Shown here: one piece after another, positions 1 to 64,000 of the stretch
Layout of the letters: every line of letters starts with the position of its first letter
Numbering within the stretch: the first letter of the stretch is position 1
The notes under the pieces: model-generated
What the model saw: only the letters and a program-made list of their open reading frames with translations
Databases searched by the model: none
What the model was told of the DNA's origin: nothing
Assembly: GCA_905178155.1 (NCBI GenBank)
Contig: CAJINV010000008.1
Span: 3,229,303 to 3,293,302 of the forward strand
DNA from: Amoebophrya sp. A120
Taxonomy: Eukaryota; Protista; Dinoflagellata
DNA: 64,000 bases
Direction of reading: 5' to 3'
Translations under genes and position numbers: made by a program

Positions 1-1483
1 GAGGTTATTCCTGCGGTTTGCATCTACTCCCGCAAGCGGTGTGGTAGGTACAAGTGTAGGCTTGTGGCGCTGGGCAACCGGCAGAAACAAGTTTTCTCGC
101 ATGAGGTATACTCTCCCACTATTTCAGGGGGGGCCAGCAGGTTTCTACTCGTAGAAGCGGCGGCCCAGGGCCATCACCTGCGTCAGTTCGACGCCACTAG
201 TGCCTTCATCCAGGCGGCGTTGACTGATGAGAGGGCGATCGTTCGGCTTCCAGCACACTGGAGCAAGTCGCCGAGAGGAGACTTGGCGATGCTGCTTAAG
301 TCGCTCTATGGCTTGAGGATAGCCCCACGGAAATGGTATGACCGTTTTTCCAAGGGTCTGAAGTCGCTCGGTTGGGTGATGTGTCCCAGGGAGCCCGGGT
401 TGTTCCGAAAGGAATTGCCTAGCGGCACCATCACGATGGCCATCTTCGTGGATGATTCTTTGATGTCTGGTCCGTGTCCCAAGACTCTGGGCGAGGAGAT
501 GTCGAAGGTCCTGAAATTGTTTCCCGGTACGATCATCGCTCCAGAAATGGACGGCGACGTGGAGACTCGAGATGTTCTCGGTATGGTCGTCAAGTATGAC
601 AGGCCGAAGCGCTGGCTGAAGATGTCCATGGAACAAGCTGTGAGCAAGTTGCTCAAGAAGTTCAACATGGAAGACTGCAAGCCTGCACCTTCGCCCTGTG
701 TGGCTGGCGATCTGCGTGAAGGGGGTCCGGCTGAGTCCTTCCCACTTCGGTCGTTGGTTGGGGGTACGCAATACATCGCGCACCAGACGCGGCCTGCCAT
801 TGTCTTCGCTACCCAACGCGTGGCAAGGGGTCAGGAAGCGCCGACTACTTCTGCGGTAAAGGCAGGCAGACGGATTTTAGCATATCTGAAGGGCGCGAAA
901 GACCAAGGTCTTGAGTACTCTCCAGAGATCGAACGCCAGTGGCGTGAGACCTATGCTGAAATCGCGAAGAACGGCGGCCATGAGTTGCCGGACACTGTTG
1001 CTTTCGGTGATAGTGACTTCGCGGGGTGCACTGCAACACTGCGCAGCGCCAGGCAGTGGGTCGATTCTCTATCACAGAGGCGCCCCGATTGCATGGAGTT
1101 GCAAGCGTCAAACGGTTAAGGCGCTCAGCACCTGCGAGGCTGAGTACGTCGCAACCTTTGACACGATCAAGCTATCCTTGGGGCAAGGGTATCTGGATTG
1201 GTTCCTGGCTGATAGGAGTTTACCTCTTACGTTTGTGGACAATTGTAGCGCCCTGGATTTGGCCAAGTCGTCCCTGGTGACGAAACGGTCGAAGCACATA
1301 GAACTTCGGTTCCATGTGGTTCGGGATCACTCTCGTGACCTGTGTTGGGTTCCCACTGCGGCCAATAAGGCTGACCCATTGACGAAGGCGCTTCCTTCGG
1401 CTGCCTATCTTAGGTTCTTTCATCCTTCCCAACAGGATGATGGGGGGTCTGATTCCGGGTCGGAATCAGAATCGTTTGCATGA
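1..1483 (+). mobile_element. Ty1/copia LTR retrotransposon pol 3' part (reverse transcriptase + RNase H), frameshifted
   Basis: Frame 1 from base 1 has copia RT motifs (YKCRLVALG, QFDATSAFIQA, LLKSLYGLRIAPRKWY, AIFVDD, FGDSDFAG). After a frameshift near 1048-1054 the RNase H continues (GAPIAWSCKRQTVKALSTCEAEY, RSKHIELRFH, NKADPLTKAL) to a stop at 1483. Confidence 0.93.
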
Positions 1484-1496
1484 TGCTAGGGAGCAT

Positions 1497-1748
1497 TGAT
1501 ACTAGAACTACTTCCAAGAAAAATTTCTCGTAATTTCTCCTGCGTATTGGCTAGACGCACCGTAGCCATGTTCCGAAGGGTACCAGTTCGCCGCAGCACT
1601 GGCCGAAACCGAAGAAGAAGAGGAGAAGAAGAAAAGACGCATGTAGTTCAAGGCAACTATGTGGTCTAAACCGATTTTACTATCACTACTACTGTAGTCA
1701 GGTGCTGTCCTGATGAAATTCAGATGCTATTCTGAATGGTTCCAATCA
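1497..1748 (+). repeat. Probable 3' LTR of the copia element
   Basis: Follows the pol stop and a short purine tract (TAGGGAGCA, 1487-1495). Begins TGATACTAGAAC and a candidate end GGTTCCAATCA gives TGAT...ATCA termini. The 5' LTR is outside the window, so the right boundary is unconfirmed. Confidence 0.55.
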
Positions 1749-2133
1749 CACCCACGGTCTTGGTGTGATGTTTGACAAGAAAAATTTCGTGGTGAAATTT
1801 TGTCGGTTGTCTTCAGTAGTTTCGACTGAGGGGGGGAATGTAGGTGAGATCAGAATGCAAATCTGTATCGATCCACATTCGCACCCTGATTCCAGATGAA
1901 ATGACGCCACAAAATCCACGATCTGAAATGACATGATCATCTGTAGTACCACGCTGGTTTGCTGCACATTCAGCAAATGAGCATGATGATGATGATGTTT
2001 ACCCATGCTGTTTTCAGGCTGTCAAGTACTTCTGTACTAGCTGGATAAAGTCCACCACTGTGGTGATACATACTAGATTTCTGGTCTTGACTTTTAGTCA
2101 CTGTGTTCCTCGTCGTGGATTGTTGCGGTACTG

Positions 2134-5100
2134 CTAACAAAACCTTAAGTCATGATCAAATAAAGTGCATTCTTCGAGTTTGTACTTCCCCGGCCTTGCT
2201 CCCAGACTGTCCGCGAAGGGGCCGGCGTAGGTTTGGCGAAAAAATTCGTTTTTGTCATCCCATTCGCGCTGCAGCTGCTTCCACACCTCGTCATTTAAAT
2301 CGCTATCCATGATCTCGTCGATTTTCACGTCGTGCTCCCAGTCCGGCCAGAAGTAGGCCTCAAAGTGCACCAGCGGCGGCCCCCCGCCGGCGTTGGGTAA
2401 GCTGCTGCCCTTCAACTCCGTCTTGGCCCCGTCGAAGGTGCGCACCGTCTCCTTATCGAATGCAAATATGTCTGGGTCTGGAAGATTGCGATACCAGTCA
2501 TGCACGTTTTGCATGAGCCATGACGTTTGTGATGCATGCCCTAGCATCACAGATTCTTTGAGGGCTTCTGGATGCCTATTCCGCATGACAAATGCCTTCT
2601 CCGCGTGGCAAGAGTTGCATTCCCTTTGCCGCTCATGCAATACAGATTTTTTTGGAATCCAAATGCAGCATCACAAGTTGCATTCTTCCAGACCCAGACA
2701 GTTTTGCAGTTGATACTCCTCTTTCTCGAACCACTGGTAGCTTTTCGGCTTCGCAAAGTCGTCATCCGGATCCACCTCGACCGGCTTGACCGGCCCCGTG
2801 AACCCTATGGATTGCAAAACCAAATATCGATCTGGGTTGTAAGTACAACAACTATGGACAGTTCGTTGTATATGCTAATTATACCTGCACGATGACAAAG
2901 CAACTACTTAGAGGACGCAGCGAAGCAAGACAGACTGTTAACGTTAAGCGGTCCTGTCGTACAGCGCGTAAAGCGCATGAGGAAATGCGATATTGCATGA
3001 CAGAGAGAAAGAGCCAGTTCTACTTCTTCCGCAACATGCCTTAGACGATCGATCCGGGAGTATGTTGAGACTTCGGCATCAGATAGAATAGAAATCTGGC
3101 ACTCTTCCTCCAGACCCAGCAGACAACATGTTTGCATTTGATAAGGGCCCGGAGCTGCCGATTCTTGGTCAACAAAATGTCGGCAATGTCGAGGGAATAA
3201 CCGCCGAGGTAGTCCGACGAAGTTTCGTCGTCGTCCCACACCTGGATATTCACGGGCCCCTTCGACTCCAGCTCGAGCTTCAGCGCGGTCTGCTTGTACT
3301 TTTTCACTGCCCGCATGGCCGGGAAGACCAGCCGCACCGGGAAGAAGAGTGTGAAGTTGAACACCGGGCGGCAGGTGCGTTTCAGGATGGGGGAAAATTG
3401 CACCATTCCGTCCCACGCGACCCGCAAATAGGGGTCGGACGTGCCGGCGTCGAAGTCCGCCACGGGCAGGTTCTCGCACTTGGAGATCCGCACCACGAGG
3501 TACTGTTCCTTCGACGACAAGTGGGACACCATTCCGCTGCCCTTGGGCTGCTCCGGCCGCTCCTTCACGTCTGTCTCGGGTTGCTTCATGCCCTGCGACA
3601 GCTCCTGAACCTTGATGTTCCCCACCAGCTCCCCCACGCGGAACCGCGTGCGGTCCGTCGTCAGCGCCTTCACCCGCGCCTTGAAGACCGAGATCTCCAG
3701 CACGGACGTCAACCCAAACAGCGCCCGGCCCACCACGGTCCCCGGGAACGATCCGCTGTCGATCCACTCGGGGGGGTTCCCGGTAGAGGAGCTGACGACG
3801 AAGTACTGGTTCTGCAGGTGGGTGCGGGTTCCGGTGAAGGTAAACACGCCGGGCTTCGCCCAAAAAAATTTCCCCTTCTCCTCGTTCCACATCGTGGTCT
3901 TGATCGTGCAAATCTTCTGTCGCTCCGCCTGCCCGTGCCGGGACTTCGGCACGGCGAAGGTCAGCTTGTTCCGCGACTCCTCGGAGTACTTTTTGTACTC
4001 CGGCAGCGTCTCGTCGCACTTGAAGGTCCAGTTGTCGAAGGACATCTGGTATGAACTGCAAAAGTATGGTACTCGTATTCATGCATAAGGTAAATCCGCA
4101 TTACAAATTTTATAGTATTTATTTCTGACGCTGAGTAAATTTGTAATGCATTTATACGAGTACGATGCTTTTGCACTGCATGTCTGGAAGTCAAACACCT
4201 CCTCAATGTTGATGGAGCAGGAGAAGCGGGCAACGTCGTAGGGCTTTTTCTTCTCCAGAATCTCCTGCTTGGACATCTTCTTTTTCAGCATGAAGTCCTG
4301 GTTCATCGACCGCGTCGCGCACTCGTACAGCGTGCGGCTGATGGTGCCGAAGTATTCGTTGAACTGCCAGTTGTTCACCTTCCACAGGTCGATCTGCAAC
4401 TGGTGCTTGTGCAGCTCGGCGTACGCGAGTTTGAACCGCTTGTTTTCGATCACGATCAGCGGCTCCTCCAGGTCGGCGGCTTGTCCCTTGTCGAGCGAGA
4501 ACATCGCCGTGAACACGGGGCGGAGGCTCACCCGCGGAAGCCGCTTCGCGGTGGTGCTGCGAACGCTGATGGCGAAAAAAAACATCATCGCCTTGTTGGT
4601 AACATTCTCGAAGTCCCGGATCTGGAAATTCATTTCCCAGGTGCGCGACCGCTCGTCCGGCGGAATGTACACGCTCGCGTCCCCGCTGCCCCCACCGATC
4701 GTGCGGCGCATGATGGCCAGCCCCGGCGGCCGGGGAATGCGTGGCCGCGGCAGCTTCGGCACCAGCTTCCCCAACTTCGAAGATCCCTTTTTCTTGTTGT
4801 TCGGGTTCGTCCCGCCCGGATCATCCGTTGTTCCCTCCCCGCCGCCGCCCGCCGTGGGACTGTCATTTTCGTGACCACCGTCCTCCCCAGGAACCTCGAC
4901 GGCCACGTCGTCGGGCTTCGGCTCCTATGAAATGCCAATATGTCTGGGTCTGGAAACTTGTGATGCTAAAATGTGCATGATGAAAACACTTCCGAATGCA
5001 GTCCGGCATGACAACTTCCCAAAACGCTTTCTCATAGGCAATCCGCATGAGAAACTGCGTTTTTGCATGACAAAAGAGGCTGCGACTTTTGTTGGTTATG

Positions 5101-5558
5101 CAATACAGATTTTCTAGGTATGGAAAGCTAGCATCACAAGTTCCAACCTTCCAGACCCAGACATTTTTACAATCGATAGCTCCTGCAGGTCCTCCAACTC
5201 CTGCACCTGCTCAGCGCTATGGATGTGTCAGGTTTGAAATCGTCAAAGTTGAAATAGTTTGTCATGCATAAAACGCATACCAGTTAGACCTACAGTTTGT
5301 AGTCGGTGCATGACAAACTTTCCCGGTCCTGGAAGCGAGTCTGTCATGCGGTTTAGGGCAAAAGAGCTGCTTTCTGTCATGCTAGTTAGCAGTCCAACTT
5401 TTGACGCTTACCAGGACTATAATCTGCCTCCCGTGGGTCCTCTGCAATAGAGTCACTTTTTGTGTCGCATTTTATGCATTACAAATTATTTCAACTCTGA
5501 CGATTTCAAACCTGACGCTTCCATAAGCGCCCCCGCCCGCGTCTTTTGGCGGGGCCAT
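2134..5558 (-). CDS. Multi-exon C2-domain protein, 3' end unresolved; five introner-type introns
   Basis: ATG at 5558 (MAPPKDAGGGAEQVQELEDLQEPKPDDVAVEV...). Removing elements 5218-5525, 4926-5178, 4050-4182, 2806-3143 and 2454-2715, each plus 5 nt, gives one continuous frame. C2 domain with acidic loops: YLVVRISKCENLPVADFDAGTSDPYLRV...IQVWDDDETSSDYLG. Confidence 0.85.
2454..2715. mobile_element. Introner family A (inverted repeats, flanking direct repeat CTCCT)
   Basis: TATCGAATGCAAATATGTCTGGGTCTGGAAG...CTTCCAGACCCAGACAGTTTTGCAGTTGATA, with CTCCT at 2449-2453 and 2716-2720. Removal gives WFEKEE|TVRTF. Confidence 0.92.
2806..3143. mobile_element. Introner family A, degenerate, decayed direct repeat
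   Basis: TATGGATTGCAAA...CCAGACCCAG...TTTGCATTTGATA. Flanks AACCC/AGGGC no longer match, but removal of element + 5 nt still keeps the frame. Confidence 0.75.
4050..4182. mobile_element. Introner family B (direct repeat TCTGG)
   Basis: TATGAACTGCAAAAGTATGGTACTCGTAT...ATACGAGTACGATGCTTTTGCACTGCATG, with TCTGG at 4045-4049 and 4183-4187. Removal gives FDFQMSFDNW. Confidence 0.9.
4926..5178. mobile_element. Introner family A (direct repeat GCTCC)
   Basis: TATGAAATGCCAATATGTCTGGGTCTGGAA...TTCCAGACCCAGACATTTTTACAATCGATA, with GCTCC at 4921-4925 and 5179-5183. Removal gives DLQEPKPDD. Confidence 0.9.
5218..5525. mobile_element. Introner family E with about 56-bp inverted repeats (direct repeat AGCGC)
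   Basis: TATGGATGTGTCAGGTTTGAAATCGTCAAAGTTGAAATA... pairs with ...TATTTCAACTCTGACGATTTCAAACCTGACGCTTCCATA. AGCGC at 5213-5217 and 5526-5530. Removal gives DAGGGA|EQVQ. Confidence 0.92.
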
Positions 5559-7887
5559 GATGACCTTTTATTCCGTGCGGGGGGGCACTTAAAACATATT
5601 GGCGACGACGAGCAGGAACAATTCGGAGGTTTTCCAGTGATTGATGTCGAGCCCTCTAGCGCGACCTACACATCCTCAGCTCCGTCTTGCCCTCGTGAGG
5701 ACCACCGTCACAACCACATACTTAATCGTGTCGTCAGTGACCGGAGAAAAGACCTAAAAGTGGCAGTCAGCTCTGTAGCGCGGAAGCGGGCGCAGCGATA
5801 GACGAAGTTGTCGGGCGCCCGGCGCTCGGCCGGTGTCGCCCCGCCGAACAAGGTACGAGGCCGAAGATCCACAACATGGTACCCGACGACCACGACGGCT
5901 GTCGTATCTCATTCATAACGGCTGCGGCTTGCGTCAATTTCTGCTTGGCTTAGATATGATAGAGGCCTCCACTCATTCGTCTTGCTACCCCGCTGCAGAC
6001 GTCCTGCTCGACCCGAGACAGAAGATTTCCGCGAAAACAAAACTACCATTGTAAGGAGTAGTACATACCCCAAAATCAATGGGCAAGCAGGTGCCTACCA
6101 TGTTGTTTATTTACCGGAAGCCACGAGCGCAACATCGACTGCCATGATAGGAAACGTCCATACCAGCTACGAAAATTGTTGAAGCTGCTTATACTGCATC
6201 TGTTTCTCGTAAAATTCTTTGGCAGAAGTAAGCTGCATCGGGCGGGTGCTGACGATACAAGTGCTGACCAGCATGACCCCGGTAACGGGATTTCTAATAT
6301 ATTTACTACAGATTTTCTTCGTCATGATCTTGCTTTCCCTTTGCCATCTGCCTCGTGTATAGAGAGAAAATAGCTGTACGGAATTTGTGCCACTCCACAC
6401 CTTGTTCGTTGCTTTTGGAAAAGCGACGAAGTTCCATTTTCACTCGAAGTCTTCTCCGTGGCCACGCCCTCTGAAAAATGCACAATTGTTCTACCCTCAA
6501 GTATTACGCGAAACAGAAGCTAACCGGTAATGGTACCTCCTCTTTCCCCTCCTCAAAAAAGCGAACAACAAAGATTTTCATGTGAGGAACCATTATAAAA
6601 ATGAACACGGACTGCTGGAAGATGACACAAAGTTTTTTGCTAAAACGCAAAAGAAAGAGGAACGCAGAAATCCAGCGCAAGGTTGAGTTGATCACTTAGA
6701 TCATATCATGGGGCGTGGCTTGGGAATAGTACAATTGCGCGCATACTTTCTTATGAACTAACATCTCTATCGACTCAGGCGGTAGTTGCAGAGAAATCCA
6801 AATATGTTGACGAACGCGAGCCCCCTGTAGTCAGATGAACAATGTTGTACTTCTCTGCCGCTTCAAATTCTCTGACGCCAACAGCCCGCGCCCCGACTGG
6901 GCTCGCATGGTGTCGAAGTTGTTGTTCTTTTGTTCTCAATCGCAATACTTTCACGCTGGAGAAGTAACTCGCGAGCAGTAGTCGACTACAACTCAGCACT
7001 TCACTGGCTCTGGTGGCGGGCCTAGAACTACAATCTATATCATTGTATCTTGTATCTAATTTAGTCTCCTCGCCCAGTTCTTGCGTCGGCAGCGGGCTCG
7101 AAAATGGTTCATCGTCTAAGTTGTACACTATCGCATTCGTAGCACACCATCATGGGTGGACCGACAGCAGCTTCTGTAGTCTTCAGATCTGCACACAACA
7201 AGTGCCAATTCCGGCGTGGATAAGTGGCCACGTTGTAGACTTACATTGATTCATAGTAGTATGGGCGATGCATCCATTAATTTCCGACTTGCAATTTTGT
7301 TTTCTGTCAGGAAAAAAGCGAAGGCAGCTGCAGAGGTAGAAGGAAAAAATCATTCTTTTTCCACCGCACGGGAACTAAACCTTCAAACTCAAAGCCCTTT
7401 CTATACGATAGCAGGGGGAGCTGGTGCTGCAGCAGCTTCATTTATTACAACATGATCAAGGCTAAAAACTGCAACACCCAACAAGTACACAACAAAGCCA
7501 AGGGAAATTTTATGATAAAAAGGGAAACACGACAAACACAAACAACATTATGCTTGCCAGATAGTGAAAACAAACGAACCTGGTCGCTGCAGCAGCGGCG
7601 CAAAAAAAATCTTGTACACGGGTGCGTTCAGGTCGTGAAGTCAAACGATGCAGACTCGTCGTCCTCGGTGGAATAAGTAACGGCGAACAGGAGCGCTTCT
7701 TCAAGATCGTCTACTGAAACAGACCGTAAGCACATTTCAGCAAAATAAGTCTGACTTTTTGATTGGTTGATCATGCTGGTCGTCGTGGTGACGAACTTTA
7801 TTTCGGAAAATTGTAATCGATTCTGGCCTTGTTCTGTACCAACACAACACTACAACTTCTCAAGGTGAGCAAGCATTAATGTCTATG

Positions 7888-8755
7888 TCATTCGCTATTT
7901 CCCATGTACACAAAGTACCCGATGACGAGCGCGATAATGAGTATGACAATGGGCCCGATGCCGATTCCGCCGCCGCCACCGCCGCCCTCGAGTTCTGATG
8001 TGCGCGGTATCAGTGCTTCTTTCTTCTCCTCCTCGAGGTAACCTGAGGATTATGATATATACGCATAGTTATGTCGATCCCCAACTAAAGAAGCGCGGAC
8101 ATGGTCTGAGCACAGCAGTAAGCACGGCCCTGGAAGAACTTCCGTTGCAGAAAGCAAAAAAAAAACACGTGAACAGAAACTCTACCGATGACTAATCTGT
8201 CGGTCCATTCTCTTGCTGTGTCGGAATGCCCAATATCCTCAAAATCGTCCGTGACATTCTTCCCGGCCAGCGCGAGGATCACCTGATTTTTCGTAATCAA
8301 GCACGTTTGAAAATTTTATCGCGACAAAACCCTGCATCGGCGGATCAGGCAAATTAGATATGCGTCATATACATCAAATAATAAACTGCGCAACTATGAC
8401 TGTTACCTCCGGTCCGCCAGGATGTTCATTTCTCAATTCCTTATTTACGTCGATCACCAGCCCGTGTATTGCGACCTGATAGTCAGTTGTTTTATTTCGT
8501 TTGCATTCTATTGTTGCGCAAGAGTACTTAACTTTCGATCCATCGTGCGGAGCGTCGTGAGTGATGTAGTTGTCACAGGTTTACTTTTATTGTATCAGCA
8601 TGCACATGCAGATGAAGATGCGATTTCAGAAAAATAGAGTAAAAATTGCTTTTCAGTCTTACCCAGCAGTCCTCCTCCGTGTTGTGTTTTGCGAGTTCCT
8701 CTGCCGTGATTAGCCGCCTCTTTGCTATTCTGTCCTCCGGTTTCTGTTGCGTCAT
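7888..8755 (-). CDS. Cytochrome b5, tail-anchored; four exons, three canonical GT-AG introns
   Basis: Exons 8755-8663, 8475-8407, 8282-8186 and 8042-7888 translate to ...ITAEELAKHNTEEDCW|VAIHGLVIDV...EHPGGPE|VILALAGKNVTDDFEDIGHSDTAREW...IG|YL...IGPIVILIIALVIGYFVYMGNSE*. Both heme-ligand motifs (HPGG, GHS) and a C-terminal hydrophobic anchor are present. Confidence 0.93.
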
Positions 8756-10482
8756 CGTGATTGCTGTTCTTCTTTTCCGCAACTATCTACTGCTTGCGCT
8801 TCTTGATGCTGAAAGAAAGTAGAATAGGAAGCTGTAGCTGTGCCTATCTACGGAACGAGAAAAACGGGGTGTGTGCTGGCCGCAGTGGTGGCGTGCTTCC
8901 AAGACAAACCAGCCACGACACGATTGGGATTTTTGCGCAGGGACCACGAAAAGGATAAGAAAACTTCTTCTCAATTTCTTCGCTTTGTGATTACGTTGTC
9001 ACGGTCAAAAATTATAACTAGTTAGTCGGCTTGCTATTTTTTGTAAAATTTTTGATAGCATAGAAACGAGGACAAGGACAACGTGTTGCTCGTACTATTT
9101 TATTCTGGTGTAAATCTGCTTCTGAGTGGAACGAAAGTGTGCTGCTTTTAACGCCAGGAACTACTACGCTCGTTGTGCTTGTTTGTGTTTGTTCCTCGTC
9201 CGCTCCTGCAATCTCAACAGTAGCTGTGTCTTAAAACTCTTGGTCGTGCTCCTCACTTCGAGGCCGTTGGTTAAAATAACTTATGTACTTCTACTTCTTC
9301 GTGCGCCGCCCGCAAGCGCAAATGAAGGTTTATACACAGAGAGGTTCGAATGAAAAAACTTCTTCTACAAAATGAAAAGCTAAATACAATGCTTGGGTAG
9401 TGCTTGTACTGTTGCGGCCAAAAAACTGTAACTTCCGTGAGAAAAGTTAAAGTTCTGTATCAGGTGTGATAACTGATAAATTTTTGTAAACAAAGCTGCG
9501 AGCTTGCCAATATTTGTATTTCTCGTCGCCTTGCGTGCTCAGAAGATTTTCTGCACAGAAAAAACCTGTTAAAGCGTGCAAGATTCCTGTCCGGCAAGAC
9601 GTGGATTCCTGTCCTGCAAATTAACCAAAACGAAAATTCAACGGATTAAATTTTTGACATGGATAATACTTGTCCGAGGCGTCAACCTCATTCATGCTCT
9701 GCAATGAATACTCCCACGGCAGCCAGAGAGAAAGAGAAAACTATTAGAGCTGCGCGGGCATACAAAGAAATTTCGATGGGTTCTAGTGATGAAGAGCCTG
9801 GACCATCACAATTTCAACATTTTCTTTGTGATTTTACGACCGTGAGGAAAATTTATTCCGCTTGCAAATTTGAAATTTCGTGATCAATCTCAATATTTCC
9901 TCTAGACCGACACCAGTGCACCATCAGCTCGCTCAGTGTTTGGACGAGACCATTTTACCGTCGAAGAACACGCGATGAGTGATTAGTCTCAGGAGGTCAG
10001 GTGTTGGTGTAGGTGACCACCTTTAAAATTCCGATCAGGATCATTTCTTTATTTTAGTACCTTCACACGTTTATTATCTGTCTTGCGCCATCTGCAAACT
10101 GAACTCAGTGTACGCATACGCATTTACTTGATTCCATAGTTAGTGGATTGTGCAATCGTTGTGCAAAAACACCATGCTAGATGGGTAGAGCCGTGACTTT
10201 CTATGTCCGCCTCGTGAAGACGATGTGCCGCGCTGTAAAAAAGAAATTCTTAAACGTAAGATGATTCATCTTGCATGTGATGATAGACATACAGACATGA
10301 GTTGTTTTTCTTTGGTTACAGAAAAGCGCGAAAGCCACATTTGAGAAGGAGCGACAGCAGGTATGATAGGTACGTGATGTAGTAGTTCCGCCCTAGTGAC
10401 GACATGCATCTCCTGCTGCCTCCTGTACAAGCGACCAGTAGTCTACGTACCTACTAGCAGATCAGGACACAACTCTAAGCTT

Positions 10483-13400
10483 TCACCCCGCCATCATCAG
10501 CGGCTTCGTGAGTTCCCCGACTACGACTTTTTTCTTTCCTCTGCCCGCGACCTTGCCCAAAGTCGCCGGCGAGGGCGACAGGTTCCGCCACCGGTCTGCG
10601 GGCGACGCAGTGAAGGCGTGCGGGGAGCAGTACAGTTCGGGCGCATCCGTTCGGTAGAGAGGATCATGGGTCAGAGGACTCGTAAAATAAAGGGCGCTAC
10701 TATCATCTTCCACGCGACCTCCCGGGTTGTTGTACTCCACACAGGGGAACCGGACGACGCCCTCGTACGCCAGCTGGCCAAGAATCAGGATCGCAAACCC
10801 GAGCGCCTTATGAACTGCAAAAGTATCGTACTCGTAGTATTGCAACACAAATTAGCTCAGCGTGACAAATGGAATTTCTCATGCTGATCTAGCTTGAAAA
10901 AGAAATTTGTCTTGCATGACTGCGATTAGTACGTGTACGGTACTTTTGCACAGGATACGCCTGCACGGGGCTGTAAACGGTGAGAGGTTCGCCATACTGC
11001 TCCCCCACCGTGTAGTAGAGCACGACCGACGCCACCCAGATGACCAACGTGCGGCTCGCGTCGAGGAAGGTGTGGTGGATAGCCGAGGACTCGGCGGTGA
11101 CCATCAGGCCCAGGATGTTGTACAGAAGCACGGACACGAAGAACGTTCCAATGGCGGCCTGCAGAAATGGCGAGTGCGCGACGGCAAAGAGCGAGTCCTG
11201 CGTGTTCTCGTATTCGCCTCCCGCGTCCACGCCGGGGAGCCTGCTGCAGATCGGCAGCACCAAGAAAATCATCAGACTGGACTATCGTCAGGAAAAATTA
11301 TCGAGTCCCCCCTTTCGTATCATAGTGCGCAGGTGTACTACTGCTGAACTACGTTTGCAAGGTTGATTTGATGTGGCCACAAATCGTATCCGCCTTGCAA
11401 GAAGCAGGCACCTCCACAGGAACAAGCTACTCCGCATTTATCACAACAGCATGCTGTTGGGCCCAAAGCGCGGCCACTTTGTTGTTATCGACTATTAAGC
11501 GCCCACACTCATCAAAGCCTCCACACAGCTAAGGCCTAGGACATGCCTGCAATCTCGCTCCTACTGCAAAACAAATTTTTACACGCATTTCATCCAGCAT
11601 AAGCAGCAACTCTGCTTTGAACATGAGGAGGGGGGATATTTCATTCTGATATGGACCCCCAGAACCCCTCGAGCCCGACAATCGCCATCGGGGTGACGTT
11701 GTGCGGCGGCCGCAGCAGGTACTCTTCGATTACATACTGGGCTGAGCAAACGACTTGCCCAAGGAGAATCAGGGCGATACCTGAACAGATGAAGTAAGCC
11801 TTCGGCCTCGGCGGAACAACATCGCAAGTAATAAATTCATCTAGCTGCAAAAGAGTGTATCTACACTACAGACTCATGGCGCAGGTTCGAAACTATTGAT
11901 GTCCTAGTACTGATTTTCACACCTATCAGCTGCGTCGTAGTTCCCTGTTTTGGCACGGCCTGTTGTTGTTCCGTGGCCTCCATCACTCCGCCTGCTCCTT
12001 GTCCCTCTTGCGCTGCCGCGGCCAAGACGGAGGACACACCCACCAGGGACAGAGCGAGGAGGCAGAGCAGAATCCCGATCCAGTTATAGGTGGTCAGCCG
12101 CTTCTCGAGGAACCAAACGCTCAGAAACGCGGAGAACAGGAGGATGCTGCCCTTCAGCATCTGGAACACGGACACGGTGGTGACACAGAGGCCCATTTGC
12201 TGCAAGCTGGTCCCCAACAAATCACAGATAGACGGAACGATCAGGGCAAAGAAAAGCTTGGCCGTGACGGGGTCGTATTGGTGGAGATCCACATGACTAT
12301 GATCTTCCTCGGTAGTGGTAGTTCTTGCGCCGTCGGCACTTTCGTCGAGGAGAGGGACAAAGTGTTGAGCAACATAATTACCAAATATAGCCGCCGGGGC
12401 GGAGGTAGTGAGGTCGTGGGCGTTTTCTTGCCGGCCATCGCCTTGGCCGCGGCTTTGCTTTTTCTGGGCTCGCCATACCGCCGTGAGTAACGTTAGGCCG
12501 CACGGTATGGCGGCCGCTTGATAAACGTCGCAAATTTTGACAAATTCCGAAATTCCTTTCCGAAGGCCAGCCCCCATGCTATGGGGCCGATCCGGGTGCC
12601 ACGGGGGGCGCCCAAAAAGCGAAGAAAAATCGGGCCCATAGCATGCGGATTGGCATTGCGCGTCTTCGGCGCTTTTTCTTTTTCGCGTTTTTATTTTTCA
12701 CGCCGGCGCTTTTTGCAAAGCTTCCCAGGCTCTGAAACCGGCGAAAAGGCGGCCGCTTTCGCGGCCGCCCAAAATGCTCCGAAATCGCGGCCGCGCCATG
12801 CTGTTTCGCTGTTCTGATTTTGGGCGCGTTTTTTGCGCGCCCCTTTTTGGGCGCCCCAAATCGCCAGAAACTAAGGCGGCGGGCGCCTCAAAAGGGCGCC
12901 CCTTTTGCCGGCTCCCCAGCGTCGTTTTATCCAGTGCGAATCGATAGAATTGGCTCGGGCTTGTTTGACAACAAAGCCCCGGCCGCTTGATAATTGAAAA
13001 TTTTTTATGTCCAAAAACGCTTCCGCCCGCCTGAAAACTGGCGGCCGTTTTGCTGTCTGGCTGTCAAAAAAACTCCCTGGTTAGAACCGTTCGGTGACCT
13101 CACTACATATGAGTCTCCTCGTCTGGGTTGGATGCGAGATTCAGTTTTGAGGTCGCGAGTGCCAAATTTCCATTATGTTCATCTCCGCTCGTCGCGGCCC
13201 AGATTTTTGTAGCTGTCCCGGATGAATGAAGACTTTGATTTTCTCTTCTCCGCAGAGCCTCCTGCTTGAAGCGTTGGTAGAAATGGAGCCCGTAATAGAC
13301 GGGCAGGGCGACCAAACAGGCCAGAAACATCACAGTTGAGAAAAACCATGGCTTCTGAAACTGCTCTTCCGAACCGTCCTGGGCTAAGACGCTGGTCTGG

Positions 13401-13483
13401 TAGCACAGTTTCAGCGCAATGCTGTTGATCGACCCGCAAATCAGGCCCGCGGCAAAGAGGAGACGGAACGAATTTGTGAACAT
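10483..13483 (-). CDS. SLC35F6-like / nucleotide-sugar (DMT superfamily) transporter, multi-exon
   Basis: Motifs FQKPWFFSTVMFL, VPSICDLLGTSL, VSVFQMLKGSILLFSAFLSVWFLEKRL, QYVIEEYLL, IVGLEGFWG, YENTQDS, SAIHHTFLDASRTLVIW across exons. The first intron boundary (about 12490-13110) is not resolved. Confidence 0.88.
10809..10957. mobile_element. Introner family B (direct repeat CGCCT)
   Basis: Same left end as 4050 (TATGAACTGCAAAAGTATCGTACTCGTA); right end GTACTTTTGCACAGGATA. CGCCT at 10804-10808 and 10958-10962. Removal gives SPVQA|LGFAILILG. Confidence 0.92.
11283..11651. mobile_element. Introner family C (direct repeat TGGAC)
   Basis: TATCGTCAGGAAAAATT...CCCCCC to GGGGGGATATTTCATTCTGATA, with TGGAC at 11278-11282 and 11652-11656. 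Removal gives GFWGSSLMIFLVLP. Confidence 0.85.
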
Positions 13484-14418
13484 CCTATAGTTGCAGAAAC
13501 GACCACCTCGCGGATATAATTGCGACGTTGAAATTGTACTTTATGCACATGTAGGTCATGGGGGCTGTGCGTGTGGTGGCCAAGCTTCAAGCCTACGTGT
13601 TGTGACTCACAATTTGAAGATGACGAACCTTTACTTCATTCGCTACCATGATCGCTCGTCGTGTCCAATCAGCGAGCCACTAAGCCGCGCTTGTGATATA
13701 ATGTCACGTCCTTCTAGACATGACACGCGTAGTGCGTTGGGTCGTCGTCGTCGTCGTACGTTACTTTCGTTGCATACTGTGCAGTGAGCACGAACTGTGA
13801 CCCACGACTTTCTACTTTCAACGATGCCACATGGACCTCGTTGTCAAATAGTAGCTGCAAAAACCTTCACGATTCAGTCAAATACAGAGTGGTGGTTTTG
13901 CAAGGGCAAGAGGCAGCGCTCAAGTATGCGGAGTATGGACAGCAGCTCCTTTCCGTCAAACCTCAGAAGAACAAGGGGAGGAGGACAATGCTTGTTGGGC
14001 CATCAAAAAACGAAAAGACAGACACTCATATAAATTGCGTGCTTGTTCTTTCTTGGTTCGTCGTTGTTGTAAATCTAGTTCTATTTTTGTCGGAATCGAC
14101 AAGGCGACGTCGCCTTCGCAATAATTTTGTACGTAGATCTTGTCATCTAGTTGTGTCTTCGTCGCGACAAAGGGAAGTACTTAGATAGTTCGTCTGCTAG
14201 TTGTTGTACAACCCGATCGTGTTCAAGTACCTCGGACACGTTGGTTGCCGCAATAGCTGTATTCCCGTCTGAATAAAAGTGTCGTCTTGCTTCTTCAACC
14301 AGCATCGCTCTTCTATCTGGTGTTCCTGTTCGTGTCCACGGGCACGGGAAATACACTGGTATCGTCTTCGCACTTACTTCCCGGAGCATCATGTCGATCA
14401 TCATCACTTCACGGCTGC

Positions 14419-17400
14419 TCACAACTCGTCTTTGGTGCCAGCCGCCGCTCCACTACCCACGCCTCCGCCGGCCGCCGCACCGCCGCCACTGTCGAGCGAA
14501 GAATCCACCCCGCGGCCCATGTGCGTCTCCACGAACTGGATCAACGTGTCGAGGTTTCGATCCCCCACGTAGTGCACGGAGTGGTCGGTCGACTTCCGAT
14601 ACAGCTTCAAAGTCGGGTAGCCCTGGATCACCTCCTCCACCTCCAGGGGCAAGTCGTTTATGGTGGCGTCAAACTTGGCGATCAAAACACCGGACCCCGG
14701 GACGTTGTACTTTGCAGCCAGGTCCTTGTAGATGGGCTCCAACTTTTTGCAGTGCCCGCACCAAGGGGCGTAATACTTTACCAGTACGTACTGATTATGG
14801 TTCAGGATCGTATCCAGAAAGTGCTCGCCGGTGAGTGTGAAAATCGCTCCCTGGTCCTTCGGATTGTTCTTGGGCGCGTGCTGCGACTTCAGATGCGGTT
14901 TAGCCGCGCCATTCAGAAAGTCCTCCGCGAACTGCTCAATTTTCTCCGGCGTGATCGCCTTTGCGTTGCGCAGGTAGTTCAGATCATTGGACATGTCCTC
15001 GCTTTGATCGCAAGAAAAAACTGTTTCACTGTCGTGAACGTGAATGTGTAATGGATAGAATGGAGCACAAAGTGATTTGACCTGCTACTGCACCTGCAAA
15101 AAGCACTGGATTTTTAAGCGCGTTTTCCATTGCTGGAATGAAGCGCCGCGCATGGCAAATTTATTTCCGTGTCATGTGTAGCAAACATACATGTGAAGAT
15201 GCAGATCTTGCAATAAAATCATCACAGTGAGTAAACAGTTTTTTCTCACGATCATAGCTTTCGGCAGCCAACTCCTCTTCCGTGGCCTCCGGGGGCATAG
15301 GCAGCTTGTACTTCACCATGCCGTCGGTGGGATCCTTGATGATGCGGATGCAGGGTAAATCCTCGTAGTCCACCGAAATGTAGTCCATCAAACGCATGTC
15401 CATGGGCTGCTCCGCGCCGGCGAAGGTGACGACAAAGTCCTGTTTGTACTTCGTCGCGAGGCTGTGAAGCGAGTCCTCGATGAGTTGATTTTTCTCCCGG
15501 ATCTCCGCATGCAGATTCTGTTCCGTCGTCGCGATATCCGGCCGCTTCTCGTCGCGTAAGTACAGCAGCAGGGGCCGCGGGTCGTTGAAAAGCAGCGCCG
15601 CGTTTTCCCCCGTAAAGACGTTAACTTTTGGCATCGAGTAAATCGCCACAAAAAATCGCACGTCATCAGCGACCCTGAGCGTTGTTCGAAAATAAAAGCG
15701 TGATGTGAAAATGTTGAAACTCAGAATTATTGAGATGAGTGACCTTGTTTCGCGGGTCTTAGCTACAACACAAGTGACGACATGCAAAAAAGCAAGGCAA
15801 ACGCACTTACCGGAGGACAGAGCATCACCAACAGCGCCAGTACAACTCATAGTACGAGCTGCTGGTTATTAATTTCTCGCAACTCGAAACATTTCAGTCT
15901 ATGATATCATGTTTAATTATCAGGCCAAAAAACCAAATAGAATCTATACGTAATCAATGTCAAGCAGCATCAGAATCTACATCATCTTCAGGAAACATAC
16001 CGTTCCCAATATTCCGGATGCTCCTTCCCCATGCCCACTGCATCCGGTGTCACGATTGGGGCAACCGACTCCCCCTCATCGAAGGGGAACCGCATGTAAA
16101 CCACGTCCCCGGCGGAAACGTCAACCTTGAGTGTGTGCGAGTGGTTCGTTATCGTTCTTCTTGTCGTGCATGACAAGTTAGAATTCGTTTTCAACCTCAA
16201 GTGCCACTATATCATAATCATGCGCATTTCTGCATTAAACAACCTGAACGTGGACTGTTGGTCGACGTGGCATTTCGATTTTTTTTTCTTCTCCATTCCA
16301 TAGATATGAGAGAGAGGAAGAAAAAGAAAAACAAAAACATGTACTTAGCTCTTCTTCAAGAACATCAATAATAAATATGAACACCTTTGGCACTTCTTTG
16401 ACTTCTGATTCCTGATCGGCAACGGCCTGCGCACGAAGTATCGTCTCCGGTTTAACCACCTCTTTGTACAGAGAGTTTGGGGCGATTCCAAAAAAAATAT
16501 ATGCATTGCAAATACGGAGTCGGGATTCATTTGATGTCATTTTTACGCAGATTTCTGTAAATGAAGTTAGTATCTATGTGGCTGCGCATTTAGATGTATC
16601 TTGTGCTAGTACCGAAGTAAATCTCATTCCTAGTCTTGACCTTCATGGCACAGCGATGCACACGTCGATCCTGTGTAATGCAAGATAAAAAGTGGGGTCA
16701 TGCTCCAAGTACTACCGTTCTCGATCTAGCATGCAAGAATCTGGAAATCAAGTTCCGGTCTTTCATGATCCAGCAGACCCAGACATATTTGCATTTGATA
16801 AAATGTCGTCGAAAGCCACGCCCACTTCCTGCAACACTTTTTCTTTCTCCGGGTCATATGCACAGAAAAATTTTGCTCGCGTTTATTGTATGCTTCTACT
16901 TTTTAATTTTATTTGCTGCATTTTTACTTGATGCCGGTGCGCAGCTAGAGCGGTCCGAAATAGAGGCCCGTCATCTTGATGCGTAGCTAGCACGTGAAAA
17001 CACGTTCCTTGAAAACACGTTTTCCCTGTGGTGCATACTTACGATCCGGCATGAAAAGCGTAATAGTTTTGCATAGTCTACAACACGACTGCATAGTTAC
17101 ACTTACGCAAAAAACTTTCTTTTTGATAGATCATCGCAGAATGCCACTATCACGCCGCCTCCAATCACGGCGGAAGTTCCTGCAAGTTTAATCTTTTTTC
17201 ATCGAATGATAGTATAAACAACAGAGGCAATCAGGACCGGCTCCGTCAACGTCATCAGTAAAAGTGAAGTCTGGACGACACGCTGTTTTGTCATGGAGCA
17301 CCGTTATGTGACAGTGTATAAAATTGGCAGAAAACACAAGGGGACTGAATCAATTCTACCCGTCGGCGTGGCTTCGTGGGCTTTTGCTTGGAAGAAAACC

Positions 17401-18095
17401 TCCACTTCCTCTTTAGTCTGTAGGTGAACAAGAATCGGCCCTGCTTTCTTTTCCACCCAAGCCACGATGTTGTCCCACATGCGCCCGCCGGCGTATTCCA
17501 TGTCTCTTCCCTCTACGAAAAACTTCAGGGTCGGGTAGCCCCGTACGCCATAGAGCTCAGCCAGCTTGGCTTCACTCGTGGCATCCACCACCGCGAGCGG
17601 GATCGGCGGGTCGCGTTCCTGCAGCTTCTGGGCCGCCTTCAGAAACTCATGCCGAAACTGCTTGCAGTGGCCGCACCAGGGCGCGTAGAACTGGACGAGT
17701 ACGTGCTTGTTGTTCGTAACGTAGTCCTCGAAGGTATCCGAGGTGAGCACCGTGACCCCCTGAAAGTCCTCTGCTTTCAAGTCAGCGAGTGCGGAAACCC
17801 CATAGCTGGACGAGGACGGCCCCCACGAGGACCCCTTGCTCGCGAAGAAGGTCGCGTCATGCCGTATTGACAGGAAGCTGACAGCAGCGAGAAGACACCG
17901 CTGGAAAGGACCTCGCAATGATGATGTTGACCGGCAGCACGGTACTCCGTTCGGCGCAGAAGTAGAACAAGAGAAAGAGCTAGGTGGTCGCGAAGCAGAG
18001 CTTCTTGTAGTTGGTGCGGCAGCATAGGTTCTCTTCTTCATGGGGGTGCAGACGCCTCCTTGTTCTCGGGGGAGAACACTTTCAGGTCGTGCCAT
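14419..18095 (-). CDS. PDI: Protein disulfide isomerase (a-b-b'-a'), ER-retained
   Basis: Two thioredoxin domains with APWCGHCK (near 17670 and 14760), intervening b/b' exons and C-terminal KDEL. Introns are a mix of GT-AG and three introner-type introns. The start codon is uncertain. Confidence 0.95.
15006..15256. mobile_element. Introner (A-tract type) in PDI, direct repeat GCTTT; left TAT missing
   Basis: GATCGCAAGAAAAAACTGTTT...AAACAGTTTTTTCTCACGATCATA, with GCTTT at 15001-15005 and 15257-15261. Removal gives LAAES|EDMSND. Confidence 0.82.
16500..16800. mobile_element. Introner family A in PDI (direct repeat AAATA/AAATG)
   Basis: TATGCATTGCAAATA...CAGACCCAGACATATTTGCATTTGATA. Removal + 5 nt gives VAFDDIFFGIAP. 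Confidence 0.85.
16857..17128. mobile_element. Introner (A-tract family D) in PDI (direct repeat GGTCA/GATCA)
   Basis: TATGCACAGAAAAATTTTGC...GCAAAAAACTTTCTTTTTGATA. Removal + 5 nt gives VAFCDDPEKEKVLQEV. Confidence 0.78.
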
Positions 18096-19007
18096 TTTTG
18101 TGTCACGACAAATCGGTAAGTACTTGTCACACGACTTGGCCTATCAGACTAAAGGACGGGCCATTTTGGGGAAAGAGGGCGAGCTGCAAATTGGGAGCAC
18201 TAGTCTACATATTCCTTTGAGCGCATACATTGACGGGAGGACCCCAACGGCGCGAAGATCCTTGGTGGAGGCAGACAGGAAAAGTAATACGCACATGAGC
18301 GTGAAGTCGTTAAAAAACAAAAACTTTGCCGTTTTCGCCCGACAAATCAGCGACCTGAAGGAGTTCTTCCGTACCACCGTGATAAATGTGCAAGTGACTG
18401 TTAATACATGCGAAACAAGAGATTGATATAGTTAGGTACTACACATTAGAATGTATGCCGGGCGCGCGCAGAGAACCAAAGCAGCCGTCTTTTTGTAAAA
18501 GGATCTATGGCCCATCAAAAGCAGAACGTCAGAACCTGTGGTGAGCAAAAGGAACCGCACCTGCGCAGGATTGAAAATATCATCATGATGAAAGAACGCA
18601 AGTAAGTAGCCTTTAGAAACTTGTTCCTTCACTTCGGACGACCAAGATCATGACTCCGATCAAGTTTATGTTTATCAACGAACAAGATCCTGCAAGCACA
18701 AGCAGGTGTTAAACTACTGTACTTGAAAACCGAAACAGAACTACATGCTCTAGAGAACCAGACGACGAGACAAGTGTTGTTGTACCCAACACAACAACAC
18801 AAGTCTGTAAAAATGCTGCCGGTCGGCTCCGAATCAGGATGCCGTTGAGGCACCCGCTGTAGGAGAAGTACGTATTTCCGGCGCCGAGAAGACTACATCA
18901 TAACGCGCTCAAGTCTTGAATAATTGTTCTTGCGACAAGTTCTGGTCCGTCGTATCTACTTCTATCTATCATTTCGATGTTGATGTGCGTTGGCGTTCTT
19001 CAGTTCT

Positions 19008-19080
19008 TGGATGGATGGACCATATATCACATCGTGCTGTCATTGGATGGATGGACCATGAAATCAATCGTGCTGTCATT
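19008..19080. repeat. Tandem duplication of about 36 bp
   Basis: Two adjacent copies of TGGATGGATGGACCAT...ATCGTGCTGTCAT. Confidence 0.8.
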
Positions 19081-19432
19081 CGGAATCACATCGGATGATT
19101 AACACCGCACAGATCCCCGCTTACAACTTCACTGCTGCGCACCACAGGCAACTTGTTACGAAAATTACCTCAGTGCGGGCTTCTTGTTCCCAGTGGCAGG
19201 CTGTTGGCTCCGGTTCCGACCGACGAACGCTGCACTGGAGCGTCGTTCCACCTGGAGTGATGTGGGAGCCTCGGTATTTGGTTCTACCTCGTACCGATTT
19301 CGGTTACCGCACACAGGCAGATCTCTTTCTTCCTTTCATCATTTGTATTCCAGCGCAGCGGAAACTTCTCCTGCAATAATAGAACAGCGACCAGTCGCAA
19401 TAGAAGTTGAAGTGATATAGTGACACGAATAC

Positions 19433-22400
19433 TTACGCCACTAAAAATCCGTACCTGTTTCTATAGCGCGGTCGTCGCTCATTTCGATCATGACTTCCAT
19501 GACCACCAGCATGATGACGCGAAGAGGAAGACGGCATGCGCGCGTTCCTCGAAGGGCGACGAGCAGGCGTGCGATGCCGATTCGCCGCCAACCCAGTTCG
19601 TTCGTCCGAGGAATCCATCATATCCTGGTCCAGTTCTTCCTCGGTGCGAGAATCGGGATCATTGTGCTGGAAGTCGTCAACATCAAAAGCGTCCGCTTCG
19701 TTATCTTCCTGCTCCGCCTGCGCCTTGAGCACTTCATCCAGGTTGAGCTTGCTGTATGACAGAAGAGTTTATAGAATCCCGGGTCCCAGGGTAGGGAGGA
19801 CCAGGGAGGGGATTTTGCTATATAAAACCGAAAACCGAAAACCGAAAAATCATAAAAACCCCAATCGCGGCGGTATGGTGCTCTTTAACAATTTGCGCGA
19901 GTTTTCCATGCGGAATATACTCAATCTCCATGGTAGTGCGATGTCGGGAATGCGGCGACAAAAGACAAAGCTATAAGGCGACGCGATGGCAGAGGCAAAG
20001 CTACCCTACAAACGGACCGCGCAAAGCTTTTCAAAAATATTTCAACAATAAATTTCCAGCACATACACAAAGTTTGCCCCTGATCCACATCCAACCGCCC
20101 CGGGCTTTGGACTGTTTTCTCCCCCGCGGGTTAGGCACCCTGCCCGCATTAGTTCCAAGGTCTTTACTCCCGTGCCGCGCCGTCATGACTAAATAATGGC
20201 TATGCCTATTGAGTAACGTTCTGCAGGACACGGCGGCGCGGCGACCGATAAACGAAAAGCAAGACCAAGACCCACGGCCCCTCTGGACCCGAACTACGCG
20301 AGAGGGCCCAGAGAAAGCCGCGCGCGGCAGGCAGGACACGGCCCGCCCGGCTGTCACAACGGTGCCCATAGCATGGGCGCGCACATGGGGTGGATGCCCG
20401 GGCCGAGGCCCACTGCCTCCCTAAACTTTTGGCGGGCCCCACCCCTGCTCTTTTTGCCAGTCTTCTCATTAGGGCGGTGGCATGCAGCTTCTCTGCTCTA
20501 TCCTTCCTCGGGCCCTCGCCGGCAGTTCGGCCGCCGAGCTGATTTGCCTGCGTGGGTGCGTGCCCACCGCCATTGCGACCGACCGGGCGAAGTCAGTCAG
20601 TCCAGTGGGCAAAATAAGTGGCGCAACCCTTCCTGCGGGCCCCTTCGCCCACGCACGCCAGTCCTGGGGCCGGCCCCGTTTTCGTGCCCGCCCGCGCGGG
20701 CGGGGCGCGCCACGCAGGCAGTTTCTGGGTAGGGCGCGGGCGGTACACCCACACGCCGAGTGCGTGGGACACGCGCACGGGCCGGGCAATACAAGGAACG
20801 AAGGCCCGGGGCCCCCGGCGAAATGGGCGGGCGCGCGCCGGGGCGGACGGAGGCGCGCCAACAGGCCGCCTGGCTGCCCCGAAGCACAAGGCCGGCCAAA
20901 AGACTGCCCTGGGGCGGAGGGCAGGGCAGAAGCGAAAGCCGCCGGGGCGCGCGGGCTCGGACGGTCGGCAAAGGGCAGACTGGCCCGCTTCCCTGGCCGC
21001 GCTCTGCGGCGCGCCCTTTCCCCGGGGCGGGCCAACGCCTCCAATATGCGGGCGCCGGCGCGCAAAAGCCAGCGGGCGCCGGGCCCCCGGCGCGCGGCTG
21101 TTTTTTCACTCTGCAACAAAAAACCGGCGGGGGGGCCTGGCCCGGGCAACTTCTAATGGCCCACCCGGGGTGCGTGGCGCAGGGGCCAAAACCCGGGCCC
21201 AATCAAAAGCTAGCGCAGCCTGCGCCTTGAGCACTTCATCCAGGTTCAGCATGCTGTATGATGCGGCAGTTGGTTTCTTTAGCTGTACAACCAATGTTGA
21301 TGGAACGGGAACAGTCGAAGATCAAACCAACACAAATACATTTTCCAAGGTGACGAGAACGACGTGCACAACGCGCCACTCGAGCCTGCAGGTCCAGATG
21401 AAAAGTACTTAAGCACGAAAGGAAACCGGCAGCCACTGCTTACCTGATCTGCGCCTCCCACCACGCCATTTCATCCGGACCCGGCTTGTCGAAGTTCATG
21501 TTTGCCAACTCGCCGCGTTTAGCCCTCTATGCATGGCAAAGGTGACAGACAGTCTCAGGGACGATAAAAATGCAAATCGCAGTGCCGCGCCGGCACTGCA
21601 GAAGTGGCTGGTCAACGCCTCATCTGATGAGCGCCTCATCTAATGAACTGCAGAAGTACAACGCCTCATCTAATGAACGAACTCTCAGAAAAAATGAAAC
21701 GTGTTTCATCGTGTCGCCACAACATTTTACACCCTTTGTCGCCTTGTTTGAGAGCAACAACGAAAAAGCAATCTGTGATCCTTCGTCCCTGGGTTTGCAT
21801 GCATCCCTGAACAAGACAACAACACACATGCGCCACCGATAGCCTCACATAGTACTGCACCTCGTCCGTACCCGGAGCCACGGTCTCAACATAATACTCA
21901 AAACGACGCTCGCCTTCGCCGTCTCCCTCTCCACCTGTTTATGCCATTATTATATATTTTCGCTGACAAACGAAGCTTGCTTCGTTGACACACGCAGCCG
22001 AGTGCGCACACACAGACACACTCACAATCATACGCAACAAGGAGCAGACGCGATACCGTTCTTCCTCTTTTTGCCGGCGATGCTGAACTCGCACAGGTTC
22101 GGTATCGAGATGGGTTTCTTGCAGTCCGCCAGCTCGTGCCGCTGCAGATACTCGAACCTCGGCTGCAGAAAATGCTTCCACGGGACAAAGCCCGAATACG
22201 CATTATCCTTAACATCGTCCAGGGGCACACCTGCGATATGCTTCCCGCCGTTATGGCACCGCAAAGGAAAGCCGCACCCATCCGCGAAGGTGATTTGACA
22301 ACCACAAAACCATACACTCACTTTGTCTTTGACAGATACACCGCACCACAAATTGTCGGCCCAGTCAGTTCACGAGCAATGAGGATGAGCATGAAAGAAC

Positions 22401-22701
22401 TATATAGCGCTTCAACAACGTATGCGCTGCCTGCAAAAATGCCGATGAGGTGGGCGCGACAGTTCCTGTTTTCATACTCGTCTCCGTCTTCTCCATGGCG
22501 CAAGGCCAGGCTGAAATACCCGGAACAGTAATTCTCGGGAACATTCAAATCGTCGTTCGGGCACAAATTGCCCTTGAAACGCGGCTTCCCATTGGCCCCA
22601 CGCCGTCGCGGGGGTTTTCCGTTGGCCTTGGAAACATGACGCCGGTCGCCTTTACGGCCGATGTATGTGCTGGAGAGATTTCCAGACATTTTGATGAACA
22701 T
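19433..22701 (-). CDS. Hypothetical multi-exon protein, boundaries uncertain
   Basis: Coding-like GC-rich exons near 22640-22430, 22290-22050, 21525-21445 (ends at a GTAAG donor) and 19750-19450 (acidic then Arg-rich). No family recognised. Confidence 0.45.
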
Positions 22702-24139
22702 CTATGGTTTGCTAGATGAAAGAATTAGACTGTACAACACAATTGCGTTTTACGAAAAATGCTTTTGTTTCTTGCTTGCTTTTAGAAGTAGCTGCCGTAT
22801 TTACGTTCACAATCTCGCTTTGAGCAGTCGTTCTCGCTGTGCTTCTGCTTGTCTTTAGCTTTACACTGAAATCTTTTACATGCGTTGCATTTATATTCGT
22901 ATTTGTAAGCACTTCGAACGAGAGAGAAACTTTTCTGAAAGAAAAATAGGACAGTAGGAAAGATTTTTGTGTCTACATTGAAGATGTTGACTCGAACTTT
23001 ACGATGCGCCAATGCTTTTTACAAATACAGATAGAGAAGTCGCTTTCTACGACAAGAACGATGCCGCGGATTTACAGTCTACGCACGATAACTTTCGCTG
23101 TAGTCTTGAATGTTCACGATGGACTGACTCATGGTCATGAGAGAGACAGACACGTCCACCAGATAAGCCACAGCGAAACTGACCACCAAAATGCGCTTTT
23201 TTGATTGAACTTGAAGTTGAACCGAACGTTGACCGTGTCGTTTTGGATTTTCGTTTTGACGAGTAAATTAGATCCGCGTCACGAAAATTATGCCAGCACT
23301 TCTAGAGAGTACATCGATCTGCTTTGTTCTCGCAACACACGTCGTCGACTTCGATACACGATAAGACATGAAGAGGATCGCGACGAGGATGGAGCTTTTC
23401 TTGCGAACTGCCATTCACAGTATGCCACTGTACTAGATCTCTTTCCTATATGTGGTTCGTCTCTTATCTTTTGTTGCAACCTGCTATAGGAGAAGTTCGT
23501 ATTTGCGGCGCCGAGAAGACTTTTTGATGTACAAAAAGATTTTTTTTATGGCAACTACACTTATTCGTCCTTCCAATAGGTTACTGAGGTGCGAAATCGA
23601 AAATCAGTTAAGTGCAGTTCACAATTGAAGATCTACCAGATAGAGGCGCAGCTTTTCAATGCATTTCATGTGACTAAAAAACACTCACACGCGCGGCTTG
23701 TTGCCCTCTGCGCTTTAAGCTTCGCACCACCACCAGCAACTTCCAATTCACAGCTAGACCCGTTTCCGAAAGCTCCAGAATTATCTGCAAAAAGACCTAT
23801 TTAGCACAAGCGCAACCGAACAGACAGGCGAAACGAACAACATCCGGCAGTCGGATTACATCCAGAGAAGGACGACGCGGCAACAGTTTCTTTTTTGTAG
23901 AAAGTCATGTACAAATCAAGGAATTCTCCGCGGAGGTACTTGAGCAAGTACATCTAGTTTGTTTCCTCGGGAGCTGCGCAAAACATTTGCAACGCTGCTA
24001 AATCGGCTAGAGAACGATGACCTCGTCGAAGTAGCACAAACACTATGAAGTTGAAGAAAGTACTTAGATGAACTGACTTTATTTCGTTAACAGTACGACA
24101 TACTTATTTTCAATATCGGTCGTGCTCGGATGTTGAAGA

Positions 24140-24451
24140 TCATGTCTCATCTTCCACGCCCTCGAATAAAGTTGCGTCGCCACTGCTGGGTTCAGGTTTC
24201 AACTTGGCTACTACACCGGCCAGCCTAGCGCGTCGCTGCTCGAGCGCCGCGGCCCCGGGCGGTTGTGGTGCAGCCATTGGAGTGGCCGCGAGGGGAACCT
24301 TGTTCGCCGGCTTCGTTTCCACCTCGTCTCCAACTTTATTAGGCAAGGCGCCGGCCCGCGCCAAGGCTAACGTCCCGGGCATCGGAGGTGCCGGCGTGAA
24401 ACCCGCGAAGAACATGTCTGGCTGCATGCTCGGGTAGCTCGACCCAACCAT
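24140..24451 (-). CDS. Small Pro/Ala-rich hypothetical protein
   Basis: GC-rich ORF MVGSSYPSMQPDMFFAGFTPAPPMPG...EGVEDET* standing out from AT-richer flanks. Confidence 0.5.
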   Translation of the reverse strand: MVGSSYPSMQPDMFFAGFTPAPPMPGTLALARAGALPNKVGDEVETKPANKVPLAATPMAAPQPPGAAALEQRRARLAGVVAKLKPEPSSGDATLFEGVEDET

Positions 24452-24880
24452 CGTGTTCAGAGTTGAATGCTCCGCATTTTGCGAATGTGGAAGGAAAAAG
24501 GATTTCATCCCAACTTAACATTATTCCGACTGCACGATCTGATAAGTATCATTTCTTTTGAAACACGGGAAAAAGTCTTAGAACTAGAAGCAGAGGGACG
24601 CCGACCTGCCTCCCAGTACCGCCTGACGAGTCAAAATGATTTCTTCCAGTGGTCGACTTTTTCATGCCCAAAGTGCAAATTGTGCGACGTGTAGCTCCAT
24701 GCATACCGACCGCCCATGTGCGCGCGCAATGCCAATGGCTAGTGATAGTGAATACAAATATATTAGAAATAAAACGAAAACAAACAAGGCACCAGTTTTT
24801 ATGCTAGAGGAAGAACTTTCTGGCCTCGCATGCACAAGATTGAATGCTGACGTCTGACAGACGTCGTCTCGAATACAGTT

Positions 24881-27800
24881 TTACGAAATTGTGCAGCGGA
24901 ATTGGAGAGACGAAAATCCTTTTTCCCCGCATATGTTCATCAGGTCTTCCGCACCCAAGCCGTCTTGCTCTAGAGGGCCAGTTCCCCCCTTGCTCTTCGA
25001 TTTTTCCAGTTTTTTCTTTGCGCGGTTGCCGTATCTCTTTCCGGCTTTATTCGGTCCCTCTTGTTCTCCTTCTCCCTCAACATCTTCAGACCCGAGGCAG
25101 CAAAAAGCCCAGACGCACAACAAAATCGTCACCAAGGCCAGCACGGACGAACCGATCACGATCCCCATCGCTTTCCAGGTGAGCGCACCAAGGCAGCTCT
25201 CACTGTCATCAGCGTCGTCCTCGTTCGTGTCTTCAGTGGTCCCATTGGTTGTAGCGGAGCTCCTTCCCAGTTCTTGTTCAGAAGTCCTCTCGTTAATACG
25301 CCCGCTCCCTGCTTGCCCCGTCGAATTCTTGTCCGACGCAGGGAATTGATCGAAAAACAAATCGACGTTTGTGTAGTCGGGCAAGGGGTGGGTCCCTCCG
25401 CCCTGGCCAGGACCACCTCCCGGCGCATTAATCTCCTCCGCTACCCCAGGAGGTGTTGATCCACCTGAGAAAGTAGTTGTAGTTCTACTTTTGGTCTTCA
25501 CAATATAGGGGTGCGCGGTCGTAACCGCAGTCCGTCCCGACCACTCGCAGCCGACTAAAGGAATCTCTGTTATTTTGGAGGTAGAGTTGATGTGCCCCGG
25601 CCCCTCAGTGGCCGCGAAATAGTTCTGCCACCGCATGGTGCAGGGCCGCTGCTCTTTCACCACATCTTCCAGCGCGATGTCCAATCGGACCCACTCTCCG
25701 AGGGCAATGCGGCCCGTACGCGCAAGGCGAATTTGGTTGCCCCACGTGTTGAAGGGTAGGAGTATGAAAATGAAAAATGATCCCACCCTCCCCATAGATA
25801 GTACTCAACTGGAACATTGGCGTCCTGTGATAATTCGGGTACTACTCAAATCAGCTCTGTCTTGCACCAAAGAAGCACATGTCTTCGTTCGGTCTGCGAC
25901 CTTTTTGCGTGTGTACTGTCGTCTAGTAGTGGCTGAGACCCACGGCCGAAGTCGTGTCTGCTCTAGGCTAGTAGAACGCATTAACACAGATTGCCGAAAA
26001 TGCAAGATGTGCATTGAAGCTTGTGCTTCTTGTGCATGCAATGCAGAGCTTTTTTAATGGCCAAATCCAGCATCAGACACCCCCGTTTCTTGGTGAAAGA
26101 ACATCCGGAGGGGGGACTTATTTTCCTCGCGATACGGAGAGCCGCTTCGTCTTCGACGATTTGCTTTTGGAGATCGTCTTGCCGGTCCTGATTAATATCG
26201 CTTTCTGTTCCACCTCCGAGGTTCGTGTCCTGCAGCTCTCCTCCATTTATTCCCGCTCGGGCTGCACCACCAGCTGCGTCCTTATCCATTTTTTCGCTCT
26301 CTTCGTCCTCGTGTGCGGTCACTACTAAGACAACGCAGGACCCTTCCAAGGCGTCCCACAACTGAAAGAGTCCAGACTTGGAGTTCGCACTGCCATCCGC
26401 CCTCCAGTCCCAGGTCGGTATGCCCCGAAAAAGGATGATGACCGCAAGAGTTCGTACAGTGTATGATAATTTCAGTAGCTAAGCCAACATGAACAACATG
26501 ACGAGTGAAGTCGGATGAAAAATATTTGGAAGGTATTTTTCAAAATTTGCAAGAATGCAATTCACGACGCCTGATCGTATCTATAATGCGATCTATCATC
26601 CTTGTGCCGGGCGTAGACCTGTACCGGAGCAAATTATGGAGAAAAACCACCGCATACCTTGGCTTGCTTTCGTGCCCACCTTCTTCTCCAGTACTACAGG
26701 TTTCCGCAAGTTGCTGCTTCAGCCACGTTGCGCTGGAGGCCAGCTGGTTTAGGCTGTGACAGTCCTTCCAAGATAAACTACTTCCAGTGCCGGTACTTGT
26801 TTCCTCATCTTGCGCGGCGATTTTGTCCAGGCTATCGGTGCTGCTTTCGCCACACTGCTGATATCCTCCCGCCATGTAGTCGTCGCGGCACGTGTCCTTA
26901 TACTTGGACATCAAGGAACTGCTCGCGTCCTCTACTTTGCCGCAGGCTTGCTCGATTTCGGATCGATTTTCCGTGTACTCGCTTCCGAGACGCAGGCAAT
27001 CTTTCTTCGCCCGGAAAAGCTCCTCGCACACGCCTATCAAATGCAAAAATGTCTGGGTCTGGAAGATTTCTAGATTTGTCATGCATATTTTCCACGACCC
27101 ATGATGTCTGTGATGCATGCCGTAGCATCATAGATCTTTAGAGGGCCTTGTGATACCTCTACCGCATGAGAAATGCCCTCTCCACGCAGGACAAACCCGA
27201 CCCCTCTTGCTGCTCATGCAATACAGATTTTTTCAGAATCCAGAGATAGCATCACAACTTACATCCTTCCAGACCCAGATGACATTTTTGCAGTTGATAA
27301 CGCCGTCAAACGCCGGGTGCTCGTGTATCAAAGTGAAAAATCCCCCCTCCCCATATTGAAACGGAAACTTCTGTTGCTGGGCGTGTGTACACAAATCAGC
27401 CCTGTATTGCAGTGAGGCACTACAGGGCATAGCCTCAGCCTGCTTAGGGGCGTTTTGTTGTAGGCGCTCAGCATAGCAGAGGCCTGCGATGTTGGTGAAA
27501 CAGCATTACAAATCGCCTCCAGAAGGCGGCGGGTTCTTTGGATTTGCCTTCTTGCAAGAGAGACAGGATTTGTGGTCACAAATCAGCATCACAAATTTTT
27601 AGGAGCATACCTTTTCAATGTGGGGAGGGGGGATTTTTCCTCACAGTATCGTGCAGCGCGAAGAACCGCACCCGGTGGTTTCGCATCACTGAGAAGGCGT
27701 ACGCAGCGGAAAACTTGTCGAAAGCATCGACGGTTCCGCCCTGCGAGACCGCCCGCGGGAACCGGTCACTCACCAGATCCTCCGGCTTCGCCGCGCTCTG

Positions 27801-29825
27801 GGCCTGGAACACCAGCGCACGCATCCACTGCAGCCAAGCCATCACATTCCCACTGTAGCCGAACTTGTACGCTTCTCCGTGGTCCCACAGCGGCTGGTGC
27901 TCCGCGTGCCCGATCTCATTGCCACCGAGCACCGGATACAGATTCACCTTGTAGGGGGCCACGGCACCACCAGCAGCTGCATTTCTTCTGGTTCCTGTCC
28001 CTGCAGCTACACTACCATCCGCTGGATGCAAATAGTTTGGGAAATTTCCCACAATATTCTCGAAGTACGATTCGATCGGTATCGCCGTTTTTGCCCCTTT
28101 TTCCACCAGATCTCCCAGAACCACCACGTCGCGCAGCACGTCCTGGCCGTTTGTTAGGGAGGTCAGGATACCGCTTTGCTCCAGCTTTGCCTTCGCCGAC
28201 AAAGAATACAAGGTTCTTTCATGAGGACTAGAAGTTTCAGCGGCATTTCTAATTCCCGCCGGACTCGCGAACGCGGCTAGGGAGAAGAAGTCGAGCTCTG
28301 CGGATAAGGGGGGCGACGTTTCTGATGCCTCGGCGAAATTTTGGTGTTCCCACAGCCTGTACTCATCGAAGCTCTCGATTTCAGGAATTTGCAGCTCTTC
28401 ACTGCTGCATCTCGTCACTACTTCCCCGTTTGTCTTCACGAACTTCTTGTAGAACCCATCCGTCGTACAGACGTTGACGTTTTGAAAAGGATTCACCGGT
28501 TTCGTCTGTTGCTGCCACAATTGGAAGAACGGCCTGCTATAATTTTCATTTGGGATGCTTGGTGGAGGCTCTGCTGCATCTCGTGGGTTGGTTGGAGGCA
28601 AATAGTGGGGCGCAGGATGTGCTGGTGGCGCCAAAACGGCTCTGACTTTTGGACTGCGGGCAGGAACAGTTCCCGCCGAAAACGAGCGCTCCCCTCCGAA
28701 CGGCCTTAATGTGGGAGGTTTATTTTCGAAGGTCTTGTAGACCTGAGGGACATCAGGGACAGGATCAGGACCGCCACTATCTTCTCCTCTACCCCCTGAA
28801 GATGAAGATGCCATGGTCTGGCTCTCGTCACTGGCGGGCAGACTGCCTGAGACCAACTCACCATCGTGTTCATGCGCCTGCTGTGCCCCAGACGAGACGG
28901 ACGGAAAAAAGTCGTGGGCTTTAGTATCAACATCATGCAACGACCACGCGGATCTGGCTGTAGTTTCATGTGAATCGTATGATCCAATATTGGAAACGTC
29001 GGCGTGGAGGTCTTTGATGTTGTCTAAGCGGACGAACTCGCGATCGTCTACTTCTCGCAGCGCTTGCTCCGCGAAGATCTTCCGCGGTTTCACTGGATCA
29101 GTTTCTAGGCCTCCTGCTGTAGCTCCACCAGCTGCACTGTAGTCGAGCAGAACTACATCATGCGCTTGGTGAGCGCGATCCAGTAGTACTTGGAGCTCCT
29201 CATTCTGCGCAGCTGGACGACCTGGAGCAGTACTTCTAGCCGTTTTGGTTTTATAATTTTTTCCATGAGCTTCTGCTGCAGCTCCTGTGTCTAAAAATAA
29301 TGTCGCGGCGGGGGTTCTACTACTCCGAGGACTTCTCTCCTTCGTCTCGTCTGACTCCGATGCGATGATGATGTGGTCCTCTGCACTTTTTATTTTGTTT
29401 CGATCAGAAACGACCTCCGTGCTCTGCTTGGGAGAAGCACCGGATATTAACGCGGAGGACGTCGACGTCGAGAGAACTTTCACCTTCCTTGCCCTTCTGC
29501 TTATCCCACCTTGTTGACCCTGCCTTTTCTGAAGGAACAAGAACCGCGATGAAGCCGCATGTCGCTCTAGTTCTTGTACTTCTTCGTCGGCTACTGTTGC
29601 AGTTCTCGACGGGGCGCTTGCACTAGTTTTTCCTTTGGCCGCAGCTCCTGCGATTGCTCCACGCAGCTGCGAATGTTGCTGCCTTTGGCTTTGCTTCTCC
29701 GACAACAATAGATCGCTTGCAGGAGGTCCTGCAAAAGCGAAAATAAAGCTTCCTCCAGGCCGACTGAGGGTGTTGAGCAGAAACAAGGTCTGCTGCAAGG
29801 TGTGGTGTCTCGACCACGCCGGCAT
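24881..29825 (-). CDS. Large single-pass membrane protein with degenerate calcineurin-like metallophosphoesterase motifs
   Basis: Long first exon from ATG 29825, joined in frame through elements 27326 and 27035 (FFALHEHPAFDGVCEELF). Motifs DVVVLGDLVEKG, LYPVLGGNEIG, AVVFLHN, VVLVVTAHED, and a C-terminal helix GIVIGSSVLALVTILLCVWAFCC followed by a basic tail. Joining of the last two exons is inferred. Confidence 0.6.
27035..27299. mobile_element. Introner family A (direct repeat ACGCC)
   Basis: Alignable by eye over its full length with 2454-2715. ACGCC at 27030-27034 and 27300-27304. Confidence 0.93.
27326..27648. mobile_element. Introner family C (direct repeat TCGTG)
   Basis: TATCAAAGTGAAAAATCCCCCCTCCCCATATTGAAA...TTTCAATGTGGGGAGGGGGGATTTTTCCTCACAGTA, with TCGTG at 27321-27325 and 27649-27653. 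Confidence 0.9.
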
Positions 29826-32383
29826 CAAGCAAGAGGTGTCAACACGCGAGCAGGACGATTATTTGCAAACGTGGGTGAAAATGCTGACAGCAAGCTTTCA
29901 CTTTCAAGTTTTCCGCTGGTGCATGAAAGTCACACATTGGTTGGTTCGTTGTGGGGAAAAAATGTAAGTACTTAAGTTTATCTTTGCAGGGGCGAGTAGA
30001 TGATCAAGACTACATTTACTGGCATTTGCTAATCAGGAGGCTGGCAACGCATGCACCTTAGGTGCATGCGTTGTAGGTTGTACAGGGATATTTTATCAGT
30101 CTCAGCGGGATGCCATGCATCACCGTGACTTATATCGTCGCCATGGCAAACACGTCGTTCTGGGGGGTGTACATCTACATTCTGAAGAACTTCATAATGA
30201 ATGTTGGGAGATACAAACTTACACCTATAGTCTTGGTTTGAGAAATCACAATCAGCCGGCGCTTTTGATAATTAAAGGCGCAACTACTACTGCACGGGTA
30301 AGTCAGTGCCTGATCCTGTTGGAATTCTTATAATTTCAATTTGCATATTCATACATAATTCCCCCGGGTAGAAGGGTCCACACTCTTCTATCTGTTAGAA
30401 GTTAGGCCCAGGAACGGTCCAAACAAACCAGGAAATCGTGACCAGATACAACGGAAGAGCACAGCGGAATGAAACATCTGGCTGCGATAGAACGAAGATT
30501 TTTCTGTACGACTACGAGAACGAAGCATGGAACGACTTGTACGACAAGAACGACAGTATCAGTATCTTCATGTTATACAGCGTCAATAAACCATCAATGC
30601 GGCTTCAACCAACGATATCAAGCTGTTTATTCTTATCGGCACGAACAAGAAGTGAATCTTGACGAGTTACAAGTTCATTGCATCGTTCCAGATGTCGTAT
30701 CCTCATCTGTGAGCAAAGCGATGTACGTGGACGCGCATTAGATGAGCAGTGGTCAACATGATAGTTGCTGTGCTGGAGCAGAGTAACGCAGGGAGGGTCT
30801 TGCGAACAAAAAAAAGGCAAACAGAGCCCAACTCACCACCTCCAGGGTTTGCAATTTGTTGCCTGCTCCGGTTGACCGAAAACAAACAGTAACACGAAAA
30901 ATGCTACGCAAATCGCTGCGGTTGACATACGAAAATTGATTGGCTTTTTCATTGCATCTATCAAGGAAATCATGAGAACCTAAATTTTTCTCGAAGAACA
31001 ACAACAACAATGAGCGCGATACACAATCTTGCATTGGAATACAGCGAGCTACTCCATTAAAAAAAAAACGCAGAAACAGAAAGTGAATGCAAAAATCGGC
31101 AGGAAGACAATATTGCTATTTGTACCGTCTATCAGATACCTACCAAAAAAACAAAGAGCCACTCGCTTCCGATCGGTCGCCTCTTGTTGATGCGTTTGCT
31201 TCGAGAATTTTTGCGCAAAGACTTGCTTCTGGATTCGAAATTTTGTTACGGTAAGTAGTGCCAGTTCTTGAGTGCATAAATTTACCTAAAGGAAGCATAA
31301 TTGTATCGGTGTGTATTCCATTGCAATTCAGTTTCTTTTATTTTATTGACTTGTCAGAATTCGTCTATCTAATTAAGTGCCAACTTCTTCTCGCTGATAG
31401 CCATGAGTATTGACAGAAGAAGAGCACGAACAGGCTCGCAAAAAAGGCATCAGACTCCTTTCCTCTTGTAAAATTATTTGCAATAAACAGGTAAAAAGGC
31501 ACCACACGACTGCACACGAGGCAGATAGAGGCAATGTCACACATAAAAGGAAACAGAAAGTGATTGCAACTACACTGAGGGCAGCACCACGCGTCTACAG
31601 TCATCAAGCGCTATGCTTCGTCTCCACTCTTCCGTTTTTCTCATTCCTTCAAATATCTTCCGAATCCGATTTCGAACCGTGTAAGAGGCTTTGTAGTATG
31701 TGAAGTGTTCTTGTACTGTACTGTAGCAAAAGGAGCGTGAAAAAAAAGCAGGGAGCGGCAAAGCCATACCTGTAGGCCTTGTTGCAGCTTTTGCGACGCA
31801 CTCTGACTGAAGTTGTAACTGAGACAACAATCTGCGAGAAAACTCAAAGCTGACAAAATCTACGGTATAGTGCTGCTTTGCTTGGTACACACGAGAAAAA
31901 TGGACAGGTGATGGATTTAAAGACTACAACTAGTTGAAATTTCGGGTCGGATAGAAATCATTCAGGAATGTTGCAAGAACTTTGTTTAGTGGTTCGGTGG
32001 ATCGATGAAACAAGCATGCTCTTACTTCTGCCTCCGACGCGAGGTGGGGTAGTTTTCTACTCCTCTCTGCCATTCTTGCCTTTGAAAATCTATGCGTTCT
32101 CTCGAGGACGAAAAAGGTCCTCCCACGCTTGAAAAAAAAACTTCGCGAACTGAAAGTACTGGTAAAGTGAAAATCGAGGTAAAAGAAAAAGCAACTTCAA
32201 ACAAATTGTACACAGTAAAATGGATGCGATGAAACTCGTGTCCCTTTGATAAAGTAGTTTCGTTTTGGTTTATTTATTGACATGAAAGTTTTACCCCGAA
32301 CTCAAGCGCGCCGTACTTTTTTATCGGAGAGAAGACTTTTCGACTGGTCCGTTCTCGTCGTTCTGGTCGAAAGTAGTCGCCTT

Positions 32384-35300
32384 CTAAATTGACATCGTCG
32401 ACAGTTTACAGGCACGCCTGAGCCACGCAACGAAATGAGGCAGCGTGGAATTGAGAAGGACCAATTTATGACTTGATGTTGCAGTGGAACTGGTTGGACT
32501 ATCACGTCGACCTTCGTCAACAAAAATACAGCCTTCATCTGTACTCCCGACAACTGCCTGCCCAACTGAGGCTGTCGTCGCTGATGAAAACAAGTGAAAG
32601 TCGCCTGCACGACTAGTACTGCTCCCGTCGCTGTGCTGTGGAAACTCGAAGTCGAAGCCCGGCGAAAACTCAACGAGCACCTTCCCACTCTGTGTGATCT
32701 TGATCAAAACGTAGGCTAGCGGGCCCAGGCAGTGCAGGTGCGACTCGACGAATTTTCGTGTTTTCACGTCGGCGATCCCGCCCAGCAGGTTCGGCTCCTC
32801 GAGGTGGAGGAATAGATGCAGCCAGGAAAGGAGCACCGACTTCCTGGTGAAGTAGAGTGACGTTTGCCGGTTGTTCACCAGGGACAACGGCGCACCAGCA
32901 GGGTCGTGCATGTTACTGGAAGCCGTTGCACTACTGAAAGAGCCAGACATTCCAGTCATCTGCTGGTTGTAGGAAGATAACAACTTACTGTTGCTGTATT
33001 GCTCGAGCCGATCGCTCTGCATTTTCAAAGCGTCCACCTCATACAGTGCCGGCGGACCGTGCTTCAGCAAATTCAGCCGCTTCTGCATCCGCGGCTCTGG
33101 AGGTTGCTTTTTGACTGCTGGTGGCGCACCTGTGGCCGGGTCGTGACTTTGCATGATGCCTGCTTCTACTGTTGCAGGAGCAGTAGAGGCACTAGCTAGA
33201 TTCTCTACGGACCGGTCCGTTGACGGTACTTCAACTTCTACGACTGGCGGAAAATTGTAGTAAGTCGCATTTTTGCTTTCCTCCGCATTTTCACTTGACG
33301 TTCTTGCTGCGGCAAACTTGAGCGGTGTTTGTCGTGTACTGCTGCTTCGAAGGGGCCATGCTTTGCTCATTGCTTCGTTTGAAGATGCAGCTTCTACTAG
33401 TTGTACTTCCGGAGATACATTGGAATCTTTGCCGTCACCATTTGATTGCGTGTTTGAAATCTTGTCGTGTGCTGATGTCGGAGAGGACTCCTCCCGGATA
33501 TTTGCGCTCGTGAGACCACTTCCGCAAGTCACTACTTCTGCGGGTATTAAATCGACGTCTGCACCATCGTCCTCCACCTCCGTCGCACTGTTTGACGGAT
33601 CCTCGTCCGAAAACTGGGCAGCAGCTGCACCTGCAGCTACAACTACTTCGGCCCGCGTCTCTTCTTTTAAAGTCTCATCTTCTTCTTCGGTGGATAAAGC
33701 AGCTGCTACCTCCACCAACCGCCGGTGCTCAGGGAGCGGCGACAGACTCATCTTAGAAGAAAGCAGGCTGCTCGTCCGCTCCTTGTTGTAGATCTTGTTC
33801 CCAGCTTTGTCAAGATGAAACCCAGGAGGACCATCAGAACGAGGAATATCAGTAGAATCATGATCGATATAATCAGACCCTGTAGTTCGTGTTCGTCTTG
33901 TTGTAGAAGTTCCCGCTGTAGCAGAAGTCCACTGCAGCGGGGCTTGTTCCGCAACGACAGCTCCGAGGTGGGCCGCCGTGGAGCTCGTGGTCGTGCTCAC
34001 GCTCGTGCTTGCCGTGCTCAGCGTGGACCCGGTCCGATTTCTGCGGGAGACGAAGAACGAGTCGAGCTTTTTCAGAAACTCTTCTAAGTACGGCTTCAGC
34101 AGCTGCGCGGCAATGACCACCTTCTCGCTCCGCGTCAACCCAAACTCCTGCGGAATCAAGATTTTCGCGAGTTTCGAACGCACGAGGCGCTGCAGCTCGG
34201 TCGCTTGGTTTTTCCCGCGCAACAGTTTCTCCAAAAGTCCTGGATTCTTCCCGTAGTCATACTCGAGCATCCAATGCAACGTCGGGAACAGCGCAACCGT
34301 CTCGTTCAGCACCGTGGAGGACCGGCTATAACTTGTTGGGTTCGACGGGGGACCGCTGGAAGTTGCTGTTGTTCCACCAGTTCCAGTTGCACTCGCTTCT
34401 ATAACAGGCTGTTTTCCTGCCTCGCGAGGTCCTCGAGGTGGACTTCTACCTGGAGGATCGTCCACCAGCGGTGCGCTTCCTCCCGCAGCCGTGCTGTCCC
34501 GATGCGGGCCACATTCTTGCATGTTCACCTTCTCCTTTGCGTGCGAAACGGTGTTGAAGCTGTCATTTTTCTGCATATTACTCGTGGTCTTCAGCCGTTG
34601 CAACTTTTCGGCCATAGTGACCCAGCGCTTGATCAGATTTTGCTCTTCCATAGTCCGCGGACTGGCCGCAGCCGTCGACGCAACTGAGGTCGCAGCGTCC
34701 AGCAAGAGCCCGTCTTCCTTTGCCGTCACTAGCACCTGCTGCAAAAGCTCGGCGACTCGGAGAAGGGCCCCGCGCCTGTAGGAAATAGATATAGAATTTT
34801 GGTTCGTTGTTCATCAACATGCGTCGTCGTTTTGTTATTGTTTCTTCTTAAATATTAAAGGTAATAGAAGTACTCACAGTATGCGAGGCATGCTAAACCC
34901 CGTCGAATCTTCACCCAAAATCCTAAAACCGGCGCAAGACACTCCCGTAGGATGCGGATCACTTCTGTGGGAAGTACTTAATAAAGTCCTGAAACACGAT
35001 AAAAAGAGCGAAAAAGTACAGGAAAAAACAAAAAAGATTTTCATTTTTTCAATTCCACCACATATTATAGCTCGAAAGAGCTGCCTGCTTTTAAGTAATT
35101 CTTTACATGCTTCCAAACTCCTTCATCAGGTCCCGAATCGTTTCCTTAAGTTCCTCGTTCACAGGAGCAACCAGCACGGTAGATGATGAACTAGGCGAAG
35201 AGGTGGAGCCTTCCGGAAGAGGTCGATCTGGTAGTGCACCGGTGACAACATCACCACTAGGCACTTTAGAAGTATTCGTGCCGTTGACCACATTCAGTGC

Positions 35301-38300
35301 GAAAACCTGCGCGACCCTCTCGACGTCCGTTTCCGTGCTGTTCATGACTTCGTAAAGCCTCGCCCGACAGGACTTCAAGATCGACGCACCCGTAATGGAG
35401 GAAGCAGCTGCTCCACCTCCGCCCACATAGGAACTGATATCGCCCCCCGTGCTTGCTGTTTTCCTGGTTCGCATAGCAGCACTATCTTCAACAGCAGCTG
35501 TTGTTGTGGAAGATCCACCTCGCAGTAGATCTCCCAGGATCTCCGACCCCGCAGAGCTCGTTCGCCGCTCGGTTACATTTTTGCTGGCCACAGCGACAGC
35601 GGATGTGGCTGCGGAGGAGGACGAGGAGGACATCGGCGCGCCTAGTATTCTGCCCCCCTGACGATCCGCGGGTGCAGAGGATGAAGGCCCCATTCCGATG
35701 CTCCGCACGTAGGCAACGGCGGTTTGCGCAATGCTGCCACACACGTTGAGCAGAGACTTGGTAAACACCGCTGCGGTGGAAAGCTGACAGCCGTCGTGGG
35801 TTATCCTGAGTAAACAAGTCTCCACCCGACCATAGTTGCCATGCAGATTTGCATCTACGTAGATCTGTGTCTGTAATGCGCATGATCCGCATGAGAAGAG
35901 TTTGTAGTCGTGTTCTGGGAGTTAGGACAAGCAGGCGTCTTTGTGTTCATGCCGCTCTCCTTTCATGTAACCAGCACCCAACTGGGCCCGATGCAAACTT
36001 GTCATGCACCACTCCCAAAATTTCGAGATTTGCGCTGCATATTTTTTACCAACTCGACAATCGCGTGGGGATGTTCTTACGCAGGGTATCGGTGATCTTC
36101 AAGTCAAACTGGTGTCTGTACTGCGTTTGCAGCACGTGAATGTCCTCGCCCTTGTAGGATTCCGTCCGCATCTTCTTCCCGAGCAGCGTCGCCTGCTGCT
36201 CGCCGTGCTCGGTCAGCTGCCCGCCCGACTTCAGGACGATCAGAATTTTCTTCTCCTCCAGGTCGTGCAGCTTCAGTTTGATCTTCAGGTTCAGATTCTC
36301 GGCGGAGAAGCGGCGCGTCGGAAAATAATTCTCCTGCAGCAGCTTCACGATCTGCTCCAGGTGCTTCCGATCTTTCGAGAGCAACTTGTAGCTTTTTCTC
36401 ACAACAGAAGAAAAAGTAGAAGAAGCCCCTTCTCCTCGCCCAGCCGTCGCTGATTCGTCTTCTTGCTGCTGCTCCTGCCCAGCTGCTTTAATATCGCCCC
36501 CCATTGGAGAGTGTTGCTGGTTTGATGGCTCCACCTCTGTTTCCGATTCCGTCTGCATGTTCAAAACCCCGCCCGATTCGCCATTTTTAAGTAAGTTCCC
36601 CGCCAGGTAGTTCGATTCGAGTCTGGCTGAAGTCTGAGAGGATCCAGCGGACCGCAGAGCCCGGTCTTGCTCCAGTATTTCCTGCAAAATCTTCAGAACC
36701 TGCTCGAATTCGGCTCGGTTCTGCAACGTGACATCCTCCGGTCGTTCGGTCGGTTTCCTACTTTGCTCTGCTGCTGCTGGTGGGTGATGTTTATTGTTCT
36801 TCTGCTCTCCGGACCCGTTTGGTGGCTGTCCTTCCTGTAGATCACTCTGCGCAGCAGAGGATGGAGACTGAGGCCCCATTGTCTTTACACCTCCAGGTTC
36901 TCTTGTGTCGACGGACGTGGCAGCTGGTGAAGACGGACCCTGGCAGCTGACCTGCTCTCTCGCCGTGTTTTCCTCTGATGCGCCGGACCCTGGCAGTTGC
37001 CGGTGTTGACTACTACTACTCGCCGCGTGGTCCACCACACCAGAAACATTCGCGAAAAACTGTTCTAGGAGTCTTTGACTGTAGACGAAAGCCTTCAACT
37101 TCTCCCGCGGCGTCGACTCCGCGGCCCGAAGACACCCGAGAATCGCGACAATCTGGTCCTCTACCTCTGGGGGGTCCTCGGGCTGAGTGTTCCAAATTGA
37201 CTTCTTCACGTCTACGCGACTTTTCGCCGTCATAAATGTGCTGGAGGTGGTGTCCTCGATTTGGTCCTCTGCACCTCGTCGTCCACGTTCTTCGCCCATG
37301 TTATTGTGCTGGGCAACTGCACTCTTCTTCTCCGTTGTTGTTTCCTCCGAAGATGACAACTCTCCGGTCGACGGAACCTCAACAGTGGGACTGTAGTTCT
37401 TCATCGCATTTTTCGTCCGCTGCACAAACTCGTCGGCCTGCAGGTTCAGAAAGGAGCTCGCTTCGTGAAAGTGCAGCGTTTTCGGAATCTGGATCTCATG
37501 CTGCATTTGAACCGACTCCTTGGAAAAGAAATCGAAGTCGGTGTTCACCTCGGGATAACTTTTACTACTTGATGATTTTCTAGCACTAAACGGAGATGGC
37601 CGCGCTCCTGCGGTAGTTTCTTGTTCATCTGCAAGATAAACATCAGGATTGTCATGGCCGTCCCTCCTTGTAGTTCTTCTGTCGAGCTGTTGCAAGCTGA
37701 AGAAGTACTCCTCTCGGTACTTCTTCTGGGTCGCGATCCGGCGCAGCATCTGCGAGAGCACAAAGGCGCAATCACGAAAGTAGCCGGGCCTCTTCTTGAC
37801 GAAGCTCAAGCCGTTGACGTCCACCACGACGGTGCCCTTGGTGGGCGTCCGGAGCAGGTCGATCCCGCAAATCGTTTGTTTGAACGCCAGCACGGTGTTC
37901 TTCACGATGTTCTTTTCTTCTTGCGTCAAAATGATCGGGTACCGCAGCTCCTTTGTGGTCTTTTTGGATGTTGTCGTGGGTGTGGTACTAGCTGCTGCAG
38001 CAGTTGCTGTCGCAGGAACAACCCCCGCTGCTCGTGGCCCACCACCTGCCACTGGTGCTGGTATCTTTAAGCCGGCTTGGCTGCTGGAGGTCGTCTCGAC
38101 CTCGCTTGTTGTAGTTTCCTGTTTAATATTTTTTCCTGGTGTGGTCATGGAGGAAGATGAAGTAGTTCTTGCAGACGAGGTGGTCTTAGTTGGCACGACA
38201 ACCTTCACGTCCTCCACCAGGTCGACAAATCCGTCCACGACCGGCGCCTTCCGCGCCTCGGCGTACGCATAATTCGTTCCCACGGCGTACACTTTCAGAT

Positions 38301-40505
38301 CCACGCCCGAGGTGTGGTAGAAAGGCTCGTACAGGTAGCATCCGTCCTTCCGGATCGAGTACGTCGCGGACGATGCGCCCGCCGTACCACTATCGTGATT
38401 GCGAGCAATGCTCGCATGTAGCTGCTCTTGTAGTTGACTTGTACTCGCCTCCGAGTTGCTGGAGTCCTTGCGAGGCTGAGCATCAAGATGGCCGCTTTCC
38501 CCCGGCCCCGCCCCCGCGCTTTTTCTGCTACCGCCCTCCGTTAGTGTTATCCTAGATAGGTGTTTGGAGCTGCGCATGACGCCATCAATCTTCTGCTTCC
38601 GGAAGATCTTCGTGATGCCGCCCCCGTAGGAGGTTTGGGGGTAGTACACGTTGATATCGTGGTTCTCCGCCGAAAGAGGCTTCTCAACGAAGGGCTTCTT
38701 CAGCCGTCGCCCCTCAAACTCGATCCAGTCCTCCTCCTCGACGAGACTAGTACTGTAGTGGCCTTCTTGTTCTTTCCCTGCTTTCCGTAGCTGTTCGTGG
38801 TCGATACACAAGAAGTCGGGGCACGGGATGTTGTTTCGCTGCAACGTTTCGTAGACAAATTTGCGCGAGAGCAGCGGTTCCTGAAAACTGACGTCGTTCA
38901 AACACACCGGTCGCCGGAGTCGGATGTAGTGCAAACACTTCTGATATCCTGTGTAAAATAAACGTCCTCGTCCTCCCACATTCGTCATGCAAAGTGTTTC
39001 TGTCATGCGCAGCGGCCACCGAATTATGAGAGTGCAGCTTTTCAATGCTATAATCCGAGAGCTGGTCAACATGCTAGCATCAGAAAAAGCTGATCGATTT
39101 GCTCTCATGCGGCTGTACTCGCTAATAAAGCACACGATTGCATGGAACGAGGCAAAACTTGTGGTGCGCAACAGCCGAAATTGTTTGATTTGTGTAGCAC
39201 GGATCGTCCCATCTTCGCTCTAGTAGGTTGTAGGGTGGAGACTTTTTTACGTGGGATATCTGAATCGGAAAACCGTGGGTGTGAAAAGCGATCAGAAAAT
39301 CAACCACCGGCCACTCTTCCACCGGTTTGTTTAAAATGCAGCCGCTGTCACGCAGAAAAAAAACTACCACATCTTCACGCTTGTAAACAAAAACCGGATC
39401 CAATAGCATTATGCTCTTTTCGGTAGATCATTTCATTGTGTATTGCTACGTAACAGCATCCATTTTTTTTGCGCATCCGTGCAAAAGTGATGTGCTTATT
39501 TTTTTCTGCGCGATAGTCGTCCCCGAATATGACCGTCTCAATTGTCCAACACTCTTCGTCGAAGGGTGCTGCTGCACCCTTCGCTTTCCCATGATCTTCT
39601 GCTCCGTCCTTGGCGGCAGCGGCCAACGTGGTTCCGGGTCGGATCAACATTTCTGGGCGGGGGGGATTGAACCTCTGCAATTCCAGCAGAATGGCCTGCA
39701 TGCTGTCCCCGTACACCTTCCGATCCCGGCTGCAAATCCCCAGCGTGATGATCCTTTGTTTGTCGGACCTTCCATCTTGCAGCGTCGGTGCTGGATTTGC
39801 TGCTTTTTTCTCGGGCGTTTTAATATTTCCTTCGCCGTGCGCATGATCCTCACCTTGCTTATCACCTTGTTCCCTTCCAGCTGCAACGGATGCAGGATTT
39901 TTACGGCCTGACGCCTCGTCCCCCAGCTGCGGCCCTCCTTGTCGAAGAGGTTCTTGAGCGAAATTTTTTTCGTTTGTCGTGCCCGCCGCGCGAACATGTT
40001 TCGGCGTCGTCGTTTCAATAGCCGTGTCAAATAAGTTCCTTTCCTCGTAGTACTTTTCCACCACGCCGGCGGAAGTAGAAGAGGAAATGGACAATGAATT
40101 TCGCTGCGTCGTGGTTCCCGCAGGTGCAGCAGGAGCCACGACTTTATTTCTTGTCGCAGAAGCTGCATTTTTGACTTGATTGCCAACTGGTAGGGAAAAC
40201 CGTTCTGCCGCTCGTGTGCCGTGCGAATCAGAAGAAAGCTCTTGCGTGGAGGTGCTAGTGCCCGCGCCGCGGCCCGGGGTGGAAGCTACACGACTGGCGG
40301 AAGTAGTTTCTTGGTGGTGCTGCTCCTCCCCAAGCGGAAATGAATCATCTGGAGCTAACGGCGGAGATATTGCGTTCCGGTTGTGCTGACCATCGTTTTT
40401 ATTTCTCGCGAACGACGACGCTTCGGATCCAGAATCATACTCCTCCTCAGGATCAGATTCAGGGGTCCTCGAAAATGAAGACCCTTTGCTCTCGCCCTGA
40501 CCCAT
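32384..40505 (-). CDS. VIP1: PPIP5K/Vip1/Asp1-like inositol pyrophosphate kinase with degenerate histidine-phosphatase domain
   Basis: ATP-grasp kinase motifs IFGDD-ILNKPVEEWP, AFHTHGFP, KPFVEKP, DLKVYAVG, AEARKAPVVDG, ELRYPIIL, AFKQTICGIDLLR, DVNGLSFVK. C-terminal motifs LKSGGQLT, TAAVFTKSLL, TSLYFT, VEFSPG. Many low-complexity insertions. First in-frame ATG at 40505. Confidence 0.92.
38945..39258. mobile_element. Introner in PPIP5K (direct repeat TCTGA)
   Basis: TATCCTGTGTAAAA...TTTTTACGTGGGATA, with TCTGA at 38940-38944 and 39259-39263. Removal restores GFPIQKCLHYIRLRRP. Confidence 0.9.
39346..39515. mobile_element. Introner family D in PPIP5K (direct repeat GCCGC/GTCGT)
   Basis: TGTCACGCAGAAAAAAA...TTTTTTTCTGCGCGATA. 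Removal + 5 nt restores VIFGDDCILNKP. Confidence 0.85.
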
Positions 40506-42303
40506 GATATTGGCGACGACTCCACCGCCCGTCCTGGCAGTGCCAATGGCTCCTTGTTCCAAACGCGGGGAAAGATAGCAGGGACGGGAGATTCCGCCTC
40601 GTCTCGTCCACCCAGCAGGTTCTTTTTAGCGCTGCCCCATGTGCTGGAAAAATTCGGAAAATCAACCGAGGTTCCGCAAAAATACTTGAGCCATGTCGTG
40701 TCCGTGTGAAAGAATAGCTCCTTTCATTTCTTTTTTACCGTGTATCCTTACGGCCCTTGCCGGAGCCGGGGGCACTTCATCTCGTCACCTGTGACCTTGC
40801 ACAAGAAACGCTTTCTTGTGTATGACAGGCACACTAAAAGGGAGTGCCACGTGCGCTAGCTGGTGAGTGTCTCGCTCCTGCCACCTCGCGGGAAAAAAGG
40901 CAATCCAAAAACCCCCCCGTCGGGTTTTGAAGATAATGATAACATCCGGAGGACGGGAGGCCATAGTGGAAACGCACATCATAGCAACAGCCACACACTT
41001 TTATTGTTTACAGGCACCCCCAGTCCCCATGCACGGTAAAAATTTAGCGCGACTTTACTTGTTCCTCTACTAAACTTGTACTTCTAGTACCTAACGATGC
41101 TCACGTGGAACATTATTGATCTTGTACCAAAACCTACGAGGGAACATCGATGATGACTGTCTAAATTGCGTGCATCGCTGCAAAGGGAAACCGCGGTTCC
41201 ACACGGGAAACCTCCTGAAAATGAAACATGAGAAAATGATCATGGATGGTGCTAGCGCAAGTGTGAGTGCTTCTATATGCATGTAATATCGATCGCCGAG
41301 CGTGCATGTAAGCACCGACTGCGGGGGGGGGGCAAGCATGGATGTATCCAAGAGAAAAACTGCTGCTAATAAGAAGAAAGAACTGCGTACCAGATGAGCG
41401 CTACGGATAGGATCAGTTCTAGCATCTTTGCGTGCAGCCAGCCGAGCAAGGCAGTACAAAACGGATGATCTTCCTTCCACCTCTGTCTTCGTGTCACGTC
41501 TTGGTCTTCTACGCACTTCAAATAAAGAACGAACAACGATCGAGGCCTCATCTTGGTTCTCTGCAATAAGTACAAATTCAAATGACGGCTTGCCACGACA
41601 GCCGCGACGCCAAAGGCAAGAGGTGTATTCTTATTTCTTCCTTTTCTTCCTAATAGTCAAAGAAACTCGTCGTTTTTCGTCGCACGGCATTTCGTCGCTA
41701 TGCCGTACACCAACTTTTTGTCAATAACTTTTTTCCTCTTGTGGTGTGGTGAGAGAGAATCTCATGCCTTTTACAGAATTGATGCAGGAGCAAAGAAGAG
41801 CTTCTTGCTCATTCTTTATGAGAGTTCTTCATCAGTAAAACCTCTGCCTGCTAGATGTTAACACGATGGTGTTGCAGATAATTTTTTGTGAAAACTCCAA
41901 ACCCTACTTGTACTTACCACAACACCTCCCGACGCCTATAATCACCACACTCCGAAAATGCCCTGATCGACCCATTGCTACTTCTTGGCACGACAACTAC
42001 GTTGATCTTTATACTAGACGTGGGGTCGTCGCTTAAGGAAGCGAGCCGGAGTCTACCGTTGATTCCCAAACAGTAACTGAAAGATACCATGCCGCCCGCA
42101 GCCAACGAAAGCGGAGCTTAAAAAATCCGATTCAGCTCTTTCAATCGCATGTGGAAGTGAGGTTAATTTTGCTCGTGCGCTCCTTCCAGATGAAGAAAAA
42201 CGCAAAAAAGAGCGACCTACGGAGCATGCGAGGAGAATGAAGAAAATCTCGTCGGCACTTCCACATCGGCGGTGGCGGTCCACAACTGGACCAGCCTAGT
42301 ACT

Positions 42304-42534
42304 TCATTTCTGCAGAGAATTGAAGATGCTACAAAAAGTATTCGCAGTGACAATGAAGCCATGGCCCACTTCAGTTTCCAACTGGAGGAGACCACCAGTC
42401 CATTCTTCTTCCGACAAGAATAATGATGACGCTGGCAGGAGTGTGCCCTTTGGCGGACTGCTGTGATGTGCTACTCCCTCCTCCAGCCCGAGGACGAAAC
42501 CAATCGCAAATAATATCGCTACTGCTTTTCTCAT
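42304..42534 (-). CDS. Possible first exon of a small secreted protein
   Basis: MRKAVAILFAIGFVLGLEEG looks like a signal peptide; downstream exons not resolved. Confidence 0.3.
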   Translation of the reverse strand: MRKAVAILFAIGFVLGLEEGVAHHSSPPKGTLLPASSLFLSEEEWTGGLLQLETEVGHGFIVTANTFCSIFNSLQK

Positions 42535-44617
42535 CTTCTGCGAGAAAACGTTGCCCAAAAATCGAAATCCGCCACGAGACCGTGCTTGCCACTGCGTAGC
42601 CACGGCCCGCTACAGATTCTGTACTGATATATAAGAGTATTTTATCTTTTCCTTTCGACCACGTTTTTCCCTTTGAATCTATTCCATAAAAAGCTGTGCC
42701 TGTTCTGCCTGATAAGGAAAAAATTACCGTCGTCAGAGCTGGAGCAAATACCCACCAGGGCCGCGGAGTTCTTGTGTAGCAGTGACAACAGGGCTGGACT
42801 TATCATCTACATATTTTAGGCGATTGCGATTTTCTTCTTGTGTTTGGGCATAAACTTGCGGCACCTGCTCTCCTGGCTAGCTTGAGAGAGCAAGAAGTTA
42901 ACAGTATTTCACATGTCATTGCGCACTAGTGCAGTGGTCACTAGATTTTATTGTTACAACAAGCAGCCATGTCGAGTGACCACGGCGTAGTTCATTTCCA
43001 TTTGTTCAAGAATAGCGCACAGACGCACATTGTAGTCATGAGGCACGCCAACCTATGTATAAAATTTTGCTGCTGAGTAGTGTAGTCGTGCCACACCCGC
43101 ATGTCGCTAAACACTAACACACTGCTGGTTAATACAAATCTTTTATTTTGCGATTAAAGGGTAGAGATTCTATGCTGTCTTCGACTAGAAAAAGGGCCAC
43201 CGCGACCGCCTCATCCGGTGGCCGCATATGTCACTAAGAAGCGTGCCATGCGTGCATTTACGATATATTGCTTTGGTCGTGCATTTACGATGTAATAACT
43301 TGATCCTTGTCGTCATCACGTGACAAGATGAAAGATAGATTCGCTTATGGTTATGCGGTTGCGGGAACGAATTATAGCTAATGCGAAATAATCTTGAGTC
43401 TTAGTGTCAGTACGCATTTCACCTCCGAATTTCGTTCAACAATCCGGCCGGCTTAGCACTCCTGTTGAAGTACTAATCCGACCAGACATTTACTATCAGT
43501 GGCAAAGTGTGTCATACACGACCCCGAACCAGTCTGTCGTGAACGTGGAAGATGAATACGAGCGTAAGTAGCAGCTTTACGACCTCTCGTTACCTAGTGA
43601 CTTAGACTTTTTCACAAAGCCCTACTAACATCACTAGTATCCAAATAGAAAACAAAGAAACCTTACAGTGCTGCGAAGCAACTTTCCCCTAGTGGAGAAA
43701 GAAAATTGCAGTGTCGCTCTTCAGACTAGACTTGTCGTGCATTTTTTTTGTGATGGAAATTGTTAGTGAGTCACCCTTGGTGCGTATCATTTTCATTATG
43801 GAGAAAGGAATAGATACACCGCTGCAGTGTTGCAGACGCAGCGATTTCACTTTTTTCGAGCTATAGTTGTCTCGGCCTTTCTTTATATCGTTAGTATATC
43901 AGCTCTGTATTTCGGTTCTTCCTTATCATTATCTGTTGTATGAATCCAATTGCATTTTTTGTCTTGCCCAATCTCGGGGAGAAAAGCGCCATATCAAAAT
44001 GTAAATTACATGAAAAATCATCTTCTAGTCAGCTCTTTTAAATGCCGTTGTTTCCTTTCGTTGCAAGAATTATTTTTTTGCGCATTGTTCTTTGCCGGCT
44101 ATCTCTAGATACAATATCCTCTCTTTTATCAGGATAGTTACTGCCACCGTCAACGACGCAGACGTTGCGTCTTCTGAGTAAGTAAATAGCCTGGAAAATC
44201 CAGTCTGCAGCTGACAGAGACAGAAGAAAGTTTTTCTATCTGAGCTATAGCTTGCGCTTGGCCGTTGTTTCAGTCATAAAATCATTAATTCTTTTCGTTT
44301 TGCATCCACTTTGCATTTTTGCTAGCAAGCGGAATCGTCCTGCATCTCGTCATTTTTATTTGCCGTTCTTTGGTATACTTTCAGCTAGTAGATAATTTTC
44401 ATTTTGCATTGTCGAACTACTAGTACATCGCCATATGTCTCACAGCTATTGCAATGATCGGCCGATCGTCGCCTTAGAAAACGGAAAGATTACACAACAT
44501 GCAATATTAAACCCCTCTGTGAAATTCTCATCGTCTTTCGATCCGAAGTAAATGGTGAAAACCGGCCGCGATGGGTGTCCATCTTTATTCATTCACCTCC
44601 CATAGTATGATACTGCC

Positions 44618-47600
44618 TCACATCGTCCCGCAGGGCGGCAGCTCAGTCGGGTGCGGTCTGTAGTAGCCCGGACCGAATTCTCCACGGTACGGCCGGCCAT
44701 GCGCGTCCACATCTTCTGCCTTGGGAACGCTATAATCGTCGGCCTCGCGGCTTTCGGTTTCACTGACGGCAGGAGGTGAAAATGAATTTCCTTTGCCGCG
44801 GGGGCACAGATCTTTTGACAACGACTTCACCGATGCCCCGCTGTTGCTGCTTCCGCCAAAACTGCTCTCTAGGCTTCTGCTACTGATCGTGCTGTCAGCT
44901 TCTGAATACAGGTCATCCTCATCGACGTCGTCGTCGTCGCCCGGCGCACTGGCACTGCCGCGGTCCTCCTCGGGTGGTCCGGGGCTCGTGTTGCGACTGA
45001 AAATGCCGCAAAAATGGGGCGGGTGCGATGACCCGTCAAGATCTTGCGGCTCACCAGCACCATCTGCAGGCGGACGTAGTGATTTCTGTTCCGCCTCGTC
45101 CTCTGCAGAGTAGGCGTGCGGCACCGTGTGCCGCGGCGGGTTCATCTTGCAACCTCCCACCCTTTCCTGGGCGGAGTCGTTGCTTTTATGGAAAAGCATG
45201 TGCGCTCTTCCGTCATCACACGTGAAAAAATCCTCGAAAGATTTCTCTTCTCCGAAGCCATCGCCTGTCATTTTCGGGTTGTCGGCACCCCCGCAGCCAC
45301 ATCCACACAGGGTTTTATTTAATAGCGGTGTACTTGTTCCACTTCGTGGAGACGCAGAGCTGTCATCGTGTTCCCTTCCTCCTTATCCCAGAGAAAAAAG
45401 CTGGCAGGGCATATTTGTAAGAGCGGGGTAACAAACCTCCCATAAGAAGTTACCGGCTAACTTCTCATCCACCCGGCCGGGTGGATGAGAAGTTAGCCTC
45501 AGCGAGCCCGTCCGCGGTTGCTACCCCTTTCCCCGTCCGGCTCGCGCCCGTCCGTCGTTCCCATTCCCAGATCTGAAGCCATTTGGAAAAAAGTGCTATC
45601 AAAAAGCCTTGCGCTCTGATCCTTTTCGGGCGTGCACTCCCTTCAGGTTCTATAGCTTCGGCAGTGCTGAGAGCGCTCCGGCCCTAAACCTCAAGACGGA
45701 TGTCAAGAGGTCTACGCACGTATGCGCGCGAGTAGTTGGCTGCGAGTTAAACCTATGCACTTTCCCCCCTGGTTACTTCGTGTTGGTTGGTTTGGTTGCG
45801 AGTTAAACCAGACTCGCAAGGGGGGAAAATGCATATCAACCAAACCAACCAACACGAAGGAACCAGGGGGGGAAAATGCATATCAAGCAAATGCTACTTA
45901 CTTTTACATGCATGCTAGAGACTCTAGGAGTAGAAATGCGTAGCAAATGCTACTTCCTTGGAGAGATATCGCGAATTACAACTTTTGCGCGCATATATTA
46001 AAGTGCTCAATTCCTTTTACATGTGCTCACCCCCCCCCCCCTCCAGCCGAGATCTGGGAATGGGAACGACGGACGGGCGCGGCGAGCCCGACGGGGAAGC
46101 CGGTAGCAACCGCGGACGGGCTCGCTGAGGCTAACTTCTCATCCACCCGGCCGGGTGGATGAGAAGTTAGCCGGTAACTTCTTATGGCAGGTTTGTTACC
46201 CCGCTCTAATGCAAAAATAAATACACAGAAAAATTTGTCATGGGTGGCCCCATAGCATGCTGTTTTGGATATGCAATACAGATTTTTTTGTGTATTTATT
46301 TTCGCATTACAAATATGCCCTGCCAGCTTTTTTCTGTGTGATACTCCTCCAGCACCACTTTCATTTTCAGCTTCAACTTTTTCGTCCTCGCGGATCATTT
46401 TTTCTATGCCGGGATGCATTCCCTCGCCCCGCCTGGCCGCCCGGGCCGTGTGCCACTCCTCATCCGTCAAGAAGCGCGCCAGTTCGGCCTCGCTCAGCGG
46501 CGCGAGATGCGCGAGCGGGGGAGGAAGAGGGGACAGCTGCCGTACCAGAGCCGGACTGTTGCAGCACGTGCAGGAATCTTGTTGTACCTGTGACGCTTCA
46601 CCATCTTCACATGGTCCGCCTACAACTTCTAGGCCACTTCCACTATTGTTCCCTAGTTGTACTACCCTTTGTTGAAATTTCTTGCCACAGACCGGGCAAA
46701 AATGCTCCAGAGTCTCCTCGTCCTCGACCACGGTCTCAGGCAGGCTGTCCGCAGAATCAGACCGCTTGTCACGCAGGCCGCTAGTAGAGATCATGCCAGA
46801 GCTCTTCGTCTGTCCGTGGTCTTCTGCCTGCGAGGTCACCGAGGAGGAAGAACTGCTAGGACCGGAGGTGGACGATGACCCGCCGCTGGACTTCCGTTCC
46901 ACCTCCATTTCGACGTCGCGCCCTATCGTCCCGCCACCGGACAACTTCTCGTGTGCTTCTGCGTCCTCCTCGTCCGAAGCGTGTTCCTTTTGTCCCTCGA
47001 GTACTATTGGCAGTCTCTCGTCACACAAAGACTGCTTCAATTGCCGATTGTAGTGGTTCAGCAACACCGCCTGCGTCTCCTTCGTGATGTTTTTAAACCC
47101 GTGCTTCCCGCTATCGTGTGTAAAACCATATTTTAATCCATTTTCCCAAAGTCAAGAACAAAAAGTTGGAATTTCTGCATTAGCCAAGTTCAGAAGTTTC
47201 GGCACTCCTCATGAATGACAAGTGATCCTCGTCTGGGCACATATTGTAGTACTGGTTAGGTAGTGCAGTAGCATCGCAAAAATAAAGCTGGCGCCTTATC
47301 CTGTTTTACGCAGCAATTCGATTGGTTCCAAATGCCATCAAAAGACCATATACAACATGATAAACTCGCCGCTAGGCGTCGTCGGCATGTGTTTCTGTAT
47401 GACCAAAAAAGTGGGATCAGCATGAATACGTCTACGTTTTTACACCGGACGATACCTACCCAGCAGCGCCTTCGCTCGCGCCCGGGTTGTGCTCGGACAC
47501 GACGCACGCGGAAGTACCATATTGGCATCATCATGCTCGACCGCGTTCTTGAGGGCTTTCTGGCGTTCTCTTTGCGTGGTGAACTGGTTCCACCGCTTCG

Positions 47601-50600
47601 CCGCTATGGTGCACGAGTTGAACAACTGCCGCAGCCGCGGGTGCACACCACCAGCTGGCGGCTGCGGAGTTGTAGCACGTCTATTTCGCGCTGTCGGTGA
47701 GGAAGAGGTGGACGGCGACGCGCCCCCCGGGGACGAGAAATCTACTTTCTGTTCGGGACTACTACTAGCCGCTTCGTCTACTACAACTTCTGCATCCGCA
47801 AAGTAGTTCAGCTTTTGATTCTGCTCCTCGACCGCTTGCACCGAGGGAACTTTATACATTACATGGTTCAGATTTTGCCGCAGATTTCCCGACGTCGGCA
47901 GGACCCCTGCTCCCCCGCGGCCACCTGTGCTCGTACCTCCCGCGGGAGGCGGCGCACCGGTGCCTGTGGAAGAAGCGGCCCAACAACCCTGCTGACGGCA
48001 TGCATTCTTACCTCTGGTGTCTTCTTGGTCATGGTGATGTATCCAACCGCTTATTCCGCTGCTGCCACCGCAGCTGCGAACTACTTGTTCCATACCTTGT
48101 CCCGCATGAGATGGACTCGTCTCGCTGGGGATTTCGGATAGGCGATTCAGCTCCTGGGCGAACCGCCTTGCGCGCGGGTAGGGGCACACGACCATCCGCT
48201 GAGGTTCTAGTTCCAAAACTCCGAATCGTTGACTTAGTGCCCGTTCATTCATACATTCAACCTGGTCTCGGTCATCTTCAGTGCGGTCAAACAGGTCAAA
48301 CCGACTATGATCCTGAACTTGATCTCCTACTTCTTCGCCCCCCTCACCAGCATGTTCGCCGGCGAAAGCCGATGATGCATCGCCATTTTCGCCACCAGCC
48401 GCACGGCAAAATGATTCGCGCTCACTGTTGTGCCCGGCGACGTTGTGGTGAACGTGATCGTGAACCCCGACCGGATGATTATAGACAGCTCCTTCTCGCG
48501 GCCTACTGCAAGAACTGCCAGAAGATCTACTTGCGCCGCCGGCCACACAACGACCCGGTGTAAGAACGTCGAGAGATGCGCTGGGTACTACGCCGAGCGA
48601 GAGGTTGCCAAAAAACCACCGCAGGTTTTCCTGTTCATCCGGCTGCTCGATCAGCATCTCGTCGTTCTCGACCTTGTTCGGGTCCACCCGTACGCCGTTT
48701 GATGCCGCGGGACCCCCGCAGTGGCCGCCCATCAAAAAAGGCAGCTGGTCTCCGCAGTCGGAACTTGCAAACACAATCCCAGAATAGCAGCCGCCCACCG
48801 GGTCGTCCACGGGCGGCGAAATGGCGCGTCGGAGCGGAATGTCGGGCAGATTCACGAACGCAGCGATAGCGTCGTCGCTTATCGCCGTCGACGTAAGCCG
48901 TGCACCCGCGGTGTTGAATTTTTGGCCACGCTCAGATGAATTCATCCAACCTACTGCTGTCTGACAAGAACCCCTTGCAGCAGCTGAGCTCGCGCCCACG
49001 CCTTCCTCGGAACTAAACTCATCGAAGTCCGCATGCTGCAAACCGCCATCGTTTGGAAATTGCCTCTGTCTACAGTTAAATCCTTGATGTTGCGGCTGCA
49101 TGTCTTGTTGTACTTCTTGCCCGGACATCGCAAGCGGCGAAGTTTGCGTAGTTGTCCCGTGCCGTTGCTGAAATAAGTAAGAGCTCGACAAGAACCCTTC
49201 CTCCACAACTTCAGGGATCGCTGTTGATCTCTGCTTGCGTTCCCTTGTCTTGAATTCATCACGACCCTTTGCTCGTGACCTTCCTGCGTCCGCACTTTTT
49301 GACCTCGGAGCGGGCGACGCGCTGGATCCTTTTGCTTTCGATTTTTTTGTCTTCTTGTTCCCGATCATGCTGGAACTGCCTGCACCGGCATCCTTTGTGT
49401 TCCTGCTCTCTTGATCATGTCGAGAACCGGTAGATGCCCCCGCCCCGCGCAGCAACGCGTGCTGAATTTCCCGCTGGATTTCAAACTGCAGGCTCGCAGT
49501 ACTCGCCATTGCCCAACAGGCGGTCCCGCACTGCTGAAACGGCGCCAGTATTGGTTGCGGACCTGACCTCGAGCCGGAAGAGCCTCCACCTCCGCCGCAA
49601 GTTGAATGATGACCACCCCCCGCCGCCACGCCGTGTTGAAAGGCGTGGTGCCCGAAACTCTCGTGCAGCTGAATCAGTTCGTGTCGCTGCTCCTCTTCTT
49701 CCACTTCCTCCAGCCGCAGTCCCACATGAATTTGCGCATCCTCCCCGTTCCGCCTAGAAAAATCGCCGAGCCGCTTCAGCTCGATGGCCTTCAGATGGCG
49801 TTCTTGAGGCACGACCAGTGGCGGGAGAGGCTGTAGTTGTACTACCTCTTGTGCTCCTCCTGCAGCTGCTGCTCCCGCAGGTAAGACACACGCGGGTTGT
49901 TCCTCCGCCGCAACGTCTCTACCAGTCTGCATTGGACCGGTGACTGCAGCATTTTCATCGGAATTAGCAGGAGATTCTGTTATGGTGTGTCAAATGGTTT
50001 CCATTCAATCCATCTCCTGTTTCAAGAAGATGCACCTACGCATCTCGATCTTTTTGTATAGGCCGGCGCCTAAAAGCCATTTATTGGTTGGTTGAGAAAG
50101 ACACATCCTCAGCAACAAGAAAAACACCAAAAGCTGATCACGAAAATTCACCTGCGGTAACAAATTTATCATTAGTACCCAAAGCAGGGACGCAGCGGGC
50201 ATCGCTGGTGCGTTCTGCTGTGGCGGCTGTTGCGTCAGCATCTTCCTGCTCTCGTCCACCACCCGCAGCAGATGATCTCCCATCATGGCCGTCCGCCTGC
50301 ACGCCCGGAAAAATGATATCTTCGTCCAACAAGTTAAAATGCTCCCAACCCCGACTGCTTTTCCGCTGCAGGAGTGGTTGGCCAAGCAGCGGCTCGTGAG
50401 CTTCCACTGGTGACGATGTTCTTCTTGTAGCGGGAACGAACGACATGTCCGGCGGGGGGGCGACCGCCGGTTCTGGTGTTTCTGCTCCACCTGCCGGGAA
50501 CAAGTTGCTCCGCTCGACAGGTCTCGTTACCTCGTCCATAGAAGTTGACGTCCTATCAACTTTCTCTACCACCGTTTCGTACCAGGTAATTGCCGGGCTG

Positions 50601-53600
50601 CACATGAACAAAACCGGGGGATTTTCCCCGTACTCGAACTCCTGATCCTCTACTTCTGCGGTCGCAAAAGAACCCGCAAAAGCCGCCCCGGTAGGATGTG
50701 CCACTTGATCGTGGAAAGCGTGCCCGTCCTCTTGCTGCGCTCCTCCAGGCTGGTGATCATGGCCTAGCTGCTCTCCTGAAAAGAACGTCTCCTTTTGTTC
50801 ATCTCTTGCCATATCTTTAACTTTCGGGTTCCGTTTCCGCAACTCATTCGCGAACCACTCCAAGTGCTCCCGCCGCTCCAGTCGCTGCACAATCTGCATC
50901 TGCGCCAGGCTGTCCAGCGGCATCCGCCCCTTGCGCACCCGCTCGAACAGGTCCGGGATCACGGGGGGCAGGAAAACGTCCGCATGCGCGTCCCAGTGCG
51001 CGGCCAGAACCATGAGTGCCTTCATCAGTTTGAATTGGTCGTTCACAGACTCGAGCTGGTGAATGGTGAACGGCTGGGACTTGGTGGAACCGGCTCGTGT
51101 AGTTCTTCTCGACCCTGGCTCATTACACGCTCTGGAAGCGGGCGCCGCAAGCGCAACAGCTAGTACACGACCCGGGGCAACTTCTGCTTCGTCCTTCAGG
51201 TGCACCGTCGGGAGGGAAAGCATTGCTTTCCAGTTGTCCTGCACGGCCTGGTGCAGAAAACGGAAGGTCTTCTTCTCGAGGAGGAGCCGCACGTAGAGAA
51301 ATGCAAAGGGCGAGTCGTGGAGCAGGTGGACAAGCTCGCTGACAGGAACAGGAATTGGTGGCGCTCGAAGGAATTTCTTATTCATCTTGTTCATGATGAA
51401 TTCATTCTGCTGATGATTTGATGAAGGATTTTGTTCCGACCATCGTTGCTTTTCGCGTTCAACATCTTGCACCTGCTGCTCTTGGCCCCCGTGGTCCTCG
51501 CGGCGCCGGCTTTGCCGCTCGAGCTGAACGTGCTGCTTCGCCAAGTCGGCCAGGCTATCCGTGCTGCTCGAGGAGCTGGAACTTCGCGACATGCCGCCTG
51601 GTGCCCCCAGCACGCGCTTGGATTTCTTCAATAAACTAGAGGAAGTGGCGGCACGAGGAGGACTGCCTCCTGCGACGAGAGCCGCCTCACCAGCAGAAGG
51701 AGCAGTTTGTACAAGTCCTTGCGAGGAGGGGGCCGTGGAGGACATATTGAACTCTCCTTCCTCTTGCGGCGACCCCGTTGATGGAGCCGTTCCCTTTTTG
51801 ACAGGAACTCCTGTGCCTGTTGCACTCCTGTGAACAAGATCATGGTCGCCAACAACGACAGAGATCGTGTCGGGAAACATGAACGGCCTGATCAGGAACC
51901 GAAACAAATTCCTCGTGCCACTCTGGTGCTTTTTACTTCGGTTGCTCAGTGTTCCCGCTCGCATGTGACGGATGGAATGATCGTCCTCCGCGTAACCCGT
52001 GGTCTTCCAATTTCGCACTAATTCTGCTGCCAATATTTGGTCATAATACGCCGCGGGATGCTGGTCGGTCTTCCTCACGTGCGCCCGGGTGTACGTCGTG
52101 GGCGCCGCTCCCCCCTCGAAGGCCAGTGGGTCGTCGTGGTGCAGCTGCTGGTGCTCTACTTCAAAGGCGTTTTTAGGCAGACCATGACGAGATCCCTCAC
52201 CATGATGTTCTTGTGTAGTCAGTGAAAGAACATCCGCTCCTGCACCATCATGCTCCTCGTCCCTACTTACAGAAGTACTTTCCAGCGAACTAAACTTCTT
52301 TTGCGAATAGTCGTGCAGGATATCCTGAAAGCAGTCCTCGCCGCAGAGGTCGACCAGCAGCAAAACGACTCGCAGCGCCGGTGACATCGGCAGGCCCTTC
52401 GCCACCCCTGATCTTCGCTGATGTTGTTCATCTTTGCCAAGACGTTGCAGTAATGCGCGGTCCTCGTGATCCTTCTCTAGAAGATGTACTTCGTCCCTTT
52501 CTGTACAACTGGAAGTACTGTCCTTGACCTGCTTAAACATTTCTTGGCTCTCACTCATCGCGATCACGAGCTCCATTTGTGGGCTCTGAAGTAGATGATC
52601 CCTTGCGGCCTCGAGCTCCTCCCGAGCAGTAGGGGAGGTGCTACTGCTGCTAGAAGTTGTCCTTGCTGCAAGCAGAATTGCCTCGCTGAGAGGTACAGGA
52701 CCAAGAAGACCGCTAGAAGAAGATGAATTCGAAGTGGCCGGCAGGGGCGTAGTGTGGTCTACTTCTTGTGTAGTTTCGCCACGACAGGAGCCATCTGCTG
52801 CGGGTGCGCCCCCCGCCTCTTGTCCCGTTCTACAACTTCCGGAAGTAGAACTGCATGCAGTAGAAGATGAAGAGGCGGCGGAAGCTGCATTAAAACTATT
52901 TCTACCGTTGCTGCCGTACCACAGAGCCCTCTCGACGTCGACCTGTGCGATTTGCTCGTCCCCGAAAAACGCCAGTAAGACTTCGGTGCACCACAGCTGC
53001 CGACTCATCTGCTTCGCCCGCTGCAGCTCGTGGCTTGTCATCCGGCCCAACCGACGAAACTCTTGCTCCTGTTCGGTGGATAAAAAAGCGTTTTTGTTCC
53101 TTCCCCCGAGGATCTTCTCAAATTCGTCCCCGTCGTTTTCCGGGGCCAGAGTTTTCAGGATGTAGCTGACCCACCGCTCCGCCCCGGCCTCGGTCTGGAT
53201 AAACCGGAAATCTATCGGCGGTGGCTCTGGCGTCTCCTCGGGATGATTCTGCTGGTGCTTGCGGTCCAGCTGGTTCTGCACCTCTTGGGAAGCGGAAAGG
53301 GGGGCCGCGATGGGTATGGCGTGGTCCCGCCTCGACGCATCAGAGTCGTCTACTACTTGTTCTTCGACCGATGCATCTACTACTTGTATTTGTTCCCGCC
53401 CCGGGTTACCATTATTTTCCTCGCGCGAGTCGCTTGCGGATAATCCAAACATACTCTTCGACTTACCGTGTTCGTCCGGGTCCAGACCTGAACTCGAGGT
53501 TGTAGATTTTTCTTCGTCTTCCTTGGGTTTAGCTGTAGAACGACCACCGTGTTCCACTTCTACCTCCATGCCAGTAGGAGGTCCAGTTGTTTGCCCCGGC

Positions 53601-53992
53601 AGCTCCGCCCCACCAGCCTGGAATTTCGCAGCAGCCACGGAATCGAAGAGGAAGGGCAAAAGCAGCACCCGCAGGGCTTTCCATCTCTTTCCGCCAACAA
53701 AGGGGCGGTGGTCCGACCACATGGTCGTGCTACCACTACTTCTAGTTCTGTGATGGATAAAGTAGCTTGACGTTCTTTTCTGTGTCAAGTCGCGGCAGCT
53801 CTGCGTGCTTTTCACGCCGAACCTAGCGGCACCGTTCTTGTGGTAATCCCGGAGCCGCAGTGGTGGAACTACAAGAGCGGTCGTGTTTGTTGCAAAAGTT
53901 TCTGACCTGGAGCTGCTCTCCCCGTAGGAGCTTTCCTCTTCGGGGAACAGTGCTTGATGTTCTCTTGCGAACTTCGAGTTGTAGGTTGCCAT
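44618..53992 (-). CDS. Very large low-complexity hypothetical protein (over 2500 aa if all exons join)
   Basis: ORFs 53992-50152 and 49976-about 47460 join in frame through a GT-AG intron (50151-49977). ORF about 47100-46344 joins 45378-44618 in frame through element 45384-46343. The join across 47460-47100 is inferred. Confidence 0.65.
45384..46343. mobile_element. Introner family D (direct repeat CTCCT), 171 bp once the nested MITE is removed
   Basis: TATCCCAGAGAAAAAAGCTGGCAGGGCATATTTGTAA[MITE]TGCAAAAATAAATACAC pairs with GTGTATTTATTTTCGCATTACAAATATGCCCTGCCAGCTTTTTTCTGTGTGATA. CTCCT at 45379-45383 and 46344-46348. Confidence 0.92.
45421..46206. mobile_element. Non-autonomous inverted-repeat element (Tourist/PIF-Harbinger-like MITE), TAA target duplication
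   Basis: About 155-bp inverted repeats (45421-45574, 46050-46206) beginning GAGCGGGGTAACAAACC. TAA at 45418-45420 and 46207-46209. No transposase ORF recognised. Confidence 0.88.
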
Positions 53993-55762
53993 TTTCTGCT
54001 CCTCCTGCTTCCGCTACTTACTGTGCCGACGTCGCAACGGGACTCCGGGGTCGACGAGAATTCTAGCGAAACACGGCCAGGAGTAGTGCGTCGAGGACCA
54101 CACCAACGGTAGATACAACACAGCAGGAGCGGCCACCGATGAAGATTGATTATAATTGTTAGGTTGTAGTAGATTTATTCGGGTAGAAGTTCTTTCGCCA
54201 AAGGCCATGAAGTGAACCGCGGTGAGCCTCGACTAGGCTTGATAGCAGGTCGCGAACCGCTGGACCACAACAACGTGTAAGTAACTCGAGCTCCTTGCTT
54301 TTACCGGAAAAATTTGTGCACTCCTCGGCCAGATTCGACACAATGATATTGAGGTGTGCGCAATGAATCGGCAATTAATTTTGACTTTGCCCGTTTTCTT
54401 TTCCTCCGTTGCAACCCGTTTGATTCTTTTTCTTGAAGGAAGCTGGCTGCAGCGGCCTCGATGCACACGGCGAACGAGTGGCTTTTGATATACTCAAAAG
54501 CTAAAAATGCGAGTGAAATTCAACATAATCATCATGTATTAATCTACATTTACCTAAATAAGTCACGATAAGTGATATCTGTAGTGTGATGCAGACCTTT
54601 GTGAAAATTCCGTTCTTGTTTTTCTTGGGTGATATTCTTTGATATCAATCAAGTACAACAAATAGACGGGGGCTAGTACAACTTTTATCGGTACATCAAC
54701 TCCACTGCTGATGTAAGATCAACGCTTGCGCCTGCCAGGTATTTGATATTGTAGGGTTCTTCGGTGATAGAAGCATCTCCTGCATCTTTTTCACTTTACA
54801 AACGATGCTGTTCGAAATCGTAGTAGCGTTACAAAATCCGTCGCCGCCTTGGAGAAAGGAGATCACGGTTTTTTTTCATCGCTGAAAGATACATAGTACG
54901 AACGCAGTTGTAGTGCCGTCGCCTAAAAGGCTCCGCCTGAGGTCCAATTACATCAGCTATCGCAAAAACAATACGCTGCCGAGTAGTCTGCGTGTCTGAA
55001 TAGAACCTAATCTTTTCATCTTGTGTCATCACGAATAGATGCTTAAATGCAATATGCGAAAAAAACCTTATTCGTTTTCGTACGTTGTGAAGAGGGTTTC
55101 ATGTGCCGAGTGAATGCCTTGTGTAAGCTTGAAGCGCTGGACTGTTGCGGGGAGTGGGAACACGAAAAGCGAAAACATGCAAGTCGTGCTTCTACATGTT
55201 ACTTCAGAAAATGGGACGACAGCGGATCGACAAACATCAAAGCTACGCGTTCAAGGATCGGCATTGTCATCTTTTTCCTTGCGCGCGTGCGGCTGCGAAA
55301 GGGGTAATTATATATAATTGCAGCGTCGGCGGCTTCCAAAATAAGCGAGATCTTTCAAAATTGTGCGCCAACCTCGAGGGATCATATGGCAGGTCTCTTG
55401 CGCTCCAGAAGTAAGCTAGATCCTCAGCGGGAAATTCAGCTTCATCGGGAACAAAAAGCAGAACTCACCATGTTCGTTTCCTGTTTCTGGTTGTACGGCA
55501 TCACGAAGACAAATTAGGTGTACTAGTGGAAGATCTTCTTCATCTCGGAAATAAAAGAGCGAGGCTCAGCTCTTTATTGCTGCGTGAACATCAATACAAT
55601 AATAATATTCGCAATTAGCTGAAAATCATATTAGGCGGTTCTGTGTTATTCCCCTCTTTGGAATTCTTTCCGCCCACATGCTGCTCTTGCAATGTATTTT
55701 TTTACGTTTTCTATTTCTATTTCTTCAGGCAACACATTCATGAGAAGATTACGAGTCATTTT

Positions 55763-57577
55763 TCAAGCACTGGCACTACCACCAACGGGACGGCACATTT
55801 CCCAAGGAACGAAATCATCCAGAGCTTGCAAAATCCTATTCTGCAACCTGCCGACCACCTCTAGCACAATATTCTGGCCCCCGAGAAAGATGTCGTGGAA
55901 GGAAAGCAGCCGAACCCCCGCCAGCCTGGGTTGAACATGTGCTACAGTCTGCAGCAGCTTTCTGAAATTCGACGTCTCTTTCAGGTGTTTCACGTTCATC
56001 CAGAGCTTTTGTTTTTGAATGTCGAAATTATAAAGTCGTGAGGTACAACAACTATTCTTTTTACTGGAGCTAAAGGTTGCCGCACCTGCAGTCTTTCTTG
56101 GTACCATTATCGTGCTGTCATGTGAAAATTTCTTGTTCTGCCGCAGGAACCCCATCTTGAGGCACAGCCGCTTCGCGGGTGGGCTCAGGACGGTGCAGGT
56201 AAACAGTTCGACCTGTTCCTTCACCGCCTCCCGGTCCATGCAGCGCACCAGCCCGTGACCGACCTCTCTACCCCGGAGCTTGGGTAGAACCACGCAGTCC
56301 CACAGGGACCACGAGGCTCTCGGGGTGTTCCAACGAACTCCTTCTCTTACACCTTCACCTTCCCGAGAAGCAGAACGGACGCAAGCGCGGCCATCTTCTG
56401 TCGCCGTTGTTCCCCTCCTTCCTTTGTCCACCCCGAGACGCGATTTATTTTGTGAAGAACTCTTTATCGCCCGCAAAACGCCGACCAGCTCGGTGGGTGG
56501 ATTTCCTTTCTCCTTGTTCGGGTGCTCGTTTGAAGATTCAGCTCTATTTTGTCCCCCAAGAACATGCACAGCATTGGCTTTTCGCAGCGGCTCAACGACC
56601 GAATCCCGTTGCGTGTCTTCATGGTGCCTTTCCGAATGAACATCCTGGACCCGATTTCCCAATGCTGCAGAAGTAGCTGTACTAGATGATGAACCAGCAC
56701 AAGGGTCTTCTTCCCCGAGAAAAATCCGTTCGCACAGCACTACCACGCCGTCTCGCACGCTCGTTTGCAACTTCGGCCGCACGGCTACGTGGTAGATGCA
56801 GTAGACGCACGCGTAGTGAAAACAATGCAAGCCGAGTAGGAACAGGAAAAAGTCGCACGCAACCGGCACAAAACAGGAAGTCAGGATAAGTTTTGTGTTT
56901 TGGGGGAAGAAGAACACTAAAGCCGCCGCGCCACGGTCCTGTTGTAGAGGAGCCTGTTCATCAGGAGAGACTATTTTGTCGTTTTCTACGACCACCAGCA
57001 ACGACTGGAATTCTGCATTTTGTAAAAATTCTGTCCAAATTTTCTTCGCGACCGCGATCGCGTAAAAGAGAGGCAGAATGTAGGAGCGCAGGACCATTTT
57101 GGTCGTCACGGACACCATGAACCACAGGTGATGATGCGGGTCCCAGAGTTTTTCGAAAATAAGCGGAATATCCTCTTCCCGAGCGCGCCGGTAAACGAGC
57201 GAGTTCTTCAGAACTGCGAAACTTGCGGCAGGTGGCCGCGCTGACGTACCACTAGAAGTGCTGGCGCCGTAACAGGTCGGTGTAGATCCGCCTTTTGTTG
57301 CGCTGGCAACATCAGTGTCGGCCGACGACATTTCGTTACAAATGCCAGGTGTGCTCTTTGTAGTCGAGTTACTACTAGGAGTAAAATCTTGCATCCTGCC
57401 GTTAACAACAAAAGCGAACCGACGGAAGATGCTTCTGATTCTGCTTCTGAGCGACATGATGCATTGCAGAGGTGTCCCATCAGCGACCAACCGAGCGAGA
57501 TCTTTAACAAGAATACGAATACAACCGATACCGAAAGTGCGTAAACTTAAGTTGTTCAAAGTTGTCATGATTTTCAT
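55763..57577 (-). CDS. Membrane-associated GNAT acetyltransferase (NAT8/camello-like layout)
   Basis: N-terminal VYRRAREEDIPLIF, two hydrophobic segments, ELVGVLRA, motif A VVLPKLRGREVGHGLV and C-terminal AKRLCLKMGF. The true start may be a later Met. Confidence 0.72.
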   Translation of the reverse strand: MKIMTTLNNLSLRTFGIGCIRILVKDLARLVADGTPLQCIMSLRSRIRSIFRRFAFVVNGRMQDFTPSSNSTTKSTPGICNEMSSADTDVASATKGGSTPTCYGASTSSGTSARPPAASFAVLKNSLVYRRAREEDIPLIFEKLWDPHHHLWFMVSVTTKMVLRSYILPLFYAIAVAKKIWTEFLQNAEFQSLLVVVENDKIVSPDEQAPLQQDRGAAALVFFFPQNTKLILTSCFVPVACDFFLFLLGLHCFHYACVYCIYHVAVRPKLQTSVRDGVVVLCERIFLGEEDPCAGSSSSTATSAALGNRVQDVHSERHHEDTQRDSVVEPLRKANAVHVLGGQNRAESSNEHPNKEKGNPPTELVGVLRAIKSSSQNKSRLGVDKGRRGTTATEDGRACVRSASREGEGVREGVRWNTPRASWSLWDCVVLPKLRGREVGHGLVRCMDREAVKEQVELFTCTVLSPPAKRLCLKMGFLRQNKKFSHDSTIMVPRKTAGAATFSSSKKNSCCTSRLYNFDIQKQKLWMNVKHLKETSNFRKLLQTVAHVQPRLAGVRLLSFHDIFLGGQNIVLEVVGRLQNRILQALDDFVPWEMCRPVGGSASA

Positions 57578-58734
57578 GCTAGTACCGATGGGACGAAAGA
57601 GTAATACTAGACCAGGATTTCAGAAGATGATCATTGAAGACACAAGTCCAGCGAGTATTGAATCATGCTGAAGATGAACCCACAGACTTCAAACACGCAC
57701 CCTTCCCGCGGTAGCGCGAAGATCATGCTCTTGTAGTTCATCGGCTGCAGGCACTTCTTATGATGGTGCCATTCGTGGCCGTCTCTGCCCTATGTGTCTC
57801 TCAGGAGCAGGAAATGGACCACAGAGTATCAGGGCAACCTCTTACGTTTCATCATTCCCGTCCGGGATCACTGCGAGCGGGGCAGCGGAGCCCGCTTCAC
57901 TAAGGCCGTGCGCCGCCTTCGATCCGCATGGAAATGCAAAAACCCGCAATCGAGGAAATAGAAATACGAGCTTGTCGTGTGCGTAAAAAATGCAGCACTA
58001 CTTAAAGAAGTACAAAGCTTCTAAATGAAGACCCTAATAAAACTACCGAGGGACACCTGCAGCTGCTTCTGGTTCAACTTCATTCATAATCATAACAAGA
58101 AGATCTTCAGCTGCATGACCCGATGCAACGACAGCTCGGGCTCGTCCCTGGTACGCAGCACGACAAGTTGCACCAAAAATAAAATATGCGAGTTCAATTA
58201 GTATCTATCTGCAGCACTGAGCTGCAGCACGTGTTTCTCGTCCTCTACACCTACGACTTTTCAGCACGTGATACTTGATCCATCTGTTCGTTGTTTGCGG
58301 AAGGCTCCAGTATGCATGGCGCAAGTCGTATCGTCGGAATTGCAATTTATTATCACTCTCGAGGTCGAGGCTTTCCTCTCAAATTATTACGTCCATGAAT
58401 GAAAGCAAGGCAGATGCTGCATCACAGGTGGTTCTTCCTATGATCATCGATGGTCTCCAGTGCTGTCACAGCCGGAGCAAGATGAGCTCGGAGGTCATGA
58501 TCTTCCCAACGAGCAGCGAAGATTCGCTGACAACTACAACAAGATAGGTACTTATAATTTTTCGCTTGCGTCATTTTCTGCTACAGATGCTCGTCATCAA
58601 AGTGTTCGAGCAGGCAAAAGAATTTCTATTCCGCTCAGGCTCAACATCTTCTCGCGGTGCTCACAATAAGACTTTTGTGCACAGCATACTGCTCGGCTCT
58701 GCTTGGTCCCTCGGAGTTGGTACCGAACGCGCCA

Positions 58735-59048
58735 TTTCAAAAGGAAAAAATCCCCCCTCCCCATATCGAAAACGAAACTTGTGATGCTGTATATGAGTAG
58801 ACAAATCGACTTGTATTGCTAGACGGCCAAGAGCCGCAGCTGTGGCCTCGTTTGCAGGCAATTTTCCATGCTGTTCCCCACTTCCACCTGCCTCCTGCCA
58901 TGCTGAAGATGCAAGGCTTTCCCACGCAGCCCAGCACTACAGTCCGCATCTTTTCTCTTCTAGCATGACTAAGCTGATTTGTGACCACAAATCTACATCA
59001 CAGATTTCCGTTTTGATGTGGGGAGGGGGAATTTTTGTTATCTTGATA
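58735..59048. mobile_element. Introner family C (direct repeat CGCCA)
   Basis: Same AAAAATCCCCCCTCCCCATAT / ATGTGGGGAGGGGGAATTTTT inverted repeats as 27326. CGCCA at 58730-58734 and 59049-59053. Host reading frame not established. Confidence 0.88.
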
Positions 59049-59649
59049 CGCCATACTTTTCAACCTCTTCCACATCGTCAGCCGGTGCTCCGTTTCCGTC
59101 TGGGAGAGTGGTAAATGATGGAAGAAATTAATAGATATTTCAGCTGCGACCTGCCAATCGCTTCCGACGTGGCAAAAACAAAATGGCGTATAATTAGTAG
59201 TTCCAGAATTACAATCAGGTCTATTTCCATTTAATACGCGTGAAGTAGCTACAGATTACAACAGGTAGTGTGTTCTGTATCTACTTACAAGTACCGCGGC
59301 CAAGCTTGCGTTCGTTTGCGCTGTTCCACGCGCGCCCGCTACGTCTCCGTCTCCCTTCCGTTATCCCAGCACAAAATGTTCTAGCACGACACCGTATCTT
59401 CTCTGAGACTGAGCAGCTCCTCTACGCACAATGAATAATGGATAACGATATAACTAATTGCAATAGAGGTTCATTCTTTTATGAAGAAAGACCTACAGAC
59501 GAGTGCGCAGACGTTGAATCATGATTTTGTAATTGAAAACTTTTACTTTCCCGTCGGTCTGTTCGTCGAGCAAGTAGAAATGATGAAATCGTAGCTGCTA
59601 CGATTCGTGCATTGATAAAATTTTTGCAGCATCTTAGCCCACTGCCATT

Positions 59650-60632
59650 GTTCCCCACGACCAGGTGATTCTCTGGGTCGCTGGTCTCTGGCGTGGCTTC
59701 GCCCGCCCGCTTTACCACCATGCGCAGCAACCGGGCGCGCTGGAACTCGCGCCACATGTACGTGTTTTTCGCCTTTTTCACGCCGTACGCCCGGCGGCTC
59801 TCGTTCGGCAGCGGCGTGCCCTCGCCCGCGTGCCGCTTCTGCTCGATTTTGGACACCTCCTGTCGCCGCCTCGATGTTGAACCTGTTGTCATTGACGATA
59901 CTATGATCTTCCCATGATGTGCTACAGGTATTCGTATACATAATACATTTTTGTGCACGCCCCTTCAGATTTGTTTTACATGTCCGTGCAGCTGCACATA
60001 GAACGGCGCGAACCAACAAAATCCGCCCTGAGCCGCTCGAACCTTACAGGTCCAACTCTCTAAAGCGGTTTCTGGGTGACAAAAGACACCGTTGGGGGGA
60101 GATGGCAACATATTAATCAATTGTATTCTATCTTCCTTTCGGGAATAAGCACTTTCTTTATACTTCTTTTCCCCACTCCGAGAGCCGACGACAGCGTTCC
60201 ACTCAGGATGCCGCCTGCGCTCGGTCTTCTGGCGGGCCCCGACGCGGCACTAAGACCAGCAGAAGAACTTGGATCCGCGGTCGCCGCAGGCGTACTACCG
60301 CCGGTCGCACTTGGATCTCCCACACCTGCATCTGGGCTCTCACCTCCCTGCAGAGAGTAGATCTCTACTTCTTCCTCCAGCACCGTGGGATCCAGGTCCA
60401 TCCAGCTGTCAAGTTTGTAGATCAGCCGGGAGAGCAACAGGGCAATCACGGTACACAAAACGATCCCCACGATGGCAGAAGTCTCCATGCTATCCTCATC
60501 CAGAGCGAGCTCGCGGCGGGCCGCGCTTCTCGGGAGGAGCAACCGTGCCGTGGCCTCAACCCCGAACTTGCGATCGACCTCCTGCCACATCGTAGAGACG
60601 AAGAGTTCGTCCTGCTGTGATGCGCCCCGCAT
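59650..60632 (-). CDS. Hypothetical membrane protein exons
   Basis: GC-rich coding-like blocks 60632-60130 (helix IVGIVLCTVIALLL) and 59880-59650. Gene extent unknown. Confidence 0.45.
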
Positions 60633-62977
60633 GCGAGAAAAGAAGTGTGTTTAGTCTAACTTTGTGGTGTCGCACAGCACGCGCAATGGCTATGTACGTC
60701 TACTATCCTGCTGGTCCTTTATTACGCACGCACGATGCCGACGTCAACGTCTGTAGTTACGCTTGATTTAGATTCATTGACCTGCGGGTGTATAGCCAAT
60801 GCAAACATATTCGATTGTGCCCCCCGCACACGTAAGTATGTCGCTCCGCAGCTCGAGCTGAACAAATTCTTTGATTCCAAAAGGATTTTTCATTCCCCTC
60901 AATGTTTGTTGTCACTCTCCAAAGAAACAACGCGAAACAGATGATACCACAAACGAGACGGCCTGGCTGCAATGGCGGCCTTCTACCAAAAGCAAAACGG
61001 TAGCACTGCTGCAGAGAAACCAACGGAGATAGGCTGCGTACATATTCACGACTTAATTTCACGTGAAGTAGAGCGAAAGAAGAACACCATTCTCCAACAC
61101 CATCGTGAGCATTTGCAACAGTGTCGTGGTCCCTGAGTATGCGGCCATCATCTTTTTTCAACATAGACATTGTACTCTGCAACAGCAGTTGCAGTAGCGC
61201 CTCTGAAATAATTCCCATTTGGTGCATTTGATGCTGAGCAGCAGCAGAGGTAGAATTTCTTGTTTTCACCACAGGCTACAGAATTTCCCTGCGAAAGCTG
61301 GCTTTTTGGATCGGTCGCTCCGCCACAGACACCTCCATCATTTCGACCCCGCGGGCTGCGTATGCAAAGTGCAACCATATTCTTTCGCTTTTCGTCAACC
61401 TGGGCCTGGCTGGGAGTACAACAGGAAAAAAGCGAACTAACTTTGTCCTTCTGGTACTGCCGTGCATTTCATTTCGAAAAAATCCTCGAAGTGCCAACTG
61501 TATGCTGAACTTCAATCCAGTCGTCCCAGATAACCATGCCGCAGTTGACGTAGAGTAATATCATTGCAGTTGATACTTCGCGCAGCGACGTGATGCCCAG
61601 TTGCTGCAACAGTCCGCAAAGAATGAGGTCCCAAATATTCGTATAAACTGCAAAAAACCACGGGATGAGCGTGTCTGCAACTTCTGCTTCCAAATGCGTG
61701 GATGAAGAACAATCGCGCAATCTTGACAGCGATACTTGTCATTATCTCGGCTTCTCGCATGACAGATCGACAGCACGGGCTAAATGGGTTCGCATACAGG
61801 ATGAAAACCTCGGCATCAAGTCTGGTGTTGTACTAGGACTTGCATGGAAAATCATCTATTTCCTTGAATGCGAACGTCAAACTACTATACTTGACACGTA
61901 TTGGTAATCGTAAAAATTGAAAAATGTTTTGCCCCGGTATATACTCACTTCTACTACTTGCATTTAATATGCAGACATGCTCATTATGTGAGGGATCCAT
62001 TTCATGGCGTAATACTCGGCAAGTTCTTCGGCTGTGCTGTGCTTGATTGGCAGCAGTCGGCAGTCCTTCTGCGTATCGCACGAAAGAAAAAAATGCTTCA
62101 CTGAGGCGATCGGACTATCAGGGACTCGCATGACAAGTGATAGCGAAGGAAAGCGCCGCGAGCTGAATCTGCAATGCAAATGAATGTCCAACTCGCGCGA
62201 CAAGTTCCTTGTCGTTACATAGATTCGTGAGAGACTGCGCGCTCCATGACAAAGAAATTTCATTGTTAGTACGTGCTAGTTCGAGGCTAAACGAGCAAGA
62301 ATGCGCGCGCTTCTAGCATTTATTCTAGCTGCAAGAAAGCACATCTTCTTCTTCTATGCTGCATCGGAATGAGAAAGAGCCACTACCACCGCGACACAAG
62401 TTTTTTAGGTAGCTATAAATACAGTAAAACAATCTTTTCGTGCGATAGCGCGGAAAAGAGAAGTACTGCCCGGACTCCGTCAGTTATCCATGAAAAAAAC
62501 TATGCTGAAAAATGCAGGACAGGCGAAAAGTGTAGTCGTGCTCCATGATCATCTTCTTCAAGTAATTTATAGAAGATACGACCTCCACAACCTCAGCTGC
62601 TTGTTTCTCTTTTTCACATCAGGTACGACTACACGCTCCTGAAGAAGAGGATTTAGAGACCAAGATGTTTTATTTTTCTGTCCCCACGAGCATGGAACAA
62701 AACATACCATATCGTTCTGTGCAGCCATGCCTCATTCAGAACAGCACAATTCTTTTTCTTCGATAAAAGAACCTCGACATTTTTTGCGACGTGACGCCTC
62801 CTAGCCGCGTCGAACTCGTCTTCCAGGACTACGCGACTTGGATTTGTCTTGCTGCCCTGCTATGCAAAAAAACACCTCGGGATGAGTATGACTGTACGTT
62901 GCAGACGACGCAAGACAGCTACACTTGCCATGCTGCACAACACGCGTACTTAATGGGTGACTCCATGCAAGTTCTTT

Positions 62978-63890
62978 TCACGACGTAGCCACACATGGCA
63001 AGTTTTCCCAGTTGTCGTAATTCTGTTCCTGTTGTAACCGTAAGTGCAAGTAGTTGTTCGCCGAAAATAAAGTCATACACAAAACAGAGTTTTTTTTCTT
63101 GGATACCGGCGGCTGCTGCGAATCTACTCCAAAAAAAATTGCAGGTGCGCCGATGCTATCATTTCTGTTCTCGTGTTCAGCATCCACGGTGGTTTTGCTT
63201 TTTCCTCCCTCTTCTCTCGCATCCACGACGACAGTTTTGCCGTCAGTGTTCCCGCCAGGACGCAGTGCCAAATTACCGGCGTCTCTTTTGCTTGTCCTCG
63301 CCGCGTGTGTACTACCTCCGGCGGCGGCTTGAATGACAACAACATCAGCCCCGCGGTCCTCGCACGCTCGAATCAAGTCCGGCTTCTCGAGGACCGATGT
63401 AGAAGTTGCACTTTCCGCCCTGTTGGTACCTGATCCATGATGTGATTTGGGTAGCATTTTGCTGTATCGTGGCGCGAACACAAACTTCTTCCCAAATCCC
63501 CAGAACGCTGGCGCCCCTCGACGGCTGCCAGCTTTACTTTGTATGTTCTCAAAGGTCACACCCTTCATACTGGTGCTGAACTCCGGCTCTGTATCAGTAA
63601 AGGCGTATCTGCGCTGCTTCGCAGCGTCTTGTGTACTACTAGATACAGCAGCGAGGCGTGCAGCAGGGACCGCACCGCGACGTCCGCGCCACAGAGGTGG
63701 CTGCGGACGTCGCACTTGTCCGCCCACAGACGTGGGTCGAACCGTGCTCCAGCACTGCGACGAGAGGTCGCAGCGCCGGGTGCAACAGAGGCTGCAACAA
63801 GTCCCGAACCCTCCCCAACAGAGGTCGCTAGCGGGCAGTGGCGGGCCACTGCGTCGCCGGAGAGAGGGGCCACGAGCCCGCTAAATCATA
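62978..63890 (-). CDS. Hypothetical low-complexity protein, partial model
   Basis: Ala/Gly/Ser-rich ORF 62978-63727 with coding-like composition extending toward 63890. No family recognised. Confidence 0.35.
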
Positions 63891-64000
63891 TATATTCGCG
63901 TCATAGACGTCAGGATGTGCCTTGCTAGTGTGTGAACATAAAATAAGATGAGTAACAAGCCGCGCGTGCTTCTCTAGCATGCGCGCGCCATCTTCGCCGC

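Follow-up and report, generated by a model that had tools for sequence, protein, structure and literature searches.

Introduction

Introners, or transposon-derived introns, are already described in the marine parasite Amoebophrya, where Farhat et al. (2021; PMC7789003) reported 1,954 families with 29,850 members in A120. The published inverted repeats start with TAT, 7 nt and AAA, the direct repeats measure 3–5 nt (with a 5-bp example in the legend of Fig. S19), and RNA-seq backs the non-canonical introns, whose splice sites were found to vary relative to the hairpin, with the border position left unknown (PMC7789003). Gozashti et al. (2025; PMC12130899) entered one family as 'Ginger, 5-bp TSD, TA/TA termini', described A120 introner family 38 in the text as without Ginger homology, termini and duplications, and gave automated duplications of 2–6 bp for other A120 families among the first 40 of the 58 dataset rows; an integrase-like lead for the mobilising enzyme also appears there.

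The elements analysed here are these published A120 introners and their discovery is therefore not news. The initial annotation of this DNA overrated their novelty, as the TAT start, the 5-bp repeat example and RNA support were all in PMC7789003 and the enzyme lead in PMC12130899. What was not found in print is a probable fixed cut offset, read from five junctions with mismatched flanks. In comparison to the A120 introners of Farhat et al., duplications in the window (the whole stretch of 64,000 nucleotides analysed) consistently measure 5 bp where they adjoin the TAT/ATA ends, and the register seems to be fixed.

Results and Discussion

Host identity and element structure

Exon 14422–15000 was 100% identical to A120 protein P0001 over 193 aa and exon 3146–4042 was 100% identical to A120 protein P0121 over 299 aa; judged by these matches, the DNA comes from Amoebophrya sp. 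A120 or from a strain nearly identical to it. All 16 starts proposed by the initial annotation coincided with element ends (Table 1). Twelve of the 16 elements had an exact 5-bp duplication, and TAT(C/G) was present at 27 of 32 ends. That set was real but incomplete, as three further elements with RNA joints (25763, 26419 and 35802) and four more candidates were identified. The profile of 24 ends (TAT, 7 bases, AAA) matches the published A120 motif. The window held seven exact TAT(C/G)...(C/G)ATA pairs that were flanked by an exact 5-bp repeat and scored at least 5 for inverted repeats, compared with a mean of 0.48 and never more than 3 when the sequence was Markov-shuffled 100 times; dropping the inverted-repeat filter gave 10 pairs (shuffle mean 3.3, maximum 6).

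Deletion of element + 5 nt gave stop-free minus-strand frames of 704, 284, 396, 906, 1361 and 1352 codons, so that the claimed restoration of host frames and conserved motifs held, as did the exception made for 58735. PPIP5K2_N profile matches ran collinearly across both PPIP5K elements (profile positions 39–65, E 1.7e-9; 1–28, E 0.11, and 69–88, E 0.24, both weak).

Element families recur, several of them within the window and the same families in a related assembly of 146 loci (492 kb), and depth on element ends was thousands-fold in the DNA-like run X5. The view that the terminus and the length of the duplication are common to several families was borne out in both places. When element pairs in the related assembly were chosen blind to their flanks, an exact 5-bp repeat was present in 218 of 280, a 4-bp repeat in 1 of 280 and a 6-bp repeat in 0 of 280. 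Splicing in this assembly is inferred from frames; in 44 of 45 cases, host frames called independently were joined by an offset of 2 mod 3, and the interrupted genes include RNA polymerase II Rpb1.

Table 1. Introners and candidate introners in the window. Additional, beyond the 16 of the initial annotation; k, flank-copy bases kept by the upstream exon; informative, junction with differing flank copies; X1–X4, RNA-like runs.
Position	Feature	Length (bp)	5-bp flank copies	Host and evidence
2454..2715	introner, family 1	262	exact	minus-strand C2-domain (CEP76-like) gene; annotated A120 protein P0121 reads as if element + 5 nt were gone; no joint among the RNA joints listed
2806..3143	introner, family 1	338	three mismatches (2/5 identical)	informative, k = 4 or 5; upstream flank kept as far as 3144 in RNA-like contigs, no letter differing (one side, among matches listed); A120 annotation and A25 orthologue both LTG at the joint
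4050..4182	introner	133	exact; one variant end	X1 and X2 contigs skip 4045–4182 (138 nt)
4926..5178	introner, family 1	253	exact	with 5218, 34 nt left between contig pieces, equal to each losing element + 5 nt (sum only)
5218..5525	introner	308	exact	see 4926
10809..10957	introner	149	exact	transporter-like gene; X2 contig piece ends at 10803 (one side)
11283..11651	introner	369	exact	no joint among the RNA joints listed
15006..15256	introner	251	exact	protein disulfide isomerase (PDI); P0001 gap 256 nt (251 + 5); contig pieces end at 15000 (one side)
16500..16800	introner	301	one mismatch	no AG option; P0001 gap 306 nt; A25 orthologue collinear
16857..17128	introner	272	one mismatch	no AG option; P0001 gap 277 nt; A25 orthologue collinear
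25763..26134	introner, additional	372	differing at sense position 5	informative, k = 0–4; joint 25758>26136, 377 nt skipped in X1 and X4 (one sample)
26419..26615	introner, additional	197	2/5 identical	informative, k = 4 or 5; joint 26413>26616, 202 nt skipped in X1 and X4
27035..27299	introner, family 1	265	exact	270 nt skipped in X1 and X4; shorter side 21 nt, letters between contig pieces not given
27326..27648	introner	323	exact	no AG option; 328 nt skipped in X1 and X4; shorter side 21 nt, letters between contig pieces not given
35802..36088	introner, additional	287	one mismatch	informative, k = 4 or 5; joint 35796>36089, 292 nt skipped in X2 and X3
38945..39258	introner	314	exact	PPIP5K; 319 nt skipped in X3; letters between contig pieces not given
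39346..39515	introner	170	two mismatches	PPIP5K; informative, k = 4–6; joint 39339>39515, 175 nt skipped in X2 and X3; letters between contig pieces not given
45384..46343	introner	960	exact	inner inverted repeats, suggesting nested insertions; longest ORF at most 105 codons
47112..47454	candidate, additional	343	two mismatches	removal + 5 nt joins 1352-codon frame
58735..59048	introner	314	exact	same family as 27326; no convincing host frame
61361..61575	candidate		one mismatch	
62074..62447	candidate		two mismatches	
62861..63105	candidate		one mismatch	GT-AG in k = 4 register

Loss of the elements from RNA-like contigs

The initial annotation had proposed that the elements behave as precise non-canonical introns of element + 5 nt, and RNA-like contigs skip exactly this length at the joints listed. 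All seven element joints listed in one contig comparison showed it and a second comparison added three elements, so that loss was recorded for seven of the original 16 (five singly, two as a sum) and for three further elements. These data are assembled contigs, and the RNA status of runs X1–X4 is a tool guess backed by canonical intron loss: canonical GT-AG introns are likewise missing from these runs, with a joint at 34774>35106 and 166 nt between pieces that correspond to three introns gone.

Excision from DNA at some life stage, as with the internal eliminated sequences of ciliates, would also yield such transcripts, from cleaned genes, and would suit the transposon-like ends, the scarless loss, material not split by life stage and a record in which 596 further joint rows lie outside the listing. 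We consider it very improbable, as contigs of the DNA-like run X5 cross 2806, 11283, 15006 and 16857 and reach the far end of 16500 at a depth of 27–30, which is that of unique sequence, and asymmetric retention of the flank copy follows the transcribed strand in five of five informative cases, all of them in minus-strand genes.

Reverse-transcriptase template switching across hairpins between direct repeats is a source of artefactual joints, and the window elements possess both strong hairpins and direct repeats. However, even flanks with no more than 2/5 or 3/5 identity give exact joints, and host frames conserved in A25 exist only after removal, for example in PDI and PPIP5K and, for the related assembly, in Rpb1; this origin of the joints is extremely improbable. 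The same joints do not support the earlier suggestion that the direct repeat guides removal. As removal remains element + 5 nt at 26419 and 39346, with flanks in the former only 2/5 identical, identity of the flanks is dispensable, and removal is probably guided by symmetric signals at the termini and not by the repeat.

Cut register and splice dinucleotides

The register was read from the five junctions marked as informative in Table 1, where k is the number of flank-copy bases kept by the upstream exon and k = 4 gives an intron N-TAT...ATA-NNNN. The only value common to all five permitted ranges was k = 4, and a fixed register, in which the intron begins one nucleotide ahead of TAT and ends four nucleotides beyond ATA, is therefore probable. 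A cut exactly at TAT (k = 5) is ruled out by 25763 only, in two runs of one sample, and this element may be a special case because the G before TAT there makes a GT donor. All five junctions are in minus-strand genes of one window and come from two samples of one study; at 26419 and 35802 the left end was called before the RNA joints were examined and the right end was set afterwards. A fixed cut register for A120 introners was not found in the literature. In Table S4 of Farhat et al. (PMC7789003), each of the nine A120 motifs classed as 'predominant' has T at +2, which is compatible with k = 4 but depends on aligner choice.

No scarless GT-AG option existed in any of the original 16 elements. 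The initial statement that no GT-AG pair keeps the frame stands in this scarless sense, but in-frame GT..AG pairs lay within 12 nt of the ends in 8 of 16. Its list of sliding options that all end in AG was a subset, because 4 of 16 elements have no AG option. In classical introner splicing, the rule for Micromonas and Polarella, the acceptor would be an AG co-opted from the duplication and the donor would be relaxed; a sliding option ending in AG is available in the other 12 elements. Contig sequence nevertheless rules this out at 39346, where an AG option at k = 1 is present but not used, and does so for the 5' side of 2806; at 27326, 25763, 26419 and 35802 none of the allowed positions carries an AG, yet the elements are removed. 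In the related assembly, AG at k = 4 was not enriched (14 of 157 against a 7% background), any AG option was found in 77 of 157 (63 on the antisense strand) and GT-AG was allowed in 10 of 157. This reading is already largely refuted and we regard it as highly unlikely.

Contig joints and related-assembly counts thus agree with the initial annotation that neither GT-AG nor AG is needed. Its further claim, that splice dinucleotides do not guide removal, holds to this extent but needs the qualifier that intron +2 in the best register is the element's own T.

Terminal pairing and proposed removal mechanism

We lean towards a relaxed host spliceosome that removes these inverted-repeat introners by cutting one base before TAT and four after ATA. 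Participation of the spliceosome, the lariat and the branch point are proposals that represent our best guess. Each end is the reverse complement of the other, so that an element inserted either way round would offer the same signals, N-UAU(G/C) at the 5' end (cut after N) and a U-tract with (G/C)AUA at the 3' end; the donor may be likened to GUAUGU, the donor of a canonical intron in the window. The proposed branch point is an A that lies seven bases upstream of the 3' cut, although a yUnAy-type motif occurs at this site in only 91 of 218 elements. We propose that the 3' cut is measured from that A, which would make AG dispensable. Paired ends would hold the two cut sites close to each other and could substitute for U1 snRNA, a component undetected by Farhat et al. 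in A120, where U2, U4, U5, U6 and 83 of 89 spliceosomal proteins are retained (PMC7789003). As removal would restore the pre-insertion message, an exon would tolerate an insertion at any position. Set against this view, ends such as CT..GA, TT..GT and CT..GG carry neither canonical dinucleotide, and RNA pairing gains no backing from the G-U counts given below.

An RNA hairpin, also named as a guide by the initial annotation, may contribute. Mean end-pairing probability was predicted above 0.5 in 18 of 20 window elements, and the two elements tested had fold z-scores near -4 (10809, -4.4; 26419, -4.0). Such pairing could also serve removal without any spliceosome, in which an endonuclease at the base of the terminal hairpin makes a staggered cut (1 nt 5', 4 nt 3') and an RNA ligase joins the exons, a route put forward for the nonconventional introns of euglenids. 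Equal use of both orientations relative to host sense (58:58 in the largest family of the related assembly), dispensable AG and GT and the undetected U1 would all fit this scheme, and inverted-repeat introns of euglenids leave as full-length circles (PMC11282704). Yet the terminal four pairs are often predicted to be open (P < 0.5 in 8 of 20), the ends of 16857 are not predicted to pair, and there is no bias for G-U over A-C on the sense strand (130 vs 146). Moreover, U is at +2, the register matches spliceosomal introner geometry in Polarella and no such enzyme has been identified; we regard the scheme as possible but doubtful.

That a single measuring rule, with one cut a nucleotide ahead of TAT and the other four nucleotides past ATA, removes tens of thousands of A120 introns scarlessly, in either orientation, at any target and with no need for G at +1 or AG, whether through a U1-less spliceosome or a nuclease and ligase, is a proposition that we hold in even balance. 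If true, the fixed register predicts the first and last intron base, a candidate branch A and the surviving flank copy, and the rule would settle the border position left unknown by the genome paper (PMC7789003). It would also explain how a transposon fills exons of essential genes without target choice.

Insertion and the probable mobilising enzyme

Insertion would proceed through a staggered 5-bp cut by a Ginger/IS3EU-like DDE enzyme supplied in trans, and an integrase-like transposase acting in this way is likely. No transposase ORF was found inside the window elements, which in comparison to A120 introner family 38 carry no such ORF; none of the 136 long ORFs scanned (of 139) in the 492-kb related assembly matched a transposase or integrase family, and no credible element longer than 972 bp with matched flanks was found. 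IS3EU has TA..TA termini and IS481EU TNT..AYA termini, both having integrase-related DDE enzymes, with usual duplications of 6 bp for IS3EU/GingerRoot and about 4, 15 or 25 bp for IS481EU (PMC10045372). The window elements likewise end in TA..TA and also fit TNT..AYA but differ from both groups in their 5-bp duplication, the 6-bp length being absent from the 280 related-assembly pairs.

Comparison with other non-canonical introns

According to the preprint on Polarella glacialis (bioRxiv 10.1101/2020.10.14.339549), class 12 introners have a 5-nt duplication whose last base can form the donor together with the first base of the element, an acceptor at duplication positions 3–4 with G and AG required, and NNAGG or NAGGH targets with one working orientation. 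The duplication length and donor geometry described there are those of the k = 4 register in A120, whereas the A120-type elements show no target bias, occupy both orientations and have no need of G or AG. Introners of Micromonas, Aureococcus and Polarella use a canonical acceptor AG, their own or co-opted, which A120 elements do not need. Nonconventional introns of euglenids are removed as circles by unknown machinery, and transposon-derived non-canonical introns of Fritillaria favour AG-AC or AG-AT and use the spliceosome (reviewed in PMC11282704). Both resemble the A120 elements in their transposon origin, inverted repeats, duplication-like flanks and lack of GT-AG.

Elements, termini and host genes

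Each of the 16 elements (inverted-repeat introners with TAT...ATA ends) in the initial annotation was recovered where it had been placed, the TAT[CG] terminus was read at 27 of the 32 element ends, and the 5-bp flanking duplication was exact in 12 of the 16, with the mismatched cases in the table below. A motif-free scan of the window gave eight matches at a duplication length of 5, six of them starting with TAT, and a motif plus inverted-repeat filter retained seven exact cases in comparison to a mean of 0.48 and a maximum of 3 in 100 shuffles. Deletion of elements together with 5 nt (element + 5) restored long minus-strand frames with the conserved motifs quoted previously. The PPIP5K profile was matched in order across two elements in a profile search, where two of the three matches were weak, and Rfam gave no match anywhere in the window.

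Several neighbouring features are also tabulated. The internal organization of the longest tabulated window element suggests that it contains nested insertions. The A120 C2-domain protein (P0121) matches to position 2182 and has approximately 630 further residues outside the window, so the Copia-like end appears to sit in an intron of the C2-domain gene. The intron start at 2170-2185 may represent a further non-canonical class, and the candidate at 62861-63105 is possibly an element drifting toward canonical ends.

Removal from RNA-like contigs

No database record marks the contig sets X1-X4 as RNA; they were called spliced RNA from their behaviour, including the absence of canonical introns. 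Joints at which these contigs skip an element equalled element + 5 in seven of seven cases (eight joints listed in that layout), four being marked 'between: not known' and two having a 21-nt short side. At element 4050, 138 nt were skipped, and across elements 4926 and 5218, 34 nt were left between contig pieces. The precise non-canonical removal originally proposed for all readable hosts was supported for seven of those 16 elements, plus three that had been missed (25763, 26419 and 35802), with one-sided support for 2806, 10809 and 15006; no joints for 2454, 11283, 16500 or 16857 were among the rows listed.

The annotated A120 proteins likewise correspond to loss of element + 5 at three junctions of the PDI gene and five of the C2-domain gene, and orthologues from Amoebophrya strain A25 were collinear at the inspected junctions, except at 15006, which falls inside an 8-residue gap. 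X1-X4 represent two samples from one study and may underlie the A120 annotation, so the contig and annotation lines are not fully independent. Excision of the elements from DNA is highly improbable, as the DNA-like run X5 shows elements joined directly to their flanks at the depth of single-copy sequence, and a reverse-transcriptase artefact as the source of the joints is likewise given very little credence. In the raw-read RNA run X8, approximately 130 reads matched one element end (5129-5178) with 90-95% identity, were unrelated to the window on one flank and reached no host exon; we take them to come from a related element that stayed in the RNA of a different locus or strain, and because host exons are uncovered the run is uninformative on splicing here.

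Position of the cut

The number of upstream-copy bases kept in the exon was termed k; exact duplications let the cut slide while mismatched ones fix it. A value of k = 4 was the only one fitting five junctions, placing the intron start 1 base before TAT and its end 4 bases after ATA, with intron ends GT-CC, CT-GA, AT-CC, CT-GG and TT-GT. In this comparison k = 5 was ruled out by one junction only (25763), and at 26419 and 35802 the end beginning with TAC was placed after the joint was known, by match to the opposite end. Only two weak matches came back when the annotated protein encoded by the last gene was sought as a way of reading k at the candidates 62074 and 62861.

Element 26419 leaves cleanly with 2/5 flank bases identical, indicating that flank copies need not be identical, and the repeat-guided removal suggested initially was not borne out. 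AG is not required either, because the AG available at k = 1 goes unused at 39346 and 2806. Neither Table S4 nor the splice-site counts of Gozashti et al. entered the register proof, since placement inside an exact repeat is the aligner's choice. The distribution of mismatches over the duplication positions was flat (12, 9, 8, 10 and 12) and uninformative.

Features of the window and of one related locus, with duplication mismatches and contig-allowed k
Position	Feature	Mismatches	k	Observation
1-1840	Copia-like retrotransposon end			RVT_2 match; purine tract 1828-1838, then TG
890-1483	Second frame in Copia-like end			Presumably RNase H, by motifs; no Pfam match
2137-63880	Identified host genes			All minus strand; fits unidirectional clusters reported for Amoebophrya
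2170-2185	Intron after last C2-gene exon of window			Minus strand; starts with neither GT nor TAT
2806	Element	3	4-5	Contig piece kept through 3144; LTG conserved in A25
8043-8662	Three canonical introns			Absent from X1 and X2; 166 nt between pieces, as computed
12430-13110	Different repeat			No TAT ends; X5 depth thousands-fold; 82% match in L066
16500	Element	1
16857	Element	1
25763	Element		0-4
26419	Element		4-5
34776-35106	Canonical intron			Absent from X2 and X3
35802	Element		4-5
39346	Element	2	4-6
45384-46343	Element, 960 bp			126-nt inverted pair; 44-nt perfect palindrome twice; family-1-like inner stretch; relative in retrieved locus L002
62861-63105	Candidate element			GT-AG in k = 4 register; AG only in downstream flank copy
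L066, 1140-5995	RNA polymerase Rpb1 gene of the related assembly			Interrupted by elements, one of 972 bp with exact 5-bp duplication

Elements in a related assembly

At least 146 loci, together 492 kb, matched the end pattern of one window family (family 1). Every one belongs to a single assembly, the JACKZZ01 contigs, and family 1 is over-represented by design; the same element families occurred there at about 66-89% identity. Among 280 flank-blind end pairs, 218 had an exact 5-bp repeat and 259 had one mismatch or fewer, in comparison to one exact 4-bp and no 6-bp repeat, and distinct sequences made up 202 of the 223 exact repeats in all 362 pairs.

Host strand was called by a codon model, with adjacent calls concordant in 49/51 and an offset of 2 mod 3 in 44/45. 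Of the 157 exact-flank elements passing the strand filter (of 283 scored), 14 had AG at k = 4 against a background of 7%, 77 had some AG option (63 on the antisense strand) and 10 had a GT-AG option. An AG-acceptor rule, hinted at by 12/16 elements in the window, was ruled out by the contig joints together with these 157 oriented elements, and co-option of AG is a most implausible explanation of removal. Orientation to the host was 58:58 in the largest family with no significant bias in the others, ruling out the bias hinted at by four of four like-oriented family-1 elements in the window. Balanced orientation and unenriched AG indicate that the removal signal is strand-symmetric and located in the ends.

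Mechanism of removal and insertion

Guidance by the hairpin, as first proposed, may apply, although no result singles out RNA pairing over terminal sequence as the feature that is read; a G-U wobble test for RNA pairing was null (130 G-U versus 146 A-C mismatches). The main rival, which we regard as possible but doubtful, is a nuclease guided by the hairpin and acting with a ligase, a route suspected for euglenids in the available text of PMC11282704. A relaxed host spliceosome is the removal machine we favour, with somewhat better than even confidence. The 5' end of the intron in the k = 4 register reads N|UAU[GC], which resembles GTATGT, the donor of a canonical PDI intron in the window, and the 3' cut would be measured by a ruler from the branch point. 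The branch-point consensus is yUnAy, fitted by the proposed branch site at only 91/218 ends. A120 keeps U2, U4, U5 and U6, with U1 not detectable, according to the sections available of Farhat et al. (PMC7789003).

Insertion would be carried out by an integrase-like DDE enzyme acting in trans with a 5-bp stagger. No transposase was found in the 136 of 139 long ORFs scanned, a set leaving out three of the longest.

Comparison with known systems

Two window exons are 100% identical to Amoebophrya sp. A120 proteins, and the end profile of the window elements is the published A120 introner motif of Farhat et al. 2021, described in the portions available (PMC7789003) as inverted repeats that start with TAT and continue with seven bases and at least three A, flanked by direct repeats of 3-5 nt and backed by RNA-seq. 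Among 40/58 A120 dataset rows of Gozashti et al. 2025 (PMC12130899), family 38 is listed as 'Ginger, 5-bp TSD, TA/TA Termini' with Copia/Gypsy-like ORFs. On both matches the element system is already known, in agreement with the initial annotation.

Farhat et al. (PMC7789003, same portions) called the intron border position unknown. A fixed register, dispensable repeat and orientation symmetry for A120 were not met in the accessible parts of the literature, including PMC11453091, PMC12787238 and PMC13326754; they may be contained in Fig. 3 and Figs. S19-S25 of Farhat, the remaining 18 rows of the Gozashti dataset, the final version in Current Biology or journals behind subscription. What the analysis adds to a published class is a sharp rule for how it would be spliced, drawn from five junctions and cheap to test.

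According to the accessible text of PMC10045372, IS3EU/GingerRoot elements have similar TA..TA ends but their duplications are usually 6-bp in comparison to 5-bp here, and membership is therefore not claimed. Class 12 introners of Polarella have a mode whose geometry equals k = 4, although they require G and AG (bioRxiv 10.1101/2020.10.14.339549, in the part available).
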